From UHGV virus genome UHGV-0397187: a stretch of 41,531 nt of DNA, one strand, 5' to 3'. Below are positions 1 to 41,531 of the stretch, one piece after another. The translations under genes were made by a program, and so were the position numbers. Within the stretch, counting starts at the first letter, position 1. The number at the start of each line of letters is the position of its first letter. The notes under the pieces were generated by a model. The model did not search any database. It saw only the letters and a list, made by a program, of their open reading frames with translations, and had not been told where the DNA came from. This stretch comes from a virus.

Positions 1-55
1 GGTATCTGATTATCTCCTGTGCCCACATCCCTTTTCGCCGCTTCTCCCAAACCAA
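1..55 (-). CDS. tail-fibre variable C-terminal segment, 5' fragment (no own start codon; continues left of the window)
   Basis: Minus-strand translation of 1-55 reads [20 protein letters not shown], identical to the residues that follow the crossover site in the tail fibre at 39614-40309; DNA is the reverse complement of about 39951-40005. Confidence 0.5.
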   Translation of the reverse strand, partial: MVWEKRRKGMWAQEIIRY

Positions 56-67
56 CGTTTATGAAAA
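42..67. other. hix/gix-like 26-bp invertase crossover site (copy at window start)
   Basis: ttctcccaaacc-aa-cgtttatgaaaa: left half-site identical to the sites at 39939-39964 and 41482-41507; matches the recalled Hin hixL pattern TTCTTGAAAACCAAGGTTTTTGATAA in the conserved half. Confidence 0.6.
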
Positions 68-121
68 TGCAGAAATAACGAGCAAATGGCGTCATTCCTG
101 CTTTTGTCAGGGTGATCTACC

Positions 122-414
122 ATGTTTATAGGCTATGTACGCGCATCAACAAATGACCAGGACACCGATTTACAACGCAATGCGTTGATCTGTGCAGGAT
201 ATGAGCTGATTTTTTGAGGGTAAATCATCAGCATGAGACTAATAATTTAGCGTCCAATTCTGGGCTTTTTGGTTGCACCCTCTCCGCCCAGAATTGCGCG
301 CCAATTGGCCCAGAAAAAAACGCGAAGTTACAAGTTCCTCGCCAGAAGGTGGCGATCATCTATGATGTTGGCATATCGACTTTGTATAAGAAGTTTCCGG
401 TCGGAGATAAATGA
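122..414 (+). pseudogene. pin: serine DNA invertase (Pin/Hin/Gin family) remnant with internal deletion
   Basis: 122-217 encodes MFIGYVRASTNDQDTDLQRNALICAGYELIF then a stop (invertase N-terminus with the catalytic-Ser motif); the 214-414 frame ends ...RQKVAIIYDVGISTLYKKFPV, resembling the invertase C-terminal HTH; the central catalytic domain is missing. Confidence 0.7.
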
Positions 415-574
415 AACCGTAGCACGTCGTATGCAAGAACGTGCCACGGCTGGCTGATGGACGTTCGATAGCGCGAGTTTGAATGAAAATCAGCCGGAGG
501 TGATTTTACATAATTGTTGCGGAATCATTCAATATAGGGATTGCTTATTTCTGCCTGGATTGGTCTGAAATAGT

Positions 575-829
575 CCCGAAATTTTCTCTAAAAAACTCGA
601 AAAAAATGGTAACTAATTGAATGCATTAATATGCAATGGTACGTGTTTGGGATTAAAAGATGAGCGTAATTTTGCTTAACAAATTAATTTAAAAAGGGTT
701 TCTTGTTTGTTGACGAAAACAGGAATCGTATTCGGTCTTTTTTTAATTGTATTTAAAATCAATCAGTTGTAAACGTCTCCCCGAAATTCCCCGAAATTTA
801 CTCGAATTTCTGTATTCCGGTCTTTTTTG
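575..829. promoter_or_regulatory. AT-rich repeat-rich region downstream of int 3' end; candidate attL with integrase arm-type sites
   Basis: Tandem ccccgaaatt x2 at 779-798, cccgaaatt at 575-583, tattcggtcttttttt at 729-745 repeated as tattccggtctttttt at 813-829; sits where lambda-type prophages carry attL. Confidence 0.3.
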
Positions 830-875
830 GTTATATCACAACCAAAATACATTTAACAATCCATTTACGTTAAAA

Positions 876-1952
876 TCAGAGCAGTAAGTACGTTTTTTCT
901 CTCTCATCAAGGTACATTTTTGTTGTCTTCTCCGATGTGTGGCCAAGTAGACGCTGAGCAAATTCTTCTCCACATGTTTCTTTGTACAATCGTCCAGCCA
1001 GACTTCTGATCTCGTGAAAAGTTGGTGGGTTTTCACTGAACTGGATACCTGTTAATTTTCTGGCTGCGACAAATTTTTTTGTCAGGCCATCCGGGTGAAT
1101 GCTGCCGTCAGGGCTGTTTTTTCTAATCCCGGCACTGATTAGATAATCTCCCCGGCTTACCAGGCGGCATCGTTCAACTACTGTACCAAGTCGTAAACCA
1201 GCGACAGGAAGGCTGAGTGACAGGGGGATAGCAATCATCATTCCTGTCTTAATTTGCCTGATGTGGAGACGATCATCATAAATCTCACTGAACCGCATAT
1301 TTGTTATGTCTTCGCGACGTTGTCCTGTTACAAGGGCTAAGTCCATAGCTAATGGGAACCATGTCGGAAGTTGATCTGCTGCCTCCCTGATGCAGTTGTA
1401 TGTCTTTAGTTTCAGCCGTTCTCTTGTAACTACTATTTTCGGTGCTCTTGTTGGCGTTACTGGATTTTGAGATATACGTCCTTCAACAATGGCCTCGCGG
1501 AACATATCAGATAACACAGAACGCATTGATCCTGCCATCGTGTTTTTCCCTCCTTCAATCCACAAATCAAGAAACTCGGCAATATGGCGAGTGGTTATTT
1601 CTGTCAGTAAAACTCCTCCTAATTTTTCTTTTATTGTCTCCAGTTGATTTACCCGAATTTTATAAGTATTTCTGGACACTTTTCTCCTTATAAGAATCGT
1701 TTTGTAACGTTCAATCCAGTCTGCCATAGTAAATGAGTCGAACCCTTTTAGTTTTTCAATTAAGGTAGCAGGAGAGTAGTTTTTGTATATATAATGATTT
1801 GCTTCAATTGCCTGCGCTACTGCATCTCTTCTTGAAATTTTACCTAGTGTAAATTCTTCTTTCGTCAGAGGGTTGCGCCAGTAATATGCTTTGTCCCTCC
1901 TTCGATATGTTAAGTTTTTAGGCAAATTGGGATCGTATTTTTTCCGCTGCAT
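876..1952 (-). CDS. int: lambda-family tyrosine integrase
   Basis: 358-aa ORF; N-terminus [28 protein letters not shown]...EFTLGK parallels lambda Int MGRRRSHERRDLPPNLYIRNNGYYCYRDPRTGKEFGLG; C-terminal [15 protein letters not shown]...LLGH motif also conserved. Confidence 0.9.
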
Positions 1953-2205
1953 GTTTTAACTTCTCCAGTAACGGACTGTCTCTCCCTTGTCGCCCATTAG
2001 GCTGATGGTGTGTTATATCGGTATCAACCTTATTTGGGTTGATATAGAAAGCTTCCGGAACCACCCTGTAACTCCTCCCGTGTAGTTCAGGTGCAGGATA
2101 AATGTTTCCATTCCTTGCCCATCGTCTCAGCGTTGATATTGATGGTGGGTTATCCGGATATCTGAGTTTTCCCCACGTTTTGAGTGTCACAAGATTCATT
2201 GCCAT
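1918..2205 (-). CDS. xis: excisionase (Xis-like), overlapping int start
   Basis: 95-aa ORF immediately upstream of and overlapping int, as in lambda xis-int; small basic protein; position-based call. Confidence 0.5.
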   Translation of the reverse strand: MAMNLVTLKTWGKLRYPDNPPSISTLRRWARNGNIYPAPELHGRSYRVVPEAFYINPNKVDTDITHHQPNGRQGRDSPLLEKLKHAAEKIRSQFA

Positions 2206-2305
2206 ACCTCTTACGATATGACCGCCAGTAAATATACAGAATACTGGCGGGTGTGGTTGATTTTTAATAATCAGCTATGAAGTTCTAATTTGTATATAAT
2301 GCAAC

Positions 2306-2494
2306 TCACGAGGACAGAAGTTTCTCGCAATTAAAATTTATCAGCTTTACTTTCTGCTCTCTGGACACGCCTGCTTCTTTTTTCCCTGAGAGCATTTTTT
2401 CGCATTCTGATTTCGTTAATTTAGATTTTGAATATCTTGTCCAGTTAGTAGGAGTGCCACCTTCTTTTTCAATAGTGGCAGTTATTTTATACAT
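2306..2494 (-). CDS. hypothetical small protein (position of Rac ydaC); start uncertain
   Basis: ORF 2306-2566 on minus strand; a later Met is chosen to limit overlap with the downstream lar-like gene. Confidence 0.35.
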   Translation of the reverse strand: MYKITATIEKEGGTPTNWTRYSKSKLTKSECEKMLSGKKEAGVSREQKVKLINFNCEKLLSS

Positions 2495-2693
2495 GAACAC
2501 CTCCATTATTATTTCCAGTAGTTCGTTTATTCCATCTTTCGAGTGCTTCTTTTTCACTTCCACCATAGCCAGTTCGGGATTCGCATCCGTTGCATTTTGC
2601 CCGGTAATATCCTGAAATTGCTTTCACCGTAACAGATGGACAACCACAAAACGGACATGGTTTAACATCGTCATATCTCATAATTTTTGTCAT
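2487..2693 (-). CDS. lar: Lar/RalR-family restriction-alleviation protein
   Basis: MTKIMRYDDVKPCPFCGCPSVTVKA...KCNGCESRTGY: small protein with paired Cys motifs typical of the Lar family; sits directly upstream of recT as in Rac. Confidence 0.7.
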   Translation of the reverse strand: MTKIMRYDDVKPCPFCGCPSVTVKAISGYYRAKCNGCESRTGYGGSEKEALERWNKRTTGNNNGGVHV

Positions 2694-2737
2694 AAAAACT
2701 GTCTCACGTTGGCGGTGCATTACACCGCCAGGCTGAA

Positions 2738-3547
2738 TTATTCTTCTGAATTATCGATTACACTGTATTCCCCGGTTAATACAGAGGAGTCTGCCGGATC
2801 GATTGTCAGTGGTTCCTTTTCATCCATTGATACTGCACGCTGGATTTCAATTGAGACAGGCAGGTATTTAAACAGGCGACGAATAGCCGTTTTTTTTGCC
2901 ATTTCTTCCCAGTGAGTTACCCATGGCCCGTTATTACCAGCCTTACTCTGGCTGCGCACCAGTTCAATCTGTTTGCGCGTCATAACTTCAAACTGAGTCC
3001 CTCCGTCTTTCAGTCTTGCGACAGCATAGACGTGGGTCACTGGTGCATCTTCGTTTTCTCCCGGGCGGTGTATTAACTTTTCATCAAGGCCAAATTCAAA
3101 ACTAAACTCGTCACCTTCACGGACAACACGGGCTGACAGGCTGGCGATTTGACCAGAACGGCGAGCCAGATCAATCATGCCGCGATAACCAATGATTAGC
3201 TGAACGTTCTTTTTACCGCTCTTTTCGTTTTTATTACCAAAAGGCAGTAAATATGCGTGGCCGAGGGCGCTACCTGGCTCAAGGCCGAGCTGTGAACACT
3301 GAACGATCGCACTGACAAAACTCATGGTGTCACAGTTTCCTAGCGCCGGAACCTTACGAATTTCTGTGGTGGCGATACGTATCATTCGTTCAGCCGTCAT
3401 ATGGCGTGGGAGAGCTGCTGCCAGTTGCTCTTTCATTGATGGCTGATTAATAAAGCTGATCACGTCGTTATTTTTTACTGCTGCTGGTGCACGGTTTCCC
3501 TGGGTTTTTTGCAGATCGGCTTTTGCGATAGGTGGTTGCTTAGTCAT
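2738..3547 (-). CDS. recT: RecT single-strand annealing recombinase
   Basis: From [32 protein letters not shown]... the translation matches my recollection of E. coli Rac RecT essentially throughout. Confidence 0.95.
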
Positions 3548-6173
3548 TTGCATACTCCTTAGCCCAGCGGGGCAGTGATAACGTTTTAATAGCTGGCCAT
3601 TCATCGGTATTCAGGCAGTCAGCCAGGGTCCTCAGATTGCGGTGATATTCCTGCTGGCCTGCCAGTTTTGCTTCTTCGCCCATCATGAAAATCTCAACCG
3701 GGTAACGTCCGCATTCAACAGTTGTGCTGGCAACCAGAAAAACGAAAGTTGGCAGCACGCCAAACTGTGCTTCATAACCGTCACTGTAGAATGCATCCTG
3801 AACGTGATAGCGGTAGTCGTAATAAGCCGTTTTGAATCGTTGAATATCCGCTGTGGTTTTCACGTCCATGATCCAGTGAAATTCAGGAATAATTTTGTCC
3901 GGACGGCACCGACACAAAATTCCTGTTTCCGGATCTTCCCAGTAAATTGATGATTCAGCGTGTCCGGCGCTTTCAACAAGCCATTGCCCCAGCGGCAAAG
4001 CCATAACGCTTTGATACATGAGTTCAATTTTCCGGCCTTCTTCCGCAGTGATAACCGTTTTTCCTGTGCTTGCGCATTCCATCAGAAACGCTTTCTCTTC
4101 TTCTTTTCCGGCGTTTGTACGGCGGTTAAATTCAGGTGCTACGATAAAGCGGTTACTGAATTCTTCCGGTTCAAGTACCCGGCAGTGGAAAGCGGTTCCT
4201 AAATCGAGCGTTTTTGTCTTTGTAGTGTCCACGGGGGCATTTTTACGCCACAAATACAGTGCCGGAGTATCAGCAATGTCATCGAGCTGAGACTTACTGA
4301 CACCGGGACCCGCGTGGTAATTCTCATTCGAAATTCCGTAATAAATACCTGGCTCTATGTCTTCTACGATTACGGGATCTGCGACTTCGCCAGTTTCATC
4401 ACTGCAATCGCGATGCGGATCGCTGCCAGCATTCTCATTGTGCGGATGTTCAGCGCCTTCCATTTCCTCCGGATCTTTTTCCTTAGCTTCAACCTGATTC
4501 TCTTCACCGAATGTTTCCTGGTATGTTGCGTCGCCCATCACCGCACCACAGTCAGGGCAGTTATCCCCGCCAGTCTGACCGCAGGCATTGCAGACTATTT
4601 CCGGTTCCTGTTGCACTACTGGCTCAGGTTGTTTCGCATCCGGGCTGATTTTTTCCGTTTCTGGCTGGTTCTGGTACACAGAATCGCGAGTCTGGATCCC
4701 CTTAACCCATTTCGGATCGTTCGGGTCGCTAATCCCTTCAACAAATTCTCCGCGAGAGGCAGCCAGTAATTTGTCTGCATCGACAGGATTTTTGGGCGGA
4801 ATGTTTTTCCGGGCTTCATGGAGTTCTGCCCGCAGTTTCTGATATTTCGCATCAACAGAATTTACCTGTGACTGAGCATCCAGCGACTGCGTGTCCTGAT
4901 GATGTTCAGTTGCATCCGGTTCCACTGTTTCAGCCGTTGCCTGTTCATCTGCCATTGCGCAAGATGGTTGCAGTTTTTCTTCATCATCCTGTTTTTCTTC
5001 TTCTGTTACACGCTGCGGCATCGGGGCAGAGGAACGACCGCAGGCAATATCCACGATTTCTGGATCAGGGTTGGCATGATCAGTTTCAGTCAGTACTTTG
5101 TTCAGATATTCAGTGACGTGTGCGGGGATAACCTCGATCCCAATTGGTGCTTCTTTTACGGACGCAACCACGATGGCGCGGGAATAATCCAGCCCACCAG
5201 GCATGGTGATGAATTTGTCGCGGAAAACAGAAAAGGGTGGTTTATTTTCAGCGATAATTTCCTCGACACGTTTAGCGTGTGCCGGATGAAGGTTATAAAT
5301 GTCCACGTCCATTGAACGAGCCAGTACGCCAGTGGCTACGTCGCGCGCCAGTGACGTCAGATCGTGAACGAAACCTTCGCCGCGATCGGTGAGGTTCCCG
5401 CCGCCAGCATTAGCGCCGGAAGCCGTGCGCGTGATGCGTGAAACACGATTTCCTTTCATCCACTCTTTTGTCAGCAGACCGCGATCGGTGTAGTCTGCGT
5501 CCAGGTATGCTTCGAAAAAAGCAGTCATCAGCCCCAGGCTTGAATTGCCTGGATTAGGGAAAACTCTGTCAGTATCACGCACCAGTTTGTGGAGATCGCG
5601 AATTTCCAGCGGGTCGAGCAGGCTGGTTTTGTGGGAAACAGCCAGGGCAGTAACAGCTGGTAGTTCTTCAGCTCGTGCAATGTGTAATGCCTGTAGTTCG
5701 TCGCGTGAAACGTGCGTTACCGGTTTTTCGCTGCCGTGTTGAGCAAGCCAGCGAATGGGCAGCTCCTGACCGGAAATCGGGAGTAGCATATTCTCCTCAA
5801 TCTCCGTCATGTCTTCGCCATTAACATTGGTATTGTCAGTGCTGGCTGGTTTGTCCTGCGCAGAGGATGAGGGCGCGATAAATACCATTGTGATGCCATC
5901 TTCCCCGCCTTTTTCGTAACGGTTGCAGAATTCCGTATCAAATACGCCTTCTGGTGGAAGGTCATCAACAACGGGCAAATTGACGCGAACAGGTTTTTTA
6001 AAGTCATCTTCATCGTAGCCAGCATCGTCAATCGCAACAGCACCACGGGAGATGGCAATGGATAATTTTTTCGCTTCAGCCCAGTAGAAACCGCCTTTAA
6101 TACCGAGACGTTTTCTTACTTTGTCATTTTTTGCTTCGTAATACAGTGGGTAAACTTGTTTATCGGTGCTCAT
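3540..6173 (-). CDS. recE: RecE exonuclease VIII
   Basis: 877-aa ORF; long stretches ([45 protein letters not shown]..., C-terminal ...[14 protein letters not shown]) match Rac RecE as recalled; N-terminal ~100 aa differ. Confidence 0.95.
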
Positions 6174-6243
6174 TGTTTTTTAACCTCAACTCAGATTAAA
6201 ATTAATGCGAGTGATGAATAAATGTCCCTGGTTCTTCACTCAG

Positions 6244-6273
6244 GCCTGCACAGTGTGCAGGCTTTCTTTTTTC
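6244..6273 (+). terminator. plus-strand hairpin plus T-run (intrinsic-terminator-like) in the racC-recE intergenic region
   Basis: gcctgcaca-g-tgtgcaggc followed by tttcttttttc; all surrounding genes are on the minus strand. Confidence 0.3.
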
Positions 6274-6300
6274 AGATTTCACCTTTTAATTTCATTGCAA

Positions 6301-6546
6301 TCAGAGTTGCCAGAAATTCGGCTTTTTTTCTGCGGGCAGATTCTTTCCTATGTGCACCAGACACATTTTTTTAACACCATCGTTAAGTGTTTTAACGTTG
6401 CCTGATGGACCGTCGATATCAACCACAGTGAATGGGGTTTCTTTATTTTCTGTCTTAATCACGTAGCCAATACGCTTTCCTTCCAGGGTAACTTCGTGAA
6501 CAATGTCATCAGTAGTAACAACAGTGGCTTCATAACTGGTAATCAT
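6301..6546 (-). CDS. racC: RacC-like protein
   Basis: MITSYEATVVTTDDIVHEV...; strong RBS (aaggagaaaaac) before this Met; position after recE as in Rac. Confidence 0.7.
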   Translation of the reverse strand: MITSYEATVVTTDDIVHEVTLEGKRIGYVIKTENKETPFTVVDIDGPSGNVKTLNDGVKKMCLVHIGKNLPAEKKPNFWQL

Positions 6547-6620
6547 GTTTTTCTCCTTAATTAAGGTTGAGCGAATCCCTGCCATTGCTGGCATAAATTC
6601 AGTTTCGGATAGTCAGTTAA

Positions 6621-6790
6621 TTAAAGTTCGTGTGCCATCTGGTCTTTTTCGGCACAGATTTCACTACAATATTTTTTCATTTCCGTCGTTGGTATAACTC
6701 CACGCATGAAATGAAGTGGTCTTGTAATGATTTTGCTTTCTTCAATTTCTTTATTGCAAAGGTGATAAGCACATTTTATTTTCTTAGTCA
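6621..6790 (-). CDS. ydaE: YdaE-like small zinc-binding protein (missed by the ORF track, under 60 aa)
   Basis: Minus-strand translation [56 protein letters not shown]; four Cys; resembles Rac YdaE. Confidence 0.7.
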
Positions 6791-7012
6791 TTACCATGAC
6801 TCCGCCTTTACAGGTAAACCATCACGACCGAGGAAGACTCTAATCATGCAGTCAGAAATGCATGTTTTTGTAGTCAGGCTACGAATATAAAGTTTTCGCT
6901 TTTTAATATTGTTTGCCGAGGCGATATATGTCCGACCTTCATGAAGAACATAATCGCCAGGGGTCACACACTGACGTGGTATTTCATCAGTTCCGAAGTG
7001 ATGAGCAATCAT
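6791..7012 (-). CDS. kilR: Kil protein (KilR-like cell-division inhibitor)
   Basis: [46 protein letters not shown]...; matches Rac KilR as recalled; GGAG RBS precedes this internal Met. Confidence 0.8.
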
Positions 7013-7407
7013 AATTATCTCCATTTTTACAAATGAACTTTGTTGATGCGGTGCCTGGTGCCTCCAGGTGACGTTAACCAGTTAACAATTAACGCCGGAT
7101 AATCCACCCATAACACTGATGCTTTTAACTGTGCCGCGTGCGCTTAGCCGCATTCACCGCATCACAAAATTCACTTTAAAAAGGGGCAGCAGGGCAGCCA
7201 CGGAGTAGAACTGATGCCGCCAAAGACTACACATAGCAATGTCGTTATTTACAACCGGAGGCGCACTCCCACCATTTAAATTTAACAGACAAGACCGACT
7301 CTTTATGAATACCGGAAATGCGCCTTCGTGTTGTGCGCCTGTCTTTTTACCACTTCAGGCTCGGTGGTATACTGGAGTTCTCACACAACCAGTAATAAGG
7401 TATTCCG

Positions 7408-7602
7408 ATGGATAATAAAGACAAAGCCTGGCTACTTGCTTTAGCTTTCAGCATCAGATCGCAGCGAGAAACAACTCATCAAGAATTTTTCTCGGAAATC
7501 GAGAATGCTGAGAATGAGTTTTTGTCACTACTCAATGAACGTGATGCTAAAAAAAGCGCCGATTCACTTAAGGCTTGGGCGAAACTAGGCTCTTCAAAAT
7601 AA
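7408..7602 (+). CDS. hypothetical protein (position of sieB in Rac, but much shorter)
   Basis: 64-aa ORF preceded by an extended -10 (tggtatact) at about 7360-7370. Confidence 0.4.
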   Translation: MDNKDKAWLLALAFSIRSQRETTHQEFFSEIENAENEFLSLLNERDAKKSADSLKAWAKLGSSK

Positions 7603-7786
7603 TTGCTTCTGTAGCGGCATGAACAACTGTTTTTGCCGCCTCTTCAACTTCCTTGTCTGGACGACCAGCCTTTACTTTTTCTGCAATGACCTCCAGCACA
7701 GTTGGAAGAACCTTGCTAATAAGCATGGCTGCCACATCTTTGCTGCACAATTGACCGTTAATAACAACCAGATCTTCACCAACCAT
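7568..7786 (-). CDS. hypothetical protein, convergent with the previous gene
   Basis: ORF 7568-7843; the internal Met at 7786 is preceded by an aagggga RBS. Confidence 0.4.
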   Translation of the reverse strand: MVGEDLVVINGQLCSKDVAAMLISKVLPTVLEVIAEKVKAGRPDKEVEEAAKTVVHAATEAIILKSLVSPKP

Positions 7787-7963
7787 CTTTTTTCCCCTTA
7801 ACGCCGGGTGGCGGAACGTTTTATCTACTGCGCTTTGTATCAATCAACAACTGCCGTCATGTTCGTATGCCTCAGGCTGGCTACTTAGCCCTGTTCAGTG
7901 GCTGGATAACTCGAGGTATTGTCCTGCCGTTCTCTGGTGGGGCGTTGTTTGGATATGCTTATT

Positions 7964-8001
7964 AAACACAATGTGTTTTCTTGTGTCAACACGAAATGTG
8001 T
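7964..8001. promoter_or_regulatory. operator-like palindromes downstream of repressor gene (OL-like)
   Basis: aacaca-a-tgtgtt at 7964-7976 and aacacg-aaa-tgtgtt at 7987-8001; same AACACA/TGTGTT half-sites as the site at 8564-8578. Confidence 0.5.
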
Positions 8002-8086
8002 TTTGTGGTGGGTGTCATATGATGATGGTACAAAAAAAGCCCGCTGATAGCGGGCTGATTGGCATATTACTGTGATAGCAAGATCA

Positions 8087-8506
8087 TTACTCCGGTGGGG
8101 GATTATCTTTAAGCCTGCCTCTCAAATATTTTTCTACATACTCATCGATTTCTTTTAGCCGGACTTCAAATAGCTCAATCATTCGTTGTTGTTCTGAGCC
8201 CGGTAGCTGGTTAAACAACTCAAGAAGTTTTCGTTGGGATTCATTTAACCACAATTCAGAAGATTCCTGTTCTCCAAAGAGGAGCTCAGGTGGAGATATG
8301 CCAAGAGCCTTTCCCAATACGACAGCGTCATGCACTCCAACATTTCTGCTGCCCGCCTCATAGTTACCTATACGCGATTGCGTCCATCCGCAGATTTCAG
8401 CAAGTTTTCCTTGAGATAAACCAAGCTTCTGCCTGCGCTCTTTAAGACGCATTGCAATTTTGTCATTGAGCCTACTAGCGGCAATTTTTTCGTTTTCTTT
8501 TTCCAT
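8087..8506 (-). CDS. prophage repressor, HTH (XRE-family, RacR/CI-like)
   Basis: RQKLGLSQGKLAEICGWTQSRIGNYEAGSRNVG is a classic HTH; divergent from a Cro-like gene across a 96-bp operator region. Confidence 0.8.
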   Translation of the reverse strand: MEKENEKIAASRLNDKIAMRLKERRQKLGLSQGKLAEICGWTQSRIGNYEAGSRNVGVHDAVVLGKALGISPPELLFGEQESSELWLNESQRKLLELFNQLPGSEQQRMIELFEVRLKEIDEYVEKYLRGRLKDNPPPE

Positions 8507-8517
8507 TGCATCCTTGT

Positions 8518-8578
8518 ATCACGAATCGTGATTTACATAAAACACAAAACAGCTTGACCATATAACACAAGATGTGTT
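8518..8578. promoter_or_regulatory. divergent promoter/operator region (OR-like) between repressor and cro-like gene
   Basis: Palindrome atcacga-a-tcgtgat at 8518-8532; palindrome aacaca-aga-tgtgtt at 8564-8578 lying between a ttgacc -35-like and taaaat -10-like element. Confidence 0.55.
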
Positions 8579-8602
8579 TAAAATTGTCATCGGAGGTTTT
8601 CA

Positions 8603-8845
8603 ATGAACAAAATTTCAACATATCGAAAACAGCTTGGGCTGTCTCAAAGACAACTCGCTGTTCAGTTAGGGTGGATACAAAGCCGACTGGCAAATTACGA
8701 AGCAAATTTTCGTACCCCTGGACTAGAGGAGTGCAGAAAAATTGTTTCTACCCTTAATCGGCTTGGCGCTCATTGTGGACTTGACGATGTATTCCCCCCA
8801 GACGGTAAGCATAGCGAAAACAGCATAGGAGCGGTTGATTCATGA
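8603..8845 (+). CDS. Cro/YdaS-like HTH regulator
   Basis: RKQLGLSQRQLAVQLGWIQSRLANYEAN: HTH paralogous to the repressor HTH; first gene of the rightward operon. Confidence 0.75.
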   Translation: MNKISTYRKQLGLSQRQLAVQLGWIQSRLANYEANFRTPGLEECRKIVSTLNRLGAHCGLDDVFPPDGKHSENSIGAVDS

Positions 8846-9264
8846 AAATCAGGCATGAGCACATCGAATCAGTGTTGTTAGCCCTGGCAGCCGAAAAAGG
8901 GCAGGCGTGGGTCGCTAACGCAATTACTGAAGAATATCTGCGCCAGGGGGGCGGCGAATTGCCCCTGGTACCAGGCAAGGACTGGAACAATCAGCAGAAT
9001 ATCTATCATCGTTGGTTGAAAGGTGAAACGAATGCGCAAAGGGAAAAAATTCAGAAACTGATCCCAGCAATTCTGGCAATCCTTCCGCGCGAGCTGCGTC
9101 ACCGACTCTGCATCTTCGATACCCTGGAACGCCGTGCATTACTGGCGGCGCAGGAAGCGTTGAGTACGGCAATTGATGCGCATGATGATGCAGTCCAGGC
9201 CGTTTACCGGAAAGCACATTTCAGCGGTGGTGGGTCGCCCGGCGATTCTGTCGTAGTGCATTGA
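8842..9264 (+). CDS. YdaT/CII-like regulatory protein
   Basis: 140-aa ORF directly after the cro-like gene, same size and position as Rac ydaT; family assignment by position and recollection only. Confidence 0.45.
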   Translation: MKIRHEHIESVLLALAAEKGQAWVANAITEEYLRQGGGELPLVPGKDWNNQQNIYHRWLKGETNAQREKIQKLIPAILAILPRELRHRLCIFDTLERRALLAAQEALSTAIDAHDDAVQAVYRKAHFSGGGSPGDSVVVH

Positions 9265-9309
9265 TTGAAATTAATCGTGCCGGATTGTTTTGTTCGGTAT
9301 CAGTTAAAT

Positions 9310-9727
9310 GTAACGCTGTGAGCGTTACAAGGTGAAAACAAATGGCTTCAAACTGGATAAAGCTCGAGGTTATTACGCCGGATAAGCCGGAAATATTCAG
9401 GCTTGCTGAGATTCTGAATATTGATCCAGATGCCGCATTAGGGAAGGTTATTCGCTTCTGGGCATGGGCGGATCAACAAATGATAGACGGTAATGCAGAT
9501 TGTAACGCTCGCGGCGTTACAAAAAGTGCAATAGATCGCATCACTTTTATGGCTGGTTTTGCTGATGCGTTAATTCAGGTTGGATGGCTGGTCGAAAATG
9601 ACGGTGGGCTTTCTCTACCTAACTTTGAACGTCATAACGGGAAAAGCTCTAAAAAACGGGCGGTTACAAACGAGCGAGTTACAAAAATACGCGAACTGAA
9701 ACGAAAAGGTAACGCTGGCAGCGTTAC
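9310..9727. repeat. iteron-like palindromes (candidate origin / initiator binding sites)
   Basis: gtaacgc-N5-gcgttac at 9310-9328, 9502-9520 and 9709-9727, plus half-sites (ggttacaaa, agttacaaa) near 9662-9690. Confidence 0.5.
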
Positions 9728-10136
9728 ACAAATGGATCAAAAAGCGTTACCAGAGGAAGAGGAAGAGGAAGAGGAAGATATAAATACTGATCTCCCCCTA
9801 AATCCCCCTCGCCAAAAACGAGCGTCTAAAAAATTTGAGCCGGAGGCTATTGAGCTGCCCGATTGGTTGCCGGAAACACTCTGGCATGAGTGGGTCCGGT
9901 TCAGGCAGGCATTGCGAAAACCGATTCGAACGGAGCAGGGCGCTAACGGGGCGATACGGGAGCTGGAAAAATTCCGCCAGCAGGGTTTTACACCTGAGCA
10001 GGTGATTCGACACAGTATCGCCAATGAATACCAGGGCCTGTTCGCGCCGAAAGGTGTTCGGCCTGAGACGTTGCTCCGACAGGTTAACACCGTCTCGTTG
10101 CCGGACAGTGCGATCCCGCCAGGCTTCAGGGGGTAA
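9342..10136 (+). CDS. replication initiation protein (O-like / YdaU-like)
   Basis: 264-aa ORF upstream of a DnaC-like loader; contains the iteron-like palindromes and an acidic (EEEEEEEED) linker. Confidence 0.55.
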   Translation: MASNWIKLEVITPDKPEIFRLAEILNIDPDAALGKVIRFWAWADQQMIDGNADCNARGVTKSAIDRITFMAGFADALIQVGWLVENDGGLSLPNFERHNGKSSKKRAVTNERVTKIRELKRKGNAGSVTQMDQKALPEEEEEEEEDINTDLPLNPPRQKRASKKFEPEAIELPDWLPETLWHEWVRFRQALRKPIRTEQGANGAIRELEKFRQQGFTPEQVIRHSIANEYQGLFAPKGVRPETLLRQVNTVSLPDSAIPPGFRG

Positions 10137-10142
10137 CAGGCC

Positions 10143-10889
10143 ATGAAAAATATTGCGACAGGAGGCGTTCTGGAGCGTATCCGCAGACTGACCCCACCAC
10201 ATGTAACCGCCCCATTCAGAACGGTTGCGGAGTGGCGCGAGTGGCAACTTGCTGAAGGCCAGAAACGTTGCGAGGAGATCAACCGCCTGAATCGTCAGTT
10301 GCGGGTGGAAAAAATCCTGAATCGCTCTGGCATCCAGCCGTTGCACCGCAAATGTTCGTTTGCGAATTACCAGGTGCAGAACGACGGTCAGCGATACGCG
10401 TTGAGTCAGGCGAAATCCATCGCTGATGAACTGATGACCGGGTGTACAAATTTTGCGTTCAGCGGAAAGCCTGGTACCGGGAAGAACCACTTAGCGGCAG
10501 CTATCGGGAATCGCCTGCTGAAAGACGGTCAGACAGTGATTGTGGTTACCGTGGCTGATGTTATGAGTGCCCTCCACGCCAGCTATGACGACGGGCAGTC
10601 AGGCGAGAAATTTTTGCGGGAACTGTGCGAAGTGGATCTGCTGGTTCTTGATGAAATTGGCATTCAGCGCGAGACGAAAAACGAGCAGGTGGTACTGCAC
10701 CAGATTATTGATCGACGGACAGCGTCGATGCGTAGCGTGGGTATGCTGACAAACCTGAACTATGAGGCCATGAAAACATTGCTCGGCGAGCGGATTATGG
10801 ATCGCATGACCATGAACGGCGGACGCTGGGTGAATTTTAACTGGGAGAGCTGGCGTCCGAATGTCGTCCAGCCAGGAATTGCGAAGTAA
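10143..10889 (+). CDS. DnaC-like helicase loader (IstB-type AAA+ ATPase)
   Basis: Walker [18 protein letters not shown] and Walker B LLVLDEIG motifs. Confidence 0.85.
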
Positions 10890-10911
10890 TTTTTACCGGG
10901 AGAAAAATTTA

Positions 10912-11673
10912 ATGGAGACTGTTTTTGATGCACTGAAAGCAATGGGAAAAGCCACATCCATAGAACTTGCTGCGCGACTTGATATCAGTCGTGAAGAAGT
11001 GCTGAACGAACTATGGGAACTGAAAAAAGCTGGTTTCGTTGATAAAAGCGCGTACACCTGGCGTGTGGCTGATAACAACGTTCAGCAGGAACAGCCAGCG
11101 CCAGAAGAACAGCCGGAAGAAACCACCACGGCGACAGTAGCGAAAATCTCAGAGTGCGATTTAACCGCGACGATTGAACAACGCGGACCACAAACGGCGG
11201 ATGAACTGGCTACGCTGTTCGGTACAACATCCCGCAAAGTGGCTTCAACGCTGGCAATGGCAATCAGCAAAGGTCGTCTGATTCGCGTAAATCAGGGCGG
11301 TAAATTTCGTTACTGCATACCGGGCGATAATTTACCAGCAGAGCCGAAAGCTGCATCGGTAGCGGAAACTGATGGTAAAGCCTTTCCTCAGCCTGCATGT
11401 GTTGCGTTACCAGTACAGGAGGCTGCAACACAGGAAGATATTAAAACAGAAACTGTGGCGGACATTGTGCAGTCGCTGCCATCGTTCACCGAAACGCGAG
11501 CGGATGACCTGATTTTACCATCGCTGCATATGGCAAACCGCGAACTGCGTCGGGCGAAAAGTCATGTCCAGAAGTGGGCGCGAGTCTGCGCCGCGCTGCG
11601 GGAGCTGAACAAGCACCGGGATATTGTTCGACAGATTACTGATTCTTCCCGCCGTGTTGTATCGGAAAAGTGA
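10912..11673 (+). CDS. winged-helix DNA-binding protein (DUF1627-like), start uncertain
   Basis: [45 protein letters not shown] is a winged-helix-like N-terminus; the ORF could start at 10861 instead. Confidence 0.5.
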
Positions 11674-11688
11674 TTGCCGGAGGCACTT

Positions 11689-12111
11689 ATGGCAAAAGTA
11701 TTTACACAAGAAGAGCGGGAAAAAATTAAAGGGCAGGTTGTTGAGCTAGTACGCCGGAGTGGGCGCGAGACGTTACGGCAACTGGAAGCCAAGACAGGTG
11801 CGACAAGATATCTGATGAGCGTTCTCGCCAGAGAGCTTGTTGCCAGTGGCGATGTATACAACTCTGGTTACGGGTTATTTCCGTCTGAACAGGCCCGTAA
11901 GGACTGGCAAAACGCCCGCAAAAAACTATCCAGGGCAAAGGTGAAAAAAACGGTTGTGGTTGATCCTGACCTTATCTGGTCATTACCAGACGGAGAAATA
12001 CGCCGCTACGACAGGCGTCTGAACATAATCTGTCGCGAGTGCCGGAAGAGCGAAGCTATGCAGCGTGTACTGGCTTTCTATCAGGGTAATTTTCAGGAGG
12101 CGGTACTGTGA
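11689..12111 (+). CDS. hypothetical protein
   Basis: ORF with ATG at 11689 preceded by ccggagg RBS (the track start at 11674 is a TTG). Confidence 0.5.
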   Translation: MAKVFTQEEREKIKGQVVELVRRSGRETLRQLEAKTGATRYLMSVLARELVASGDVYNSGYGLFPSEQARKDWQNARKKLSRAKVKKTVVVDPDLIWSLPDGEIRRYDRRLNIICRECRKSEAMQRVLAFYQGNFQEAVL

Positions 12112-12168
12112 GTGAAATTAGCTATCAGGCTTCAATTGCCGCTGGCATTCGCATCAAAGGAGAGGAGC

Positions 12169-12525
12169 ATGGAAATAAAACCAGAAGATGAGTTAAGTAA
12201 TATTGTTTTATTTCCGGTAAAAGAGGATGACCCACGTAATCAGGTTAATTTTCTTTATGAGCCATCGGAAAGACCATATTGTCATCACGCCTCTGTCCGG
12301 GTTGACGAAAAAGAGCGTCAGGTCCGCTGTAAAATCTGCGGTGCAGTTGTGGAGCCATTTGACCGGATGCTCTCTGTGGCGAAAAGAGAAACCAGACTGG
12401 CAGATGATGTAAGGCTATTGCGTCAGGAGGAACAGGAAAGGCGAAAAAATATAGAAAAGCTAATTCAGATTGAGCGTAACGCGAAAGCGCGGATAAGCAG
12501 GGTGACAAAATCAAGAACTGAATAA
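12169..12525 (+). CDS. hypothetical protein with zinc-ribbon-like Cys/His motif
   Basis: ATG at 12169 after aaaggagaggag RBS (the track start at 12112 is a GTG); CHH...CKIC motif. Confidence 0.5.
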   Translation: MEIKPEDELSNIVLFPVKEDDPRNQVNFLYEPSERPYCHHASVRVDEKERQVRCKICGAVVEPFDRMLSVAKRETRLADDVRLLRQEEQERRKNIEKLIQIERNAKARISRVTKSRTE

Positions 12526-12618
12526 TTTAAATTTAGCACTGTTAAAAATTTAATCCTTAACCGGAGGGATTTCTGCACCATCAGAACATCAGGAGTCCGC
12601 CCGAAAGGGCGGTAAGAA

Positions 12619-12837
12619 ATGACTACATTATTCAGAAAAGAATATCCGCGAAGAAGTAGAACGACAGAATTTTTGTTTCTCATTCTGTTTATCGTGTTGA
12701 TGACACCGATATCCCCGCTAATTTTTGTCTGGGCAATCGGGAAAATAATTGAGCCAGTTATTGAATTGTATAACGACGTGGTATGGGCGTCGTTCAACAC
12801 ACTGCACAATAAAATTAATCCGTATAAGGAAAGCTGA
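12619..12837 (+). CDS. small membrane protein
   Basis: FLFLILFIVLMTPISPLIFVWAIG is a hydrophobic stretch consistent with a transmembrane helix. Confidence 0.45.
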   Translation: MTTLFRKEYPRRSRTTEFLFLILFIVLMTPISPLIFVWAIGKIIEPVIELYNDVVWASFNTLHNKINPYKES

Positions 12838-12838
12838 T

Positions 12839-13270
12839 ATGACCACTATTACCACTATTACCAGAGAAAACGCGGAGATTAAATCATTCATCACTGGTTT
12901 CCTGAGCGACCCGGCGCACGATAACCAATCTTCAGACAGCCTGCTTGCCAATGTGTTTCGTATCGCGCTGGCTTCGCTGGAAGCAGAACCAGTTGCATGG
13001 ACTGATGATGAGGAACTGCGTGATGTCAAGCAGTATGGTCTCGGTGAGATATTTCAGTGCCCGCCAGATAAATACGCAGACTCGCGTCGTGTAATTCCGC
13101 TGTATCGTGTGCCGCCAGCTTCCATGGTGCAGGCACAGGGCATAGAGATTGCAATAAACGAACTGGTGGCTCTGTCCCCACGCTTGGATAAACAGGCGGT
13201 GGAAACTCTTTCTATGGCTGTGGAACATTTACGCAAACTGGTTAAGAAGCAGTTGCAGACTAAGGACTAA
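12839..13270 (+). CDS. paralogue 1 of a three-member family (conserved N-terminal motif, variable C-terminus)
   Basis: MTTITTITRENAEIKSFITGFL...FRIALASLEAEPVAW; shares MTT.T start and (I)ALASLEAE motif with the genes at 13274 and 14231. Confidence 0.6.
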   Translation: MTTITTITRENAEIKSFITGFLSDPAHDNQSSDSLLANVFRIALASLEAEPVAWTDDEELRDVKQYGLGEIFQCPPDKYADSRRVIPLYRVPPASMVQAQGIEIAINELVALSPRLDKQAVETLSMAVEHLRKLVKKQLQTKD

Positions 13271-13273
13271 CCC

Positions 13274-13717
13274 ATGACCACTATTACCAAAGAACGTATT
13301 GAATTGTTCATTAAAAATCCGCTTGAAAACGGGCTTGCTCGTAGCGAACAAATGGAAGTGGCACGGATCGCTTTGGCATCGCTGGAAGCAGAGGCAGTTA
13401 TGTTCTGTATATCAGGACAAAATGTAGATTCAGAAGAACATGTATCAACCAGCAAAGCGGTTGTTGATGCCTGGGTTGAAGAATGGAATCAGGTTGACGG
13501 AAGTCCTGGCGAACCACTGTACAAAACTATGCCACTCTACTATCACGCTGCCTTGCCAGCGCCGGTAGTGCCTGAAGGGCTGGTTAAAGCGGTGCGTTTT
13601 TATGAGCAGGTAAAAAATGAGAATCCGGCAGTCGAAACCGTAGCATGGAAAGACGCTGTTGACTGGGTTCTCGAAGAGGCTTGTCAGGCTGTAAACATTG
13701 GCATCAAAGGAGAGTGA
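13274..13717 (+). CDS. paralogue 2 of the three-member family
   Basis: MTTITKERIELFIKNPLENGLARSEQMEVARIALASLEAEAVMF. Confidence 0.6.
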   Translation: MTTITKERIELFIKNPLENGLARSEQMEVARIALASLEAEAVMFCISGQNVDSEEHVSTSKAVVDAWVEEWNQVDGSPGEPLYKTMPLYYHAALPAPVVPEGLVKAVRFYEQVKNENPAVETVAWKDAVDWVLEEACQAVNIGIKGE

Positions 13718-13718
13718 T

Positions 13719-14234
13719 ATGGCGTTAACACACCACGAACTCTGTCAGATTGCGTACAAGTTCCTTAAGCGCAACGGGTTCAAGGTTTGCTTTCATGACC
13801 GCTTTGTTGCTGTAACCAGTACCGGAGAACAGCCAGATGCTATGGGATTCAGAAATTCAGCATCATGCCTGATAGAGGCGAAGTGTTCTCGTGCTGACTT
13901 GTTGGCAGATAGAAAAAAGCGTTTCCGTAAAAATCCCTCACTTGGCATGGGCGACTGGCGATTCTTTATTAGTGAGCCGGAAATTATTTCAGTTGAGGAT
14001 TTACCTCCCGGCTGGGGATTACTTCACGTTGTTAACGGAAGAGTACGGAAAGTACATGGATGGCCCAGGGGTAATTGCTGTTGGGGTAATCCTGACGATA
14101 AGCCATTTACCGGGAATAAGCAGGTTGAATGCGATTACATGTTATCTGCATTAAGGCGCATGGAGCTAAGAGGACACCTTAATGAAATATATGACGGTGT
14201 AATTGTTAATAAGAAAGAAGGAAACGCAGCATGA
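13719..14234 (+). CDS. putative PD-(D/E)xK-type nuclease-like protein
   Basis: ATG at 13719 after aaaggagag RBS; GEQPDAMGF...LIEAKCSRADL gives a PD ... E-x-K arrangement; weak motif-level inference. Confidence 0.4.
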   Translation: MALTHHELCQIAYKFLKRNGFKVCFHDRFVAVTSTGEQPDAMGFRNSASCLIEAKCSRADLLADRKKRFRKNPSLGMGDWRFFISEPEIISVEDLPPGWGLLHVVNGRVRKVHGWPRGNCCWGNPDDKPFTGNKQVECDYMLSALRRMELRGHLNEIYDGVIVNKKEGNAA

Positions 14235-14608
14235 CCACTTTAACCGACAAAGAACTGATTAAAGAAATCAGAGAGCGAATCGGCAGCCTGGACGTCCGAG
14301 ACAATATTGAGCGTCGGGCTTATGAAATTGCTCTGGCATCACTGGAAGCAGAAGCGCCAAATTTGCCTGGTGGTTTCACCATTGAGGATGCGAAGGAGTT
14401 ACATGAAGACCTGGTACGCAGCCACATAAGCCAGGCTTTAAGTGGCGAGAAGATGAAAAAGAAAGATCGTGATGCTGATTTGCTCTGGATTCATGGCGTT
14501 ATAGTACAGGCAGCGTGGTTTGTGAAAGCCTCACTGGATGCGTTGCCTGAACCGCTGCGGGAGGAGAAGGGAGGAAGTCCAACTGAAGAAAGTGAAGCCG
14601 GACTGTAA
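14231..14608 (+). CDS. paralogue 3 of the three-member family
   Basis: MTTLTDKELIKEIRERIGSLDVRDNIERRAYEIALASLEAEAPNL. Confidence 0.6.
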   Translation: MTTLTDKELIKEIRERIGSLDVRDNIERRAYEIALASLEAEAPNLPGGFTIEDAKELHEDLVRSHISQALSGEKMKKKDRDADLLWIHGVIVQAAWFVKASLDALPEPLREEKGGSPTEESEAGL

Positions 14609-14946
14609 ATTACCGAGTAAGGCGATGGACTACCTGAAGCGAAACGGGCTGACAAGCGTGGAGGATATTTTACGATGACCTGGCCTGAGGCATTCACCAC
14701 GGTAGGAATTGCAATGGCGGTGGCGCTGGTGGTGTATTCGATTTGCCGCTGGGGATAAAAACGGTTTGCGGGAAAAGGAGAGTTAAGTAGAATTGCAGCG
14801 GGTGCTTGAGGCTATCTGCCTCGGGCATGAACACCAACGGCAGATAGATAAAAGCCCCACCCGACTATAAATCGAAGTGAGGCCCCTATATGCTCGTCAC
14901 ATATAGATTGCCTCTTACGGACCGAAAGGTCAAGGAGAAGCAGGCT

Positions 14947-15102
14947 ATGAAGCAGCAAAAGGCGATGTTAGTCGCCCTGATCGTCATCTGTTTAACCGTC
15001 ATAGTGACGGCACTGGTAACGAGGAAAGACCTCTGCGAGGTACGAATCCGAACCGGCCAGACGGAGGTCGCTGTCTTCACAGCTTACGAACCTGAGGAGT
15101 AA
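14947..15102 (+). CDS. hok: Hok/Gef-family type I toxin
   Basis: MKQQKAMLVALIVICLTVIVTALVTRKDLCEVRIRTGQTEVAVFTAYEPEE: hallmark Hok sequence; aaggag RBS; in-frame upstream extension from 14890. Confidence 0.9.
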   Translation: MKQQKAMLVALIVICLTVIVTALVTRKDLCEVRIRTGQTEVAVFTAYEPEE

Positions 15103-15171
15103 GAGACCCGGCGGGGGAGAAATCCCTCGCCACCTCTGATGTGTCAGGCATCCTCAACGCACCCGCACTTA

Positions 15172-15196
15172 ACCCGCTTCGGCGGGTTTTTTGTTG
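15172..15196 (+). terminator. intrinsic terminator after hok
   Basis: acccgc-ttcg-gcgggt followed by ttttttgtt. Confidence 0.75.
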
Positions 15197-15338
15197 CGCG
15201 CTGAATACGCAGGGTGAAAAATAACCATATATTTGATTATATACACAACAAAAAATAAAAGTCATTGCACCTGCACATTAAATAATCAAATATACGACGT
15301 GAAATAAATATTTTTCAGATTAATATTTTTGTCTCTAT

Positions 15339-15590
15339 GTGGATATAACCGTTTGTACTTATAAACCTGGAGGCATCGTGGAAAAAATAAAGAAACTATT
15401 TAGTAGCAAATATGCAGTCATACGTCGTGATGACCTGTCAGTTATAGTCGAAATGGATTACTTCCCTGAAACCAAAAAATCAATGATGTATCGTAATGGT
15501 CGAAAGGCAATTTTTTTACCGATGAGGGTAAGTGACATTATGGGAAATGATAAACTGCTGGATGAATTGCGAGTCAGAGCATCCTGTTAG
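15339..15590 (+). CDS. Rem-like small protein (Qin-type gene order hok-rem-DUF1367-Q)
   Basis: 83-aa ORF between hok and the DUF1367-like gene, same size and position as Qin rem; a GTG at 15377 with ggagg RBS is an alternative start. Confidence 0.45.
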   Translation: MDITVCTYKPGGIVEKIKKLFSSKYAVIRRDDLSVIVEMDYFPETKKSMMYRNGRKAIFLPMRVSDIMGNDKLLDELRVRASC

Positions 15591-15661
15591 TATTGGCATT
15601 AATTCTGGTATACTACATAACGGGCTGAACACCCATTCTACTGCGCCAGCGGAGAACTACG

Positions 15662-16261
15662 ATGGCGCATATACAACTGGTCAAACAAACCTCTTCTGGA
15701 TTACTTCTCCCGGCGACGCCGGAGAGTTGCGATTTTTTGCATCAAATCAAAATAGGTGAGTGGATACACGCAGACTTTAAGCGTGTGCGTAACTACGCAT
15801 TCCACAAGCGTTTTTTCAAACTCCTGCAACTGGGATTCGATTACTGGACTCCGATCGGTGGGGCGATCACGCCTCGCGAACGAAAACTGGTATCAGGCTT
15901 CGTTGATTACCTGTGCGAATCAGTAGGTCGGGAACACACTCCAGCCCTGAGTGATGCCGCAGAGCAATACCTTAATACAGTTGCGACATGCAGAACCCGG
16001 GATACGGCATTGCTAAAGTCGTTTGACGCTTTCCGCGAGTGGGTAACCATTCAGGCCGGATTTTACACCGAGCATATTTATCCTGATGGTAGTCGTGGGC
16101 GCAGGGCAAAATCTATCGCATTTGCGAACATGGACGAAACCGAGTTTCAGCAGGTTTATAAATCTGTACTGAATGTGCTGTGGAACTGGATCCTGTTCCG
16201 TAAATTTTCCTCTCCGGAGGAAGTCGAAAATGTTGCCGCACAGTTACTGGAGTTTGCGTAA
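15662..16261 (+). CDS. DUF1367-like phage protein (YdfU-like)
   Basis: 199-aa ORF immediately upstream of the YbcO-like and Q genes; family call from recollection and synteny. Confidence 0.5.
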   Translation: MAHIQLVKQTSSGLLLPATPESCDFLHQIKIGEWIHADFKRVRNYAFHKRFFKLLQLGFDYWTPIGGAITPRERKLVSGFVDYLCESVGREHTPALSDAAEQYLNTVATCRTRDTALLKSFDAFREWVTIQAGFYTEHIYPDGSRGRRAKSIAFANMDETEFQQVYKSVLNVLWNWILFRKFSSPEEVENVAAQLLEFA

Positions 16262-16551
16262 TGGTGGATTTACGTAAAGCGGCGCGGGGGCAGATGTGCA
16301 CCGTCAGAATTCCTGGCTACTGCAATCACAATCCCGAAACTTCTGTGCTGGCGCATTACAGGCTGGCGGGGATGTGCGGAACAGCGACAAAACCACACGA
16401 TATGCAGGCAGCGATTGCCTGCAGCTCATGCCACGATTTAATCGACGGGCGGGTAAAAACCAGCGATTACACCAAAGAAGAATTACGCCTGATGCATGCA
16501 GAAGGTGTTTTTCGCACACAAGAAATCTGGAGAAAGGAAGGTTATTTATGA
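16261..16551 (+). CDS. YbcO-like (DUF1364) zinc-binding putative nuclease
   Basis: MVDLRKAARGQMCTVRIPGYCNHNPETSVLAHYRL..CGTATKPHD...IACSSCHD parallels DLP12 YbcO as recalled. Confidence 0.7.
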   Translation: MVDLRKAARGQMCTVRIPGYCNHNPETSVLAHYRLAGMCGTATKPHDMQAAIACSSCHDLIDGRVKTSDYTKEELRLMHAEGVFRTQEIWRKEGYL

Positions 16552-17102
16552 TTTACCCAACAAATACAGGCAAAAGCGGGGAACACCTTCGTCTCACCAC
16601 GCTGGAAAGTGTCTGGATTCAGGGAAAACTGCGCATGTGGGGGCGCTGGTCGTATATTGGCGGCGGTAAGACGGGAAATATGTTTAACCAGTTGCTGACC
16701 TCTAAAAAGCTAACAAAAACGGCAATTAATGAGGCGCTCCGGAGGATGAAAAAAGCAGGTCTGGACAAACCTGAACTTGAGGCTTTTTTGCGGGATATGA
16801 TCAACGGCAAGCAAAAAAGCTGGCTGGTGCATTGTACTGATGCAGAGGCGTTATGCATTGATCGGGTGATTAGTGAAGTGCTGGCAGAACACCCAGGATT
16901 GATTTGTATCCTCCGGCAAAGATATGAAGGGCGGGGGATGAGTAAGCGCAAAATGGCTGAATTGCTGAATGATGCACACCCCGAGTGGTGTTTCCGGACG
17001 TGCTGCAGTCGGGTAGATGTATGGCTAAATCTTGCTGAATATATGCTCTATCTACCGATGCGTGATGCATTCTCTTCCGGGGATCTAAAAACCGTCTGTT
17101 GA
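16548..17102 (+). CDS. putative late-gene antiterminator (Q-like)
   Basis: 184-aa ORF whose stop overlaps the -35 of a strong promoter followed by a short-transcript terminator (PR'/tR' arrangement); lysis genes follow. Confidence 0.55.
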   Translation: MIYPTNTGKSGEHLRLTTLESVWIQGKLRMWGRWSYIGGGKTGNMFNQLLTSKKLTKTAINEALRRMKKAGLDKPELEAFLRDMINGKQKSWLVHCTDAEALCIDRVISEVLAEHPGLICILRQRYEGRGMSKRKMAELLNDAHPEWCFRTCCSRVDVWLNLAEYMLYLPMRDAFSSGDLKTVC

Positions 17103-17128
17103 CTCAATCTGTTATCCGGGGCTATATT
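17099..17128 (+). promoter_or_regulatory. late promoter PR'-like (sigma70)
   Basis: -35 ttgact (17099-17104), 18-bp spacer, -10 tatatt (17123-17128). Confidence 0.6.
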
Positions 17129-17189
17129 CCTCACGCGCCAGCAAAATCTGGCGTCGGGATTGGCGTCCCGGATAGAGACCGCGACAGAT

Positions 17190-17213
17190 ACACGCCGCGA
17201 GCGTGTTTTTTAT
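17190..17213 (+). terminator. tR'-like intrinsic terminator about 65 nt downstream of PR'
   Basis: acacgc-cgcga-gcgtgt followed by tttttatt. Confidence 0.6.
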
Positions 17214-17372
17214 TGTCGTATGCACGCGCACATCTGAATTATGGTGGGCTGTGTGGGGGCGGAGAGATCCGCGCCGGTCGGTTTCCCGGTTACGCCAACC
17301 CTGCACAGTTCACCACCAGATGATTGGCGTCGTCGGTGGTGAGTTATTAAGAAACCACCAGAGGGCGTCATT

Positions 17373-17930
17373 ATGACAACTCAAATTTCTGTTGAAACTC
17401 TCTCCCCGATCACCCATAACCAGATTCCTGTTATTACCACCGAACTTTTGGCGCAGCTTTACGGCACTGAGCCGGTGCGTATTCGCCAGAATCATCATGA
17501 GAACAAAGTACGCTTCGTTGAAGGGAAACACTTTTTCAAAGTTGTTGGTAATGACCTTAAAGAATTGCGGGTCGCTTTAAACTACTCACAAAATCCAGTT
17601 TCACCCAAAGCCCGCTCCCTCATCCTCTGGACAGAACGAGGCGCAGCACGCCACGCCAAAATGCTCGAAACCGATCAGGCATGGGATGTGTTCGAAAAAC
17701 TGGAAGACTGCTATTTCAGTCAAAAGGATCCGTCAACGCCAGTTTCATGCCAGAAAAGTTACGACACGCGAGTTCTCTGTTATCAGAGAGGCGGTGTCAC
17801 TGTTTCCACAATTCAGTTACGGGATGATGATATTGTTATTTCCCTTGAGTCATGGCTGGAACTGGCGAGAGCCAATGGTTGGTTTGTTGTTCGCAGAGAT
17901 CAACTGGTGGAAAGGTTGATGCAGCTTTAA
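17373..17930 (+). CDS. ORF6N-domain (antirepressor N-terminal-like) protein, moron
   Basis: ITTELLAQLYGTEPVRIRQNHHENKVRFVEGKHFFKV fits the ORF6N/KilA-N-like pattern; own terminator downstream. Confidence 0.5.
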   Translation: MTTQISVETLSPITHNQIPVITTELLAQLYGTEPVRIRQNHHENKVRFVEGKHFFKVVGNDLKELRVALNYSQNPVSPKARSLILWTERGAARHAKMLETDQAWDVFEKLEDCYFSQKDPSTPVSCQKSYDTRVLCYQRGGVTVSTIQLRDDDIVISLESWLELARANGWFVVRRDQLVERLMQL

Positions 17931-18025
17931 AAAAGTTCTTGCATTTTTGCACATAAACTGCTTCAATCCCGGTACGCTTCGCAAAGCTGTATCGCGAGGC
18001 GAACCAAGCGCATGAACTTTACCAG

Positions 18026-18054
18026 AACCCGCCATTGAGCGGGTTTTGTTGTTT
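18026..18054 (+). terminator. intrinsic terminator after the ORF6N-like gene
   Basis: aacccgc-cattga-gcgggtt followed by ttgttgttt. Confidence 0.7.
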
Positions 18055-18163
18055 CTGGTACTGGCGAACCTGATGTTTCATTTCTGGAGCGCGATTCCTG
18101 GCGGAATACCTGGAATCGAGACATTCTGGTAAAATTGTGTTCAGTACAGGATGTGGAGGTGAG

Positions 18164-18733
18164 ATGAGAGAACTACCTAAAGTTTATTTTTTAGGAGTAG
18201 ATGATGAGCTCGTCGATTATCTTGAAAAACAAGGGGAAGAGACGATACGAGAGATTCATCTTTCTAACAAAACCAATGTTGAGAATGGATACAAACTTCT
18301 GAACATTCAGATTGTTGGAATTGGCTCATCTTTTTTATTGCTGACACAGAAAACTAATTTCGATTTTCTCACCGCCGGAATTACCACATTTACATTGCTA
18401 TGGACATGGTGCGCCATTTACTTGGTATGTACTGGTTTATCTGTGAAGGTTAGGGGCCTGATCAATGCCCCTCCTGATCATCTATATCATGAAAAATATA
18501 AGGATATGGAGCCCTCGAGCTTTAAAATATTCGCTGATGCAGGATATTTAGGACCTGATAAGTTATTGCCGCTTATACGAAGGTATCGCCTTGTTGACTT
18601 GAGTGATACAGCAAGAGAGTTACTGTTGGAAAATGAGAAAATCCGCACGAGTCTCGATAAAGCAAGGATGTATACTATCCTTGCTCCGGTAGCGGCGATG
18701 TTTATCTCGGCTGTTTTTTTATATGTTCAATGA
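18164..18733 (+). CDS. AT-rich membrane protein of unknown function (moron)
   Basis: ATG at 18164 after ggaggtgag RBS; hydrophobic segments IVGIGSSFLLL, ITTFTLLWTWCAIYLVCTGL and C-terminal MYTILAPVAAMFISAVFLYV; visibly AT-rich codon usage. Confidence 0.6.
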   Translation: MRELPKVYFLGVDDELVDYLEKQGEETIREIHLSNKTNVENGYKLLNIQIVGIGSSFLLLTQKTNFDFLTAGITTFTLLWTWCAIYLVCTGLSVKVRGLINAPPDHLYHEKYKDMEPSSFKIFADAGYLGPDKLLPLIRRYRLVDLSDTARELLLENEKIRTSLDKARMYTILAPVAAMFISAVFLYVQ

Positions 18734-18863
18734 CTGAGTCGGCAGAATCTCCAACAAAAACACGACGTGTAGCAAAGTCTGCAGTACTTTGTGTTGGAGT
18801 TGGTTTTGGTGCCACGGGTTGCTGAGGTTTATTTTCACCTTGTGGCTTGTTTTTTTCAGACAT
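18702..18863 (-). CDS. small Pro/Gln-rich protein, convergent with and overlapping the membrane-protein gene
   Basis: MSEKNKPQGENKPQQPVAPKPTPTQSTADFATRRVFVGDSADSVIEHIKKQPR; aagagga RBS 7 nt upstream of the ATG on the minus strand. Confidence 0.4.
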   Translation of the reverse strand: MSEKNKPQGENKPQQPVAPKPTPTQSTADFATRRVFVGDSADSVIEHIKKQPR

Positions 18864-18957
18864 AAAAATCCTCTTTGTTTGAATTGTTACTTTTGGCGAT
18901 TTAACGATATCAAACACGAGTATATACCGCCAGAAGCTTAATCTGGCACTCCATCTG

Positions 18958-18985
18958 GCCCCGGCATGTCCCGGGGCTTTTTCGT
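18958..18985 (+). terminator. plus-strand intrinsic terminator closing the moron block
   Basis: gccccgg-catgtc-ccggggc followed by tttttcgttgtt. Confidence 0.6.
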
Positions 18986-19080
18986 TGTTAGGCTCCGGAA
19001 ACATCCTCGACTTCTTGTTAGCAAGCCTGAGAGCCTGAATCTTACACTTAGCACCATCCGAACTCTCGGAGGTGAGGCTT

Positions 19081-19422
19081 ATGAAAATGCACAATGCCCC
19101 TCATTCCTGGCCTGACTTACTGGAACTCTTACAAAGTTGGTGGCGTGGAGATACGCCGCTGGGTGCAGTGGTTATGTCAATTATTATGGCTGGTTTGCGC
19201 ATTGCCTATTTTGGCGGTGGCGGCGGCTGGAAACGAAAAACGCTTGAGATTCTGCTTTGTGGTGCTCTGACGCTGACCTTTGCATCCGCGCTTGAGTATG
19301 TCGGATGGCCTAAATCACTTTCTGTTGCCATTGGTGGTGGGGTGGGGCTGATTGGTGTTGATGCTATTCGTGGTGCGGCAATGAGGGTCATCGGTAACAA
19401 GTTCGGTGCCCATAAGGAGTAA
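19081..19422 (+). CDS. holin (lambda S-like, dual-start MKM motif)
   Basis: ATG at 19081 after ggaggtgagg RBS; MKMHN dual-start; hydrophobic segments; directly upstream of endolysin. Confidence 0.75.
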   Translation: MKMHNAPHSWPDLLELLQSWWRGDTPLGAVVMSIIMAGLRIAYFGGGGGWKRKTLEILLCGALTLTFASALEYVGWPKSLSVAIGGGVGLIGVDAIRGAAMRVIGNKFGAHKE

Positions 19423-19425
19423 TTA

Positions 19426-19902
19426 ATGCAGACACTTAATTCCCAGCGTAAAGCTTTCCTTGATATGGTGGCATGGTCAGAAGGAACAGATAACGGACGG
19501 CAGAAAACCAGAAATCACGGTTATGATGTTATTGTCGGTGGCGAACTGTTCACTGATTACTCCGATCACCCCCGCAAACTTGTCACGCTAAATCCGAAAC
19601 TCAAATCAACAGCCGCCGGACGTTACCAGCTTCTTTCACGCTGGTGGGATGCCTACCGCAAGCAACTTGGCCTGAAAGATTTTTCTCCAGAAAGTCAGGA
19701 TGCTGTAGCGCTGCAGCAGATTAAAGAGCGTGGCGCTTTACCGATGATTGACCGCGGCGATATTCGTCAGGCAATCGACCGTTGCAGCAATATCTGGGCT
19801 TCGTTGCCGGGCGCTGGTTACGGTCAGTATGAACATAGAATCGGTGACCTGATTGCCCGATTTAAAGAAGCTGGTGGGGTGGTAAATGAAGCTGAGATAT
19901 AA
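19426..19902 (+). CDS. R: endolysin, lambda R-type lytic transglycosylase
   Basis: NSQRKAFLDMVAWSEGTDNGRQKTRNHGYDVIVGGELFTDYSDHPRKLVTLNPKLKSTAAGRYQLLSRWWDAYRKQLGLKDF matches lambda R almost residue for residue as recalled. Confidence 0.95.
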   Translation: MQTLNSQRKAFLDMVAWSEGTDNGRQKTRNHGYDVIVGGELFTDYSDHPRKLVTLNPKLKSTAAGRYQLLSRWWDAYRKQLGLKDFSPESQDAVALQQIKERGALPMIDRGDIRQAIDRCSNIWASLPGAGYGQYEHRIGDLIARFKEAGGVVNEAEI

Positions 19903-20278
19903 GCTGGTTATTGTTGCCTTCTTTGTTACCGTCATCGGTTCTTTTATCTGGTCTGCCGGGCATTACTACAGCAAATATCAGCACGAAAAGGAGCGCGCTG
20001 ATGAGGCTGTACGAAATGCTGAATCTGCAACAGCCATTACCAGTAACGTCCTGCAATCACTGCAAATCATCAATACAGTTATAGAGGCTAACCAGCATGC
20101 AAAACAGCAGAGCGCACTGGAGTCACAGAGAACCCAGGAAGATATCAAAGTGGCTGTTGCGGATGATGATTGCGCTGTTCGTGTTGTTCCTTCTGGTGCA
20201 GTTAAGCGGTTGCACGAATACGCGAACGGTATACGTGTCGGTGCCGGTCATTCCGTTACCAGCAAGTCTGACGGCTGA
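19886..20278 (+). CDS. Rz: i-spanin (Rz-like)
   Basis: Start overlaps the endolysin stop; N-terminal TM helix LVIVAFFVTVIGSFIW, then charged periplasmic domain. Confidence 0.75.
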   Translation: MKLRYKLVIVAFFVTVIGSFIWSAGHYYSKYQHEKERADEAVRNAESATAITSNVLQSLQIINTVIEANQHAKQQSALESQRTQEDIKVAVADDDCAVRVVPSGAVKRLHEYANGIRVGAGHSVTSKSDG

Positions 20279-20441
20279 AACACCCCAGCCAGATTTACCC
20301 GACCCGTTTACGTGGGGAGCCAGCCTTAACCTGAATGTTGCGTTGTTGTCAGCGTTAGCACAGTGCAACAGGGATAAGGCTGATATCAGGACTTTTGAGA
20401 AAAACAGGGCAGCACAAACCAATGGCACGATTAAACGTTGA
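20163..20441 (+). CDS. Rz1: o-spanin (Rz1-like lipoprotein), overlapping and extending past Rz
   Basis: Other frame inside Rz; signal peptide with lipobox LSGC (MMIALFVLFLLVQLSGCTNT); Pro-rich mature region. Confidence 0.65.
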   Translation: MMIALFVLFLLVQLSGCTNTRTVYVSVPVIPLPASLTAETPQPDLPDPFTWGASLNLNVALLSALAQCNRDKADIRTFEKNRAAQTNGTIKR

Positions 20442-20607
20442 AGTTATCCCACCAGACAGCGAAACGATGAACGAGATTTTTGCAGAGATTGAACGTAAAT
20501 ATGCGCATCAGCCGATGACGCCAAAAGTTATCGATGAAATGCAACGCGAAGCGGCGCGCCTTGTAAGGCGAGTGACAAACACGAAGGTTACGTTTGTTCG
20601 GGACTGA
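20422..20607 (+). CDS. hypothetical small protein
   Basis: ORF with ATG at 20422 (the track start at 20395 is a TTG) between spanins and terminase. Confidence 0.35.
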   Translation: MARLNVEVIPPDSETMNEIFAEIERKYAHQPMTPKVIDEMQREAARLVRRVTNTKVTFVRD

Positions 20608-20664
20608 CATTACAGAAGCTCCTTTGATAAGGGGCTTCGATAATGTCACTAAGAGGAAAAATTC

Positions 20665-21414
20665 ATGGCAAAACCGGACTGGGAGGCCATCGAATCGGCA
20701 TACCGGGCCGGAGTCCTTAGCCTCCGTGATATAGGCGAGAAATACGGCGTTACAGAAGGGGCTATCAGGAAGAGGGCCAAAAAGCTTGGTTGGGTACGCA
20801 GTGGCGGTACGCAGGTTTGCAAAAATGGTACGCAAAAAAGAAAAGTGCGTACCAGCAGAAAGCCTGCCATTACTGGCCTTACACAAAAAGGTACGCAACC
20901 AAAAACAGAACCTACACTGGATACGAAACCGATACGCGGAATGCGTACCGATCCCCCGACTAACCCATTCCAACCCGGTAACCAGCAGGCATTAAAACAC
21001 GGTGGTTATGCCCGTCGCCTTCTGCTCAAAGATGAGGTGATAGAGGACGCTAAAGCGTTGACGCTCGAGGACGAATTATTTCGCCTTCGTGCTAACAACC
21101 TTGTCGCTGCAGAGAATATTGGTCGGTGGCTGGTGTCGCTGGAAGATGCTAATGGGGACCAGGAAAGGAAGATGCTGATGGAAAATATCAGCGCCGCCGA
21201 GAAAGCAATGATGCGCAATACAGTTCGTATTGAGTCCATCGTTGGCACGCTTGCGACGGTAGGAAAAATATTTGCTGATACAGCCTACCGCAAGGCCGCC
21301 ACTGATAAGGTGTCTCTGGAGGCTGATCGTCTTCGCCGTGATGCAGGTATTGATGATGGCAATGGAGAGCGTGACCTCAATGACTTCTACTCTGACATCC
21401 AAAGCGACGCTTAA
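20665..21414 (+). CDS. terminase small subunit (HTH-containing)
   Basis: N-terminal WEAIESAYRAGVLSLRDIGEKYGVTEGAIRKRAKKLGW HTH typical of small terminase subunits; aagagga RBS; directly precedes large terminase. Confidence 0.8.
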   Translation: MAKPDWEAIESAYRAGVLSLRDIGEKYGVTEGAIRKRAKKLGWVRSGGTQVCKNGTQKRKVRTSRKPAITGLTQKGTQPKTEPTLDTKPIRGMRTDPPTNPFQPGNQQALKHGGYARRLLLKDEVIEDAKALTLEDELFRLRANNLVAAENIGRWLVSLEDANGDQERKMLMENISAAEKAMMRNTVRIESIVGTLATVGKIFADTAYRKAATDKVSLEADRLRRDAGIDDGNGERDLNDFYSDIQSDA

Positions 21415-22783
21415 TCCGGCTTTACGTAGTTTCTGGACTACGCGGGCACGTAACAAAGTGCTTTATGGTGGCCGGTCATCGTCAAAATCATGGGATGCCG
21501 CTGGCATTGCCATATTTCTGTCGAATAAATACACCCTGCGTTTTTGTTGTGCCCGTCAGATCCAGAATAAAATCGAAGAGTCGGTTTATACCCTGCTCAA
21601 AATTCAGATAGACAGGTTTGGCCTGCGGCACCGTTTCCGGATTCTGAACAACAAAATCATTAACCGGGTTACTGGCTCGGAATTTGTTTTTTATGGATTA
21701 TGGCGCAACATCGAAGAAATTAAATCACTGGAGGGGATCGATGTGTTGTGGCTGGAAGAAGCCCACGCACTGACGGAATACCAGTGGAAAATTCTGGAGC
21801 CAACGATCCGTAAAGAGGGTTCGGAATGCTGGTTCATATTCAACCCCGGACTTGTTACTGATTTCGTCTGGCGCAACTTCGTTGTTGATCCGCCCGAAGG
21901 CACTCTCATCCGCAAAATTAACTATGACGAAAATCCGTTTCTGTCTGACACCATGCTTAAGGTTATCGACGCGGCGCGACGCCGTGATCCGGATGGTTTT
22001 AAACATGTGTATGAGGGCGTTCCGGAGTCTGATGATGATGCGGCAATCATCAAACTGTCCTGGATAGAAGCCGCAGTGGATGCGCACAAAACGTTAAATT
22101 TCGAACCCAGTGGAAGAAAGCGTATTGGCTTTGACGTGGCTGACAGTGGTACAGATAAGTGCGCTAACGTTTACCGTCACGGATCCGTTGTTTTCTGGGC
22201 CGACGAATGGAAGGCCAAAGAAGATGAATTACTGAAGAGCTGCCAGCGTACTTATCAGGCGGCGCTGGAGCGTGAAGCAGATATTGTTTACGACTCTATC
22301 GGTGTTGGTGCGTCTGCCGGTGCTAAATTCTCTGAAATTAACGCTGACCGGAAGAGCGAGAATGCATACGCGCGACGTGTGAATTACCAGAGGTTTAACG
22401 CTGGTGCTGGTGTGCATGAACCAGATGACGAATACAACGGCATCCCCAACAAAGACTTTTTCGCAAATCTTAAGGCTCAGGCATGGTGGCTGGTGGCTGA
22501 CCGTTTCAGAAATACGTTTAACGCCATTAACAACGGAGAACAGTATCCTGTGGATGAGCTGATCAGCATAGATTCTCGTTGTCCGTTGCTTGAAAAGCTG
22601 AAACTGGAACTGACAACACCTCATCGCGATTTTGACCGTAACGGACGTGTGATGGTCGAAAGTAAAAAAGACCTCGCAAAACGCGAGATACCGTCACCAA
22701 ACGTTGCTGACGCATTCATTATGGCCTTCGCGCCAATTGATACATCGCTGGATATCTGGGAACAGCTGGGGAGACAGGCCTGA
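21362..22783 (+). CDS. terminase large subunit (PBSX-type), start uncertain
   Basis: GGRSSSKSW Walker A-like motif; C-terminal nuclease-like region; ORF spans 21272-22783. Confidence 0.85.
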   Translation: MESVTSMTSTLTSKATLNPALRSFWTTRARNKVLYGGRSSSKSWDAAGIAIFLSNKYTLRFCCARQIQNKIEESVYTLLKIQIDRFGLRHRFRILNNKIINRVTGSEFVFYGLWRNIEEIKSLEGIDVLWLEEAHALTEYQWKILEPTIRKEGSECWFIFNPGLVTDFVWRNFVVDPPEGTLIRKINYDENPFLSDTMLKVIDAARRRDPDGFKHVYEGVPESDDDAAIIKLSWIEAAVDAHKTLNFEPSGRKRIGFDVADSGTDKCANVYRHGSVVFWADEWKAKEDELLKSCQRTYQAALEREADIVYDSIGVGASAGAKFSEINADRKSENAYARRVNYQRFNAGAGVHEPDDEYNGIPNKDFFANLKAQAWWLVADRFRNTFNAINNGEQYPVDELISIDSRCPLLEKLKLELTTPHRDFDRNGRVMVESKKDLAKREIPSPNVADAFIMAFAPIDTSLDIWEQLGRQA

Positions 22784-24249
22784 TGGCACGAAACAAACAA
22801 GCCCTGCGGCGAACTGCGCAGGCCACAGCTGATGGTTATGAGAATTTTATTGCCCGCGTAGGGATGCAGGCACCTAACCAGCACTCAGCATCCACCTACC
22901 GGGCTAATTTCACCAGTCGTAACCGCATGCTGGTGGAATGGTCCTATCGTTCATCTTGGATCATCGGCGAAGCGGTCGATGCTATCCCGGATGATATGAC
23001 CCGCAAAGGCATTCGCATCACTTCGGAAATTGATGCAAAAGATCGCGGCATTCTCGAATCACAACTTGATGAGTTGCAGATCTGGGATGCGCTGAACGAC
23101 GTGCTGAAATGGTCTCGCCTCTACGGCGGCGCGGTCGGCTTCATCATGATCGAGGGGCAGGCACCAATGACCCCGCTGCGGCTCGAAACCATTGGAGAAG
23201 GCAAGTTTAAGGGCATTCTCCCGCTCGACCGCTGGATGATTAACCCGGTGCTGACACGCCGCATTAAAGAGATGGGGCCGGACCTCGGCAAGCCTGAGTT
23301 TTACGACGTGGTGACCACCGCAACGGGCATTCCGGCCTGGCGCATCCATCACAGCCGCCTGATCCGCTTTGATGGCGTCACGCTGCCATTCCAGCAGAAG
23401 ATGACCGAAAACGAATGGGGAATGTCGGTTGTAGAGCGTATCTGGGATCGGCTTACTGCGTTCGACAGCGCCACTGTCGGCGCGGCGCAGCTGGTCTACA
23501 AAGCGCATTTGCGTACCTACAGCGTGGAGAAGCTACGCGAGCTTATCGCACTTGGTGGTCCTGCGTATGAAGCGCTGCTGAAGAACATCGACCTGATCCG
23601 CCAGTTCCAGAGCAATGAAGGCATGACGCTCATGGACTCGCGGGATAAGTTCGAAACCCACCAGTACAGCTTCAGTGGTCTGGATGACATTCTTTCGCAG
23701 TTCGCTGAGCAGATAAGCGGTGCCGTTGGTATCCCGCTGGTGCGACTGTTCGGTCAATCCCCGAAAGGCTTCTCTACTGGTGACGCAGACCTCGCCAACT
23801 ATTACGACCGGGTGAGCTCGTTGCAGGAACGCCGCTTACGGCTGCCGATGCGTCGGATACTGGACATCATGCATCGTTCGGAGCTTGGCAAGCCGCTGCC
23901 GGACGATTTCACGTTTGAGTTTAACCCGCTATGGCAAATGTCTGATGTCGATCGCTCAACGGTGGCGTTAAACACCACCAACGCAATCAGTACAGCGCTG
24001 GGTGATGGTCTGATGACACTGAAAGCCGCTATGACTGATTTGCGAGAAAATTCTGACGTAACCGGCATCGGGGCATCCATTACCGACGAGGACATCGAGA
24101 ATGCCGAAGATGAAGCGCCGCCCGGCATCGGCGAACCTGATGACGAACCGCAGGAACCGTCAGGCGGAAATCCGGTATCGAACCAGCCTACGCAGGATAG
24201 CGCGGGCGGTCGGGGATATCGTAAATGGTCGCTACGATGGTTCAAATGA
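22783..24249 (+). CDS. portal protein
   Basis: 488-aa ORF immediately after large terminase (ATGA overlap), before the head morphogenesis gene; acidic C-terminal tail. Confidence 0.75.
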   Translation: MARNKQALRRTAQATADGYENFIARVGMQAPNQHSASTYRANFTSRNRMLVEWSYRSSWIIGEAVDAIPDDMTRKGIRITSEIDAKDRGILESQLDELQIWDALNDVLKWSRLYGGAVGFIMIEGQAPMTPLRLETIGEGKFKGILPLDRWMINPVLTRRIKEMGPDLGKPEFYDVVTTATGIPAWRIHHSRLIRFDGVTLPFQQKMTENEWGMSVVERIWDRLTAFDSATVGAAQLVYKAHLRTYSVEKLRELIALGGPAYEALLKNIDLIRQFQSNEGMTLMDSRDKFETHQYSFSGLDDILSQFAEQISGAVGIPLVRLFGQSPKGFSTGDADLANYYDRVSSLQERRLRLPMRRILDIMHRSELGKPLPDDFTFEFNPLWQMSDVDRSTVALNTTNAISTALGDGLMTLKAAMTDLRENSDVTGIGASITDEDIENAEDEAPPGIGEPDDEPQEPSGGNPVSNQPTQDSAGGRGYRKWSLRWFK

Positions 24250-24874
24250 CAGTGTCACCGAAATAATGGATGCGCTGGAGCGCTACAGCGAAATCATCAC
24301 CCCATGGGCGACGAAGGTTGCTGAGAACTTTACCGCCGACATTGCGCGCCAGAATGAAAAGCAGTGGCGTCAGCACAGCAGGAACATCAGCGCAGAGCTG
24401 CGCAACATGGTCGACCGCGCCCCGGTAGGCCAGGTGATGAAATCCATCGTCGCCGAGCAAATTAAGTACATCAAGTCACTGCCTCTTGAGGCCGCCGATC
24501 GGGTGTATGACATTCAGAACAAGGCCATCGAGGCCGTTGTGTCTGGTGGCCGCGCTGAGCCATTCGCGAAAGAGATAGCTGCGTCCGGTGACGTGTCACG
24601 CTCACGAGCGAACCTTATCGCCCGTACTGAACTTGGACGTGCAACCGGCGCGCTGGATCAGGCGCGTGCGCTGTCAATTGGTTCGAATGGTTATATCTGG
24701 CGTACAGCCGAAGATGGTGACGTCAGGCATTCTCATCGGGAAATGGAAGGTAAATTTGTCGAATGGGGCAAACCTCCAACGCTTGATGGCATGACCGGTC
24801 ACGCTGGCGAGCTCCCGAATTGTCGCTGTTATAAAGAAATCGTTTTTCCCACCTCCCAATCTTATCCCGCCTGA
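24101..24874 (+). CDS. head morphogenesis protein (Mu F / SPP1 gp7-like), start uncertain
   Basis: ARTELGRATG...YIWRTAEDGDVRHSHREMEGKF resembles the Mu F-like minor head domain; the ORF overlaps the portal by about 150 nt, so the true start may be the Met at 24266. Confidence 0.6.
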   Translation: MPKMKRRPASANLMTNRRNRQAEIRYRTSLRRIARAVGDIVNGRYDGSNDSVTEIMDALERYSEIITPWATKVAENFTADIARQNEKQWRQHSRNISAELRNMVDRAPVGQVMKSIVAEQIKYIKSLPLEAADRVYDIQNKAIEAVVSGGRAEPFAKEIAASGDVSRSRANLIARTELGRATGALDQARALSIGSNGYIWRTAEDGDVRHSHREMEGKFVEWGKPPTLDGMTGHAGELPNCRCYKEIVFPTSQSYPA

Positions 24875-24888
24875 ATCGCAGGTAACAC

Positions 24889-26109
24889 ATGAAATATTTT
24901 TTCAATACCCGGCTGGGGGAAACCCGCTATCAGCTGGCTGACGGCTCGTTGCTGTGCAAAGACGTGCCGATAGGACGAACAGGTAAGCAGCTCTATGGTG
25001 CTGATGACCTGCCAAAACTGAAACCCGATAAGTTCGGTGAAATAGTCGTCACGCGTTCTCCTGAGCAGGTATTCCATCCCGCCACGCTTGCCTCATTCGA
25101 AGGAATGAGTATCACGGTGTTGCATCCCGAGGATGAAAACGGGGATGTGCGGCTGGTGAATCCAGAGAACTGGAAAGAGCTTGCTGTCGGGCATCTTCAG
25201 AATGTCCGGCGCGGGACGGGTATGCAGTCTGATTTGATGCTGGCTGACCTTATCGTCAAAGACGAAAGCGCCATTCAGCTTATCGATGATGGCCTGCGCG
25301 AAGTGTCGTGTGGCTATGACGCGGAGTACGAGCAGACCGAGCCAGGCAAAGCCGAGCAGGTCGATATTACCGGAAACCATGTGGCTCTTGTCCCTAAAGG
25401 CAGAGCCGGAAATCGTTGTGCAATTGGAGACAGAGACACAATGGCAAATCAAAAGAAAAACTGGTGGAACCGCATGCGTGCAGCCATCAAGACAGGAGAT
25501 GCCGACACCATGAACGAACTGGTGGAGTCGGCTCCCGCATCGGTTACAGGAGATGAGGGGGATTTGCCGCAGGGCGTTAATCTCAACATCAACCTGTCCC
25601 CGCAGCAACCGCTACCGGACAAAGCACCAGAGATGGGTGGAGGTCCAACCGGCGACAGTGATGATGACCTCAAAACATTACTGAAAGCCCTGCTGGCTAA
25701 GCTGGAAGGAAATGCGACGGGCGATAACGATAATAAGCCTGACGATAATCCGACCGGTGATGGCGAGGATGATGAAGAGGAAACCACGATTACTGGTGAC
25801 TCAGCCTGGCGTGCCGAAGTTATCGTTCCGGGTATCGATCTGAGCCGTAAGATGAAACCGACCGCGTTCAAACGCGAGGTTCTGGCTTCCGCAGATAAAA
25901 CGCTGGTTCGCCAGATAGTCGGTGATGCGGATATCCGCAAATTGCCGAAACAATCAGTCGACATGGCGTTTAATGCCGTGTCTGAGATTGCCAAAGGGCG
26001 AAACACCCGCGCCACCACCGGCGATGCACAGCGCCCAAATATGGGCATGACCAGTATCGCTTCCCTGAACAAACAAAACGCTGAATTCTGGGCAAACCGT
26101 AAAGGGTAA
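24889..26109 (+). CDS. capsid scaffolding / prohead protein (DUF2213-like)
   Basis: 406-aa ORF between head morphogenesis and capsid genes with a long acidic, low-complexity middle region. Confidence 0.5.
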   Translation: MKYFFNTRLGETRYQLADGSLLCKDVPIGRTGKQLYGADDLPKLKPDKFGEIVVTRSPEQVFHPATLASFEGMSITVLHPEDENGDVRLVNPENWKELAVGHLQNVRRGTGMQSDLMLADLIVKDESAIQLIDDGLREVSCGYDAEYEQTEPGKAEQVDITGNHVALVPKGRAGNRCAIGDRDTMANQKKNWWNRMRAAIKTGDADTMNELVESAPASVTGDEGDLPQGVNLNINLSPQQPLPDKAPEMGGGPTGDSDDDLKTLLKALLAKLEGNATGDNDNKPDDNPTGDGEDDEEETTITGDSAWRAEVIVPGIDLSRKMKPTAFKREVLASADKTLVRQIVGDADIRKLPKQSVDMAFNAVSEIAKGRNTRATTGDAQRPNMGMTSIASLNKQNAEFWANRKG

Positions 26110-26112
26110 AAA

Positions 26113-26619
26113 ATGAATAATGTATTTCTGTACCGGATGCCTGTTGGCATTGCCGGGGCTGTCTCTCGCCCGCAGGACTTAACCGTCGAACCGGTGGTCC
26201 TTAAATCCGATAACGCCTTTGCTGCCTATGGGCTGGCTGGTAAATACGATGATGACGGTTTTTTCGTGCCGCTGGCAGATGGTGATACCGCAGACAAGGT
26301 GAAGGGGATCTATGTGCGCCCTTATCCGACCACTTCGCAGCCGGACATGGTTCGCCAGGTGGGGAGTGGCAAGAACTTCCCTGGCGACGCCATGAAGCGT
26401 GGCTACGTGACCGTTAATCTCGGTTCTGATTTTGATGCCAGCACCATCAAAAAAGGCGACCCGGTATACGTTGTCGTCTCCACTGATGAATCCATCAAAG
26501 TGCCGCTGGGTGGATTCATGGCCACGTCAGTCAGTGGCAAAAACGTGGTGCTGACCAACGCTGAATTCACAGGTGCCGGTGATGCTAACGGCAATGCAGA
26601 AATTTCCTGGAAGATTTAA
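26113..26619 (+). CDS. capsid-associated structural protein (DUF2190-like)
   Basis: 168-aa ORF directly upstream of the major capsid gene. Confidence 0.45.
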   Translation: MNNVFLYRMPVGIAGAVSRPQDLTVEPVVLKSDNAFAAYGLAGKYDDDGFFVPLADGDTADKVKGIYVRPYPTTSQPDMVRQVGSGKNFPGDAMKRGYVTVNLGSDFDASTIKKGDPVYVVVSTDESIKVPLGGFMATSVSGKNVVLTNAEFTGAGDANGNAEISWKI

Positions 26620-26630
26620 GGAACAGACGA

Positions 26631-27572
26631 ATGATTACTTTTGATCAGGCAACCGTTGACAGCTCTGGTGCCTTTCTCATCGGGGAGCTGGAGCGACTCG
26701 ACCAGACGCTGAACCTGCCACTGGTGGGGTACACCTGGACCCGCGATATTCAGTTGCGTGAAGATGTCTCTATCGCAGATGACATTTCCAGCTGGACGAA
26801 TACCAGCTTCGCCGCTGCGGGTACTGGTGCAAATCCGAATGGCAAAAACTGGGTAGGCAAAGACTCAACCGCTATTGCTGGCGTAAACGTGGATATCGGC
26901 AAATCCGGTAACCCGCTGAACCTGTGGGGGATGGAACTTGGCTGGACGGTCATAGAATTGCAGGCTGCTCAGCAGGTCGGACGCCCGATCGATACGCAGA
27001 AGTATGACGGGATGCAACTGAAATGGCAGATGGATAACGATGAACAGGTATATGTTGGCGATTCCGCATTAAACCTGAAAGGCCTTGTTACCCTGGACGG
27101 CGTGCCTGTCAACAACGCTGCCAAAACGTGGGCAACCTCAACACCGGACGAAATCCGCGCAAGCATTAACCAGGTGCTGTCTGATGCGTGGGCCGCTTCT
27201 GGTTACTCTGTGGTCCCGCGTGATTTGCTGATCCCGCCTGAGCAGTTTGCTCTGTTGTCCAGCATCATCGTTTCATCTGCGGGTAACCAGTCCCTGTTGA
27301 CGTACCTTCAGACCAACACCATCAGCTATCACCAGAACGGTATTCCGCTGAATATCCGCGCGGTTAAATGGCTGAAAGGCCGTGGTGTGGGGAATAAGGA
27401 TCGCATGGTTGCGTACACCAACGATAAAAAATACGTCCGCTACCCGCTGGTTCCGCTTCAGAGCGTGCCGGTGCAGTATCGCGGTCTGTATCAGATCGTC
27501 ACTTACTACGGCAAGCTGGGTGCAGTCGAGCCAGTGTACAAAGAAACCATTTCGTACGTTGATGGCATTTAA
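26631..27572 (+). CDS. major capsid protein
   Basis: 313-aa ORF in the canonical position after scaffold; family recognition by recollection. Confidence 0.65.
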   Translation: MITFDQATVDSSGAFLIGELERLDQTLNLPLVGYTWTRDIQLREDVSIADDISSWTNTSFAAAGTGANPNGKNWVGKDSTAIAGVNVDIGKSGNPLNLWGMELGWTVIELQAAQQVGRPIDTQKYDGMQLKWQMDNDEQVYVGDSALNLKGLVTLDGVPVNNAAKTWATSTPDEIRASINQVLSDAWAASGYSVVPRDLLIPPEQFALLSSIIVSSAGNQSLLTYLQTNTISYHQNGIPLNIRAVKWLKGRGVGNKDRMVAYTNDKKYVRYPLVPLQSVPVQYRGLYQIVTYYGKLGAVEPVYKETISYVDGI

Positions 27573-27613
27573 CAGCCACATGGCCCCCTGGCGGGGCCAT
27601 TAAGGATGACCCG

Positions 27614-27835
27614 ATGGCAAAAAATAATGCAGTAATACACGTACATACCCCGTTTGTGCTCACGCTTCCCGACGGTTCACGGCGCGAGTTTGTTAAAGGC
27701 CGTCATGCTGTGGAGGAAGACGTTGCCACGCACTGGTTCACTCGTGCGCACGCGGAAGTATCCGTTGGCAAAGCCACAGACGCGCGTAACGAGGTAAAAA
27801 ATGCCAAAGAATCAAAGTCTGCCAGCGGTAAGTGA
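27614..27835 (+). CDS. hypothetical head-associated protein
   Basis: 73-aa ORF between capsid and head-tail genes. Confidence 0.35.
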
Positions 27836-28208
27836 TTTTCGCCGCGACTTCCCGCAGTTTGCTGACCCTGCCAAATATCCCGAAGCGCAAATCCAGTTTC
27901 GTCTGAATCTGGCCGATGAACTGCTGAGCGAAAACGTCACCGGCAAAAAGTTGTTTCCGTACTTTGCCGGGTTGTTCGTTGCGCACTACATGACGCTCTG
28001 GGCGGCAGACAGCCGGGCGATGCTGGCTGGTGGTTCGGGCGGTTCAACCAATGGTGTTCAGTCCTCAAAGTCCGTGGATAAGGTAAGCGTCAGTTATGAC
28101 ACCAGCGCGACGCTGAATCCTGATGCAGGTTTCTGGAATAACACCCGATATGGCGCTGAATTTTATCAGTTGATCACGATGTTCGGTGCAGGCGGTCGCC
28201 AGCTATGA
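27801..28208 (+). CDS. head-tail connector-type protein (DUF4054-like)
   Basis: 135-aa ORF in the head-completion block; tightly packed with neighbours. Confidence 0.45.
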
Positions 28209-38937: not shown

Positions 38938-39614
38938 GCAAATACACCGAACTGATCACGAACTACCACGCCACCAAACCTAAATTTCTTGCACATGTTG
39001 ATCTGATGACCCGGCCGCTTATTGATGTTGCGGCTGCCACCAGAGGGCTGATTACTGCATTTGATATTGACTCTGCGGTTGGTGTGCAACTTGACATTCT
39101 TGGATTGTGGATCGGACGTAGCCGTGTTGTCAGCCAGCCTATCTCAGGTGTCTATTTCAGCTGGGATACCGACGGGCTTGGATATGATCAGGGTGTATGG
39201 CAGGGGCCATACGATCCTGATTCCGGATACATGTACCTCAGCGATGAAACTTATCGTGTCATCCTTAAAGCGAAGATTGCGATTAATAACTGGGATGGAC
39301 GGAATGATTCGCTTCCGGCAATTCTTGACGCGGCGACAGCAGGATCCGGACTGCGAATGCAGATAGTCGATAACCAGGACATGACGATATCGGTCTGGGT
39401 CTTTCCTGATACTGATATTTCAGATGTATCGCGTGAGTTAATTGCTGCAATTAAACAGGGATATCTCACAGTAAAAGCCGCCGGGGTTTGGGCGGGTGGC
39501 ATTGAAACACCTTCGGTGGAAACTCCATCGGAAGGTTCAAAATTTTTTGGTTTTGATATGGATAACGAATTCATCAGTGGTTTTGATGTAGGGGCATGGG
39601 GAGTATTACTCTGA
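38934..39614 (+). CDS. baseplate/tail protein (gpI-like)
   Basis: 226-aa ORF immediately upstream of the tail fibre gene. Confidence 0.55.
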
Positions 39615-40309
39615 TGGCGAAAAATGACTTTAAAGCGTTTGCAACTGATCGGAATGCCAATGTTATGTCGCAGGAGGAATGGGAAGCGTTGCCTGCGCTT
39701 TTATCCGGATTTACAGCAGGGAAAGCATCCAGTGCGCAAGTCAATAAGGTTATTCGGCAGGCCAGCTTTATTGCTGCAGCTCTGGCCCAGTTTGTAAGTG
39801 ACAAAACGCAACGGGATGTGCTTGATAATGGTGATCTGCCCGGTTTTGTTGAATTGCTGGGATCGGGGTTTGCTGTTGAATACCTGAGCCGCAAGAATCC
39901 GTTTGGCGATATCAAATCGGATGGCACGGTGAAAACGGCTCTCGAAAACCTTGGTTTGGGAGAAGCGGCGAAAAGGGATGTGGGCACAGGAGATAATCAG
40001 ATACCGGATATGGGAGCATTCGCTTCTGGTTCGGGATGGTTCAGGCTACCAGGTGGATATATTGTTCAGTTTGGCACTTTTTCAGGAAACACGACCCGCT
40101 TTATCAGTGGACACTTCCCTATACCATTCCCTAATCAGCCGATGGTTTCAGTCAGTGTTATGTCTGATGCCGTTCAGTCAGACCCGTCGAATCCTGCCCC
40201 GCAGGTTTTGTCTGTAAATTTTGAACATATCAGTAATTCAGCGTGGCGTGTGGCAACCAGTGATATCTCACAGCAATACAGATTCAGTTATATTTCGATA
40301 GGACGGTAG
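39614..40309 (+). CDS. tail fibre protein with invertible C-terminal half
   Basis: ATG at 39614 overlaps the previous stop; the hix-like site lies inside the coding region at 39939-39964, splitting a constant N-terminus from a variable C-terminus. Confidence 0.8.
39939..39964. other. hix/gix-like 26-bp crossover site (left, inside tail fibre gene)
   Basis: ctctcgaaaacc-tt-ggtttgggagaa, exact reverse complement of 41482-41507. Confidence 0.8.
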
Positions 40310-40311
40310 AA

Positions 40312-40752
40312 ATGCAGAAATATATTTTCAGTGCCGATAAAAATGCGTTTTTCCCTGTGGAGCTTAAAATCGCTTATCAGGAATCCGGCGAATGGCCCGA
40401 TGATGGAATCGAAATTGACGACACTGTTGCCGCCGAATTTATGAAGGAAGCACCAGAAGGAAAATACAGAGGTGTCATCGACGGAATGCCTGCATGGATT
40501 GATATTCCACCGCCAACTCATGAGGAACAAATTGCCGCAGCCGAACTGGAAAAGCAGCAATTGATTAATCAGGTCAACGAATACATAAACAGTAAGCAAT
40601 GGCCTGGTAAAGCGGCGATTGGTCGCCTGAAAGGTGAGGAACTGGCGCAATATAATTTGTGGCTGGATTATCTGGACGCACTGGAGCTGGTCGATACTTC
40701 CGGTGCGCCAGATATTGAATGGCCTACGCCTCCGGTAACTCAGGCCAGCTAA
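40312..40752 (+). CDS. tfa: tail fibre assembly protein (Tfa)
   Basis: 146-aa ORF right after the fibre; C-terminal VDTSGAPDIEWP motif shared with Tfa'. Confidence 0.8.
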   Translation: MQKYIFSADKNAFFPVELKIAYQESGEWPDDGIEIDDTVAAEFMKEAPEGKYRGVIDGMPAWIDIPPPTHEEQIAAAELEKQQLINQVNEYINSKQWPGKAAIGRLKGEELAQYNLWLDYLDALELVDTSGAPDIEWPTPPVTQAS

Positions 40753-41119
40753 TCTCAGGAGCCGTCGAAGTGTCGACGGCTTTTACTTCTTTTTTGTAGT
40801 ACATCCAGGCGGATAGTTTTTCTTTATCTGTACTGCTAATATCACCAAGCATTAATTCCACTCGCCAGTCAGCTGTGACATTATCGGCATGAGAAAGTAA
40901 CTGCATTCGCTGATTTTCCGCACGTGCGACATAATCAATCACCGGGGATTTCAGTACCGGTAAACCATTTTCATCTGACGTAATTAATTTACCCCCTTCC
41001 TGCTGTCCGGCAATTAATTCATTGTATAAGTCTGTACTTATCTCAACAATGTCAGCAGGCATGTCGCTGTTTATACCATCGAAGAAAAAACCATTAGTCG
41101 ATTTTGAGAAATAAATCAT
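40724..41119 (-). CDS. alternative tail fibre assembly protein (Tfa')
   Basis: MIYFSKSTNGFFFDG...; C-terminus ...VDTSTAPEISWP parallels Tfa; convergent with Tfa and overlapping its 3' end. Confidence 0.75.
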   Translation of the reverse strand: MIYFSKSTNGFFFDGINSDMPADIVEISTDLYNELIAGQQEGGKLITSDENGLPVLKSPVIDYVARAENQRMQLLSHADNVTADWRVELMLGDISSTDKEKLSAWMYYKKEVKAVDTSTAPEISWPELPEA

Positions 41120-41127
41120 AGATATAC

Positions 41128-41531
41128 CTATACACCGATTGCTACCCAAAAACAGGACCTTTCATATTTGACAATTTCTCCCTGAGATATACCGCCAACA
41201 ATTATATAGAACTGTGATTTGCTGATATCAGAACAGTTCGCTATGCCCATTGCAGATATACCCGCCACCGACGTTGTATGTGGTACAGCCAACAGCGCAA
41301 GTGAACGATTTGGGAATGTTACCGGGTAAGTCACCGTATAGTTTGATGCTCCACTGACAATACCCCACTGAATAATCAGACCCGAAGGTAGTTTTTGAAA
41401 ACCCGTTGATGAAAGTGAACTGGCAAACGCCGCCATATCCGGAATTTGGTTTTGCCCGTTACCTACATTCCGTTTTGCCGCTTCTCCCAAACCAAGGTTT
41501 TCGAGAGCCGTTTTCACCGTGCCATCCGATT
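41128..41531 (-). CDS. alternative tail fibre C-terminal segment (no own start; expressed only after inversion)
   Basis: Minus-strand translation ...[41 protein letters not shown]... shares the constant-region junction with the fibre at 39614-40309, then diverges. Confidence 0.75.
41482..41507. other. hix/gix-like 26-bp crossover site (right)
   Basis: ttctcccaaacc-aa-ggttttcgagag; near-palindromic half-sites around a 2-bp core. Confidence 0.8.

What the first reader, a model, noticed from the sequence alone, without database searches (positions are those of the whole stretch)
1..414. Third crossover site and an internally deleted invertase at the window start
Positions 1-55 (minus strand) encode the same post-crossover fibre residues as 39951-40005, next to a hix-like site (42-67) whose outer half-site has diverged. 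A pin-like gene follows that keeps its N-terminus (with the catalytic Ser motif) and C-terminal HTH but lacks the catalytic core. So the left flank of this prophage is the distal end of another fibre-inversion module with a dead invertase. The two ends do not join in frame, so this is more likely a tandem or adjacent prophage remnant than a circular permutation. If the downstream invertase is intact it could still act in trans on these sites, or promote deletion or inversion between the distant sites.
Basis: partly seen in the sequence, partly recalled or inferred. Interest (0 to 1): 0.6.

Follow-up and report, generated by a model that had tools for sequence, protein, structure and literature searches.

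The report
Phage fibre switch lacking its invertase
The "third site" and "deleted invertase" at the window start belong to the same tail-fibre DNA switch seen at the window end, because the window is one circular phage genome cut open inside that switch; the invertase was destroyed by the leftover end of a Mu-like jumping phage, yet the switch still seems to flip using an enzyme borrowed from the host.

Summary
Window 1-55 is the exact reverse complement of 39951-40005, a 26-bp hix/pix site lies at 42-67, and only Pin residues 1-31 and 159-184 are encoded.

The interpretation does not hold.
- Both window ends are exact 55-mers of internal sequence on the other strand (56-mers absent). That is the signature of a k=55 assembly graph broken at an invertible segment.
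- Independent assemblies of the same phage break at the crossover points, and the segment forms its own 1545-bp contig.
- Positions 414-876 are a true attP.
- So the window is one circular genome of about 41,440 bp with one inversion module. Site 42-67 is its invertase-proximal site. 41482-41507 is hixL read in the flipped state.

The "internally deleted" invertase is a composite.
- 39-332 is 97% identical to the right end of Mu-like transposable prophages: hixR, a gin stub that keeps the Fis enhancer, and an attR-like terminus ending CA at 332.
- This end is joined to codon 158 of the phage's own pinE.

All four junction types are inferred in the samples, so inversion probably continues through a host-borne Pin-type invertase. 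This is a new variant of a known system, of moderate interest.

The parts
1..55 (-). Redundant copy of the first 18 post-crossover codons of fibre variant Sv1. It is the same physical DNA as 39951-40005, shown in the flipped orientation next to hixR (a k=55 graph vertex).
   Evidence: The exact 55-mer is the rc of 39951-40005 and the 56-mer is absent. Logan unitig L009/L033 ends exactly at this crossover.
42..67 (.). hixR/pixR, the invertase-proximal 26-bp recombination site of the single inversion module (TTCTCCCAAACC AA CGTTTATGAAAA).
   Evidence: It is identical next to intact pinE in L001 and L002 and in the Mu-like prophage L012.
122..238 (+). gin/pin 5' stub of Mu-like origin. The ORF of 31 codons stops at 215-217. 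Homology continues to about 238 after a +1 frameshift in the T-run.
   Evidence: Near-identical to the Mu-like prophage ends of E2348/69 and CFS3292, and distinct from pinE alleles. tblastn covers aa 1-31. Alignment with Mu gin. Frames.
143..206 (.). Presumed recombinational enhancer. Two Fis-type 15-mers (143-157 and 192-206) lie 49 bp apart, with ATTTA/CAATG between them. The proximal core is centred about 95 bp from the hixR centre.
   Evidence: The two cores and one further 15-mer at 218-232 are the only G-N13-C 15-mers in 120-240. Both blocks are invariant between the window, the Mu-like stub, pinE and Mu gin. The geometry matches the Hin enhancer described in PMC3798978. Fis binding was not tested.
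239..332 (+). Right terminus (attR-like) of a Mu-like transposable phage, ending ...GAAGTTACA-3' at 332. Three TTCTGGGC repeats lie at 258-265 (+), 286-293 (-) and 308-315 (-).
   Evidence: 96-99% identical to prophage/host boundaries in 20 E. coli genomes at different loci, with identity stopping at 332. The same repeat occurs at the left end of the E2348/69 element. Motif clustering.
333..414 (+). 3' remnant of the phage's own pinE, from codon 158 to the stop (part of the HTH). 333-337 (AGTTC) would be the 5-bp target duplication.
   Evidence: 96% identity to PinE aa 159-184. The junction falls at pinE nt 474. Alignment.
415..875 (.). attP. The P arm is 415-718, the core about 719-746 (ACAGGAATCGTATTCGGTCTTTTTTTA) and the P' arm 747-875.
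   Evidence: The left arm equals the phage side of attR next to pphA (L002). The right arm equals the phage side of attL next to yebY (L003)..
876..1952 (-). Tyrosine integrase of the phage.
   Evidence: Pfam Phage_integrase.
39614..40309 (+). Tail fibre gene in the state shown. The constant part Sc runs to the crossover at 39951/52 and is fused to variable part Sv1.
   Evidence: (Gp53-like_C).
39939..39964 (.). hixL/pixL inside the fibre gene.
39953..41493 (.). Invertible segment: Sv1, the chaperone gene 40312-40752 (+), a second chaperone gene 40724-41119 (-) and Sv2 41128-41493 (-).
   Evidence: It forms a separate 1545-bp unitig covering 39951-41495 in two Logan runs.
41477..41531 (-). Redundant copy of the Sc end plus hixL (rc of 39915-39969). 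It shows the Sc-Sv2 junction of the flipped state. 41482-41507 is rc(hixL), not a separate third site.
   Evidence: Exact 55-mer with the 56-mer absent. The in-frame Sc+Sv2 fusion is shown.

Best explanation
The window is a complete, circularly permuted genome of about 41,440 bp from a temperate E. coli myovirus. Its tail genes are of the DUF3383-sheath / DUF2612-wedge type. It integrates between pphA and yebY. It was assembled with k=55 from DNA in which the tail-fibre segment existed in both orientations, so the contig was cut open inside its single Pin/Gin-type inversion module.

Site assignment:
- 42-67 is the invertase-proximal site (hixR) of the module.
- 39939-39964 is hixL.
- 41482-41507 is hixL again, read from the flipped state.

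Origin of the dead invertase (inferred):
- A Mu-like transposable phage, which naturally carries only a gin stub plus its attR terminus, once inserted into codon 158 of the phage's pinE.
- Recombination between the two directly repeated, homologous fibre modules, either homologous or hix x hix, then removed pinE's 5' part and the rest of the Mu-like genome.
- What remains is hixR - gin stub with enhancer - Mu-like attR - pinE 3' end.

Consequence: the phage encodes no invertase but keeps both sites and the Fis enhancer. Its segment is flipped in trans by a Pin-family invertase of another prophage in the host, switching between two in-frame fibre C-termini with their own chaperones.

Status of each step:
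- Shown: the sequence identities, the attP, the Mu-like end and the absence of an invertase.
- Inferred: the order of events, the presence of both orientations in the reads and the trans-acting enzyme.
For: Assembly signature
- Both window ends are exact 55-mers of internal sequence on the other strand, with 56-mers absent.
- Logan (k=31) contigs from two runs are 100% identical to window 37-11952 and 37-8797, and both stop at 37. That is where the two segment ends (c36 versus t41476) become identical, which implies two predecessors.
- The segment is a separate 1545-bp unitig covering exactly 39951-41495.
- In metagenome ERZ28601634 the integrated copy's scaffold ends, by arithmetic, at window 39969, the other 55-mer vertex. 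A second scaffold starts at 41495.

Circular genome
- 414-876 is an attP. Its arms equal attR (L002) and attL (L003).
- The Logan contigs cross it without a break.
- Closure gives 41,440 bp, and both the Sc+Sv1 and Sc+Sv2 fusions are in frame.

Mu-like end
- Window 39-332 is 97.3% identical to the right end of the E2348/69 Mu-like prophage, which carries MuA, MuB, Mor and gpT and splits eutC. It also matches the CFS3292 copy in mhpT. Identity ends at ...TTACA at 332.
- TTCTGGGC repeats are shared with the element's left end and are arranged two direct plus one inverted.
- pinE resumes at nt 474.

No invertase, but cis elements kept
- There is no other invertase and no MuA/MuB in the window.
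- Enhancer blocks are conserved as far as Mu gin.

Trans action is plausible
- PinQ, PinR and PinE all invert the e14 P segment, whose inverted repeat (TTGGTTTGGGAGAAGG) matches this one at 15 of 16 positions (PMC12529663).
- Pin/hix regions similar to this one occur in 2275 of 5426 complete E. coli genomes.
Against: - I could not see reads or the assembly graph. The presence of all four junctions rests on where contigs break.
- The fourth junction (Sv2-hixR-stub) is inferred only from the Logan breaks at 37.
- The window's own sample is unknown.
- The Sc end plus hixL (79 nt) is shared with Mu-like fibre genes, and the last 51 nt of the window are 100% identical to the CFS3292 Mu-like copy. 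The window end could therefore in principle lead into a Mu-like genome, as it does in contig L015.
- Tandem prophages at this att site are real in E. coli 12089.
- The reciprocal Mu-like left junction and the target duplication were never observed, so the insertion-then-deletion history is a reconstruction.
- Fis binding and enhancer function were not tested.
Confidence: 0.75

Rival explanations
1. Tandem or adjacent prophage. Positions 1 to about 745 are the right end of a separate upstream prophage with its own fibre module and dead invertase. The window's main prophage is integrated beside it at the same att site.
For: E. coli 12089 has exactly such a tandem pair at yebY/pphA, with pinE-att-int contiguous. 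A hybrid att between tandem copies looks like attP.
Against: Both window ends fall exactly 55 nt from mismatches with internal sequence, which a genomic slice would not do. The window is one genome length. The Logan contigs cross the att core without the branch to yebY that a tandem array would force. The segment is a single unitig with both ends branching. No complete E. coli genome has the stub/attR/pinE junction.
Confidence: 0.1
2. A whole Mu-like prophage still sits inside pinE on the real molecule. The two window ends then belong to two different modules, one from the phage and one Mu-like. They may have been rearranged by an inversion between hix sites of the two elements, and the assembly collapsed the shared sequence.
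For: Contig L015 (GCA_029470985.1) joins the same Sc-Sv1-chaperone module, through a segment, to Mu-like tail genes in reverse orientation. The window's last 51 nt equal the rc of a Mu-like Sc end plus hixL. Positions 39-332 are Mu-like.
Against: A composite of about 77 kb could not be packaged, yet the sequence is found in attP form without attL. The invertible segment is one clean 1545-bp unitig, 100% identical to the window and bounded at both crossovers, which would require the two modules to carry identical segments. There are no MuA/MuB genes or other Mu-like DNA in the 41.5-kb contig.
Confidence: 0.08
3. Chimeric misassembly. The first ~330 bp come from a Mu-like prophage of another genome in a mixed sample and were joined wrongly to the phage contig through shared hix/fibre sequence.
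For: The fibre and hix sequences are shared among many E. coli prophages. The contig ends lie in repeats.
Against: The foreign/own junction at 332/333 is not in a repeat. It is reproduced at 100% identity in two independent Logan assemblies made with a different k and a different assembler.
Confidence: 0.03

Closest known systems
e14 P-segment / Pin system of E. coli K-12 (Din family with Gin, Cin and Hin)
   Same: The 26-bp sites have the same inner half-site. The e14 inverted repeat TTGGTTTGGGAGAAGG matches at 15 of 16 positions (PMC12529663). The crossover lies inside a tail-fibre gene. Two alternative C-termini are each followed by a Caudo_TAP chaperone. The invertase gene position is just outside the segment. 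The enhancer lies in the first ~100 nt of the invertase gene. The remaining pinE codons are 96% identical to PinE.
   Different: No functional invertase is encoded. Only codons 1-31 (from a Mu-like gin) and codons 158-184 (own pinE) remain, separated by a transposable-phage terminus. The carrier is a complete inducible myovirus integrated at pphA/yebY, not the e14 remnant at icd.
Phage Mu G segment, gin and attR
   Same: The order is fibre segment - gixR - gin 5' end with enhancer - right terminus ending CA. The terminal repeats are arranged as two direct plus one inverted, which from memory matches Mu R1, R2 and R3. The enhancer blocks are invariant with Mu gin.
   Different: The donor Mu-like phages (E2348/69 and CFS3292 prophages) lack gin beyond about codon 38 and lack com/mom. 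The terminus follows about 95 bp after the stub. Here only the terminal ~290 bp of such an element remain, with no transposase.
Trans-inversion between prophages (PinQ/PinR acting on e14; Fin of Fels-2 acting on the Salmonella H segment)
   Same: An invertase encoded by one prophage flips a segment in another element (PMC12529663).
   Different: In those cases the target module also has its own invertase. Here dependence on a foreign invertase would be obligatory.

Membership tests
Din-family (Gin/Cin/Pin/Hin) Fis-dependent DNA inversion module | Two 26-bp recombination sites in inverted orientation with a shared half-site and a 2-bp core | tested here: met
   hixL lies at 39939-39964 and hixR at 42-67 after circular closure. 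The inner 14 nt are identical, and chance expects 0.45 matches.
Din-family (Gin/Cin/Pin/Hin) Fis-dependent DNA inversion module | Adjacent gene for a small serine invertase with a complete catalytic domain and a C-terminal HTH | tested here: not met
   Only aa 1-31 and 159-184 are detectable, in different frames. There is no other hit in 41.5 kb.
Din-family (Gin/Cin/Pin/Hin) Fis-dependent DNA inversion module | Recombinational enhancer of about 65 bp with a Fis site at each end, about 100 bp from one site, inside the 5' end of the invertase gene | tested here: inconclusive
   Fis-type cores lie at 143-157 and 192-206, with the proximal core centred 95 bp from the hixR centre. They are invariant with pinE and Mu gin. 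The geometry matches PMC3798978.
Din-family (Gin/Cin/Pin/Hin) Fis-dependent DNA inversion module | The segment actually occurs in both orientations | tested here: inconclusive
   Three junction types are read directly in the window and the fourth is inferred from contig breaks at 37. Reads were not available.
Din-family (Gin/Cin/Pin/Hin) Fis-dependent DNA inversion module | Inversion exchanges in-frame alternative fibre C-termini with their cognate chaperones | tested here: met
   Sc+Sv1 (231 aa) and Sc+Sv2 are both open. Each variable part (Gp53-like_C) is followed by a Caudo_TAP gene.
Right end (attR) of a Mu-like transposable phage | The same sequence forms the prophage/host boundary at unrelated chromosomal sites, with identity ending at one nucleotide | tested here: met
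   E2348/69 (in eutC) and CFS3292 (in mhpT), plus 20 genomes covering at least 80% of the query. Identity ends at window 332.
Right end (attR) of a Mu-like transposable phage | The element encodes MuA/MuB-type transposition proteins | tested here: met
   This holds for the donor element in E2348/69, which is annotated with Mu transposase, an AAA ATPase, Mor and gpT. The genes are absent from the window itself, so the window holds only a remnant.
Right end (attR) of a Mu-like transposable phage | Terminal CA-3' and repeated transposase-binding motifs shared by both ends | tested here: met
   The end is ...GTTACA at 327-332. TTCTGGGC occurs three times in 258-315 and three times at the left end of the E2348/69 element.
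Right end (attR) of a Mu-like transposable phage | 5-bp target-site duplication flanking the insertion | not testable with these tools
   The left junction is absent from the window and from every collection searched.
   Only attP is present. The contig ends are 55-mer redundancies of the same module. There is a single segment unitig.

The most novel reading that the evidence does not exclude
A lineage of Mu-like phages, and now this unrelated myovirus that inherited their end, have given up the invertase gene. They keep exactly the cis elements needed for inversion: both hix sites and the Fis enhancer, which sits in a gin stub truncated within about 30 bp beyond the distal Fis core (reading frame closed 10 bp beyond it). 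They would then rely obligatorily on the communal pool of Pin-type invertases carried by other E. coli prophages. The same shared sites would mediate site-specific recombination between co-resident prophages. That recombination would have fused the two modules here and may also produce inter-prophage inversions of the kind suggested by contig L015.
Probability: 0.3. Interest if true: 0.55.

Novelty: new variant of a known kind. Interest (0 to 1): 0.35.

Why it matters
For the scan: inverted 55-nt matches at both ends of a contig mark an invertible segment assembled from a mixed population. They should not be read as extra sites, tandem elements or genuine terminal repeats.

For phage biology:
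- This is a concrete case of one temperate phage (Mu-like) transposing into another and being trimmed back through their shared fibre cassettes.
- The result is a viable phage whose host-range switch depends on an invertase it does not encode.
- If the dependence is real, host range of such phages would be set partly by the prophage content of the previous host.
- hix sites shared among Mu-like, lambdoid and DUF3383-type phages would be routes for exchanging fibre cassettes.

Tried and rejected
- Simple internal deletion of pin. Rejected: the filler between the two fragments is foreign. It matches Mu-like prophage termini at other loci.
- Decay of the outer half-site at 42-67. Rejected: the same 26-mer sits next to intact pinE genes.
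- The stub/attR/pinE junction (32-mer) was searched in the GTDB representative genomes, IMG/VR and JGI metagenomes, with 0 hits each. No complete E. coli genome covers it. It was also absent from ten further related loci.
- Exact-protein look-ups of the 31-aa and 66-aa ORFs found nothing on record.
- A look-up with the DUF2612 protein was too unspecific to recover the source scaffold (17,815 blocks). The scaffold end at 39969 therefore rests on arithmetic.
- A search of papers for the two run accessions found nothing, so the type of sample (virome or culture) is unknown.
- The related GenBank record vB_EcoM-611R5 turned out to be a prophage region with host flanks and its own truncated invertase. 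It was not informative for closure.

Full report
**1. The observation**

The first 60 bases are 98% complementary to 39946-40005. The exact match is 1-55, with the first mismatch at position 56. The half-site TTCTCCCAAACCAA occurs three times, at 42, 39951 (-) and 41482, against 0.45 expected. tblastn with an intact PinE (from E. coli 12089) finds only residues 1-31 at 122-214 and residues 159-184 at 334-411. These lie in different frames, and no other invertase is found in the window.

**2. What the window is**

Both ends of the window are exact 55-mers of internal sequence on the opposite strand:
- 1-55 = rc(39951-40005)
- 41477-41531 = rc(39915-39969)

In neither case does the 56-mer exist. 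Two independent coincidences of exactly 55 nt are the signature of a de Bruijn graph with k=55. The contig starts and stops at vertices where the graph branches.

The branch points are the crossover dinucleotides of the hix sites. The start shows rc(Sv1)-hixR-invertase stub. The end shows Sv2-rc(hixL)-rc(Sc). The interior shows Sc-hixL-Sv1. These are three of the four junctions expected when a segment exists in both orientations.

Independent assemblies agree:
- Logan (k=31) contigs from ERR8083394 and ERR8081429 are 100% identical to window 37-11952 and 37-8797. Both stop at 37, the first base at which the two segment ends become identical (c36 versus t41476). The 31-mer 37-67 therefore has two predecessors, which is the fourth junction.
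- The segment itself is a separate 1545-bp unitig covering exactly 39951-41495.
- In metagenome ERZ28601634 the same phage (99.99% identical) is integrated next to yebY. By coordinate arithmetic its 199.6-kb scaffold ends at window 39969. A second scaffold begins at 41495.

**3. attP**

Window 415-745 equals the phage side of attR next to pphA (L002). Window 714-876 equals the phage side of attL next to yebY (L003). The common core is about 719-746. The window therefore carries attP. The Logan contigs cross it without the branch that a chromosomal or tandem arrangement would create.

Overlapping 37-55 with 41477-41495 (19 nt, identical) closes a circle of 41,440 bp. In it, both Sc+Sv1 and Sc+Sv2 are open reading frames. 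The gene content is that of a complete temperate myovirus related to vB_EcoM-611R5 and SEN34: int, xis, recET, immunity, replication, terminase, portal, capsid, DUF3383 sheath, baseplate and fibres.

Hence 42-67 is the invertase-proximal site of the same module whose hixL is at 39939. The site at 41482-41507 is hixL seen in the flipped state. Physically there are two sites, not three.

**4. The "internally deleted" invertase**

Aligning with intact pinE loci shows about 117 bp (216-332) that do not align. That stretch, the preceding stub and hixR (window 39-332) are 97.3% identical to the right end of a prophage in E. coli E2348/69. It also matches one in CFS3292.

The E2348/69 element is a genuine Mu-like transposable phage. 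It carries Mu transposase, a MuB-like ATPase, Mor and the gpT head protein. It splits eutC into two pieces. The CFS3292 copy interrupts mhpT.

In all three cases identity stops after ...GAAGTTACA (window 332), and a different sequence follows.

The last ~95 bp contain three TTCTGGGC repeats, two in one orientation and one inverted. Only three further copies occur in the other 41 kb of the window. The same repeat occurs three times at the left end of the E2348/69 element. This parallels my recollection of Mu attR (R1 and R2 direct, R3 inverted).

After 332 the window continues with pinE from nt 474, which is codon 158.

The "gene" is therefore a composite of three parts:
- a Mu-like gin stub: 31 codons, with homology to about codon 38 after a frameshift;
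- a Mu-like attR terminus;
- the last 27 codons of the phage's own pinE.

The window contains no MuA/MuB. Its only other Mu-like DNA is the 79-nt Sc end plus hixL, which is common to many fibre genes, and a 166-nt mosaic patch.

**5. History (inferred)**

Transposition needs both ends, so a whole Mu-like genome must once have been inserted in pinE, in the same orientation as the phage. The phage's and the Mu-like element's fibre modules then lay as direct repeats sharing the Sc end, the hix sites and the 5' end of pin. Homologous recombination or hix x hix recombination between them would delete pinE's 5' part and the Mu-like genome. That leaves exactly the arrangement seen and restores a packageable size.

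The left junction and the 5-bp duplication (candidate AGTTC, 333-337) were not found anywhere.

**6. How it probably works now**

The cis elements are intact.
- hixR is identical to the site next to functional pinE genes.
- The stub retains two Fis-type cores (143-157 and 192-206) 49 bp apart, with ATTTA/CAATG between them. The proximal core is centred about 95 bp from the hixR centre. This matches the Hin enhancer as described: 65 bp, a Fis site at each end, about 100 bp from hix, and AT-rich ATTTA and TAATG contacts (PMC3798978).
- Both blocks are invariant between the window, the Mu-like stub, pinE and Mu gin.
- The stub's reading frame stops 10 bp beyond the distal core.

No invertase is encoded, so flipping must use a host-borne enzyme. 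PinQ, PinR and PinE all invert the e14 P segment, whose inverted repeat matches this one at 15 of 16 positions. PinE also acts on Mu G and on the Salmonella H segment (PMC12529663). Similar pin/hix regions occur in 2275 of 5426 complete E. coli genomes.

The contig-break evidence for all four junctions next to the dead stub suggests that inversion does occur. This is the least directly shown step.

**7. Rivals**

- Tandem prophages are real at this att site in E. coli 12089. They do not explain the 55-mer ends, the one-genome length or the unbroken attP in the Logan contigs.
- A retained Mu-like genome with an inter-module inversion is suggested by contig L015, where the same module runs into Mu-like tail genes in reverse. 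It is also suggested by the window's last 51 nt matching a Mu-like Sc end. It would require two identical segments and an unpackageable molecule of about 77 kb in attP form.
- A chimeric assembly is unlikely, because the 332/333 junction is reproduced in two other assemblies.

**8. Verdict**

The main interpretation (another module, a tandem remnant, an internal deletion) is not. What is there is a known kind of system (Pin/Gin-type fibre inversion) in an unusual state. It is invertase-less because of a Mu-like transposition scar, it has its enhancer and sites intact, and it is apparently served in trans. Interest is moderate.

Noticed in passing
window 714-748 (core about 719-746); Rfam hit at 645-748 (-): The phage attachment core ACAGGAATCGT(A/G)TTCGGTCT(T/C)TTTTTA lies between pphA and yebY. 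It looks like the terminator end of the SraC/RyeA-SdsR/RyeB sRNA locus. There is a sub-threshold Rfam match to SraC_RyeA (27.5 bits, gathering score 37). The phage seems to carry a replacement 3' end for the sRNA gene.
   Followed up: partly
L015 (GCA_029470985.1, DAODIQ010000011.1) 10001-20696; also L019: The same Sc-Sv1-chaperone module runs through an invertible segment straight into Mu-like tail genes (gp48, baseplate J, gp46, gp45, gp44, DNA circularisation protein, tape measure, sheath) on the opposite strand. This could be a real inversion between the hix sites of two different prophages, or an assembly chimera through the shared segment.
   Followed up: no
L012 (E2348/69, in eutC), L013 (CFS3292, in mhpT); 125 E. 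coli genomes: A family of Mu-like prophages has a fibre inversion module but no invertase. It retains only a gin stub of about 38 codons containing the enhancer, followed about 95 bp later by the right terminus. There is no com/mom.
   Followed up: partly
L001/L020/L021 (E. coli 12089, NZ_CP159875.1 3.365-3.454 Mb): Two different prophages sit in tandem at the yebY/pphA site: a DUF3383-type myovirus with pinE, and a lambdoid with J/Lom/Stf and nleG7. Each begins with the same frameshifted integrase-xis-ralR-recET block.
   Followed up: partly
window 39887-39965; L008, L012, L013: The last ~50 nt of the constant fibre part plus hixL are 95-99% identical between DUF3383-type and Mu-like fibre genes. 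The segment from about 39948 onward is 98.6% identical downstream of a lambdoid 742-aa Stf gene in L008. So the hix-bounded cassettes are shared across unrelated tail types.
   Followed up: partly
L006 (ON470588.1 vB_EcoM-611R5) 3444-3758 and 5487-7740: This GenBank 'complete phage genome' carries a truncated 104-aa DNA invertase and ends in host genes (pgpC, tadA). It appears to be a predicted prophage region rather than a virion genome.
   Followed up: no
window 392-448 (+): Weak Rfam match to CssrB (Shigella chromosomal sRNA B; 31.7 bits, gathering score 76), spanning the end of the pinE remnant and the start of the P arm. Probably not significant.
   Followed up: no
window 12959-14359: Three copies of a 36-nt direct repeat (CGTATCGCGCTGGCTTCGCTGGAAGCAGAACCAGTT, 67-100% identity) are spaced 405 and 960 bp apart. 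They lie in consecutive small ORFs of the early region (ead/Ea22-like area). These may be paralogous gene starts.
   Followed up: no
window 13547-13712: A 166-nt patch is 86% identical to the early region of the E2348/69 Mu-like prophage. It is the only other similarity to that element and is probably ordinary mosaicism.
   Followed up: no

What the first reader, a model, noticed from the sequence alone, without database searches (positions are those of the whole stretch)
415..875. Candidate attL with arm-type repeats directly abutting the dead invertase
The int 3' end faces an AT-rich region with tandem ccccgaaatt repeats (779-798), a related copy at 575-583, and the tattcggtcttttttt / tattccggtctttttt pair (729-745 and 813-829). 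This is the expected place and style for integrase arm sites and the att core. The integration target appears to be next to, or within, another prophage remnant.
Basis: inference. Interest (0 to 1): 0.4.

Follow-up and report, generated by a model that had tools for sequence, protein, structure and literature searches.

The report
Lambda-style phage attP targeting sdsR
This AT-rich stretch is the complete attachment site (attP) of a Rac/lambda-like E. coli phage that inserts into the terminator hairpin of the small-RNA gene sdsR (ryeB); it is not a prophage-host junction, and it is an ordinary, well-understood kind of site.

Summary
The site is attP (P-O-P'), not attL.

- **Crossover:** comparing attB (K-12), attL and attR of one lysogen, and the window confines it to the 11-bp block ACAGGAATCGT (719-729). 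This block lies in the loop region of the SdsR/RyeB terminator hairpin.
- **Flanks:** in true attL sites (67 of 68 IMG/VR proviruses that retain the core), the left flank is host sdsR. In the window it is the phage P arm, which in lysogens sits at the opposite prophage end, just after pinE.
- **Invertase:** the "dead invertase" is therefore this phage's own last gene, not another prophage remnant.
- **Window:** both ends are exact 55-nt reverse complements of internal sequence at the tail-fibre inversion sites. The window is collinear with a whole prophage, so it reads as one unit-length phage contig.
- **Layout:** it superimposes on lambda attP. IHF-like sites lie at -47..-35 and +33..+45. 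Three tandem CYCGAAWTT repeats lie at +55..+85 and two more near -149 and -128.
- **Proteins:** Int is a full-length lambda Int homologue with the arm-binding domain, and a lambda-type Xis gene is next to it.

sdsR/ryeB is already a published phage target. Interest is low.

The parts
122..414 (+). Pin-family invertase pseudogene, the phage's own last late-region gene. It consists of 31 N-terminal codons (122-217), a 116-nt filler (218-333) and the C-terminal HTH remnant (334-414).
   Evidence: ORFs. Intact pinE occupies the same place before the P arm in strains 12089 and 300709. Filler context.
415..566 (.). Spacer that is not part of attP. Positions 415-510 are a mosaic element shared with lambda (24169-24267), HK97, phi80 and Stx-phage right ends, and include a hairpin at 423-447.
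   Evidence: There is no similarity to the Salmonella phage left of about 565.
567..718 (+). P arm of attP.
   Evidence: It lies next to attR, between pinE and the core, in lysogen 300709. It keeps the same register, without indels, as Salmonella phage ZC-S1_prp from 567 onward.
575..584 (+). Arm-type repeat, P1-like: CCCGAAATTT (-149..-140).
   Evidence: A CGAA motif is kept at this distance in divergent P arms.
596..605 (+). Arm-type repeat, P2-like: CTCGAAAAAA (-128..-119).
610..622 (-). IHF-like site, H1-like: ATTCAATTAGTTA, one mismatch to WATCAANNNNTTR.
   Evidence: It lies in the best-conserved P-arm island, 596-624.
621..646 (+). Candidate Xis-binding region: tandem ATGCATTAAT/ATGCAATGGT followed by the conserved GCAATGGTACGTGT (-103..-78). 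This assignment is inference only.
   Evidence: Sequence. GCAATRGTAMGTRT is conserved in otherwise unalignable P arms. A lambda-type Xis is encoded nearby.
677..689 (-). IHF-like site, H2-like: AATTAATTTGTTA, one mismatch, at -47..-35.
   Evidence: Lambda H2 has the same position and strand when measured on L015.
712..737 (+). Core. It comprises an imperfect inverted half-site GACGAAAAC (712-720), the proposed 7-bp overlap AGGAATC (721-727) and the half-site GTATTCGGTC (728-737).
   Evidence: In attL the same positions form the 11-bp stem and 7-nt loop of the SdsR terminator. The cleavage positions are inferred, not shown.
719..729 (+). Block identical between attP and attB, ACAGGAATCGT. The crossover is confined to this block.
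   Evidence: Comparison of attB, attL, attR and attP. It occurs once in the window.
728..744 (+). Phage-borne copy of the sdsR 3' end: the descending arm of the terminator stem plus a run of seven T. It replaces the host copy on integration.
   Evidence: SdsR scores 118 bits across attL in L001 but only 25 bits, below threshold, in the window.
757..769 (+). IHF site, H'-like: AATCAATCAGTTG, a perfect consensus match at +33..+45.
   Evidence: It is one of only 3 perfect matches in the window. Lambda H' has the same position. It is kept in divergent relatives.
779..809 (+). Three tandem arm-type repeats, P'1 to P'3: CCCCGAAATT, CCCCGAAATTT, ACTCGAATTT (+55..+85).
   Evidence: They are conserved in 68 att sites, including relatives with 75% Int identity.
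813..828 (+). Second, imperfect copy of the terminator half, TATTCCGGTCTTTTTT (+89..+104). It is conserved but its function is unknown.
   Evidence: A deletion between the two copies is seen in L029.
876..1952 (-). Integrase gene, 358 aa, intact.
   Evidence: Homologous to lambda Int over 8-353 with E 1e-71. Matches PF00589, PF22022 and PF09003, the arm-binding domain.
1918..2205 (-). Excisionase gene.
   Evidence: PF07825, E 6.5e-14. Annotated as excisionase in related prophages.

Best explanation
Positions ~567-828 are the attP site of a temperate, Rac-like phage with lambdoid early genes and a contractile-tail late module.

**Proposed mechanism, by analogy with lambda**

- The adjacent Int is a heterobivalent tyrosine recombinase of the lambda Int type.
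- Its N-terminal domain would bind the five CYCGAAWTT arm repeats: two in the P arm and three in tandem in the P' arm.
- Its core-binding and catalytic domains would bind the imperfect inverted half-sites flanking AGGAATC.
- IHF would bend the arms at three sites.

**Target and consequence**

- Recombination pairs the phage core with the identical 11 bp, ACAGGAATCGT, in the terminator hairpin of the host sRNA gene sdsR (ryeB).
- The hairpin stem arms would serve as the B and B' half-sites and the 7-nt loop as the overlap.
- The phage carries its own copy of the sdsR 3' end, so sdsR stays intact after insertion. The antisense ryeA gene loses its own 5' end and promoter.
- Xis, with Int and IHF, would reverse the reaction.

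**What is shown and what is inferred**

- Shown: the crossover interval, the P and P' assignment, the host target, the protein families and the site positions.
- Inferred: which protein binds which site, and the exact cleavage points.

In this window the site is in its unrecombined P-O-P' state. The window is most likely the circular or concatemeric phage genome, assembled as one contig that is open at the tail-fibre invertible segment.
For: **1. Crossover mapping**

- attB in K-12 reads ggaccgaaT-ACAGGAATCGT-Gttcggtct**C**.
- attL in strain 300709 has the host left side and the phage right side.
- attR in the same strain has the phage left side and the host right side.
- The window has phage sequence on both sides.

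**2. True attL sites look different**

- 67 of 68 IMG/VR loci that carry this Int and retain the core have host sdsR to the left of the core. One has the P arm.
- Rfam SdsR scores 118 bits across attL but only 25 bits in the window, below the 38-bit threshold.
- The terminator hairpin folds at -15.8 kcal/mol in attL and is absent in the window.

**3. P-O-P' is contiguous elsewhere only in phage DNA or prophage arrays**

- It is contiguous in a deposited phage genome, PP818812.1.
- Only 5 of 5426 complete E. coli genomes have it. The two that were inspected are prophage arrays.

**4. The window is one unit-length contig**

- Positions 1-55 are the exact reverse complement of 39951-40005.
- Positions 41477-41531 are the exact reverse complement of 39915-39969.
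- Both matches are 55 nt long and lie at the inversion crossover sites.
- The window is a circular permutation of a whole prophage of strain 12089.

**5. Lambda-like geometry, measured on lambda itself**

| Site | This phage | Lambda |
|---|---|---|
| H2 | -47..-35 | -47..-35 |
| H' | +33..+45 | +33..+45 |
| P'1-3 | +55..+85 | +54..+84 |
| P1 / P2 | -149 / -128 | -142 / -112 |

**6. Conservation of the sites**

- The Salmonella phage keeps the same register from 567 to 827. In its P arm, similarity is limited to islands at the CGAAAT motif, at 596-624 and at the core.
- Unalignable P arms still carry paired CNCGAA motifs near -150 and -128, and an IHF-like site.
- The P' repeats and H' are kept in relatives with 75% Int identity.

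**7. Proteins**

- Int matches lambda Int with E 1e-71. The catalytic R, K, H, R, H and Y positions are aligned, and PF09003 is above its threshold.
- Xis matches PF07825.

**8. Literature**

ryeB/sdsR is a known phage attachment site, used by PhiW104 in Salmonella (PMC7380047, PMC3603311, PMC3333887).
Against: - No binding or cleavage data exist. The arm, core, IHF and Xis assignments rest on sequence and position only.
- The arm motif (CYCGAAAT) resembles the core half-site (CCGAAYAC). In lambda the two site types are unrelated, so which Int domain reads the repeats is open.
- The P2-like site has the same orientation as P1 and precedes the H1-like site. In lambda, P2 is inverted and follows H1.
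- Two of the three IHF-like sites have one mismatch, and the region is AT-rich, which raises chance matches.
- The source record of the window was not found. 'Free circular phage DNA' as opposed to 'junction inside a prophage array' is therefore inferred from contig structure, not observed.
Confidence: 0.85

Rival explanations
1. The site is the internal junction of two prophages lying head-to-tail at sdsR in a chromosome. The attR of the left element and the attL of the right element would share one core, giving a P-O-P' junction.
For: Exactly this arrangement exists in E. coli 12089, which has two copies of the same phage type. It also exists in strain 6817, which has an nleC-carrying phage followed by a Rac-like phage. 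The sequence of such a junction cannot be told apart from attP.
Against: - The window equals one unit genome, and both ends are 55-mers at the inversion sites.
- In an array, the P and P' arms would each also join host DNA. A k=55 assembly graph would then branch at the core, yet the contig runs straight through it.
- This arrangement is rare: 5 of 5426 complete genomes.
Confidence: 0.11
2. One reading: a true attL in which the phage inserted next to, or into, the remnant of another prophage that carries the dead invertase.
For: A pseudogenised invertase does abut the site. Its N-terminal part plus filler (41-333) also occurs as an isolated remnant in E. coli chromosomes.
Against: - Positions 415-718 are not remnant-specific. 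They follow intact pinE at the right end of single prophages of this type and adjoin attR.
- The same stretch precedes int in a phage genome record.
- Host-type sequence to the left of the core is absent.
- The window's far end is the tail-fibre module that precedes pin in relatives.
Confidence: 0.03
3. The short repeats are chance features of AT-rich intergenic DNA and have no role in recombination.
For: The region has 31-35% GC. Weak consensus scans here give numbers close to those of shuffled sequence: 2 promoter-like sites found against 1.7 expected.
Against: - 5 of the 8 window-wide motif matches cluster here on one strand.
- Their positions match lambda's sites.
- They are conserved across divergent relatives while the spacers drift.
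Confidence: 0.01

Closest known systems
Bacteriophage lambda attP (P-O-P') with Int, Xis and IHF
   Same: - Int is homologous over its full length (E 1e-71) and has the arm-binding domain. Xis is of the lambda type.
- The arms span about 260 bp.
- Three tandem P' arm repeats lie at +55..+85 and two P-arm repeats near -149 and -128.
- IHF-like sites lie at -47..-35 and +33..+45, matching lambda's H2 and H' as measured on L015.
- int and xis lie next to the P' arm.
   Different: - The core and arm sequences are unrelated to lambda's.
- The target is an sRNA terminator hairpin, not the gal-bio intergenic attB.
- The P2-like site is direct rather than inverted, and it precedes the H1-like site.
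- The int stop codon lies about 70 bp beyond P'3, whereas in lambda it overlaps P'3.
- An extra conserved copy of the core half-site lies at +89..+104.
- The arm and core motifs resemble each other.
PhiW104 and other elements that insert in ryeB/ryeA (sdsR/sraC) of Salmonella enterica (Balbontin et al. 2008, as described in PMC7380047, PMC3333887 and PMC3603311)
   Same: - The host target is the same: the 3' end of ryeB/sdsR, which is internal to the antisense ryeA.
- The phage supplies the ryeB 3' end and displaces the ryeA 5' end.
- The Salmonella phage ZC-S1_prp shares the core, H' and the three P' repeats.
   Different: - Here the host-range context is E. coli/Shigella-type. Identity with K-12 attB is 11 bp, against the 23 bp reported for Salmonella.
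- The primary paper was not available to me, so I could not compare the PhiW104 sequence directly.
Integrases that target the symmetric anticodon stem-loop of tRNA genes and carry a replacement 3' end
   Same: The crossover lies in a hairpin whose two stem arms can act as inverted core half-sites around a 7-nt loop. The phage carries a replacement 3' end, so the RNA gene survives. This comparison rests on general knowledge.
   Different: The hairpin is a rho-independent terminator of an sRNA, not a tRNA stem-loop.
Rac prophage of E. coli K-12
   Same: The early region is of the same type: recE, recT, ralR with RalA, kil and ydaE-type genes.
   Different: This phage has a 358-aa lambda-type Int and the sdsR target. 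From memory, and not tested here, K-12 Rac has a different integrase and sits in ttcA. This phage also appears complete, with a full tail module.

Membership tests
Lambda-type attP (heterobivalent tyrosine-integrase attachment site) | An adjacent tyrosine recombinase with the catalytic R-K-H-R-H-Y residues. | tested here: met
   PF00589, E 4.9e-16. The alignment to lambda Int (5j0n, 1z1b) shows R212, K235, H308, R311, H333 and Y342 matched.
Lambda-type attP (heterobivalent tyrosine-integrase attachment site) | An N-terminal arm-type DNA-binding domain in Int. | tested here: met
   PF09003 scores 29.0 bits against a cut-off of 22, over residues 3-64. The match to PDB 1kjk has E 3.9e-4.
Lambda-type attP (heterobivalent tyrosine-integrase attachment site) | A short core identical to attB, with the crossover inside it, flanked by inverted core-type half-sites. 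| tested here: met
   The identity is 11 bp, at 719-729, bounded by attL and attR markers. The half-sites GACGAAAAC and GTATTCGGTC flank AGGAATC.
Lambda-type attP (heterobivalent tyrosine-integrase attachment site) | Multiple arm-type repeats in both arms, far from the core. | tested here: met
   Five CYCGAAWWW copies at 575, 596, 780, 790 and 801, conserved in relatives. This is met at the sequence level only.
Lambda-type attP (heterobivalent tyrosine-integrase attachment site) | Int actually binds the arm and core sites, and strand cleavage is staggered by 7 bp. | not testable with these tools
   Needs footprinting and cleavage mapping.
Lambda-type attP (heterobivalent tyrosine-integrase attachment site) | Sites for an accessory bending protein (IHF) between the core and the arm sites. 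| tested here: met
   A perfect WATCAANNNNTTR match at 757-769, and one-mismatch sites at 677-689(-) and 610-622(-), at positions equivalent to lambda's. Binding was not tested.
Lambda-type attP (heterobivalent tyrosine-integrase attachment site) | The P and P' arms are separated to opposite prophage ends in lysogens. | tested here: met
   In strain 300709, the P' arm lies with int at attL (L001) and the P arm lies after pinE at attR (L006), about 31 kb apart.
attL (prophage-host junction) | Host (attB-side) sequence on the int-distal side of the core. | tested here: not met
   The left flank is the phage P arm, GTTGACGAAA, and not host sequence, CTGGACCGAAT. SdsR scores below threshold in the window, at 25 bits, against 118 bits in a true attL.
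sdsR/ryeB-targeting temperate phages | attB lies in the 3' end of sdsR/ryeB, and the phage carries a replacement 3' end. | tested here: met
   K-12 annotation and sequence. Lysogen junctions. Literature: PMC7380047.

The most novel reading that the evidence does not exclude
The second, imperfect copy of the SdsR-terminator half-site in the P' arm (813-828) is kept even in relatives with 75% Int identity. It may be a functional element rather than a relic. It could be an extra Int-binding site. It could also be a built-in deletion partner: recombination with the core copy (729-744) removes H' and all three P' arm sites and locks the prophage in place, as seen in one provirus (L029). A related open point is that the arm-type and core-type motifs share CCGAA, so this Int might read both site classes in a way lambda Int does not.
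Probability: 0.1. Interest if true: 0.35.

Novelty: new member of a known kind. Interest (0 to 1): 0.15.

Why it matters
The main value is correct annotation.

- The window is a complete, circularly permuted temperate phage genome with an intact attP-int-xis module. It is not a prophage wedged against another remnant.
- The result gives a base-level map of an sRNA-terminator-targeting att site: the core, candidate arm, IHF and Xis sites, and a minimal extent of about 260 bp. This map could be used for integration vectors, or to predict how lysogeny alters the SdsR/RyeA pair.
- It also shows how closely the lambda attP layout is kept when all the recognition sequences have changed.

None of this challenges current understanding.

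Tried and rejected
- **Second copy of the core.** I searched the window for one, allowing up to 3 mismatches. There is only one, so no attR lies in the window.
- **Source record.** An exact-match scan for the pin/filler junction found nothing in genome contigs and three unrelated remnants in IMG/VR. A scan for the filler/pin C-terminal junction in IMG/VR found nothing. No complete E. coli genome holds 1-2300 at 99% or better over its full length.
- **Related loci.** The search for related loci in genome contigs gave only two near-identical attL loci.
- **Terminators and promoters.** The terminator scan of 380-920 found none. The promoter scan was no better than shuffles, so the minus-strand TTTACA-16-TACAAT at 773-746 is only noted.
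- **RNA folds.** Folds of 795-832 and 420-455 were not better than shuffles. I therefore rejected 'backup terminator' as an explanation for the second TATTCCGGTC copy.
- **Rfam.** The sub-threshold CssrB hit at 392-448 covers only a terminal hairpin and was not pursued.
- **Primary paper.** Balbontin et al. 2008 (PMC2395037) is not held. It is cited only through papers that describe it.
- **Direct terminal repeat.** I found none that would prove circularity. The circular-form argument rests on the 55-mer inverted ends and on collinearity instead.

Full report
**Observation.**
- CCCCGAAATT is duplicated in tandem at 779-788 and 789-798, and is followed by ACTCGAATTT at 800-809.
- CCCGAAATT is at 575-583.
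- TATTCGGTCTTTTTTT is at 729-744 and TATTCCGGTCTTTTTT at 813-828.
- GC content is 35% over 415-875 against 48.6% for the window.
- The int gene (876-1952, minus strand) ends facing this region, and xis overlaps its start.

**What the neighbourhood is.** The window carries int, xis, ralR with the RalA sRNA (219 bits), recT and recE, followed by a complete late and contractile-tail module. Int aligns to lambda Int over residues 8-353 (E 1e-71), with the catalytic residues matched. It carries the lambda arm-binding domain, PF09003, above threshold. Xis is PF07825.

**Where the phage integrates.** In E. coli strain 300709 and many other E. coli genomes, similarity to the window starts abruptly at position 714. 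The DNA to the left is host DNA, yebY followed by the sRNA gene sdsR/ryeB. K-12 has the empty site between yebY and pphA, with sdsR and the antisense ryeA annotated. In strain 300709 the other prophage end reads pinE, then a 300-bp stretch equal to window 415-718, then the core, then pphA-side host DNA.

I lined up the four sites:

| Site | Left of core | Core | Right of core |
|---|---|---|---|
| attB | ggaccgaaT | ACAGGAATCGT | Gttcggtct**C** |
| attL | host | ACAGGAATCGT | phage (A...T) |
| attR | phage (cgaaA) | ACAGGAATCGT | host |
| window | phage | ACAGGAATCGT | phage |

The exchange is therefore confined to the 11 bp at 719-729. The window holds the unrecombined P-O-P' configuration.

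**Why it is not attL.**
- Of 73 IMG/VR loci encoding this Int, 68 retain the core. Of these, 67 have host sdsR on the left and only one has the P arm.
- Rfam finds full-length SdsR (118 bits) and RyeA (179 bits) across a real attL. In the window there are only sub-threshold fragments of 25 and 27 bits.
- The SdsR terminator folds as an 11-bp stem with the 7-nt loop AGGAAUC in attL (-15.8 kcal/mol, z -3.6). It is not formed in the window.
- The full 415-875 stretch is contiguous in only 5 of 5426 complete E. coli genomes. The two I inspected are prophage arrays at sdsR. It is also contiguous in a deposited phage genome, PP818812.1, and in one UViG.

**What the window is.** Positions 1-55 are the exact reverse complement of 39951-40005. 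Positions 41477-41531 are the exact reverse complement of 39915-39969. Both stretches are 55 nt long and both sit on crossover sites of the tail-fibre invertible segment.

I read this as the signature of a k=55 assembly contig that stops where the two orientations of the invertible segment diverge. The window is also collinear with the whole first prophage of strain 12089, but circularly permuted. Window 714 onward equals the prophage read from its attL, and window 1-713 equals its right end, pin plus the P arm.

So the pin pseudogene belongs to this phage. The DNA that was sequenced had pin-P-core-P'-int joined together. The circular or concatemeric phage genome is the most likely source. A prophage array is less likely, because its extra host junctions should have broken the contig at the core.

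**Anatomy compared with lambda.** I measured lambda's sites on J02459 and placed position 0 at 724, the middle of the loop AGGAATC.

| Site | This phage | Lambda |
|---|---|---|
| H2-like, minus strand | -47..-35 | -47..-35 |
| H', plus strand, perfect IHF consensus | +33..+45 | +33..+45 |
| P'1-3 | +55..+85 | +54..+84 |
| P-arm repeats | -149..-140 and -128..-119 | P1 -142..-132, P2 -112..-102 |
| H1-like | -114..-102 | -125..-113 |

- The H' site is one of only 3 perfect consensus matches in the window.
- The 80-bp spacing from H2 to H' independently places the centre at 724. This agrees with the crossover interval and with the hairpin loop.
- The positions carry an uncertainty of 1-2 bp, because lambda's overlap is not exactly centred on its 15-bp core. 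That point is from my own knowledge.

**Conservation.**
- Salmonella phage ZC-S1_prp keeps the same register as the window, with no indel, from 567 to 827. In its P arm, similarity is limited to islands: CGAAAT at 577-582, the block 596-624 (P2-like plus H1-like) and the core-proximal bases. Left of about 565 it is at random level.
- Five further attR-side P arms from E. coli proviruses are unalignable overall, at 42-49% identity. They still show paired CNCGAA motifs near -150 and -128, an IHF-like GATCAATCAGTTG-type site, and a conserved GCAATRGTAMGTRT block.
- On the P' side, relatives with 75% Int identity keep H' and three CCTCGAAATT-type repeats, while the spacers differ.
- The functional site is therefore about 567-828. 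Positions 415-566 are a separate mosaic element, shared with non-coding DNA of lambda (24169-24267), HK97, phi80 and Stx phages.

**Mechanism (inferred).** Int bridges the arm repeats and the core half-sites, and IHF bends the arms. Strand exchange then occurs across AGGAATC, pairing with the same bases in the sdsR terminator loop. The hairpin stem arms provide the inverted B and B' half-sites (CCGAATAC and CCGAACAC).

The phage-borne 3' end (728-744) rebuilds the terminator, with a U-A pair in place of U-G and a longer U tract. sdsR therefore survives. ryeA is cut off from its own promoter, as reported for PhiW104 in Salmonella (PMC7380047; also PMC3333887, PMC3603311). Xis probably binds around 621-646.

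**Unexplained points.**
- The arm motif resembles the core half-site.
- The conserved second copy at 813-828 has no assigned role. One provirus, L029, has lost the 85 bp between the two copies.

**Verdict.** This is a new member of a well-known kind, with a host target that is already published, so interest is low.

Noticed in passing
window 1-59, 39915-40023, 41423-41531: The tail-fibre invertible segment has three crossover sites, GCTTCTCCCAAACCAASGTT, at 40-59(+), 39947-39966(-) and 41480-41499(+). The window's two ends are exact 55-nt reverse complements of 39951-40005 and 39915-39969. This implies a k=55 contig and reads from both orientations of the segment.
   Followed up: yes
window 122-414: The pin invertase is dead. 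It consists of 31 N-terminal codons, a 116-nt filler (218-333) and the C-terminal HTH. The N-terminal part plus filler also occurs as an isolated remnant in E. coli chromosomes and IMG/VR contigs, next to unrelated genes (vgrG, mhpT), at up to 98.9% identity. No complete E. coli genome joins the filler to the pin C-terminus. Both inversion states seem to be present, so inversion would have to be catalysed in trans by another Pin-family enzyme.
   Followed up: partly
L029 (IMGVR_UViG_2728369554_000022), attL; equivalent to window 729-828: This provirus has an 85-bp deletion exactly between the two TATTC(C)GGTCTTTTTT copies. The deletion removes the H' IHF site and all three P' arm repeats, so the prophage is probably unable to excise.
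   Followed up: partly
window 746-773, minus strand: A promoter-like TTTACA-16-TACAAT (10 of 12 matches) points across the core. In a lysogen it would read antisense to sdsR, in place of the displaced ryeA promoter. It is not enriched over shuffles, is not position-conserved in the Salmonella phage, and overlaps H'.
   Followed up: partly
window 415-510: An element of about 95 bp with a hairpin at 423-447 (sub-threshold Rfam CssrB hit) and an inverted repeat at 445-458/489-502. It is 77-83% identical to non-coding DNA in lambda (24169-24267), HK97, phi80 and the right ends of Stx phages. It may be a late-operon end or a boundary of phage mosaicism.
   Followed up: partly
window 2310-2488 (+): A full-length RalA sRNA (Rfam RF02694, 219 bits), the antitoxin of the RalR toxin encoded on the opposite strand. 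This is typical of Rac-like early regions.
   Followed up: no
L002 (E. coli 6817) and L003/L005 (E. coli 12089): Prophages lie head-to-tail at sdsR. In 12089 there are two copies of the same phage type, both with frameshifted int. In 6817 and similar strains, an nleC-carrying lambdoid phage ends in the same P arm, directly before the Rac-like phage's int. Different phages therefore share this att/int module.
   Followed up: partly
window 1649-1674: Inside the int coding region, TTACCCGAATTTTATAAGTATTTCTG is 77% identical to the P' arm stretch 787-812 and contains one more CYCGAAWWW match. This is probably chance.
   Followed up: no
L012 (Shigella flexneri SFBU1023, CP182556.1): The attL and flanking yebY/sdsR region in this record carries many small indels relative to E. 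coli. For example, the core reads ACAGGAATCATGTTGGTC. This looks like uncorrected long-read assembly error rather than biology.
   Followed up: no

What the first reader, a model, noticed from the sequence alone, without database searches (positions are those of the whole stretch)
876..41531. Mosaic genome: Rac-type early-left region and lambda-type lysis with a contractile-tail structural module
RecE/RecT/Lar/RacC/YdaE/KilR, a lambda R-like endolysin and Q/PR' logic are lambdoid. The virion module (PBSX-type terminase, Mu-F-like head protein, sheath, tube, gpV/W/J/I-like baseplate, invertible fibre) is myovirus-like. The gene order hok-rem-DUF1367-Q resembles Qin. This documents exchange of modules across several prophage types.
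Basis: partly seen in the sequence, partly recalled or inferred. Interest (0 to 1): 0.5.

Follow-up and report, generated by a model that had tools for sequence, protein, structure and literature searches.

The report
Rac-type lambdoid prophage with contractile tail
This is an ordinary E. coli-type prophage that joins Rac/lambda-like early, regulatory and lysis genes to the head and contractile-tail genes of the already described SEN34 phage type, and the same combination sits in dozens of sequenced E. coli genomes.

Summary
The mosaic is real. Window 2256-19877 (rcbA/ralR/recT/recE/racC/ydaE/kilR through ydaT-W, the Q-like gene, holin and endolysin) is collinear with Rac of K-12 and with a Rac-like prophage, vB_EcoS-666R9, that carries siphovirus-type tail genes. 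Identity is 87-98% nt. The endolysin is 89% identical to lambda R.

Window 22694-40748 is a head plus contractile-tail module. It is 97% nt identical to the predicted prophage vB_EcoM-611R5 and 74-83% to Salmonella phage SEN34, whose contractile tail has been seen by EM. The sheath and tube match solved XM1 and Pam3 proteins. Between the two blocks lie LysC-type spanins and a PBSX-family terminase that SEN34 lacks.

- The integrase is lambda-like, not Rac's.
- Lysis belongs to the Rac-type backbone.
- The Qin resemblance is only hokD/sok plus a DicF-like sRNA. The 'rem' ORF, YdfU and Qin's Q show no similarity.

The holin-to-portal joint occurs in 38 of 5426 complete E. coli genomes. In strain GCEC19 the whole prophage is bounded by a 20-bp att repeat between yebY and pphA. 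Lambda-like phages with myovirus virions were published in 2017 (SEN34, genus Brunovirus). Verdict: real but ordinary, a new member of a known kind, low interest.

The parts
1..718 (.). Right end of a neighbouring, tandem prophage of the same kind. It holds a copy of the fibre inversion repeat (1-60), a disrupted pinE invertase (122-218 and 333-414) and the P arm.
   Evidence: Window 1-60 matches the reverse complement of 39946-40005 at 59/60. The pin alignment shows the middle ~375 nt replaced. Window 380-738 matches the attR side of the GCEC19 prophage. The same pin-att-int junction occurs in E. coli 12089.
719..738 (.). 20-bp att core, ACAGGAATCGTATTCGGTCT
   Evidence: The same 20-mer flanks the GCEC19 prophage as a direct repeat, at L001 3006 and L002 27940, between yebY and pphA.
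876..2205 (-). Lambda-type tyrosine integrase (876-1952) and excisionase (1918-2205). Not Rac IntR/XisR.
   Evidence: Pfam Phage_integrase, the lambda arm-binding domain and Exc. 38% aa identity to lambda Int and no match to IntR.
2256..7368 (-). Rac-type early-left operon: rcbA/DUF1187, ralR (Lar), recT, recE, racC, ydaE and kilR. RalA antitoxin sRNA lies at 2310-2488 (+) and a DicF-like sRNA at 7184-7235 (-).
   Evidence: 87-95% nt identity to K-12 Rac. 73-99% aa identity. Pfam and PHROG hits. Rfam hits.
7568..8845 (.). Immunity region: a 91-aa ORF of unknown function (7568-7843, -), an HTH repressor (8087-8506, -) and a divergent Cro-like HTH protein (8603-8845, +).
   Evidence: Pfam HTH_3 on both proteins. 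No similarity to RacR or YdaS, and 29% aa identity to DicA.
8842..12111 (+). YdaT, a replication initiator (O/YdaU-like), the DnaC-like loader YdaV, YdaW (DUF1627) and a DUF977 protein.
   Evidence: 93-94% nt identity to Rac. 81-97% aa identity. Pfam and PHROG hits.
12112..14608 (+). Variable nin-like accessory block. It includes three ORFs with Ead/Ea22-like N-termini and one 178-aa ORF of unknown function.
   Evidence: PHROGs of unknown function only. No Pfam or PADLOC hits. Mostly absent from GCEC19.
14800..15102 (+). hokD/sok type I toxin-antitoxin
   Evidence: Rfam sok at 103.9 bits. Pfam HOK_GEF. 99.2% nt and 98% aa identity to Qin hokD.
15339..17102 (+). An 83-aa ORF that is not Rem, then DUF1367, the YbcO-type nuclease and the Rac-type Q-like antiterminator (DUF1133, 16548-17102).
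   Evidence: The Q-like protein is 72-85% identical to the annotated Q of Rac, Rac-SA53 and 666R9.
17099..17930 (+). Candidate late promoter (17099-17128), IsrK-family terminated RNA (17135-17211), c4-a1b1 (17122-17174), C4-like RNA (17237-17320), a small ORF that overlaps the next start in ATGA, and an ORF6N antirepressor (17373-17930).
   Evidence: The layout matches Gifsy-1 antQ-isrK-orf45-anrP (PMC4825925).
18137..18733 (+). Membrane-protein ORF of unknown function (phrog_11870), flanked by terminator-like sites at 18023-18048 and 18957-18978.
   Evidence: Conserved in 666R9 at 97.6% nt.
19081..19902 (+). Lambda-family holin with an MKM dual start (19081/19087-19422) and a lambda R-type transglycosylase endolysin (19426-19902).
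19886..20441 (+). Spanin pair: an Rz-like gene (19886-20278) and an overlapping LysC/Rz1-type lipoprotein gene (about 20163-20441).
   Evidence: Pfam LysC at 66.5 bits; DUF2570 is only a weak hit. 24% and 35% aa identity to lambda Rz and Rz1, and different from the 666R9 Rz.
20665..22783 (+). Terminase small subunit (20665-21414) and PBSX-family large subunit (21380-22783).
   Evidence: phrog_370. Pfam Terminase_3. TIGR01547. About 83% nt identity to Klebsiella phages. The N-terminal domain is unrelated to the SEN34 and 611R5 TerL.
22783..29673 (+). Head and neck genes: portal, Mu-F-like protein, DUF2213, cement/minor capsid protein, major capsid, DUF4054, Neck1/tail completion protein, a head protein and the tail terminator.
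   Evidence: Pfam. PHROGs. The capsid matches the Pam3 capsid 8hdt at E 4.7e-19. 88-99% aa identity to 611R5 and 80-93% to SEN34.
29677..33913 (+). Tail genes: sheath (29677-30822), tube (30833-31273), assembly chaperone (31277-31729) and tape measure (31886-33913).
33913..39614 (+). Baseplate genes: Dit-like protein, Pam3 gp18-type plug, hub, a low-GC two-ORF moron (35893-36632), spike with GpV apex motif, wedge (gpW-like), Baseplate_J and DUF2612.
39596..41531 (.). Tail fibre with an invertible C-terminal cassette. The repeats are IRL 39915-40023 and IRR 41423-41531. Between them lie the fibre tip and tfa (+) and an alternative tfa' (40724-41149) and fibre tip' (41128-41517) on the minus strand.
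   Evidence: Window 39946-40748 is inverted in 611R5 at 98.5% nt.

Best explanation
The window holds one temperate-phage genome of about 41 kb, integrated as a prophage. It has lambdoid organisation but a myovirus virion.

Shown by sequence: it is built from a few large blocks with sharp borders.
1. A lambda-type int/xis pair and a 20-bp att core.
2. A Rac-type backbone from rcbA to the endolysin (2256-19877). It carries RecET recombination, Kil, RalR/RalA, its own immunity pair, YdaT-W replication genes, hok/sok, the Rac-type Q, a lambda-family holin and a lambda R-type endolysin.
3. A short block with LysC-type spanins and a PBSX-family terminase (19878-22693).
4. A SEN34/Brunovirus-type head, contractile-tail and baseplate module (22694-39965).
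5. A Pin-type invertible fibre tip.

Inferred: after induction, the Q-like protein loads at the promoter just downstream of its own gene. It then lets RNA polymerase read through the IsrK terminator and the two later terminators (18023-18048, 18957-18978) into lysis, packaging and virion genes as a single rightward late operon. The virion would then be an icosahedral head on a simple contractile tail of the Pam3/XM1 type, with host range switched by fibre inversion.

Also inferred: the mosaic arose by recombination at shared linker sequences. The S-R lysis cassette is shared by phages that carry either virion type. The last 90 nt of the terminase gene are shared by two terminase types. The lineage has since spread in E. 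coli.
For: Block borders and identities come from BLASTN against Rac, Qin, lambda, 666R9, 611R5 and SEN34 and from protein identities.

This is one genome, not two elements:
- There is one integrase, one immunity pair, one Q-like gene, one lysis cassette and one terminase.
- All genes from 8603 to 40752 are on the + strand.
- The equivalent prophage in GCEC19 is 41.3 kb, bounded by the 20-bp direct repeat between yebY and pphA, and 96-98% identical to the window across the int-to-baseplate span.

Contractile tail:
- The sheath and tube match solved sheath and tube proteins.
- Pfam finds the Pam3 plug, E217 hub, Baseplate_J and tail terminator.
- EM of SEN34 shows a contractile tail (PMC5261728).

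Late control:
- The Q-like gene, promoter, terminated 77-nt RNA and further terminators lie upstream of the holin.
- The Gifsy-1 homologue of this locus shows partial read-through of the IsrK terminator (PMC4825925).

Linker homology:
- 666R9 is 97.6% identical up to 19877, and 611R5 is 88% identical over 19067-20024 although its early genes are unrelated.
- Similarity to 611R5 and SEN34 resumes at 22694, 90 nt before the TerL stop.

Spread: the holin-to-portal joint is present at >=80% coverage in 38 of 5426 complete E. coli genomes.
Against: - No experiment shows that this particular prophage is inducible or makes particles.
- 611R5 and 666R9 are PHASTER-predicted prophages whose 'M' and 'S' letters were assigned by homology. 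SEN34 is therefore the only relative with EM evidence, and it is only 47-93% aa identical.
- The cognate invertase and attR lie beyond the window end. The only pin gene in the window is disrupted and belongs to the neighbouring element.
- That the IsrK promoter is the Q-modified late promoter is an inference. No Q-binding element or pause site was identified.
- No N-like antiterminator was identified.
Confidence: 0.85

Rival explanations
1. The apparent mosaic is two separate elements lying side by side: a defective Rac-like prophage next to an unrelated myovirus prophage or tailocin cluster. It would then not be one genome.
For: The window does contain a tandem junction at its left end, with a pin remnant and an attP-like site. 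Side-by-side prophages therefore do occur at this locus, as in strain 12089.
Against: - There is no att core, integrase, repressor or replication gene between 19877 and 41531, and the 20-bp core occurs only once in the window.
- The Rac-type part has no virion genes of its own, and the myovirus part has no early genes.
- Capsid, portal and terminase genes are present, so this is not a tailocin.
- In GCEC19 the whole unit is bounded by one pair of att repeats and is 41.3 kb, about the size of the 40.7-kb SEN34 genome.
- The same joint occurs in 38 complete genomes.
Confidence: 0.04
2. It is a single mosaic prophage but a cryptic, non-inducible one, like Rac in K-12. It would be kept for its accessory genes (RecET, Kil, hok/sok, RalR) rather than as a live phage.
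For: - The adjacent pin gene is broken.
- The 73-aa ORF at 27614-27835 corresponds to a 122-aa protein in GCEC19.
- The second prophage in strain 12089 has a frameshifted integrase.
- No induction data exist for this sequence.
Against: - In the window, every structural ORF compared aligns essentially end to end with its SEN34 or 611R5 counterpart, apart from the spike N-terminus and the divergent ends of the tape measure and fibre.
- int, recE, the Q-like gene, the lysis genes and the terminase are uninterrupted.
- No IS elements are present.
- The 73-aa form of the small ORF is shared with 611R5.
Confidence: 0.2
3. The junction between the two blocks is an assembly chimera.
For: None beyond the general possibility. 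The source of the window is unknown.
Against: The 4.4-kb segment spanning holin to portal is found in one piece at 98-99% identity in 38 independent complete genomes. Contiguous whole-prophage matches exist in GCEC19, CDE6306 and PEC422.
Confidence: 0.01

Closest known systems
Salmonella phage SEN34 (genus Brunovirus; lambda cluster 'temperate 26' of Casjens and Grose, as cited in PMC5261728)
   Same: The overall design is the same: lambdoid int / recombination / immunity / replication / Q / S-R-Rz order joined to the same virion gene set, from portal to fibre. The virion genes are collinear, at 74-83% nt and 47-93% aa identity. SEN34 shows a contractile tail by EM.
   Different: The early region is a different allele set. 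SEN34 has exo/bet/gam, lambda O/P-type replication genes, NinB/NinG and a 265-aa Q. The window has RecET, YdaU/V/W and the Rac-type DUF1133 Q. The terminase differs (540-aa TerL in SEN34 against the PBSX-family TerL here). SEN34 has no invertible fibre cassette. Only 33% of the window aligns at the DNA level.
Rac prophage of E. coli K-12 and its undeleted relatives (Rac-SA53; predicted prophage vB_EcoS-666R9)
   Same: The rcbA-ralR-recT-recE-racC-ydaE-kilR block, ydaT-U-V-W, DUF1367-YbcO-Q, the phrog_11870 ORF, the holin and the endolysin are collinear at 87-98% nt.
   Different: int/xis and the att site differ, as does the immunity pair. sieB is absent here. From the R/Rz border onward, 666R9 carries its own Rz, trkG/parB, a different terminase, a P22-type coat and lambda-type H-M-L-K-I tail genes.
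Predicted E. coli prophage vB_EcoM-611R5 (ON470588) and the prophages at yebY/pphA in E. coli GCEC19, CDE6306 and PEC422
   Same: The GCEC19-type prophages show the same mosaic end to end at 96-98% nt. 611R5 shares the virion module at 97% nt, with the fibre cassette in the opposite orientation.
   Different: 611R5 has an unrelated early region (DNA polymerase, helicase) and the SEN34-type terminase. GCEC19 differs in the variable slots 7360-7790, 12100-14580, 18057-19069 and 35851-36590, and in the fibre tips.
Bacteriophage lambda
   Same: The gene order is the same. Int is 38% aa identical, R is 88.6%, the holin is S-family with an MKM dual start, and late control follows the Q-then-promoter-then-terminated-short-RNA layout.
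   Different: No nucleotide similarity exists outside R. The Q family, recombination genes (RecET against Exo/Bet/Gam) and replication genes differ, no N was found, and the virion is not lambda-like.
Gifsy-1 antQ-isrK-orf45-anrP locus and the P1 immI (c4-icd-ant) module
   Same: A Q-like gene is followed by a promoter, an IsrK-family RNA with a terminator, a small ORF ending in an ATGA overlap, and an antirepressor. Rfam C4 and c4-a1b1 matches fall in the same 200 nt.
   Different: Function was not tested here. Whether this RNA also serves as the lambda 6S-equivalent leader of the late operon is an inference.

Membership tests
Lambdoid phages (lambda-like genome organisation) | Gene order int-xis / recombination / kil / repressor-cro / replication / nin-like genes / Q / holin-endolysin-spanin / virion genes | tested here: met
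   ORF map and family hits. Direct comparison with the lambda annotation.
Lambdoid phages (lambda-like genome organisation) | Q-type antiterminator acting at a late promoter with a downstream terminator | tested here: inconclusive
   The Q-like protein (Pfam Phage_antitermQ 27.5 bits against a cut-off of 26; phrog_753), a promoter-like site at 17099-17128 and a terminator at 17190-17211 are all present. Only a weak match to the solved Q21 structure (E 0.02). Activity was not testable.
Lambdoid phages (lambda-like genome organisation) | Lambda-type non-contractile (siphovirus) tail | tested here: not met
   Sheath and tube homologues are present. No lambda V/H/J homologues were found.
Rac prophage family | The rcbA-ralR/ralA-recT-recE-racC-ydaE-kilR early-left block | tested here: met
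   87-95% nt and 73-99% aa identity. RalA sRNA at 219 bits.
Rac prophage family | The ydaT-ydaU-ydaV-ydaW replication/regulation block and the Rac-type Q | tested here: met
   81-97% aa identity. Q is 72-85% identical to the annotated Q of Rac, Rac-SA53 and 666R9.
Rac prophage family | IntR/XisR and integration at ttcA | tested here: not met
   No similarity to IntR. The integrase is lambda-Int-like. The att core lies between yebY and pphA in GCEC19.
Rac prophage family | RacR/YdaS immunity pair | tested here: not met
   BLASTP found no significant match.
Rac prophage family | Lambda-like tail genes (tape measure H, M, L, K, I, Stf) | tested here: not met
   Present in 666R9 and absent here.
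SEN34-type phages (genus Brunovirus) | Virion gene set from portal to fibre collinear with SEN34 genes 3-27 | tested here: met
   74-83% nt and 47-93% aa identity, in the same order.
SEN34-type phages (genus Brunovirus) | Genome-wide nucleotide similarity at genus level (about 70%; ICTV convention, from my own knowledge) | tested here: not met
   Only 13.7 kb (33%) of the window aligns, at 69-83% identity.
SEN34-type phages (genus Brunovirus) | Same terminase | tested here: not met
   The TerL N-terminal domains are unrelated and the C-terminal domain is 36% aa identical. The TerS proteins are unrelated.
Contractile-tailed phages of the simple Pam3/XM1/E217 type | Sheath and tube proteins homologous to solved examples | tested here: met
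   Sheath: 7kh1 at E 6.6e-41 and 8hdr at E 1.7e-23. Tube: 8hdr at E 1.1e-9.
Contractile-tailed phages of the simple Pam3/XM1/E217 type | Baseplate with plug, hub, spike, wedge and J-type proteins | tested here: met
   Pfam Pam3_gp18, E217_GP41, the spike N-terminal domain with the GpV apex motif, and Baseplate_J. phrog_120 for the wedge.
Contractile-tailed phages of the simple Pam3/XM1/E217 type | Tail seen to contract | not testable with these tools
   EM exists only for the relative SEN34.
Qin prophage | hokD-rem-ydfU-ydfT(Q) gene set | tested here: not met
   hokD is 98% aa identical. Rem, YdfU and YdfT give no BLASTP hit to the window proteins. At the DNA level only 259 bp and 202 bp are shared.
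Invertible tail-fibre systems (Mu Gin/G, P1 Cin/C, e14 Pin/P) | Inverted repeats that flank two opposed sets of fibre tip plus assembly gene | tested here: met
   109-nt arms that are 84% complementary. Opposed tfa and fibre-tip ORFs. A relative carries the segment flipped.
Invertible tail-fibre systems (Mu Gin/G, P1 Cin/C, e14 Pin/P) | Adjacent functional serine invertase | tested here: inconclusive
   The expected position is beyond the window end. pinE follows the cassette in GCEC19. The pin gene at 122-414 is disrupted and belongs to the neighbouring element.

The most novel reading that the evidence does not exclude
The least ordinary reading still open is that this Rac-backbone / PBSX-terminase / SEN34-type-virion recombinant is a live, inducible phage. 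By genome-wide identity it would be a new species, and probably a new genus, beside Brunovirus. It would show that the Rac early region, known mostly from a dead K-12 prophage, circulates on both siphovirus-type and myovirus-type virion gene sets. A minor extra point is that the recombination joint lies inside the terminase gene, so the last ~30 codons travel with the portal gene.
Probability: 0.5. Interest if true: 0.15.

Novelty: new member of a known kind. Interest (0 to 1): 0.1.

Why it matters
It matters little beyond annotation. Modular exchange among temperate enterobacterial phages is textbook. A lambda-like genome with a myovirus virion was described for SEN34 in 2017, and this very combination is present in dozens of sequenced E. 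coli genomes.

Its practical value is as a clean worked example with base-level joints:
- The shared S-R lysis cassette.
- The 3' end of the terminase gene.

It is also a reminder that 'Rac-like' or 'lambda-like' hits from prophage finders say nothing about tail type.

Tried and rejected
- Circular genome. I tested whether the window is a complete, circularly permuted phage genome, because the pin-attP-int junction at its start suggested it. Rejected: window 1-60 is a separate copy of the inversion repeat and does not continue the repeat arm that ends at 41531, and the reading frame across a 41531->1 join is broken. A tandem prophage, as in strain 12089, fits better.\n- Qin resemblance. Tested protein by protein and rejected except for hokD/sok and DicF.\n- Defence genes. 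Ten accessory ORFs were searched against PADLOC. The only hits were weak matches of the ORF6N antirepressor to the candidate family PDC-S05, which I do not treat as a finding.\n- Q structure. A search of solved structures with the Q-like protein gave only a marginal match to Q21 (E 0.02), too weak for structural membership.\n- Relatives 611R5 and 666R9. A literature search found that they are PHASTER predictions whose morphotype letters were assigned by homology. I did not use them as evidence of tail morphology.\n- tRNAs. None were found.\n- Exact source. No complete E. coli genome in the collection holds the whole window at >=99% identity.

Full report
**What is in the window**

ORF listing and translation show a temperate-phage layout.
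- Leftward genes run from 876 to about 8506.
- Rightward genes run from 8603 to 40752.
- An invertible fibre cassette sits at the right end.
- No tRNAs were found.

Megablast against 5426 complete E. coli genomes shows that each half is common in E. coli. Both halves lie next to each other in several genomes, namely GCEC19, CDE6306 and PEC422. In GCEC19 the equivalent prophage sits between yebY and pphA. It is bounded by a 20-bp direct repeat (ACAGGAATCGTATTCGGTCT), is 41.3 kb long, and is 96-98% identical to the window apart from a few variable slots.

**Early and regulatory arm**

| Gene | aa identity to K-12 Rac |
|---|---|
| RcbA/DUF1187 | 98% |
| RalR (= Lar) | 98% |
| RecT | 99% |
| RecE | 90% |
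| RacC | 91% |
| YdaE | 73% |
| KilR | 93% |
| YdaT | 95% |
| YdaU (C-terminal part) | 81% |
| YdaV | 96% |
| YdaW | 97% |

At the DNA level the window matches Rac at 87-95% over 2256-5835, 6166-7368, 8836-9262 and 9775-11361. Rfam adds the RalA antitoxin RNA (2310-2488), a DicF-like RNA upstream of kil (7184-7235, minus strand) and sok (14800-14949).

Two parts are not Rac:
- The integrase and excisionase are lambda-type. Int carries the lambda arm-binding domain and is 38% identical to lambda Int, with no match to IntR.
- The repressor/Cro pair is unrelated to RacR/YdaS.

**Q, late control and lysis**

The protein at 16548-17102 is DUF1133. It also passes Pfam's Phage_antitermQ threshold (27.5 bits against 26) and matches phrog_753, 'anti-termination protein Q-like'. 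It is 72-85% identical to the proteins annotated as Q in Rac, Rac-SA53 and 666R9.

Right after its stop codon come, in order:
- a promoter-like site at 17099-17128;
- a 77-nt RNA ending in a terminator, which Rfam assigns to the IsrK family (78 bits);
- overlapping matches to c4-a1b1 and C4;
- a small ORF whose stop overlaps the start of the next gene (ATGA);
- an ORF6N antirepressor.

This is the layout published for Gifsy-1 antQ-isrK-orf45-anrP, where RNA polymerase partly reads through the IsrK terminator (PMC4825925). Two more terminator-like sites (18023-18048, 18957-18978) and a conserved membrane-protein ORF lie before the holin.

My inference is that the IsrK promoter is the counterpart of lambda PR', and that Q-modified polymerase reads through all three terminators. 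This was not tested.

The lysis genes:
- The holin is lambda S-family with an MKM dual start.
- The endolysin is 88.6% identical to lambda R (PDB 1AM7, E 2e-96).
- The spanins are not close to lambda's. Rz is 24% identical. Rz1 is a LysC-family lipoprotein gene that overlaps Rz rather than being embedded in it.

**Where the blocks join**

The whole stretch 2256-19877 is collinear at 92-98% nt with the predicted prophage vB_EcoS-666R9. That prophage then continues with its own Rz, trkG/parB, a different terminase, a P22-type coat and lambda-type tail genes H-M-L-K-I. So the lysis genes belong to the Rac-type backbone, and the first joint is at the R/Rz border (19877).

Similarity to the myovirus relatives 611R5 and SEN34 begins at 22694, 90 nt before the TerL stop. 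The block between the two joints holds the spanins, TerS and a PBSX-family TerL (TIGR01547, 142.5 bits). It is about 83% nt identical to Klebsiella phages. It differs from the SEN34 and 611R5 terminase except in the C-terminal nuclease domain (36% aa) and the last ten residues.

611R5 has an unrelated early region but still shares the holin-endolysin cassette at 88% nt. This supports the view that the cassette acts as linker homology for swapping virion modules. That view is an inference.

**Virion module**

Family hits are as follows.
- Head: portal (Phage_portal_3), Mu-F-like protein, DUF2213, a cement/minor capsid protein (XM1 gp53, E217 gp24 / Pam3 gp6 families) and the major capsid.
- Neck: Neck1/tail completion protein and tail terminator.
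- Tail: sheath (DUF3383), tube (KPP10_Orf10), assembly chaperone and tape measure.
- Baseplate: Dit-like protein, Pam3 gp18 plug, E217 gp41-type hub, a spike with the GpV apex motif, a wedge subunit, Baseplate_J and DUF2612.
- Fibre: a gp53-like fibre and its assembly protein.

The sheath matches solved sheaths (XM1 gp6 7kh1, E 6.6e-41; Pam3 8hdr, E 1.7e-23). The tube matches the Pam3 tube (E 1.1e-9), and the capsid matches the Pam3 capsid.

The module is 96.8-97.7% nt identical to 611R5. It is 74-83% nt (47-93% aa) identical to SEN34, in the same gene order. EM shows that SEN34 has a contractile tail, and the SEN34 authors already noted that it is lambda-like in its genes but a myovirus in form (PMC5261728).

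**Invertible fibre**

A 109-nt inverted repeat (39915-40023 / 41423-41531, 84% complementary) brackets two opposed sets of fibre tip plus assembly gene. In 611R5 the segment 39946-40748 lies in the opposite orientation at 98.5% identity, which is direct evidence of inversion within the lineage. The cognate invertase lies beyond the window end. In GCEC19, pinE follows the cassette.

**The Qin claim**

Only hokD/sok (99.2% nt over 259 bp) and a 202-bp DicF-region match link the window to Qin. The 83-aa ORF at 15339-15590 is the same length as Rem but shows no similarity to it. YdfU matches none of the DUF1367, YbcO and DUF1133 proteins, and Qin's Q (YdfT) is unrelated to the window's Q-like protein. 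This part of the finding is wrong.

**Left end**

Bases 1-738 are not host DNA. They hold another copy of the fibre inversion repeat (59/60 match), a pinE gene whose middle is replaced, and the P arm up to the att core. The junction is therefore attP-like, as in the tandem prophages of strain 12089. A simple circular genome was considered and rejected.

**How common it is, and verdict**

The 4.4-kb holin-to-portal segment occurs at >=80% coverage and about 98% identity in 38 of 5426 complete E. coli genomes, from chickens, cattle, mice and humans. At the DNA level only 33% of the window aligns with SEN34, so it would not fall in the same genus by the usual identity criterion. The design, however, is the same.

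The mosaic is real and cleanly delimited. It is still an ordinary example of modular phage evolution and a new member of a known kind. Interest is low.

Noticed in passing
window 1-738: The window starts inside the right end of a second prophage of the same type. It holds an inversion-repeat copy (1-60), a pinE gene whose middle ~375 nt are replaced by ~115 nt (122-218 and 333-414), and the P arm up to the 20-bp att core at 719-738. This makes an attP-like tandem-prophage junction, as in E. coli 12089.
   Followed up: yes
window 17099-17930: The locus downstream of the Q-like gene matches three Rfam families within 200 nt: isrK, c4-a1b1 and C4. It is followed by a small ORF coupled by an ATGA overlap to an ORF6N antirepressor. 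The Gifsy-1 IsrK locus therefore looks like the same thing as a P1 immI-type (a1b1-c4-icd-ant) module. The IsrK paper does not mention P1 or c4.
   Followed up: partly
window 22694-22783: Nucleotide similarity to the SEN34 and 611R5 virion module starts 90 nt before the stop of an otherwise different terminase gene. The last ten residues, IWE(Q/L)LGRQA, are conserved. The portal-proximal tail of TerL appears to travel with the portal gene.
   Followed up: partly
window 35893-36632: A low-GC (0.40) insert lies inside the baseplate operon. It has two small secreted-looking ORFs (an 84-aa Thr/Gly-rich one with no PHROG hit, and a 113-aa one in phrog_13007) and its own terminator at 36588-36611. 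This slot differs in GCEC19, 611R5 and SEN34.
   Followed up: partly
window 19886-20441: The spanin genes are of the overlapping type. The Rz1/LysC-family lipoprotein gene starts at about 20163 and ends 163 nt beyond the Rz stop. This differs from lambda's embedded arrangement and from the Rz of the Rac-like relative 666R9.
   Followed up: partly
window 12749-14608: Three ORFs (12749-13270, 13274-13717, 14231-14608) share an Ead/Ea22-like N-terminal segment with the motif IALASLEAE. They surround a 178-aa ORF (13698-14234) that has only unknown-function PHROG hits.
   Followed up: no
window 7184-7235 (minus strand): A DicF-family sRNA (55.3 bits) lies just upstream of the kil gene in the early-left operon. 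The flanking 202 bp match the dicF-dicB region of Qin at 88.6%.
   Followed up: no
window 27614-27835: A 73-aa ORF, also 73 aa in 611R5, corresponds to a 122-aa 'STY1053 family' protein in GCEC19. The cause could be a frameshift, a different start or an annotation difference. This was not resolved.
   Followed up: no
phage record PP818812.1 (Actinobacillus phage vB_Apl-pPE4): A phage deposited with an Actinobacillus host carries a Q-like protein 98.9% identical to the window's and matches 38% of the window's first half at 93.8% nt. That is odd for a non-enterobacterial host, and contamination or mislabelling is possible.
   Followed up: no

What the first reader, a model, noticed from the sequence alone, without database searches (positions are those of the whole stretch)
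2487..2740. Lar/RalR homologue: possible type I toxin-antitoxin with an unannotated antisense RNA
In Rac, RalR is reported to be a toxin paired with a small RNA antitoxin encoded nearby. The homologue here sits in the same context between the ydaC position and recT, so a similar sRNA may exist.
Basis: established knowledge. Interest (0 to 1): 0.35.

Follow-up and report, generated by a model that had tools for sequence, protein, structure and literature searches.

The report
Known RalR toxin with RalA sRNA
This is the already-described ralR/ralA module of Rac-like E. coli prophages: a small zinc-ribbon "Lar/RalR" protein gene with the known RalA small RNA gene next to it, so the finding is correct but ordinary.

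Summary
Window 2487..2681 (-) encodes a 64-aa protein that differs from E. coli K-12 RalR/Lar by one residue (N5D) and passes the NCBIfam RalR equivalog and Pfam Lar models. It lies just outside the given coordinates, at 2310..2488 (+): a full-length Rfam RF02694 (RalA) match of 219 bits against a gathering score of 170. The layout is the same as in K-12: ralA converges on ralR, overlaps its stop codon by 2 nt, and is antisense to ydaC/rcbA (2306..2494, -). RalA is therefore not a cis-antisense RNA of ralR. Published work has it act in trans through a 16-nt box. Here the 11-nt perfect core of that box is intact (RalA 2372..2387 against ralR 2544..2559), with one A-U pair fewer than in K-12. 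The system is already known (Guo et al. 2014; gene b4714).

Three side results qualify the published model:
- ydaC evolves as a protein-coding gene under purifying selection.
- The RalA secondary structure shows almost no covariation.
- The complementarity box is absent from the Salmonella and Citrobacter ralR-ydaC homologues.

Interest is low.

The parts
2487..2681 (-). ralR (lar) coding sequence, 64 aa. Zinc-ribbon protein with C9, C12, C30 and C33. Reported DNase toxin and restriction-alleviation protein.
   Evidence: The NCBI pipeline (PGAP) annotates these coordinates in identical strain M19. NCBIfam NF007260 165.9 bits; Pfam PF14354. One residue differs from K-12. AlphaFold model: three strands plus a C-terminal helix, pLDDT 71.
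2544..2559 (-). Target box in ralR mRNA (ORF nt 123-138, AAGUGAAAAAGAAGCA, codons for S-E-K-E-A).
   Evidence: Identical to the K-12 box defined by mutagenesis in PMC4041452. Coordinates.
2682..2737 (-). ralR leader between the recT stop and the ralR start. Contains the hairpin GGCGGUG-loop-CACCGCC (2711..2729). No good Shine-Dalgarno sequence precedes the ralR ATG.
   Evidence: Fold -18 to -20 kcal/mol, z -3.9 and -4.5. The stem is invariant and the loop varies in K-12, Salmonella and the Citrobacter-type locus L096. The absence of a Shine-Dalgarno sequence was read from the sequence.
2750..2779 (-). Promoter-like site upstream of ralR, inside the 3' end of recT (TTAACC, 18-nt spacer, GATAAT).
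   Evidence: It was the only promoter-like match in 2100..2900, fewer than the 2.2 expected from shuffles. This is a consensus match only and its function was not tested.
2310..2488 (+). ralA, the 179-nt RalA sRNA gene (reported antitoxin of RalR). It is antisense to ydaC and overlaps the ralR stop codon by 2 nt.
   Evidence: Rfam RF02694, 219.2 bits, model positions 1-179 of 179, E 2.4e-52. 171 of 179 nt are identical to K-12 ralA b4714.
2295..2300 (+). Candidate -10 hexamer TATAAT for RalA (TACAAT in K-12 and Salmonella). No recognisable -35.
   Evidence: Read from the sequence. The transcription start was mapped in K-12 only, 62 nt upstream of the box, which corresponds to window 2310 (PMC4041452). 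The simple promoter scan did not report it because of the poor -35.
2372..2387 (+). RalA pairing box (RalA nt 63-78, UGCUUCUUUUUUCCCU). It has 11 contiguous Watson-Crick pairs plus one G-U with the ralR box. Position 75 is C here and A in K-12, so one A-U pair is lost.
   Evidence: Local duplex -17.8 kcal/mol against -19.8 in K-12.
2461..2471 (+). Second 11-nt exact complement to ralR mRNA (ORF nt 126-136), in the 14-nt loop of the RalA terminator hairpin (RalA nt 152-162, CUUCUUUUUCA). It is present in this allele and absent from K-12, because RalA position 156 is U here and C in K-12.
   Evidence: Duplex -16.3 kcal/mol against -10.8 in K-12. Function untested.
2455..2488 (+). RalA terminator: 6-bp stem UGCCAC/GUGGCA, 14-nt loop, tail UUAUUUU.
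   Evidence: Rfam consensus structure; folds (-9.9 kcal/mol, z -1.4, a weak hairpin). It is outside the loop-size limits of the terminator scan, which found nothing.
2306..2494 (-). ydaC/rcbA (DUF1187), 62 aa. Its start overlaps the ralR stop by 8 nt (ATGTATAA), and a GGAGG Shine-Dalgarno sequence lies inside ralR (plus-strand CCTCC at 2500..2504).
   Evidence: Pfam PF06688 E 5.8e-38; NCBIfam NF007283; PHROG 5753. Purifying selection: 20 of 30 variable sites are at codon position 3 (P=1.9e-4); 7 synonymous and 0 non-synonymous differences from K-12; dN/dS 0.037 between L009 and L010.

Best explanation
The interval is the ralR gene of a Rac-like lambdoid prophage or phage, and its known partner gene ralA lies immediately downstream on the opposite strand (2310..2488). 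Together they are an allele of the published RalR/RalA type I toxin-antitoxin locus.

Shown here by homology and sequence:
- ralR encodes a 64-aa four-cysteine zinc-ribbon protein one residue different from K-12 RalR.
- ralA is a full-length, above-threshold Rfam RalA match with a perfect -10 hexamer and a hairpin plus U-tail at its 3' end.
- The 11-nt perfect core of the RalA/ralR-mRNA complementarity is intact.

Taken from the one experimental paper on the K-12 allele, not testable here:
- Overproduced RalR is toxic and cleaves DNA non-specifically with Mg2+ or Ca2+.
- RalA, with Hfq, pairs with nt 123-138 of the ralR ORF and lowers RalR protein without lowering ralR mRNA.

Inferred:
- ydaC is translationally coupled to ralR: their ORFs overlap by 8 nt, a GGAGG lies inside ralR, and no terminator-like site was found in 2100..2900. 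The native ralR mRNA therefore most likely continues through ydaC.
- On that bicistronic mRNA, RalA would also be a perfect 179-nt cis-antisense RNA.
- In this allele the trans box is one pair weaker than in K-12, but a second 11-nt complement sits in the terminator loop.
For: ralR identity. RalA match: 219.2 bits against a gathering score of 170; alignment over model positions 1-179. Same layout as the annotated K-12 genes ralA b4714, ralR b1348 and rcbA b1347. Box sequences and core complementarity. An exact complement of 11 nt or more occurs in only 1.5-2.5% of dinucleotide shuffles. The toxicity-relevant residues 14, 37, 39, 49, 51 and 52 (PMC4041452) are unchanged, since only residue 5 differs. 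Experimental basis of the mechanism: PMC4041452. The allele is common: 186 complete E. coli genomes are at least 99% identical over 2200-2800, and 1922 of 5426 carry the locus.
Against: - All functional claims rest on one overexpression study of the K-12 allele. A contemporary review notes that pairing inside the coding region and Hfq dependence are atypical, and that RNA ends were not mapped (PMC4147584).
- There is no comparative support for the RalA structure. No pair is compensatory across 27 distinct E. coli alleles. Only one is compensatory when Salmonella is added, while 10-13 pairs are simply broken.
- In this allele the 5' stem-loop said to stabilise RalA has two mismatches (A5-C36, A7-A34) and does not form in the minimum-free-energy fold.
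- The whole-RNA fold is not unusually stable (z -1.3).
- The complementarity box is not conserved where the ralR-ydaC pair is. The longest shared repeat is 7 nt in Salmonella and 8 nt in Citrobacter-type loci.
- The predicted RalR fold resembles zinc ribbons and no known nuclease, with no significant PDB match.
Confidence: 0.85

Rival explanations
1. RalR is primarily Lar, an early phage anti-restriction protein expressed from the left operon on infection or induction to protect unmodified DNA from type I restriction enzymes. On this view the toxin-antitoxin behaviour is an overexpression effect, and the RalA transcript mainly regulates or interferes with ydaC, to which it is fully antisense.
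For: The protein passes the Lar family models TIGR03655 and PF14354, and PHROG 599 'Lar-like restriction alleviation protein'. The gene sits in the recE-recT-ralR-ydaC-xis-int early-left operon context. The 16-nt trans complementarity is missing in Salmonella and Citrobacter homologues although the gene pair is kept. The predicted structure shows no nuclease-like fold. RalA is complementary to ydaC over its whole length.
Against: Guo et al. report that RalR did not alleviate restriction in their hands. They also report that purified RalR, but not the K52Q mutant, degraded DNA, and that compensatory mutations in the two boxes restored antitoxin activity (PMC4041452). The two functions are not mutually exclusive.
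Confidence: 0.3
2. The conserved functional unit is the translationally coupled protein pair RalR-YdaC. YdaC (RcbA, the 'double-strand break reduction protein') would be the real, conserved partner or neutraliser of RalR. The RalA trans pairing would be a recent add-on specific to the E. coli lineage, or a by-product of two ORFs sharing K/E-K-E-A codons.
For: ydaC is under strong purifying selection: 20 of 30 variable sites at codon position 3 (P=1.9e-4); 7 synonymous and 0 non-synonymous differences from K-12; dN/dS 0.037. It has a strong GGAGG Shine-Dalgarno sequence and overlaps ralR by 8 nt. It belongs to Pfam DUF1187 and always follows ralR in the E. coli, Salmonella and Citrobacter-type loci examined. 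The 'boxes' are direct repeats of codons for EKEA and KKEA in the two ORFs.
Against: In PMC4041452 a start-codon mutation and an early stop codon in ydaC did not abolish antitoxin activity, RalA expressed alone from pBAD neutralised RalR, and no tagged YdaC protein was detected. There is no direct evidence that YdaC binds or inhibits RalR.
Confidence: 0.2
3. The RalA gene is present but ineffective in this allele. The A75C change in the box and the two mismatches in the 5' stem-loop would weaken pairing and stability so that ralR is effectively unregulated by RNA.
For: One A-U pair is lost in the box (-17.8 against -19.8 kcal/mol). The 5' hairpin is not formed. In K-12, single-nucleotide changes inside the box (T63C, G64C) reduced antitoxin function.
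Against: The mutated positions that mattered in K-12 (63 and 64) and the whole 11-nt core are unchanged. C75 is the commoner state, found in 26 of 49 distinct alleles. This allele has a consensus -10 (TATAAT), a slightly better terminator (a U-A closing pair and an extra U in the tail) and a second 11-nt complement in the terminator loop. The allele occurs in at least 186 complete genomes, which argues against a lethal imbalance.
Confidence: 0.1

Closest known systems
RalR/RalA type I toxin-antitoxin system of E. coli K-12 cryptic prophage Rac (ralR b1348, ralA b4714; Rfam RF02694; Guo et al. 2014, PMC4041452)
   Same: Orthologous locus. RalR is 63 of 64 residues identical and RalA 171 of 179 nt identical. 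The convergent layout, 2-nt overlap, position antisense to ydaC, ralR target box and 11-nt core pairing are all the same, as is the recE-recT-ralR-ydaC-xis-int context.
   Different: There are eight substitutions in RalA. Seven are synonymous in ydaC and the eighth, at RalA position 7, changes YdaC Q60L. Their effects: one pair fewer in the box (A75C); two mismatches in the 5' stem-loop; a consensus -10; a second 11-nt complement in the terminator loop. YdaC is 62 aa rather than 69. The integrase and attachment site differ (358-aa integrase, next to yebY in strain M19, against IntR at ttcA in K-12).
Lar family restriction-alleviation proteins (Pfam PF14354, TIGR03655, PHROG 599)
   Same: The protein passes all three family models. 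It is a small four-cysteine zinc-ribbon protein encoded in the early region of a lambdoid phage.
   Different: The family name implies anti-restriction, whereas the K-12 orthologue was reported to be a DNase toxin with no anti-restriction effect (PMC4041452). Neither activity can be tested here.
Trans-encoded or divergent type I systems with short complementarity (TisB/IstR-1, ShoB/OhsC, ZorO/OrzO)
   Same: The antitoxin RNA is encoded next to the toxin gene, not opposite its coding sequence, and has only a short region of complementarity (16 nt here, 18-21 nt there; PMC4041452).
   Different: Those toxins are small hydrophobic membrane peptides and pairing is in the 5' UTR. RalR is a soluble zinc-ribbon protein, pairing is at codons 41-46, and Hfq is required (PMC4147584).
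hok/sok-type cis-antisense type I systems (one is present elsewhere in this window, about 14800..15102)
   Same: A small RNA represses synthesis of a toxic protein encoded by a prophage.
   Different: Sok overlaps the hok/mok leader in cis and the toxin is a membrane peptide. RalA does not overlap the ralR coding sequence beyond 2 nt.

Membership tests
RalR/RalA type I TA (K-12 Rac) | Toxin protein is an equivalog of RalR | tested here: met
   NCBIfam NF007260 165.9 bits (cut-off 113), residues 1-64 of 64. 63 of 64 residues identical to K-12.
RalR/RalA type I TA (K-12 Rac) | RalA sRNA gene present, full length, above the Rfam gathering score | tested here: met
   RF02694 219.2 bits against 170, model positions 1-179 of 179, window 2310..2488 (+).
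RalR/RalA type I TA (K-12 Rac) | ralA convergent with ralR, immediately downstream, on the strand opposite ydaC | tested here: met
   Coordinates compared with K-12 ralA, ralR and rcbA.
RalR/RalA type I TA (K-12 Rac) | 16-nt complementarity between RalA nt 63-78 and ralR ORF nt 123-138, with an 11-nt perfect core | tested here: met
   The 11-nt core plus one G-U is intact and the target is identical to K-12. The A-U pair at RalA position 75 is lost (13 of 16 positions paired, against 14 of 16 in K-12).
RalR/RalA type I TA (K-12 Rac) | RalR residues whose mutation reduced toxicity (14, 37, 39, 49, 51, 52) are conserved | tested here: met
   The only difference from K-12 is N5D. Residue list from PMC4041452.
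RalR/RalA type I TA (K-12 Rac) | RalA secondary structure (5' stem-loop, central domain, terminator) maintained | tested here: inconclusive
   46 of 48 consensus pairs form in this allele. The 5' stem-loop has two mismatches and is absent from the minimum-free-energy fold. There is no covariation across alleles.
RalR/RalA type I TA (K-12 Rac) | RalA is transcribed. RalR is toxic and has DNase activity. RalA neutralises it in an Hfq-dependent way. | not testable with these tools
   Known only from experiments on the K-12 allele (PMC4041452). Here there is only a TATAAT -10 at 2295..2300.
Lar family (PF14354 / TIGR03655) | Match to the family HMMs above their cut-offs | tested here: met
   PF14354 53.8 bits (cut-off 28.6); TIGR03655 55.3 bits (cut-off 39.6).
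Lar family (PF14354 / TIGR03655) | Alleviates type I (EcoKI) restriction | not testable with these tools
   Needs a phage plating assay on hosts with and without the restriction system.
Classical cis-antisense type I TA (hok/sok-like) | Small hydrophobic membrane toxin, with the antisense RNA overlapping the toxin mRNA leader or coding sequence | tested here: not met
   RalR is hydrophilic, with four cysteines forming a zinc ribbon and no transmembrane segment in the sequence or model. RalA overlaps the ralR coding sequence by only 2 nt.
DUF1187 / YdaC (RcbA) | Match to PF06688, and evolution as a protein-coding gene | tested here: met
   PF06688 129.5 bits. Excess of codon-position-3 variation and dN/dS well below 1.

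The most novel reading that the evidence does not exclude
The unit conserved across E. coli, Salmonella and Citrobacter prophages is the translationally coupled protein pair RalR-YdaC, not RalR-RalA. YdaC is a real, selected protein and could be the ancestral partner of RalR, for example a protein inhibitor or a factor limiting DNA breaks. On this reading RalA is chiefly a cis-antisense RNA of the ralR-ydaC mRNA. Its short trans pairing with ralR arose only in E. coli-type alleles from repeated K/E-K-E-A codons. This allele would then carry two alternative 11-nt pairing sites.
Probability: 0.2. Interest if true: 0.45.

Novelty: already known. Interest (0 to 1): 0.1.

Why it matters
As it stands this only confirms that a published prophage toxin/sRNA module is present in this element and that automatic annotation of this allele omits the sRNA gene. 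The side results have modest value. They show that the DNA under RalA is constrained as the ydaC protein gene. They also show that the RNA-RNA complementarity central to the type I model is confined to E. coli-type alleles. A specialist re-examining whether RalR/RalA is a genuine type I system, or how RalR relates to Lar anti-restriction and to RcbA/YdaC, could use both points.

Tried and rejected
- The simple promoter and terminator scan of 2100..2900 found no plus-strand promoter and no terminator.
- RNAduplex on the full-length RNAs gave a meaningless long interrupted duplex. I replaced it with local duplexes.
- One script timed out and three failed on coding errors (the fix is).
- A sequence search of the PDB with RalR gave only a spurious weak hit to chitin-binding protein CbpD.
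- A Foldseek search of the PDB with the model gave nothing at E <= 0.001, only generic zinc ribbons. It neither supports nor refutes a nuclease.
- A literature search for RalA together with RIL-seq and Hfq found no paper. A search for rcbA/ydaC found nothing beyond Guo et al. bearing on whether YdaC is made.
- The genome-contig scan with RalR returned only 9 loci. The word-indexed protein search returned only close relatives, so the wider Lar family was not explored.
- I considered the 77-aa extended ORF (start at 2720) and rejected it. The extension differs from K-12 mostly by non-synonymous changes (alignment; translations read), and the NCBI pipeline (PGAP) and K-12 annotations use the 64-aa start.
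- I considered the 53-aa plus-strand ORF at 2454..2615. I dismissed it as a chance antisense ORF, since it has no family match and overlaps two conserved genes.

Full report
**What is at the coordinates**

The minus strand of 2487..2740 carries an ORF of 77 aa (2487..2720). Its last 64 codons (2487..2681) are the gene that NCBI's annotation pipeline (PGAP) annotates as ralR in E. coli strain M19, whose sequence is 100% identical over window 2200-2800.

- The 64-aa product scores 165.9 bits on the NCBIfam equivalog NF007260 (RalR; cut-off 113).
- It also passes the Lar family models TIGR03655 and PF14354, and PHROG 599.
- It differs from K-12 RalR only at residue 5 (N to D).
- The 13-codon N-terminal extension is open in K-12 too, but it differs mostly by non-synonymous changes, so I use the 64-aa start.
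- The rest of the interval (2682..2740) is the ralR leader and the recT stop codon.

The neighbourhood is the early-left operon of a Rac-like lambdoid element: recE, recT, ralR, ydaC (DUF1187), xis, int. The locus occurs in 1922 of 5426 complete E. coli genomes. The exact allele class of this window (at least 99% identity) is in 186 of them, and the K-12-like class (90-95% identity) in 1686.

**The predicted small RNA exists and is the known one**

An Rfam scan of the whole window gives a full-length RalA (RF02694) match at 2310..2488 on the plus strand: 219.2 bits against a gathering score of 170, E 2.4e-52. In K-12 MG1655 ralA (b4714) is annotated in exactly the same relation to its neighbours. 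It converges on ralR, overlaps its stop codon by 2 nt, and lies wholly inside and antisense to rcbA/ydaC. The PGAP record of the identical strain lists no RNA gene here, so in that sense it is unannotated.

Upstream of the RNA start there is a perfect TATAAT at 2295..2300 (TACAAT in K-12 and Salmonella) but no recognisable -35. At the 3' end there is the 6-bp stem, 14-nt loop and U-rich tail of the published terminator.

**How it is reported to work, and the state of each element here**

Guo et al. 2014 (PMC4041452) report the following for the K-12 allele:
- Induced RalR is toxic.
- Purified RalR, but not the K52Q mutant, degrades DNA with Mg2+ or Ca2+.
- The antitoxin activity of the 'ydaC DNA' survives a ydaC start-codon mutation and an early stop codon.
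- A 179-nt RNA starts 62 nt upstream of a 16-nt box.
- Mutations in the box (T63C, G64C, and a four-base change) weaken or abolish protection, and matching changes in ralR restore it.
- RalR protein, but not ralR mRNA, falls when RalA is present.
- Hfq is needed.

In the window the ralR box (2544..2559; ORF nt 123-138) is identical to K-12. The RalA box (2372..2387) is UGCUUCUUUUUUCCCU against UGCUUCUUUUUUACCU in K-12. The 11 contiguous Watson-Crick pairs and the following G-U remain, but the A-U pair at RalA position 75 is lost. The local duplex energy is -17.8 kcal/mol against -19.8. C75 is in fact the commoner state, found in 26 of 49 distinct alleles. The residues reported as needed for toxicity are unchanged.

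RalA differs from K-12 at eight positions: 7, 36, 57, 75, 110, 156, 171 and 174.
- Positions 7 and 36 introduce two mismatches in the 5' stem-loop, which then no longer forms in the predicted fold.
- Positions 171 and 174 slightly improve the terminator.
- Position 156 creates a second exact 11-nt complement to ralR mRNA (ORF nt 126-136). It lies in the terminator loop at 2461..2471, with a duplex of -16.3 kcal/mol against -10.8 in K-12.

Whether that second site is used is unknown.

**How far the complementarity exceeds chance**

An exact complement of 11 nt or more between RalA and the ralR ORF appears in 1.5-2.5% of dinucleotide-preserving shuffles. This is unusual but not overwhelming. The boxes are A/G-rich codons for S-E-K-E-A in RalR, K-K-E-A in YdaC and, in this allele, E-K-E-G in YdaC.

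**Comparative evidence that qualifies the published model**

I collected 91 related loci from complete genomes, species-representative genomes and viral contigs. They gave 49 distinct alleles of the ralR-ydaC segment.

1. *ydaC behaves as a protein-coding gene under purifying selection.*
   - Of 30 variable sites in its frame, 20 are at codon position 3 (P=1.9e-4). The two other frames do not show this pattern.
   - Window against K-12 shows 7 synonymous and 0 non-synonymous differences in the shared 59 codons (P about 1.6e-5).
   - Two Citrobacter-type homologues give dN/dS 0.037.
   - ydaC also has a GGAGG Shine-Dalgarno sequence embedded in the end of ralR and overlaps ralR by 8 nt.
   - It matches Pfam DUF1187 at E 5.8e-38.
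[quoted passage not shown] It does not contradict the existence of RalA.
2. *The Rfam RalA structure has no covariation support.*
   - Across 27 distinct E. coli RalA alleles no pair changes on both sides, and 10 pairs are broken in some alleles.
   - Adding three Salmonella alleles (82% identity; Rfam 139-144 bits, below the gathering score) gives one compensatory pair and 13 broken ones.
   - The substitutions follow ydaC third-codon positions.
3. *The complementarity is not conserved.*
   - In Salmonella Rac-like prophages (RalR 80% identical, same recE-recT-ralR-ydaC-xis-int order) the longest repeat shared by ralR and the ydaC region is 7 nt.
   - In Citrobacter-type loci it is 8 nt, Rfam RalA scores only 29-35 bits, and no TATAAT-like -10 is visible at the equivalent upstream position in the one Citrobacter-type locus checked, L096.
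   - So the conserved unit is the two-protein cassette, and the trans box is specific to E. coli-type alleles.
4. *The boxes are direct repeats on the coding strand and recombine in nature.* Simulated deletions between the two 11-nt repeats of this very sequence (172 nt and 85 nt) reproduce exactly two database proteins, P0011 and P0014. These are RalR'-'YdaC fusions found in E. coli.

**The protein**

An AlphaFold model from a shallow alignment (pLDDT 71) shows a CxxC...CxxC zinc-ribbon sheet followed by a C-terminal helix. Foldseek against the PDB finds nothing significant; the best hits are generic zinc ribbons (eIF2-beta, TFIIB-like, ELOF1). This gives no independent support for a nuclease fold and no refutation either.

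**Mechanism I commit to**

The locus is the RalR/RalA module.
- ralR and ydaC are most likely made from one mRNA, from the early-left operon and possibly from a weak promoter-like site at 2750..2779.
- RalA is transcribed convergently from about 2310.
- In trans it can pair with codons 41-46 of ralR through the 11-12-nt core, and in this allele possibly through its terminator loop.
- On a bicistronic ralR-ydaC mRNA it would also form a perfect 179-bp duplex over ydaC.
- The outcome reported for K-12 is less RalR protein.

My confidence that this is the known locus with an intact ralA gene is about 0.85-0.9. My confidence that RNA-mediated repression of a DNase toxin is its main biological role is about 0.5-0.6. 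That role rests on one overexpression study, a review flagged it as atypical (PMC4147584), and the comparative data above do not support it.

**Verdict**

The system is already known. Interest is low.

Noticed in passing
window 2306..2494 (-): ydaC/rcbA (DUF1187), which RalA overlaps in antisense, evolves as a protein-coding gene under purifying selection. 20 of 30 variable sites are at codon position 3, dN/dS is 0.037 between distant homologues, and a strong GGAGG Shine-Dalgarno sequence lies inside ralR. This is contrary to the published statement that ydaC makes no protein.
   Followed up: yes
window 2461..2471 (+): This allele has a second exact 11-nt complement to ralR mRNA in the loop of the RalA terminator hairpin. 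It is created by a ydaC-synonymous change (C156U relative to K-12) and is absent from K-12.
   Followed up: partly
window 2372..2382, 2461..2471 and 2544..2556; proteins P0011 and P0014: The 'complementarity boxes' are direct repeats on the coding strand. Deleting the DNA between them in this sequence (172 nt or 85 nt) reproduces exactly two RalR'-'YdaC fusion proteins present in E. coli databases. The repeats therefore appear to be natural deletion hotspots, or the fusions are assembly artefacts.
   Followed up: yes
window 2711..2729 (both strands): A very stable hairpin GGCGGTG-5 nt-CACCGCC lies 9 nt after the recT stop, in the ralR leader (-18 to -20 kcal/mol, z about -4). The stem is invariant in E. 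coli, Salmonella and the Citrobacter-type locus L096, while the loop varies and is inverted in Salmonella. No U-tract is adjacent, so it is not a canonical terminator. Function unknown.
   Followed up: partly
loci L092-L096, L009, L010: Salmonella and Citrobacter-type prophages keep the ralR-ydaC gene pair but have no ralR/anti-ydaC complementarity longer than 7-8 nt. Salmonella keeps a RalA-like sequence (139-144 bits, below the Rfam threshold).
   Followed up: yes
window 14800..15102 (+): A hok/sok-type type I toxin-antitoxin locus. Rfam sok matches at 14800..14949 (103.9 bits). A Hok-like peptide (MKQQKAMLVALIVICLTVIVTALVTRKDLCEVRIRTGQTEVAVFTAYEPEE) lies inside the ORF at 14890..15102.
   Followed up: partly
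window 17122..17320 (+): There are Rfam matches to isrK (17135..17211), C4 antisense RNA (17237..17320) and its a1/b1 target (17122..17174). Together they form a P1/P7-type antisense immunity (anti-repressor control) module inside this lambdoid element.
   Followed up: no
window 7184..7235 (-): Rfam DicF sRNA match (55.3 bits), as in the dicB operon of prophage Qin. K-12 Rac is not known for it.
   Followed up: no
window 1..745 (+): Remnants of a pinE-type invertase gene (N- and C-terminal fragments, internal deletion of about 260 nt) lie directly next to the integrase gene. In complete genomes pinE lies about 40 kb away, at the other end of the prophage. The window therefore looks like a circularly joined or permuted phage genome spanning the attachment site.
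   Followed up: partly
window 876..2205 (-); locus L001: The integrase (358 aa) and excisionase differ from K-12 Rac IntR and XisR. In strain M19 the same element sits next to yobA-copD-yebY rather than ttcA, so this is a Rac-like phage with a different integration module.
   Followed up: partly
window 2222..2250: An inverted repeat CCGCCAGTA...TACTGGCGG lies between the xis start and the ydaC stop. It is not conserved in K-12. Function unknown.
   Followed up: no

What the first reader, a model, noticed from the sequence alone, without database searches (positions are those of the whole stretch)
6228..6273. Orphan plus-strand terminator in a minus-strand operon
A 9-bp perfect hairpin plus T-run on the plus strand lies in the racC-recE intergenic region where all genes are leftward. 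It could terminate an antisense RNA over recE or act as an RNA-stability element on the operon transcript.
Basis: seen in the sequence. Interest (0 to 1): 0.3.

Follow-up and report, generated by a model that had tools for sequence, protein, structure and literature searches.

The report
Terminator of a short antisense RNA
The hairpin is a real, conserved transcription terminator that most likely ends a roughly 60-base RNA made from the opposite strand of the gap between the prophage genes racC and recE; published E. coli K-12 data already record an abundant RNA ending at this spot, but nobody has named or studied it.

Summary
At 6242-6264 (+) there is a 10-pair hairpin (8 Watson-Crick pairs plus G·U and A-U, -15.5 kcal/mol) followed by TTTCTTTTTT. 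Hairpins of this quality are about 0.18 per 83 kb in shuffled sequence. It lies 8 nt from the stop of racC, which is frameshifted in this window, and 98 nt from the recE start.

The same place in E. coli K-12 carries a different hairpin sequence with compensatory changes. Published Term-seq data list a strong plus-strand RNA 3' end exactly there in all three growth conditions. So a plus-strand transcript does end here.

The best sigma-70-like site upstream in every allele is TTGTTT-18-TAAAAT (6173-6202), which overlaps the recE ribosome-binding site. It predicts a start near 6209 and a 60-65 nt RNA made of a 5' stem-loop plus the terminator. That RNA would fill the intergenic gap and be antisense to the recE leader. 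The 5' end and any function are inferred, not shown.

No Rfam family, no annotation in NC_000913.3 and no paper I could search covers it. I read it as an unnamed cis-antisense small RNA gene of Rac-like prophages: a new member of a known kind, of moderate interest.

The parts
6173..6178 (+). Predicted -35 hexamer TTGTTT of the small-RNA promoter. It overlaps the recE start codon on the other strand.
   Evidence: My PWM scan scored the full site 11.49. It is the best site upstream of the hairpin in the window, in K-12 and in L095. Only 10 sites in 83 kb (both strands) score as high. This is a prediction only.
6197..6202 (+). Predicted -10 hexamer TAAAAT, 18 nt after the -35.
   Evidence: It is conserved in all loci that were found through the RacC protein, so the search did not force it. 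It is absent in the arrangement that lacks racC, L098.
6209..6241 (+). 5' stem-loop of the predicted RNA (GAGUGA.GAAU...GUUC.UCACUC). The predicted transcription start is at about 6209, at its base.
   Evidence: Folds: the whole RNA gives -26.6 kcal/mol, z = -4.2, 0 of 200 shuffles as good. K-12 has a different stem-loop at the same place. The AGUG/CACU core is shared and the basal pair is swapped, C-G against G-C.
6242..6264 (+). Terminator hairpin AGGCCUGCAC-AGU-GUGCAGGCUU. This is the finding itself.
   Evidence: -15.5 kcal/mol. Across 22 distinct variants 96.4% of cells are paired and 4 pairs show changes on both sides. RNAalifold predicts the same helix.
6265..6272 (+). T/U tract (TCTTTTTT). 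The RNA 3' end is expected at about 6269-6271.
   Evidence: In K-12 the mapped 3' end is 7 nt after the last G-C pair of the stem.
6209..6270 (+). Predicted small RNA of about 62 nt, antisense to the racC-recE intercistronic mRNA.
   Evidence: The 3' end is shown by homology to the K-12 Term-seq end. The 5' end is inferred from the promoter prediction. There is no Rfam family and no ncRNA annotated at the K-12 equivalent.
3540..6173 (-). recE (exodeoxyribonuclease VIII). Its GAGG ribosome-binding site is the complement of 6184-6187.
   Evidence: ORF list. RefSeq annotation of near-identical and K-12 loci.
6272..6546 (-). racC homolog, frameshifted in this window (T7 run at 6323-6329 instead of T8).
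   Evidence: The equivalent gene is annotated as 'frameshifted' in the 99.8%-identical locus L001.

Best explanation
The hairpin plus T run is a working one-directional intrinsic terminator. It belongs to a very small plus-strand transcription unit that fills the racC-recE intergenic gap.

A sigma-70-type promoter (TTGTTT-18-TAAAAT, 6173-6202) sits on top of the recE ribosome-binding site and start codon. It would start transcription near 6209. The RNA folds into a 5' stem-loop (6209-6241) directly followed by the terminator stem-loop (6242-6264). It ends in the U tract near 6270, one or two bases short of the racC stop codon.

The product is a structured, non-coding RNA of about 62 nt that is fully complementary to the leader of recE on the early-left operon mRNA (positions about -36 to -100 from the recE AUG). 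The most likely action is in cis:
- Pairing with the operon mRNA would create a long perfect duplex, which is an RNase III substrate, downstream of racC and upstream of recE. This would lower or uncouple recE-recT expression relative to racC.
- The head-on promoter and terminator would also keep plus-strand transcription from running into racC-ydaE-kil.

Status of each step:
- Shown: the hairpin, its conservation with compensatory changes, and an abundant plus-strand RNA 3' end at the homologous K-12 site.
- Inferred: the promoter and 5' end.
- Hypothesis: the regulatory effect on recE.
For: 1. The terminator anatomy is far beyond chance.
2. Term-seq by Adams et al. 2021 (PMC7815308, supplementary file 1) lists a + strand 3' end at 1417486 with surrounding sequence ...CGCAGGCTATTTCT. 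The average read count is 185,664 at LB OD 0.4 and 146,140 in a second sheet, and the site occurs three times, once per condition. In the part of the table I read, + strand rows are mostly 850-20,000, with sgrS at 6,222 and sokC at 66,698. The coordinate maps 7 nt after the K-12 stem and 2 nt before racC.
3. The viral-contig and genome loci gave 43 distinct intergenic sequences; 29 remain distinct over the RNA region and fall into two diverged alleles (10 A, 19 B), and 22 of them were aligned. The terminator helix is 96.4% paired, with AU<->UA, AU<->GC and AU/GU/GC exchanges. Variation concentrates in the 3-nt loop (6 versions), in the stretch between the -10 and the start (6 versions), and in the T-run length. 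The 5' arm of the first stem is invariant.
4. The same top-scoring promoter-like site occurs in all alleles, and such scores occur about once per 8 kb. The top + strand hit of the same scan lies just upstream of the known isrK/C4 RNAs, which serves as a positive control.
5. Both alleles fold into the same two-hairpin architecture, with z = -4.8 and -4.2.
6. The promoter -10, RNA body and terminator are present together with racC. They are absent together in two other arrangements upstream of recE-like genes.
7. There is no plausible coding capacity, because the + strand ORFs run through the terminator. Outside the element's own site, no complementary stretch longer than 11 nt exists in the window.
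Against: - I could reach no transcription-start data. Thomason 2015 and Ju 2019 are not held. The Kim 2012 table assigns each start site to an annotated gene and lists none here. The SMRT-Cappable-seq tables have nothing. The files held from the RNA-seq compendium of Tjaden 2023 show no transcript with these coordinates, although one file was cut when stored.
- The predicted promoter overlaps the AT-rich recE ribosome-binding region. Its conservation is therefore confounded, and it could be an accidental promoter.
- A high Term-seq count can reflect a stable 3' fragment of a longer or sporadic transcript.
- One-sided stem changes do not clearly favour the + strand. By my count about five give G·U on + and two give G·U on -. 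The minus-strand RNA folds about as well.
- The RNA is not among the sRNAs named in the main text of the RIL-seq-based prediction study that named KilS nearby, and it is not annotated in NC_000913.3.
- The Term-seq evidence is for the K-12 allele, not for this window's allele.
Confidence: 0.6

Rival explanations
1. The terminator ends longer antisense transcripts that start inside recE. This is the first reader's reading: spurious or regulated plus-strand transcription over the recE 5' region is stopped here before it enters racC, ydaE and kil.
For: The Term-seq 3' end fixes only the 3' end. Weaker promoter-like sites exist upstream, at window 6121-6147 (score 8.6) and 5766-5794 (9.0), and in K-12 at L002 3832-3860 (8.4).
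Against: Those upstream sites are not conserved between the two recE N-terminal types, whereas the terminator is. No Rho-termination region or other 3' end is listed antisense to recE in the same data set. Nothing appears at these coordinates in the SMRT-Cappable-seq tables. The stronger, conserved site lies within the gap itself.
Confidence: 0.15
2. The selected structures act on the minus-strand operon mRNA. Examples are a 3' protective hairpin for a processed racC message, an RNase III site, or a leader structure that modulates recE translation. On this view the plus-strand RNA is a tolerated by-product of an accidental promoter in the AT-rich ribosome-binding region.
For: The minus-strand RNA forms the same two hairpins with similar stability, -25.3 and -22.5 kcal/mol with z about -4.0 and -3.6. 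In allele A the minus strand gains an extra U·G closing pair. Some variants (L125, and the GAATGAT>GAATAAT change) keep pairing only on the minus strand. The hairpin sits 8 nt after the racC stop, a typical place for a 3' stabiliser.
Against: This does not explain why a T tract is kept on the plus strand in essentially all variants of both alleles. It also does not explain why the plus-strand RNA is so abundant in lysogens where the operon is repressed. The two roles are not mutually exclusive.
Confidence: 0.17
3. It is a relic or a chance palindrome: the leftover terminator of a plus-strand gene lost by deletion, or a sequence with no present function.
For: Lambdoid early regions are mosaics. 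The gap lies at a recombination junction between modules.
Against: Chance expectation is about 0.18 per 83 kb. Structure is kept by compensatory changes across two diverged alleles. The RNA 3' end is detected in vivo. No locus examined has a plus-strand gene ending at this hairpin.
Confidence: 0.03

Closest known systems
sar RNA of phage P22 (immI region) - recalled from my own knowledge, not tested here
   Same: A small RNA of about 69 nt, made from a promoter inside an operon and pointing against it. It is complementary to an intercistronic region (arc-ant) and ends at its own intrinsic terminator. It is a prophage regulator of the downstream cistron.
   Different: sar covers the ant ribosome-binding site, whereas the RNA predicted here stops about 20 nt short of the recE Shine-Dalgarno sequence. 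There is no sequence similarity. No functional data exist for the Rac RNA.
OOP RNA of phage lambda - recalled from my own knowledge
   Same: A short (77 nt) antisense RNA within a lambdoid early operon, with its own promoter and an intrinsic terminator on the 'wrong' strand. It acts through RNase III cleavage of the duplex with the operon mRNA.
   Different: OOP overlaps the 3' end of a coding region (cII) in the rightward operon. This RNA is confined to a non-coding gap in the leftward recombination operon.
RalA (Rfam RF02694), the other plus-strand sRNA of the same prophage
   Same: It is a plus-strand non-coding RNA embedded in the minus-strand early-left operon of Rac, and it is present in this window at 2310-2488. 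It counteracts a gene of that operon (ralR).
   Different: RalA is 179 nt, Hfq-dependent, and pairs with only 16 nt of its target (abstract of PMC4041452). The present RNA is about a third of that size, is not similar in sequence, and has no Rfam match.
KilS / DicF-type sRNA upstream of kil
   Same: A small RNA of the same operon region that is recognised in K-12 (b4833; named in PMC8175672). The window has the homologous region, which scores as DicF, at 7184-7235.
   Different: KilS/DicF lies on the operon (minus) strand and is Hfq-associated and trans-acting. The RNA here is on the opposite strand.
Canonical Rho-independent terminators of E. coli
   Same: A G+C-rich stem of 8-10 pairs, a short loop, a U-rich tail, and an RNA end 7 nt past the stem.
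   Different: It is not at the end of any annotated gene and it faces into an operon.

Membership tests
Intrinsic (Rho-independent) terminator | G+C-rich stem-loop | tested here: met
   10 pairs, 6 G-C, 3-nt loop, -15.5 kcal/mol. The K-12 allele gives -16.1 kcal/mol.
Intrinsic (Rho-independent) terminator | U-rich tract directly 3' of the stem on the transcribed strand | tested here: met
   UUUCUUUUUU on the + strand. It is kept in nearly all variants. It is absent on the - strand.
Intrinsic (Rho-independent) terminator | RNA 3' ends mapped in vivo within the U tract | tested here: met
   Met for the K-12 allele only. Term-seq places the 3' end at 1417486 (+), 7 nt after the stem, in three conditions. 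The window's own allele could not be tested.
Bidirectional terminator | U tract after the hairpin on both strands (an A tract and a T tract flanking the stem) | tested here: not met
   The minus strand reads CUGAGUGAAG after the stem. No minus-strand terminator-like site is reported here.
Independent cis-antisense small RNA gene (OOP / sar type) | Own promoter with a mapped primary 5' end | tested here: inconclusive
   There is a strong sigma-70-like site at 6173-6202 in all alleles, but no TSS data set was reachable.
Independent cis-antisense small RNA gene (OOP / sar type) | Complementary to an mRNA made from the opposite strand | tested here: met
   It lies between racC and recE. An RNA-seq compendium (file 6) places racC and recE in one kilR-to-ralR transcription unit; its file 5 also lists the recE-racC pair.
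Independent cis-antisense small RNA gene (OOP / sar type) | Changes expression or stability of the target | not testable with these tools
   This needs genetics, northern blots and reporter fusions.
Any described RNA family (Rfam 15) | Score at or above the family's gathering threshold | tested here: not met
   The best hit is OmrA-B at 20.9 bits against a threshold of 40. All hits are terminator-driven and below threshold.
Hfq-dependent trans-acting sRNA | Terminator with a long U tail, plus a single-stranded seed with trans targets | tested here: inconclusive
   The window allele has a 6-U tail, but the K-12 allele ends UAUUUCU. There is no linker between the two stems. Outside the element's own site, no complementary stretch longer than 11 nt exists in the window. 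It is not mentioned in the main text of the RIL-seq-based sRNA prediction paper.
Dispersed repeated palindrome (REP-like) | Multiple copies in the genome | tested here: not met
   No second copy of any 12-mer of the element occurs in the 41.5-kb window. The rest of the genome was not tested.

The most novel reading that the evidence does not exclude
An abundant, constitutively made antisense RNA of Rac-like prophages sits exactly between racC and recE. racC blocks retron toxins and recE triggers them (bioRxiv 10.1101/2020.06.22.160242). The RNA would set the RacC:RecE ratio, or keep recE-recT silent in lysogens, through duplex formation and RNase III cleavage. Its fast-changing loops would mark allele-specific recognition. 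About a third of complete E. coli genomes carry the locus (1760 of 5426 with at least 80% coverage).
Probability: 0.2. Interest if true: 0.6.

Novelty: new member of a known kind. Interest (0 to 1): 0.4.

Why it matters
If confirmed, E. coli K-12 would hold one more abundant, unannotated small RNA, in the prophage that supplies the RecET recombineering system. It lies in the leader of recE, a gene whose silence in wild-type K-12 is a classic observation (my own knowledge). It also lies between two genes reported to form a blocker/trigger pair for retron defence. It would add a third RNA regulator, with RalA and KilS, to the Rac early-left operon. It would also be a compact example of a complete gene (promoter, RNA and terminator) packed into a 98-nt intercistronic gap. 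In practical terms, recET expression constructs that keep the native leader would carry this promoter and terminator. If the RNA has no function, the result is still useful: the 'orphan' terminator is explained as the end of a short transcript from a promoter-like ribosome-binding region.

Tried and rejected
- **Rfam.** The whole window at gathering threshold, and the locus and its K-12 equivalent at E up to 10, gave only sub-threshold, terminator-driven hits.
- **Literature searches.** Searches for racC with sRNA, antisense, terminator or Rac prophage, and for the hairpin sequence itself, found no paper that discusses this RNA. Several apparent hits were false positives of prefix matching, because 'rece' also matches unrelated longer words.
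- **Transcription-start data.**
  - Thomason 2015 and Ju 2019 are not held, and a guessed PMC id for another RIL-seq paper was also not held.
  - The Cappable-seq GTF was truncated when stored.
  - The RIL-seq 2016, Rend-seq, nanopore and Conway 2014 supplements are not held.
  - SMRT-Cappable-seq has no entry.
  - The Kim 2012 table assigns each start site to an annotated gene and lists none here.
  - The Tjaden 2023 compendium confirmed the gene coordinates and the co-transcription of racC and recE, but lists no small transcript here.
- **Strand assignment from wobble pairs.** The evidence is suggestive but not significant.
- **Trans targets.** No complementary stretch longer than 11 nt exists elsewhere in the window.
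- **A coding role for the plus-strand ORFs** 6205..6405 and 6222..6374 is rejected. They run through the terminator, and the first starts upstream of the predicted start.
- **Other gene arrangements.** Upstream of recE-like genes, L098 and the Qin-like L220/L221 have no hairpin or -10. The element therefore travels with the racC module and not with recE.

Full report
**What is in the sequence.** The plus strand at 6242-6264 reads AGGCCTGCAC-AGT-GTGCAGGCTT and is followed by TCTTTTTT. The consensus scan lists it as the best terminator-like site in the first 12 kb, with 10 pairs, 6 G-C and a 3-nt loop. The hairpin alone folds at -15.5 kcal/mol. The loose scan finds as many terminator-like sites as shuffles do (14 against 13.0), so I applied a stricter rule: at least 8 perfect pairs, at least 4 G/C, a loop of 3-8, and at least 6 T in 9. 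Under that rule the window has four sites on both strands, against 0.18 +/- 0.48 in 100 dinucleotide shuffles. The stem is 8 perfect pairs plus G·U and A-U, not 9 perfect pairs. After the hairpin the minus strand reads CTGAGTGAAG, so the element can terminate in one direction only.

**Context.**
- recE is the ORF 3540..6173 on the minus strand.
- The next gene upstream in the operon is the racC homolog. In this window it is frameshifted: the T run at 6323-6329 has 7 T against 8 in K-12. The longest ORF therefore stops at 6301, and the intact frame stops at 6274..6272.
- The non-coding gap is 6174-6271, which is 98 nt.
- The hairpin begins 8 nt beyond the racC stop.
- Gene order is that of the Rac early-left operon: kil, ydaE, racC, recE, recT, ralR, then the excisionase and integrase genes (xis, int).

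**A plus-strand RNA really ends here in K-12.**
- K-12 has a different hairpin at the same place, ATAGCCTGCG-CCATA-CGCAGGCTAT, followed by TTCTTTC.
- The Term-seq table of Adams et al. 2021 (PMC7815308, supplementary file 1) lists a plus-strand 3' end at NC_000913.3 1417486, classed as 'antisense racC'.
- Its 61-nt context ends ...CGCAGGCTATTTCT at the marked base.
- The site appears three times in that file, which has one sheet per growth condition. The average counts seen are 185,664 and 146,140.
- In the part of the table I read, plus-strand rows are mostly 850-20,000, with sgrS at 6,222 and sokC at 66,698.
- recE is 1414786-1417386 and racC is 1417488-1417763. The end therefore lies 7 nt after the last G-C pair of the stem and 2 nt before racC.
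- No other 3' end is listed between 1417100 and 1417699, and none is assigned to recE.

**Conservation.**
- The locus is common: 2340 of 5426 complete E. coli genomes match the 551-nt query, and 1760 match over at least 80% of it.
- Loci found through the RacC protein or through the conserved block upstream gave 43 distinct sequences of the gap. Over the RNA region 29 remain distinct, in two diverged alleles (10 A, 19 B): A as in K-12 and B as in this window.
- On 22 distinct sequences the terminator helix is 96.4% paired. Both-sided changes occur at four pairs (AU/UA at 44-66, AU/GU/GC at 45-65, AU/GC at 52-58, and the closing pair). The helix beats all 500 column shuffles and every slid register. 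RNAalifold predicts the same helix on its own.
- Within allele B the 3-nt loop has six versions, the 6-7 nt between the -10 and the first stem has six versions, and the T run varies in length. The 10-nt 5' arm of the first stem is invariant.
- Allele A also shows an inverted loop, CCATA against TATGG.
- One-sided stem changes mostly give G·U on the plus strand, but a few favour the minus strand. I treat strand assignment from wobble pairs as inconclusive.

**Where the RNA probably starts.**
- A position-weight scan of my own gives the same best site upstream of the hairpin in the window, K-12 and L095: TTGTTT, 18 nt, TAAAAT, at 6173-6202, with a score of 11.49.
- Only ten sites in the 83 kb of both strands of the window score as high. 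The top plus-strand site lies just upstream of the known isrK/C4 RNAs. By my arithmetic, the chance of such a site within 100 nt of the terminator is about 1%.
- The site overlaps the recE start codon and ribosome-binding site on the other strand, so its conservation is confounded.
- It predicts a start near G6209, which is the first base of a stem-loop (6209-6241) that abuts the terminator.
- The 64-66 nt RNAs of both alleles fold into two adjacent hairpins: -24.7 and -26.6 kcal/mol, z = -4.8 and -4.2, with no shuffle as good.
- The first stems share an AGUG/CACU core and have a swapped basal pair.
- The -35 hexamer starts at 6173, the last base of recE, and the U tract ends next to the racC stop codon. 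The mini-gene therefore fills the gap exactly.
- I could not reach any transcription-start data set that covers unannotated plus-strand RNAs, so the 5' end is inferred.

**What it is not.**
- No Rfam family reaches threshold.
- The reference annotation of MG1655 has ralA and kilS in Rac but nothing in this gap.
- No paper that I could search mentions the RNA.
- The plus-strand ORFs that overlap it run through the terminator.
- Outside the element's own site, no complementary stretch longer than 11 nt occurs in the window.
- The element travels with racC. A locus in which another 98-aa gene replaces racC has neither the -10 nor the hairpin. The Qin-like ydfD-exonuclease gap has no plus-strand terminator either.

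**Likely mechanism.**
- Shown: a one-directional terminator that ends a plus-strand RNA.
- Inferred: an RNA of about 62 nt from its own promoter, perfectly complementary to the recE leader at about -36 to -100 from the AUG.
- From established knowledge of cis-antisense RNAs such as lambda OOP and P22 sar (my own knowledge), I propose two effects. First, pairing with the operon mRNA gives an RNase III substrate between racC and recE, which lowers or uncouples recE-recT expression. Second, the head-on promoter and terminator confine plus-strand transcription to the gap.
- racC and recE have been reported as a blocker/trigger pair for retron toxin-antitoxin systems. A regulator placed between them could set their ratio.
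- The minus-strand mRNA forms the mirror hairpins with similar stability. A role on the operon transcript cannot be excluded and may coexist with the antisense role.

**Verdict.** This is a new, unnamed member of a familiar class. The 3' end has experimental support from published large-scale data in K-12. The 5' end and the function remain to be shown.

Noticed in passing
window 6272-6546 (-); T run at 6323-6329: The racC homolog is a pseudogene in this window. A 7-T run replaces the 8-T run of K-12 and shifts the frame 16 codons before the normal stop. The 99.8%-identical locus L001 is annotated as 'frameshifted' at the same gene.
   Followed up: yes
window 7184-7235 (-): An Rfam DicF hit (55.3 bits against a threshold of 48) lies upstream of kil. 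The surrounding 150 nt align at 92% with the K-12 region that holds the sRNA KilS (b4833). KilS therefore looks like a DicF-family relative whose terminator hairpin differs.
   Followed up: partly
window 6754-6782 and 6845-6869 (+): This is a second possible plus-strand mini-unit inside the minus-strand operon. It has a promoter-like TTGCAA-17-TATTTT (my score 11.24) and, about 60 nt on, a weak hairpin CATGCAGTCAGAAATGCATG followed by TTTTT. It would be antisense to the ydaE/kil junction. No matching 3' end is listed for K-12.
   Followed up: no
window 6252-6254, and the same loop in related loci (L095, L099, L101, L109, L126, L194): The terminator loop changes far more than its surroundings: AGT, ACT, GTT, ACA, TGA and GTC in allele B, and CCATA, TATGG, TCATA and GCATA in allele A. 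Some pairs are exact inversions (AGT/ACT, CCATA/TATGG), as expected from template switching at a palindrome.
   Followed up: partly
window 2310-2488 (+), 14800-14949 (+), 17122-17320 (+): Other known RNA genes are in the window: RalA (219 bits), a sok antitoxin RNA, and isrK with C4 and its a1/b1 target. My top-scoring promoter-like site on the + strand (17099-17128) lies directly upstream of isrK.
   Followed up: no
L098 (NZ_CM143725.1), L220/L221: There are alternative modules upstream of recE-like genes. One has a different 98-aa gene only 23 nt from recE. The other is the Qin-type dicB-ydfD-exonuclease arrangement. Both lack the promoter -10 and the hairpin, and the junction falls within the shared block CATTGTTTTTTAACCTCAACTCA.
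   Followed up: partly
L099 (PP818812.1); L004, L007: A record named Actinobacillus phage vB_Apl-pPE4 carries an early-left region 95% identical to this E. coli Rac-like sequence. Metagenome bins labelled Nanosynbacter and Proteobacteria encode RacC at 99-100% identity. These labels probably reflect E. coli DNA rather than the named hosts.
   Followed up: no
window 3540-6173 against L001 2988-6074: recE is 877 codons here, 866 in K-12 and 1028 in the locus that is 99.8% identical across the gap. The two types of recE N-terminus (MSTDKQVY... and MSTKPLFL...) combine freely with the two alleles of the gap, which shows recombination at the shared ribosome-binding block.
   Followed up: partly

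What the first reader, a model, noticed from the sequence alone, without database searches (positions are those of the whole stretch)
7964..8578. Two classes of operator palindrome flanking the repressor gene
AACACA-N(1-3)-TGTGTT occurs twice downstream of the repressor (7964-7976, 7987-8001) and once inside the rightward promoter spacer (8564-8578). A different palindrome, ATCACGA-A-TCGTGAT, sits at 8518-8532 near the repressor start. This suggests OL/OR-like sites with variable spacing, possibly for two different proteins (repressor and Cro-like).
Basis: seen in the sequence. Interest (0 to 1): 0.45.

Follow-up and report, generated by a model that had tools for sequence, protein, structure and literature searches.

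The report
Lambda-type operators of a Rac-like prophage
The palindromes are the repressor and Cro binding sites of an ordinary lambda-style lysis/lysogeny switch in an E. coli Rac-like prophage; the two "classes" are variants of one operator family, so this is an uncharacterised member of a well-known kind.

Summary
The sequences are real and non-random: 3 AACAC-N(3-5)-GTGTT hits against 0.24 expected, and a unique ATCACGAATCGTGAT. All sites belong to one operator family, A-[A/T]-CAC-N5-GTG-[T/A]-T, the same TATCAC/TAACAC half-sites and spacing as phage lambda's 17-bp operators.

The right-hand region is collinear with lambda OR. OR3 (8518-8532), OR2 (8541-8555, only one conserved half) and OR1 (8564-8578) have centres 23 bp apart. 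OR2 runs into the PR -35, OR1 into the PR -10, and OR3 contains an extended -10 for the repressor gene that predicts a leaderless mRNA. The left pair is OL2/OL1 on a PL promoter.

Across 108 loci of this immunity type, 0 of 25 half-site bases vary against 36 of 71 other intergenic positions. The "N1-spaced" palindrome at 7965-7977 is not conserved, so the "variable spacing" is an accident of this allele.

The repressor (DicA-like, 139 aa, no peptidase domain) and the Cro-like protein have almost the same recognition helix, so they should read the same sites. Across about 14 related immunity types, OR1/OL half-sites track the repressor helix and the OR3 proximal half tracks the Cro helix. This suggests OR3 is Cro-preferred, as in lambda. 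Verdict: new member of a known kind, low-to-moderate interest.

The parts
7961..7966 (-). PL -10 hexamer (TTTAAT on the minus strand)
   Evidence: Read from the sequence: TTGACA-17 nt-TTTAAT. Invariant among 50 OL haplotypes. Not flagged by the consensus scan, which requires A at hexamer position 2.
7965..7979 (.). OL1: weak or half operator in the PL spacer. Only the -10-side half (AACAC, 7965-7969) is conserved.
   Evidence: Positions 7973-7979 vary in every column; TTAAACAC is invariant. The centre is 24 bp from the OL2 centre.
7984..7989 (-). PL -35 hexamer (TTGACA on the minus strand)
   Evidence: Conserved in nearly all loci of this type (two of its six columns each show a rare variant, e.g. 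L025 and L012/L031) and also present in the Salmonella type.
7988..8002 (.). OL2: strong operator AACACG-AAA-TGTGTT overlapping the PL -35
   Evidence: The AACAC and GTGTT halves are invariant while the centre varies. The equivalent site exists in every related immunity type, using that type's own half-site class.
8038..8056 (-). Rho-independent terminator after the repressor gene
   Evidence: 8-bp stem with 6 GC pairs, followed by a T run.
8087..8506 (-). Repressor gene (CI analogue): 139 aa, an HTH_3 domain plus a C-terminal helical hairpin, no peptidase domain; DicA-like
   Evidence: NF007257 DicA model matched end to end, 57 bits against a 101-bit cutoff; AlphaFold model, pLDDT 86.7.
8513..8521 (-). 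Predicted PRM extended -10 (TGaTACAAG). It places the transcription start on the A of the repressor ATG (8506), giving a leaderless mRNA.
   Evidence: cgTGnTAxxxx followed by 6 nt before the ATG in 118 of 129 distinct intergenic regions (7 nt in 10), across about 20 helix types. Same register as lambda PRM. Inferred, not measured.
8518..8532 (.). OR3: ATCACG-AAT-CGTGAT, overlapping PRM
   Evidence: unique in the window. Arms invariant, centre variable. Starts 14-15 nt from the repressor start codon in all types.
8541..8555 (.). OR2: AACACA-AAA-CAGCTT. Only the left half is conserved. The last three bases of the 17-mer are the start of the PR -35, as in lambda OR2. The centre lies 42 bp from the predicted PRM start.
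8553..8558 (+). PR -35 hexamer (TTGACC)
   Evidence: A TTGAC motif is conserved at this position in nearly all related types.
8564..8578 (.). OR1: AACACA-AGA-TGTGTT in the PR spacer, overlapping the -10
   Evidence: Halves invariant; the centre takes at least 8 different triplets.
8577..8582 (+). PR -10 hexamer (TTTAAA), 17 nt after the -35
   Evidence: Relatives have [operator outer 2 nt]+TAAT at the same place. Inferred.
8603..8845 (+). Cro-like gene: 80 aa, HTH_3, recognition helix GWIQSRLANYE
8835..8852 (.). YdaT box (TTGATT-catgaa-AATCAg) spanning the ydaT start codon
   Evidence: One mismatch from the experimentally defined TTGATT-N6-AATCAA (PMC9986795, PMC11879457).
8842..9264 (+). ydaT: CII analogue
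   Evidence: PF06254; phrog_163, CII-like activator.

Best explanation
These sites are the operator-promoter region of a lambda-type bistable switch in a Rac-like lambdoid prophage of E. coli. There is one operator family: a 15-17 bp site, (T)A[A/T]CAC-N5-GTG[T/A]T(A), with an odd central base pair as in lambda. The short DicA-like repressor (CI analogue) and the 80-aa Cro-like protein both read it, because their recognition helices are nearly identical.

Right operator: OR1 sits in the PR spacer/-10, OR2 (one good half) overlaps the PR -35, and OR3 lies on top of the extended -10 of the repressor's own promoter. Site centres are 23 bp apart.

Left operator: OL2 overlaps the PL -35 and OL1 (one good half) sits in the PL spacer, 24 bp away.

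Inferred working, by analogy with lambda. In the lysogen, repressor dimers fill the strong AACAC-type sites (OR1, OL2) and cooperatively fill the adjacent weak sites (OR2, OL1), shutting PR and PL. Repressor at OR2, 42 bp from the PRM start, may stimulate PRM. OR3 carries T instead of A at lambda position 3 in both halves. It is the site used to shut PRM, by the Cro-like protein after derepression and possibly by excess repressor. The repressor mRNA from PRM is predicted to be leaderless. YdaT (CII analogue) has its own box at the cro/ydaT junction.

Shown here: the sites, their geometry, their conservation, collinearity with lambda, and helix/half-site covariation. Inferred: who binds where, with what affinity order and cooperativity, and the transcription starts.
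For: (1) Enrichment: 3 hits against 0.24 expected; the second palindrome is unique.

(2) Geometry: centres at 8525/8548/8571 and at 7971/7995. The region is collinear with the annotated lambda OR: CAT, 10 nt, 17-mer, 6 nt, 17-mer ending in the TTG of the -35, 6-7 nt, 17-mer. Lambda's own operators use the same TATCAC and TAACAC halves.

(3) Purifying selection: across 108 loci and 35 OR haplotypes of this immunity type, 0 of 25 half-site bases vary against 36 of 71 other intergenic positions (Fisher p=1.3e-6), and 5 of 9 centre-triplet bases vary. The OL2 halves are invariant and the PL -35 is nearly so.

(4) Same recognition helix in both proteins, with 45% identity over the HTH. The repressor aligns without gaps to lambda CI 22-75, which puts its Q43-S44 on lambda Q44-S45.

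(5) About 20 related helix combinations in 274 loci share the architecture. OR3 starts 14-15 nt from the start codon, and a TGnTA extended -10 lies 6 nt before the ATG in 118 of 129 distinct intergenic regions.

(6) Covariation over 14 helix-pair types. OR1 position 2 is A if and only if repressor helix residue H1 is Gln, matching the published Cro code H1/+2 of Gln/A and Pro/T (PMC6649833). OR1 and OL half-sites follow the repressor class: AACAC, TTCAC or GACAC. OR3 proximal position 3 is T when Cro residue H5 is Ala (8 of 9 types) and C when it is Ser (4 of 4 types).

(7) In relatives OR3 is a hybrid that includes an OR1-type half.

(8) Classical phages mEp213 and VT1-Sakai have related CI/Cro helices and three xxCAC-N5-GTGxx sites. 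The VT1-Sakai GenBank record already annotates them as putative operators.

(9) Related Rac and CP-933P switches have footprinted operators in the same places, with different sequences.
Against: There are no binding, footprint or transcription-start data for this immunity type, so every assignment of protein to site is inference. The consensus promoter scan did not call PR, PL or PRM, because their -10 hexamers (TTTAAA, TTTAAT, TACAAG) fail its A2/T6 rule; the promoters rest on position, conservation and collinearity with lambda. OR2 and OL1 have only one conserved half, so they may be bound weakly or not at all. The helix-H5/position-3 correlation rests on few independent lineages, has one exception (KQSRIA Cro with ACCAC), and holds only partly in mEp213 and VT1-Sakai. 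The always-A at OR3 proximal position 2 can be explained by the PRM -10 (T at -12) rather than by protein recognition. Rac YdaT also footprints inside the racR-ydaS intergenic region, so a third protein acting at OR is not excluded.
Confidence: 0.8

Rival explanations
1. One reading: two distinct operator classes, each bound exclusively by a different protein. The repressor binds only AACAC...GTGTT and the Cro-like protein binds only ATCACG...CGTGAT.
For: In this immunity type OR3 is symmetric ATCAC/ATCAC and no other site carries that half. The OR3 proximal half covaries with the Cro helix, not the repressor helix. Some phages do have lytic repressors with a single private site (PY54 Cro, title and abstract of PMC4488713).
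Against: The two recognition helices differ only at Ile/Leu and Gly/Ala. The two 'classes' differ at a single outer base per half and share core, spacing and register. In relatives OR3 is a hybrid with one repressor-type half. The Cro-like protein would then have no way to turn down PR and PL.
Confidence: 0.12
2. The ATCACGAATCGTGAT palindrome is bound by a third factor, either YdaT (the CII analogue) or a host regulator, rather than by the switch proteins.
For: Rac YdaT footprints inside the racR-ydaS intergenic region (PMC11879457). The palindrome is perfectly symmetric and unique in the window.
Against: The defined YdaT box TTGATT-N6-AATCAA has a different sequence, spacing and arm orientation, and a good copy sits at 8835-8852. 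The site is exactly 23 bp from OR2, at the lambda OR3 position, and shares the CAC-N5-GTG core. Its outer bases change with the immunity type while ydaT and its box stay conserved.
Confidence: 0.04
3. The palindromes act as RNA hairpins (attenuators or processing sites) in the early transcripts, not as protein-binding DNA.
For: Each can form a 5-6 bp stem with a 3-nt loop.
Against: The stems are weak (-3.6 to -5.8 kcal/mol) and not significant (z -1.4 to -1.8; 9-18 of 200 shuffles fold as well). The sites lie in promoter spacers, upstream of the predicted starts. No compensatory changes are seen because the arms are simply invariant. The arm sequences covary with protein helices.
Confidence: 0.02

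Closest known systems
Phage lambda OR/OL (CI, Cro; PR, PRM, PL)
   Same: Divergent repressor and cro genes. Three 17-bp sites 23-24 bp apart that are collinear with OR3-OR2-OR1, including the 10-nt gap to the start codon and the overlap of OR2 with the -35. TATCAC/TAACAC half-sites with an odd centre. Gln-Ser at the start of the recognition helix. PRM -10 in the same register, implying a leaderless repressor mRNA. A second operator cluster at PL.
   Different: The repressor is 139 aa with a helical C-terminal hairpin and no LexA-like peptidase domain. Cro is an HTH_3 protein homologous to the repressor's DNA-binding domain rather than a lambda-Cro fold. OL has two sites, not three. OR2 and OL1 keep only one conserved half. 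Inner operator positions 7-8 differ. CII is replaced by YdaT.
CP-933P (PaaR2/YdaS/YdaT) and Rac (RacR/YdaS/YdaT) cryptic-prophage switches
   Same: Same gene order (repressor, divergent Cro analogue, ydaT) and the same Rac-like left arm (recE, recT, kilR). Operators in the intergenic region and at a PL-like promoter have been footprinted there. The YdaT box lies at the cro/ydaT junction.
   Different: Different repressor and Cro alleles and different operator sequences: RacR uses [T/A]TAGGC-n3-GCCTA[T/A], and CP-933P uses 18-bp palindromes with the GTTTAGTAA consensus. So this is a different immunity specificity. There is no toxin-antitoxin cassette after the repressor here.
DicA/DicC of the Qin prophage and Gifsy-type short repressors
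   Same: Short HTH repressor lacking an Ala-Gly cleavage site or peptidase domain, with lambda-like operator triplets at PR- and PL-equivalents (PMC10448788). End-to-end similarity to the NCBIfam DicA model.
   Different: The score is below the DicA family cutoff (57 against 101 bits). The recognition helix and operators are different. An antirepressor for this prophage was not identified here.
Stx1 phage VT1-Sakai and phage mEp213 immunity regions
   Same: Related N-terminal DNA-binding domain (49-58% identity), related Cro, and three xxCAC-N5-GTGxx operators 23-24 bp apart. In VT1-Sakai these are annotated as putative operators.
   Different: Those CI proteins carry a LexA-type C-terminal domain and lambda-type CII. 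The outer half-site bases differ. In VT1-Sakai OR3 lies 23 nt from the start codon, not 14.

Membership tests
Lambdoid OR/OL operator-promoter switch | Divergently transcribed repressor and cro genes separated by a roughly 100-bp control region | tested here: met
   Repressor 8506..8087 (-), cro-like 8603..8845 (+), 96-bp intergenic region.
Lambdoid OR/OL operator-promoter switch | Three related, partially symmetric operator sites about two helical turns apart in OR | tested here: met
   Centres at 8525, 8548 and 8571, 23 bp apart. OR2 has only one conserved half.
Lambdoid OR/OL operator-promoter switch | Operators overlap PR on one side and the repressor maintenance promoter on the other | tested here: met
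   Met by sequence position and collinearity with annotated lambda. Promoters are predicted, not mapped, and the consensus scan did not call them.
Lambdoid OR/OL operator-promoter switch | A second cluster of the same operators at a leftward early promoter (OL/PL) | tested here: met
   OL2 at 7988-8002 and OL1 at 7965-7979 on TTGACA-17-TTTAAT: two sites, not three.
Lambdoid OR/OL operator-promoter switch | Repressor and Cro bind the same sites with opposite affinity order; repressor binds cooperatively | not testable with these tools
   Only indirect support: shared recognition helix, and half-site/helix covariation suggesting OR3 is Cro-preferred.
LexA-like (S24 peptidase) CI repressors | C-terminal S24 autocleavage domain | tested here: not met
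   Only HTH families hit in Pfam. The protein is 139 aa, and the model shows a C-terminal helical hairpin.
DicA subfamily (NCBIfam NF007257) | Score at or above the curated cutoff of the DicA model | tested here: not met
   57.2 bits against a 101-bit cutoff, although the alignment covers 4-131 of 135 profile positions. It is DicA-like in architecture, not an orthologue.
Rac/CP-933P-type immunity region with YdaT as CII analogue | ydaT immediately downstream of the cro analogue, with a TTGATT-N6-AATCAA box at the junction | tested here: met
   PF06254 and phrog_163 hits. The box is at 8835-8852 with one mismatch. The box definition comes from PMC9986795 and PMC11879457.
Rac/CP-933P-type immunity region with YdaT as CII analogue | Same operator specificity as RacR ([T/A]TAGGC-n3-GCCTA[T/A]) or PaaR2/YdaS (GTTTAGTAA palindromes) | tested here: not met
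   The operators here are A[A/T]CAC-N5-GTG[T/A]T, unlike the published sites. This is a heteroimmune relative.

The most novel reading that the evidence does not exclude
Within one shared operator scaffold (CAC-N5-GTG), the two switch proteins may have separable specificity channels. Recognition-helix residue H5 (Gly, Ala or Ser) would read half-site position 3 (A, T or C). That would let OR3 be tuned to Cro independently of the repressor's OR1/OL sites, and would let cro and the repressor recombine inside OR to make new immunity types. An example is the same IQSRLA Cro found with two different repressor classes. This would add an H5/+3 rule to the published Cro 'evolutionary code' (H1/+2, H3/+5, H6/+6) and extend it to CI-type repressors.
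Probability: 0.35. Interest if true: 0.4.

Novelty: new member of a known kind. Interest (0 to 1): 0.25.

Why it matters
This immunity type is common: the full region is in 153 of 5,426 complete E. coli genomes, with close relatives in Salmonella. Databases annotate it only as 'helix-turn-helix protein', with no operators. Defining its OR/OL sites, promoters and likely leaderless repressor mRNA allows prediction of homo- and hetero-immunity among Rac-like prophages. It also gives precise targets for EMSA and reporter work. The natural series of about 14 helix/operator combinations is a ready-made data set for protein-DNA recognition rules. It does not reveal a new kind of regulatory mechanism.

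Tried and rejected
1. RNA-hairpin reading: the folds are weak and not significant.
2. YdaT as the binder of the second palindrome: the YdaT box is a different sequence and is present elsewhere, at 8835-8852.
3. 7-N1-7 register for 8518-8532: rejected because the seventh positions and the centre vary in relatives.
4. The N1-spaced 13-bp palindrome as a genuine variant operator: rejected because its right arm varies at every position.
5. A third OL site about 23 bp beyond OL2 (around 8018): no match to the family, and that stretch is replaced in the Salmonella type.
6. The consensus promoter scan gave no call for PR, PL or PRM. Its only nearby hit (8584-8613) runs into the cro ORF and was disregarded.
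7. Fold search of the repressor model matched only the HTH domain; the C-terminal hairpin gave no informative hit.
8. The first version of the locus-parsing script hung. A first conservation test was distorted by one unrelated locus (L088) and was redone.
9. The helix-H5/position-3 rule was checked on mEp213 and VT1-Sakai and holds only partly, so it is reported as suggestive only.
10. I looked for an antirepressor at the position where the RefSeq twin has an ORF6N protein. The window has DUF1367 and DUF1133 genes there instead.
11. Literature searches found no paper on this specific operator set.

Full report
**Observation.** The four palindromes exist:

| Sequence | Coordinates | Note |
|---|---|---|
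| AACACGAAATGTGTT | 7988-8002 | left arm is AACACG, so the exact arms are 5 bp with N5 |
| AACACAAGATGTGTT | 8564-8578 | exact |
| ATCACGAATCGTGAT | 8518-8532 | exact |

AACAC-N(1-5)-GTGTT occurs three times in the window against 0.24 expected, and no shuffle out of 100 reached three. The second palindrome is unique in the window.

**Context.** The sites flank a 139-aa HTH_3 repressor gene (8506..8087, minus strand) that ends in a rho-independent terminator at 8056-8038. Reading rightward come an 80-aa HTH_3 Cro-like gene (8603..8845) and a YdaT-family gene (8842..9264; PF06254; PHROG 'CII-like activator'). The same element in RefSeq is a Rac-like lambdoid prophage inserted next to yebY: int, xis, ralR, recT, recE, ydaE, kilR, then repressor, cro-like gene, ydaT and ydaV. 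No operators are annotated there. The full immunity region is in 153 of 5,426 complete E. coli genomes. Only the cro/ydaT junction, which carries the YdaT box, is shared with a further ~740 genomes.

**One operator family, not two.** Written in the same register, the sites are:

| Site | Sequence |
|---|---|
| OR3 | ATCACG-AAT-CGTGAT |
| OR1 | AACACA-AGA-TGTGTT |
| OL2 | AACACG-AAA-TGTGTT |

The centres are 8525, 8548 and 8571 (23 and 23 bp apart) on the right, and 7971/7995 (24 bp apart) on the left.

I fetched lambda's annotated operators for comparison. Lambda's OR3/OR2/OR1 centres are 23 and 24 bp apart, and its halves are TATCAC and TAACAC. The two regions are collinear:

- lambda: CAT, 10 nt, TATCACCGCAAGGGATA, 6 nt, TAACACCGTGCGTGTTG followed by ACT (completing the PR -35 TTGACT)
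- window: CAT, 10 nt, TATCACGAATCGTGATT, 6 nt, AAACACAAAACAGCTTG followed by ACC (completing the PR -35 TTGACC), 3 nt (ATA), TAACACAAGATGTGTTT

In both, the last three bases of OR2 begin the PR -35, and OR1 runs into the PR -10. On the repressor strand the window reads TGaTACAAG, 6 nt, ATG. That is the same register as lambda PRM (TGaTAGATT, 6 nt, ATG). It is established knowledge that the lambda PRM transcript is leaderless; quotes PMC8630535 on this for lambda cI and for CP-933P paaR2.

PL on the minus strand is TTGACA (7989-7984), 17 nt, TTTAAT (7966-7961). OL2 overlaps the -35 and OL1 sits in the spacer, which mirrors PR: TTGACC (8553-8558), 17 nt, TTTAAA (8577-8582). The simple promoter scan did not call any of these, because their -10 hexamers fail its A2/T6 rule. 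The promoter assignments therefore rest on position, conservation and the lambda alignment.

**Conservation within this immunity type.** I collected 108 loci of the same immunity type (E. coli, plus Salmonella at 84% repressor identity). These give 35 distinct OR haplotypes and 50 distinct OL haplotypes.

- In OR, none of the 25 five-base half-site positions varies, against 36 of 71 other intergenic positions (Fisher p=1.3e-6).
- The centre triplets vary freely (5 of 9 positions). OR1 takes at least eight different centres, and OR3 takes AAT, ATT or ATG.
- This shows that 8518-8532 is 6-N3-6, not 7-N1-7.
- Only the left half of OR2 is conserved.
- In OL, the OL2 halves and the -10-side half of OL1 (TTAAACAC) are invariant, and the PL -35 is conserved apart from rare variants in two of its columns. 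Most relatives read GCGTTT, TTGTTT or ACGTTT there; Salmonella reads TCGCTA or TGATAT.

So the perfect N1-spaced palindrome, and with it the 'variable spacing', is an accident of this allele.

**Who binds.** The two HTH domains are 45% identical and their recognition helices nearly coincide: GWTQSRIGNYE and GWIQSRLANYE. The repressor aligns without gaps to lambda CI residues 22-75, which puts its Q32, Q43 and S44 on lambda Q33, Q44 and S45. In lambda Cro, Gln H1 contacts base pairs 1-2 and Ser H2 contacts base pairs 4-5 (PMC6649833). This fits half-sites of the form A2-x-C4-A5-C6. Both proteins are therefore expected to read the same sites.

**Wider family.** Protein and locus searches gave about 300 loci, of which 274 could be parsed into about 20 helix combinations. 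All share the same layout: repressor, OR3-OR2-OR1, Cro-like HTH gene, and in nearly every locus where the next gene was examined, ydaT.

- OR3 begins 14 nt (118 of 129 distinct intergenic regions) or 15 nt (10 of 129) from the repressor start codon. It always supplies TGnTA of an extended -10, although the 6-nt spacer sequence is not conserved. This supports a conserved PRM that produces a leaderless repressor mRNA.
- The CAC-N5-GTG core is constant. The two outer bases change with the recognition helix:

| Repressor helix | OR1 and OL half-sites |
|---|---|
| QSR[I/V]G | AACAC |
| [A/S/P][S/P]RxA | TTCAC or CTCAC |
| ASRVG | GACAC or GTCAC |

- OR1 position 2 is A exactly when repressor residue H1 is Gln (14 of 14 types). 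This reproduces the published H1/+2 rule of Gln/A and Pro/T.
- The repressor-proximal half of OR3 instead follows the Cro helix. It is ATCAC when Cro H5 is Ala (8 of 9 types) and ACCAC when Cro H5 is Ser (4 of 4 types), whatever the repressor class.
- The same IQSRLA Cro occurs with two different repressor classes. In both cases OR3 keeps ATCACG while OR1 and OL switch class.
- In the QSR relatives OR3 is a hybrid, ACCACG-N3-YGTGTT, which contains one OR1-type half.

Caveats on the covariation. The number of independent lineages is small, there is one exception, and the always-A at OR3 proximal position 2 is equally explained by the -12 T of PRM. The H5/+3 pattern holds only partly in mEp213 and VT1-Sakai.

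**Relation to known systems.** Rac and CP-933P have the same gene order. Their operators have been footprinted at the same places but with different sequences: RacR uses TAGGC-n3-GCCTA, and PaaR2/YdaS use GTTTAGTAA palindromes. YdaT binds TTGATT-N6-AATCAA at the ydaS/ydaT junction, and the window has that box at 8835-8852. This makes YdaT an unlikely binder of 8518-8532.

The repressor matches the NCBIfam DicA model end to end but scores below its cutoff. It has no peptidase domain, so it falls in the short, non-cleavable, probably antirepressor-controlled class described for DicA and the Gifsy repressors.

Classical SOS-inducible phages mEp213 and VT1-Sakai carry a related DNA-binding domain, a related Cro, and three xxCAC-N5-GTGxx operators. 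In the VT1-Sakai record these are already annotated as putative operators.

**Verdict.** The finding is a genuine lambda-type OR (three sites) and OL (two sites). The interpretation 'OL/OR-like sites' is right. The claims of 'two classes' and 'variable spacing' are not. 'Two proteins' survives only as probable differential affinity, with OR3 favoured by the Cro-like protein. This is a new, uncharacterised member of a very well-known kind. The only modestly new element is the natural helix/half-site covariation series.

Noticed in passing
window 8835-8852: A YdaT box (TTGATTcatgaaAATCAg) spans the ydaT start codon. This 67-bp cro/ydaT junction (8834-8900) is conserved in 895 of 5,426 complete E. 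coli genomes, while the repressor, cro and operators are in only 153. So ydaT and its box are shared across many heteroimmune prophages.
   Followed up: partly
window 2257-2273: A second YdaT-box-like sequence (TTGATTtttaatAATCA) lies in an intergenic gap in the int/xis-side arm, next to a hairpin CCGCCAGTA...TACTGGCGG at about 2222-2251. It could be a distal YdaT site or chance.
   Followed up: no
L104 and 25 similar loci (Salmonella), compared with window 8507-8602: The same Cro recognition helix (IQSRLA) is combined with two unrelated repressor helix classes (QSRIG here, SSRIA there). OR3 stays the same and OR1/OL switch class, which looks like recombination inside OR creating new immunity types.
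   Followed up: partly
GenBank PP818812 (hit H1): The record 'Actinobacillus phage vB_Apl-pPE4' contains pieces 99.8% identical to this E. coli immunity region (repressor annotated as DicA, plus ydaT). That is an unexpected host for an enterobacterial Rac-like module.
   Followed up: no
L086 / L100 (NZ_JBNNOB010000016, 'Sphingomonas sp. NPDC019816'): A contig labelled Sphingomonas carries a switch almost identical to one in Serratia (L107). This is probably contamination or a misassigned contig.
   Followed up: no
L090-L099, L101: These repressors share only the C-terminal helical domain with this one. They have a different N-terminal domain, a different Cro type (MTALDNAI...) and different operators (for example GTAAAC-N5-GTTTAC). 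This points to modular exchange of the DNA-binding domain together with its operators.
   Followed up: no
window 8087-8506 and about 15.6-17.1 kb: The repressor has no cleavage domain, so induction presumably needs an antirepressor. The RefSeq twin prophage has an ORF6N-domain protein downstream, but at the corresponding window position there are DUF1367 and DUF1133/Q-like genes instead. No antirepressor was identified.
   Followed up: partly
window 9342-10136: The 264-aa protein downstream of ydaT (at the ydaU position) contains a run of eight glutamates and has no Pfam hit.
   Followed up: no

What the first reader, a model, noticed from the sequence alone, without database searches (positions are those of the whole stretch)
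9310..9727. Evenly spaced 19-bp palindromes in and upstream of the replication initiator gene
GTAACGC-N5-GCGTTAC occurs at 9310, 9502 and 9709, roughly 200 bp apart, with extra half-sites around 9662-9690. These are candidate iterons (origin) or autoregulatory sites. The first overlaps the gene's own translation start region.
Basis: seen in the sequence. Interest (0 to 1): 0.45.

Follow-up and report, generated by a model that had tools for sequence, protein, structure and literature searches.

The report
Initiator binding sites inside its gene
The three 19-bp palindromes are real, conserved DNA sites that a prophage replication initiator most likely binds within and just upstream of its own gene, marking the probable replication origin of a widespread, uncharacterised initiator family built on the phage-lambda plan.

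Summary
Observation confirmed. GTAACGC-N5-GCGTTAC occurs exactly at 9310, 9502 and 9709 (0.09 expected). An exact half-site lies at 9744, with 1-mismatch half-sites at 9490 and 9676.

The gene (9342-10136) encodes a Rac-like prophage initiator. Its N-domain has no Pfam family and models weakly as a winged helix. The C-domain is DnaT-like, and a DnaC-like loader gene follows.

The sites are under DNA-level selection:
- In 24 loci from about 15 genera the half-sites are invariant while 31 different spacers occur.
- Wobble bases inside the half-sites are 91-100% conserved, against about 30-60% elsewhere.
- Site 3 is read in a different frame in two lineages.

In 54 N-domain clusters, palindromes sit at the same gene positions, but the half-site changes (GTAACGC, GTCCGC, GTAGACG and others). 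The change tracks initiator residues 105 and 109 independently of overall relatedness. So the initiator itself most likely reads the sites.

The linker cluster (site 3) is near-universal. It is always followed by a 15-34 nt polypurine tract (9752-9778) and a short AT patch. This is the likely origin core.

Site 1 is optional. The roughly 200-bp spacing is not conserved and follows protein-permissive segments. Binding and origin function remain untested. I rate it a new variant of the lambda "origin inside the initiator gene" design.

The parts
9310..9328 (.). Site 1: perfect palindrome GTAACGC-TGTGA-GCGTTAC (21 bp as TGTAACGC..GCGTTACA, 9309-9329), in the ydaT-initiator intergenic gap, immediately 5' of the Shine-Dalgarno sequence
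   Evidence: One search gives the exact match. Searches show an equivalent palindrome at -20 to -44 in 11 of 24 GTAACGC-type loci. It is present only where a non-coding gap precedes the gene, and it does not depend on which gene lies upstream.
9490..9496 (+). Degenerate half-site GTAATGC (1 mismatch), 12 bp upstream of site 2. It is an exact GTAACGC in most relatives, giving a > > < array.
9502..9520 (.). Site 2: perfect palindrome GTAACGC-TCGCG-GCGTTAC inside the N-domain coding region. It encodes C-N-A-R-G-V-T, a variable-length, lower-confidence loop (residues 47-60).
   Evidence: Searches place it at +148/+160 in all GTAACGC-type loci. One search shows wobble bases 0.91-1.00 conserved. One search gives loop pLDDT of 60-71.
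9651..9671 (+). Codons for K104-K105-R106-A107-V108-T109-N110, the motif whose residues 105 and 109 track the half-site class (inferred DNA-reading element at the start of helix 103-122)
9676..9682 (-). Degenerate half-site GAGTTAC (1 mismatch) at the left edge of the linker cluster
9709..9727 (.). Site 3: perfect palindrome GTAACGC-TGGCA-GCGTTAC in the interdomain linker coding region. It is the central dyad of the probable origin array.
   Evidence: One search gives the exact match. One search shows it conserved in all relatives and read in frame 1 here but frame 0 in L002-L005 and L020. Searches show a linker-zone palindrome or half-site cluster at +333 to +465 in most of the 54 N-domain clusters.
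9744..9750 (-). Exact half-site GCGTTAC, 23 bp after the right arm of site 3, directly abutting the polypurine tract
   Evidence: The arrangement 'last half-site + C(C/T)AGAG...' is conserved across all site classes.
9752..9778 (+). 27-nt polypurine tract AGAGGAAGAGGAAGAGGAAGAGGAAGA (encodes E8D). It is the longest purine run in the window and the candidate DNA-unwinding or helicase-entry element.
   Evidence: One search shows a 15-34 nt (AGAGAAG)n or (GAGGAA)n tract after the last half-site in nearly all clusters, whatever the site class or the encoded peptide (EEEE versus REEKRRE).
9779..9793 (.). Short AT-rich patch TATAAATACTGATCT following the polypurine tract
   Evidence: GATATAAA-like sequence recurs after the tract
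9342..10136 (+). Replication initiator gene (264 aa). It has an N-terminal DNA-binding domain (about aa 1-122, no Pfam family), a disordered acidic linker and a DnaT-like C-terminal domain.
   Evidence: PHROG 2509, E 6e-91. (no Pfam hit). (DnaT C-domain 2ru8, E 1e-4). (predicted fold, weak winged-helix matches).
10143..10889 (+). DnaC-like helicase loader gene, the likely partner of the initiator C-domain
   Evidence: IstB_IS21, Bac_DnaA ATPase; PHROG 50, E 4e-85

Best explanation
The palindromes are the cognate DNA sites of the initiator encoded by 9342-10136.

Inferred binding mode: the N-domain binds each 7-bp half-site as one subunit of a dimer. The N-domain is a probable winged helix followed by a basic helix that starts with the motif HNGxS(A/S)K-x105-R-A-x-x109. 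Half-sites sit in an 11-12 bp register.

Inferred origin core: the cluster in the interdomain-linker coding region. It comprises the 9676 half-site, the 9709-9727 dyad and the 9744 half-site. It also includes the abutting 27-nt polypurine tract (9752-9778) and the short AT patch.

Inferred initiation steps: initiator oligomers assembled on the dyad-symmetric array destabilise the polypurine/AT segment. The DnaT-like C-domain, together with the DnaC-like loader (10143-10889), then brings in host DnaB.

Sites 1 and 2 are accessory sites placed where coding constraints allow, namely the 5' untranslated gap and a variable surface loop. They may raise local initiator concentration or stabilise a looped complex. 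Site 1 may also damp read-through transcription into the gene.

Shown here: the existence and conservation of the sites, DNA-level selection, and protein-site covariation.

Inferred only: binding itself, unwinding at the polypurine tract, loader recruitment, and any regulatory role.
For: 1. Non-random occurrence. There are three exact 19-bp palindromes against 0.09 expected. Ten near-exact half-sites lie in 461 bp against 1.56 expected.

2. DNA-level selection.
- 46 perfect palindromes occur in 24 loci from Escherichia, Klebsiella, Enterobacter, Serratia, Yersinia, Erwinia, Pantoea, Pectobacterium, Xanthomonas, Pseudomonas, Ralstonia and others. They have invariant arms and 31 distinct spacers.
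- Wobble positions inside the site-2 half-sites are 0.91-1.00 conserved, against 0.32-0.59 at other invariant Gly and Val codons.
- Site 3 is kept although it is read in a different reading frame in L002-L005 and L020.

3. Linkage to the N-domain.
- L006 has the same ydaT, C-domain and loader but a DUF1376 N-domain. It lacks the sites and carries a different repeat in its linker.
- The sites persist beside unrelated upstream and downstream genes.

4. Specificity covariation.
- In 54 N-domain clusters the palindromes occupy the same gene zones, but the half-sites differ: GTAACGC 23, GTCCGC 11, GTAGACG 5, and others.
- Residue 109 is T in 20 of 22 scored GTAACGC clusters (one of the 23 is gapped there), D/E in 11 of 11 GTCCGC clusters and K in 5 of 5 GTAGACG clusters.
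- Residue 105 is R in 11 of 11 GTCCGC clusters and never R in GTAACGC clusters.
- The Carin1-like lineage splits into GTAACGC and GTCCGC subgroups that are 65% identical to each other. They are only 36-41% identical to the other groups with the same site class, yet they carry the matching residues.
- A Pusillimonas plasmid examined afterwards has T109 and GTAACGC sites.

5. Origin-like anatomy. A linker-zone palindrome or half-site cluster is found in most clusters. The arrays are dyad-symmetric, of the form (>)n > < (<)n, with 11-12 bp steps. They are followed directly by a 15-34 nt polypurine tract and then an AT patch in all classes.

6. Protein architecture. Fold matches are weak but are mostly winged-helix domains. 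The C-domain is DnaT-like and is followed by a DnaC-like loader gene. [quoted passage not shown]
Against: - No experiment exists. Binding, unwinding and origin activity are all inferred.
- The AT-rich patch is short (about 15 bp), and a 40-bp window never exceeds 65% A+T. The unwinding element is therefore not a classical one.
- In this window the linker cluster has only one full dyad plus one exact and one degenerate half-site. That is fewer sites than lambda's four iterons.
- The covariation rests on perhaps 4-6 independent switches, and there are exceptions. L203 has G109 with GTAACGC. L026 has T109 with GTGACGC. The GTGGCGC clusters (L206, L208) share K109 with the GTAGACG class.
- A few clusters show no clear sites (L023, L024, L234).
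- The roles of sites 1 and 2 are not resolved.
Confidence: 0.7

Rival explanations
1. The palindromes are purely autoregulatory operators. Initiator dimers bind them to repress or roadblock transcription of the replication operon, and the origin lies elsewhere.
For: Site 1 sits in the 5' untranslated gap next to the ribosome-binding site and recurs there in 11 loci. In iteron plasmids, Rep dimers repress their own promoter through inverted repeats (my own knowledge, not checked here). The covariation shows which protein reads the sites, not what the binding does.
Against: No sigma-70-like promoter overlaps site 1 in the window or in L012, L016, L017 and L021. Site 1 is absent from about half of the loci, whereas the intragenic linker cluster is near-universal. 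The invariant juxtaposition of that cluster with a polypurine tract and AT patch, across all site classes, has no obvious role in repression.
Confidence: 0.12
2. The sites are bound by some other protein, either a host factor or another phage regulator such as the repressor, Cro-like protein or YdaT, and not by the initiator.
For: Binding has not been measured. Palindromes of this size are typical of many dimeric regulators. A YdaT-box-like repeat lies only about 30 bp upstream of site 1.
Against: Phages of the same host genus use different half-sites. In Ralstonia, QkW1 uses GTAACGC, RPZH6 uses GTCCGC and Raharianne uses GTAGACG. Among Uetakevirus phages, ZX5 uses GTAACGC and epsilon15 uses GTCCGC. 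This argues against a host factor. The neighbouring regulators differ between loci that share the sites. The half-site class follows residues 105 and 109 of the initiator. The YdaT consensus TTGATT-N6-AATCAA is unrelated (PMC9986795).
Confidence: 0.05
3. The palindromes act as RNA hairpins in the replication mRNA (7-bp stem, 5-nt loop), affecting translation, stability or antisense termination.
For: Each palindrome can fold. The scan flags site 3 (minus strand) and site 1 of L017 as terminator-like. Both arms change together between classes, which an RNA stem would also require.
Against: Within a genome all sites have the same sequence, not merely the same pairing. Single and directly repeated half-sites occur at 11-12 bp steps and cannot pair. 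The spacer shows a weak symmetric preference T-G-N-C-A that would close the loop. The arm sequence tracks protein residues. No Rfam family matches.
Confidence: 0.03
4. The repeats are a by-product of coding (a recurring G-N-A-x-S-V-T peptide) or of chance.
For: Sites 2 and 3 are both read in the same frame in this window, as xGT AAC GCT ... xGC GTT ACA.
Against: Site 1 is non-coding. Site 3 is in another frame in five loci and encodes V-T-L-A-A-L there. Wobble bases are conserved far above background. The chance expectation is 0.09.
Confidence: 0.01

Closest known systems
Phage lambda ori-lambda / O protein (also Stx phages 933W and P27)
   Same: The origin is embedded in the initiator's own gene, in the segment between the N-terminal DNA-binding part and the C-terminal loader-recruiting part. 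The binding sites are inverted repeats of about 19 bp with a less stable tract beside them. A helicase-loader gene lies immediately downstream. Adding sites lengthens the protein: Stx phages gain 13 aa (PMC7466680), and here the Pantoea L021 loop insertion carries an extra half-site.
   Different: The N-domain has no detectable similarity to lambda O (no Pfam hit). The C-domain is DnaT-like. Lambda has four tandem iterons. Here there is one dyad-symmetric array of half-sites at 11-12 bp steps, plus separate full palindromes about 200 bp away in a loop-coding segment and in the 5' untranslated gap. A 15-34 nt polypurine tract stands where lambda has a longer AT-rich region.
Rac prophage oriJ / YdaU of E. 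coli K-12 (DUF1376 N-domain)
   Same: It occupies the same genomic slot (dicA/racR, ydaS, ydaT, initiator, ydaV-like loader, ydaW). The C-terminal domain is the same. An active origin, oriJ, is known for K-12 Rac (cited in PMC11014345 and PMC3945230).
   Different: The K-12-type protein (L006) has a DUF1376 N-domain with no profile similarity to this N-domain. It lacks GTAACGC sites and carries a different repeat, ATGTTCAAACA, in its linker. This is a different origin specificity.
Iteron plasmid initiators (RepA/RepE/pi family)
   Same: A winged-helix-type initiator with both inverted and direct arrangements of one half-site. An upstream inverted repeat might autoregulate.
   Different: There is no Rep_3 homology. 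The direct copies are 7-bp half-sites at 11-12 bp steps, not 17-22 bp iterons. No promoter was detected at the upstream palindrome. The sites lie inside the coding sequence.
E. coli primosomal protein DnaT
   Same: The C-terminal domain is similar to the DnaT C-terminal domain (2ru8 E 1e-4, 9zbt E 3e-4). Relatives hit Pfam DnaT PF17948 at 1e-12 to 1e-18.
   Different: DnaT has no sequence-specific origin-binding N-domain and acts in replication restart, not at an origin.

Membership tests
Lambda-type phage origin (ori inside the initiator gene) | Initiator-binding repeats lie within the initiator's own coding sequence, between the DNA-binding and loader-recruiting parts | tested here: met
   Site 3 and its half-sites (9676-9750) lie after predicted helix 103-122 and before the DnaT-like domain. 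This holds for most of the 54 clusters.
Lambda-type phage origin (ori inside the initiator gene) | Repeats are inverted repeats of about 18-19 bp, each fitting an initiator dimer | tested here: met
   19-bp dyads with invariant 7-bp arms and free 5-bp spacers. Dimer binding itself was not tested.
Lambda-type phage origin (ori inside the initiator gene) | Three or more closely spaced tandem iterons | tested here: not met
   In the window the linker cluster has one full dyad, one exact half-site and one degenerate half-site. The other two dyads are 207 and 399 bp away. Relatives have 2-6 half-sites in one dyad-symmetric array.
Lambda-type phage origin (ori inside the initiator gene) | Adjacent AT-rich DNA-unwinding region | tested here: inconclusive
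   There is a 27-nt polypurine tract plus an AT patch of about 15 bp. A 40-bp window reaches at most 65% A+T.
Lambda-type phage origin (ori inside the initiator gene) | Initiator homologous to lambda O (Pfam Phage_rep_O) | tested here: not met
   There is no Pfam hit at E up to 1 other than a spurious TFIIA match. PHROG 678 'O-like' matches only residues 77-238.
Lambda-type phage origin (ori inside the initiator gene) | The segment supports initiator-dependent replication | not testable with these tools
   This needs an origin-cloning assay. The only indirect hints are two circular 41-52 kb 'plasmid' records that carry the module.
Rac oriJ / YdaU (DUF1376) replication module | DUF1376 N-terminal domain | tested here: not met
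   The window protein has no DUF1376 hit, whereas L006 hits it at 9e-26. hhalign probability is 0.2%.
Rac oriJ / YdaU (DUF1376) replication module | Shared C-terminal domain and DnaC-like partner in the same gene order | tested here: met
   The C-domain is nearly identical to that of L006. The gene order matches Rac-like records.
Iteron-plasmid Rep system | Rep_3/RepA-type initiator with 17-22 bp direct iterons, plus an inverted-repeat operator over the rep promoter | tested here: not met
   There is no Rep family hit. The direct copies are 7-bp half-sites at 11-12 bp steps. No promoter was found at site 1.
Winged-helix DNA-binding domains | Helix-turn-helix followed by a beta-hairpin wing | tested here: inconclusive
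DnaT-like C-terminal domain | Sequence similarity to the DnaT C-terminal domain | tested here: met
   phmmer against PDB gives 2ru8 at E 9.6e-5 and 9zbt at 2.9e-4. The match is weak in Pfam and NCBIfam for the window protein but clear for relatives L003 and L113.

The most novel reading that the evidence does not exclude
This is a distinct, widespread class of phage origin with three proposed features.

1. An initiator made of a winged helix plus a basic helix reads 7-bp half-sites through a simple two-residue code. Position 109 is T with GTAACGC, D/E with GTCCGC (together with R105), and K with GTAGACG.

2. The initiator assembles outward from a single dyad on an 11-12 bp register.

3. It opens DNA at a conserved polypurine repeat tract, (AGAGAAG)n in most relatives, rather than at an AT-rich element. 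Such mirror-repeat tracts can in principle form triplex (H-DNA) structures. The fused DnaT-like domain would then capture the displaced strand and hand DnaB over from the loader.

The dispersed dyads, one in a surface-loop codon block and one in the 5' untranslated gap, would form a looped complex that couples initiator dosage to firing.
Probability: 0.3. Interest if true: 0.65.

Novelty: new variant of a known kind. Interest (0 to 1): 0.5.

Why it matters
This would give a testable origin and DNA-recognition model for an initiator family that has no Pfam domain. The family is common in temperate phages and prophages of Enterobacterales, Pseudomonas, Xanthomonas, Ralstonia and Vibrio, and occurs in some non-proteobacterial metagenome bins. 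It includes epsilon15-like and Rac-like elements of E. coli, Shigella and Salmonella.

The natural series of matched protein and site variants is a ready-made specificity-swap experiment.

The conserved polypurine tract raises the question of how strand opening works without a classical AT-rich element.

In practical terms, the sites allow replication-module typing and incompatibility prediction for prophages, and the design of conditional phage-derived replicons.

The case also shows how DNA sites can be written into permissive parts of a protein (a loop and a linker) and shape the protein sequence. Examples are the recurring V-T dipeptide and the E-rich or REEKRRE linker.

Tried and rejected
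- **Rfam scan of 8500-10500.** Only two sub-threshold chance hits.
- **Promoter scans around site 1.** No sigma-70-like promoter in the window or in four relatives. Promoter-occlusion autorepression therefore has no support, although a consensus scan is weak evidence.
- **DnaA boxes.** None near the gene, and the window total is at chance level.
- **Homology of the N-domain to DUF1376.** hhalign gave nothing.
- **Helical phasing of the 192/207-bp spacing.** Distances vary from 182 to 264 bp among relatives with no common phase. Even spacing was therefore dropped as a feature.
- **Link between site 1 and ydaT.** Site 1 occurs in loci without a ydaT homologue, or with another gene in between.
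- **Literature searches.** I searched for the motif, for the epsilon15 origin, for DnaT-like phage initiators and for non-lambdoid Stx replication regions. No description of these sites was found. The library lacks most subscription journals, so prior description cannot be excluded.
- **Plasmid search.** Only two phage-like circular records carry the module. This is weak support for replicon function.

Full report
**1. Observation**

The pattern GTAACGC-N5-GCGTTAC occurs at 9310, 9502 and 9709 with no mismatch. No other match with up to two mismatches exists in the 41.5-kb window. Dinucleotide-preserving shuffles give a mean of 0.09 matches, and none of 100 reaches three.

The sites extend to TGTAACGC..GCGTTACA at 9309 and 9501. 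Around them lie an exact half-site at 9744-9750 and one-mismatch half-sites at 9490 (GTAATGC) and 9676 (GAGTTAC). Ten half-sites with at most one mismatch fall in 9300-9760, against 1.56 expected from the rest of the window.

Site 1 ends 14 nt before the ATG at 9342, directly 5' of the Shine-Dalgarno sequence. It does not cover the start codon.

**2. Context**

The region is the early-right operon of a Rac-like lambdoid prophage:
- an HTH repressor on the minus strand (8087-8506);
- a small HTH protein (8603-8845);
- a YdaT/CII-like protein (8842-9264);
- the 264-aa protein at 9342-10136;
- a DnaC-like loader (10143-10889);
- a DUF1627/YdaW-like protein.

The DNA is 93.8% identical to 'Escherichia phage Rac' MN652886, where the gene is called ydaU.

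The 264-aa protein matches PHROG 2509 'replication initiation protein' (E 6e-91). It has no Pfam or NCBIfam family for its N-terminal half. Its C-terminal 90 residues resemble the C-terminal domain of primosomal protein DnaT (2ru8, E 1e-4). Relatives hit Pfam DnaT at 1e-12 to 1e-18.

**3. The sites are selected as DNA**

Homologues at only 68-71% DNA identity keep sites 2 and 3 exactly, at the same gene offsets. These include Klebsiella phage ST11-OXA245phi3.2 and the Uetakevirus phages ZX5, BUCT554 and TL-2011b.

In 24 loci from about 15 genera I counted 46 perfect palindromes. The 7-bp arms are invariant and there are 31 different 5-bp spacers, with only a weak symmetric preference T-G-N-C-A.

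In a codon alignment of 22 loci, the wobble bases inside the site-2 half-sites are far more conserved than background:
- GGT 0.95
- AAC 1.00
- AGC 0.91
- GTT 0.91

Third positions of other invariant Gly and Val codons are 0.32-0.59 conserved.

Site 3 is read as G-N-A-G-S-V-T here. In L002-L005 and L020 the same DNA palindrome lies in another frame and encodes V-T-L-A-A-L. Coding constraint and chance are therefore excluded.

**4. The sites belong to the initiator N-domain**

Locus L006 (phage 683R6) has the K-12-type YdaU. It has the same ydaT, the same C-terminal domain and the same loader, but a DUF1376 N-domain. It has none of the palindromes. Instead it carries a repeat, ATGTTCAAACA, in its linker-coding region.

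Conversely, the sites accompany this N-domain next to quite different neighbours. Upstream these are cytosine methylase, KilAC antirepressor, Roi, Rha or small ORFs. Downstream they are DnaC-like, P-like or DnaB-like genes, or no loader at all.

**5. Covariation of site and protein**

I collected 325 loci, giving 170 usable distinct N-domains in 54 clusters at 85% identity. Most clusters have a 19-21 bp palindrome or half-site cluster in the linker zone, +333 to +465 from the ATG. Many have a second zone at +54 to +100 or +128 to +196. Some have an upstream zone at -20 to -70.

The half-site differs between clusters:

| Half-site | Clusters |
|---|---|
| GTAACGC | 23 |
| GTCCGC | 11 |
| GTAGACG | 5 |
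| GTCAC(G/A) | 3 |
| GTGGCGC | 2 |
| GTTGCGC | 1 |
| GTGACGC | 1 |

Phages of a single host genus use different classes. In Ralstonia, QkW1, RPZH6 and Raharianne each use a different one. This argues against a host factor.

The alignment columns most informative about site class are residues 109 and 105, in the conserved motif HNGxS(A/S)K-x105-R-A-x-x109:

| Site class | Residue 109 | Residue 105 |
|---|---|---|
| GTAACGC | T in 20 of 22 scored | never R |
| GTCCGC | D/E in 11 of 11 | R in 11 of 11 |
| GTAGACG | K in 5 of 5 | variable |

The Carin1-like lineage contains a GTAACGC subgroup (T109) and a GTCCGC subgroup (R105, D/E109). The two subgroups are 65% identical to each other. They are only 36-41% identical to the window-like and epsilon15-like groups that share their respective site classes. 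The residues therefore follow the site, not the phylogeny.

A Pusillimonas plasmid found afterwards has T109 and GTAACGC sites at the expected places.

Exceptions exist. L203 has G109 with GTAACGC. L026 has T109 with GTGACGC. The GTGGCGC clusters share K109 with the GTAGACG class. The number of independent switches is small, perhaps 4-6.

**6. Protein model**

An AlphaFold2 model of residues 1-133, built from a 65-sequence alignment, has pLDDT 76 and pTM 0.68. Its elements are helices 16-25, 29-46, 61-68 and 73-80, a beta-hairpin at 84-91, and a long basic helix at 103-122.

Site 2 encodes the low-confidence, variable-length loop at residues 47-60. Site 3 lies in the disordered linker after helix 103-122. 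The DNA sites therefore sit in protein segments that tolerate almost any sequence. In Pantoea L021 this loop carries a 15-residue insertion relative to most relatives, and the inserted DNA holds an extra GTAACGC half-site at +193. This resembles the 13 extra residues that two additional iterons give the O proteins of Stx phages (PMC7466680).

**7. Where the origin probably is**

Half-sites within a zone are 11-12 bp apart. This holds for 33 of 35 same-orientation '>>' neighbours. For '<<' neighbours, 16 of 27 are 10-12 bp apart and 10 are 22-23 bp apart. Linker arrays are dyad-symmetric, of the form (>)n > < (<)n.

In every site class the last half-site is followed at once by C(C/T)AGAG and a 15-34 nt polypurine tract, then an A+T patch. 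In the window this tract is 9752-9778, the longest purine run in 41.5 kb, followed by TATAAATACTGATCT.

The tract is kept although the encoded peptide changes, from EEEEEEEE here to REEKRRE in epsilon15-like proteins. It too looks DNA-selected.

This is the lambda plan. The lambda origin consists of O-binding inverted-repeat iterons plus an AT-rich tract in the middle of gene O, with the loader gene downstream (PMC7466680). I therefore place the origin core at about 9676-9793.

This step is inference. The AT patch is short, and A+T never exceeds 65% in 40-bp windows.

**8. Sites 1 and 2, and the spacing**

Site 1 is found only where a non-coding gap precedes the gene (11 of 24 GTAACGC-type loci). 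It does not depend on the upstream gene, and it is often part of a > > < array. No sigma-70-like promoter overlaps it in five loci. Classical promoter occlusion is thus unsupported. A roadblock to read-through transcription, or a role in a looped initiator complex, remains possible.

Site-to-site distances vary from 182 to 264 bp among relatives, with no common helical phase. The even ~200-bp spacing is a consequence of where the protein tolerates sites, not a feature in itself.

**9. Rivals**

- **RNA hairpin.** All sites in a genome share sequence, not just pairing. Unpaired direct half-sites occur. The spacer preference is symmetric. Protein residues track the arms. Rfam finds nothing.
- **Other binding protein.** See sections 4 and 5.
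- **Purely regulatory role.** This cannot be excluded without experiments. It does not explain the universal linker array with its polypurine tract.

**10. Comparison and novelty**

The system works like lambda ori/O/P and occupies the slot of Rac oriJ/YdaU. However, the N-domain is unrelated by sequence to lambda O and to DUF1376.

The site architecture also differs from lambda:
- a single dyad-symmetric half-site array instead of tandem iterons;
- additional full dyads in a loop-coding block and in the 5' gap;
- a polypurine tract where lambda has a longer AT-rich region.

I found no description of these sites or of this origin in the searchable literature. That library omits most subscription journals.

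I rate it a new variant of a known kind, of moderate interest. Its main value is a widespread, uncharacterised initiator family that now has predicted cognate sites, a candidate two-residue recognition code and a candidate unwinding element, all directly testable.

Noticed in passing
window 8835-8852 and 9261-9278: There are two YdaT-box-like inverted repeats. TTGATTCATGAAAATCAG spans the ydaT start codon, and TTGATTGAAATTAATCGT spans its stop codon. They match the published YdaT consensus TTGATT-N6-AATCAA (PMC9986795, PMC11879457). The second lies about 30 bp upstream of palindrome site 1, so YdaT and the initiator may bind side by side.
   Followed up: partly
window 9727-9709 (minus strand); L017 2476-2458: The consensus scan calls the palindromes terminator-like on the minus strand, because an A-run precedes the left half-site on the plus strand. 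A-tracts flank many of the sites (GCGTTACAAAAA; +1 flank is A in 39 of 46) and might bend the DNA.
   Followed up: no
L006 1963-2036 (phage 683R6, K-12-type YdaU): The DUF1376-type initiator gene carries its own repeat, ATGTTCAAACA, in 3-5 direct and inverted copies in the linker-coding region. This is a candidate for the iterons of the oriJ-type origin.
   Followed up: no
L113 about 1947-1955 (phage epsilon15): A perfect DnaA box, TGTGGATAA, lies about 50 bp after the polypurine tract inside the epsilon15 initiator gene. No DnaA box lies near the window gene.
   Followed up: no
L017 +455, L203 +453, L242 +433, L221 +419, L227 +435 (relative to the initiator ATG): C6..C6..G6 palindromes such as CCCCCCATACCCCCCATGGGGGG recur 30-60 bp after the polypurine tract in several lineages. 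The window has only CCCCCTAAATCCCCCTCG at 9785-9802. Their role is unknown.
   Followed up: no
L021 2501-2872 (Pantoea stewartii prophage): The loop encoded by site 2 carries a 15-residue insertion relative to most relatives, and the inserted DNA holds an extra GTAACGC half-site at +193. The protein seems to grow by acquiring DNA sites, as described for extra iterons in Stx phage O genes.
   Followed up: partly
L326 (NC_015459.1, Pusillimonas) and CP088505.1 (E. coli): Two circular 41-52 kb records filed as plasmids are phage-like and carry this initiator module. The Pusillimonas record shows the expected sites. They may be phage-plasmids or circularised induced prophages.
   Followed up: partly
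window 9654-9671: The codons for the inferred DNA-reading motif (K105-R-A-V-T109-N) themselves contain a half-site-like GTTACA (GCGGTTACAAAC). The recurring V-T dipeptide of the protein (residues 59-60, 108-109, 113-114, 128-129) is the translation of GTTACA.
   Followed up: no
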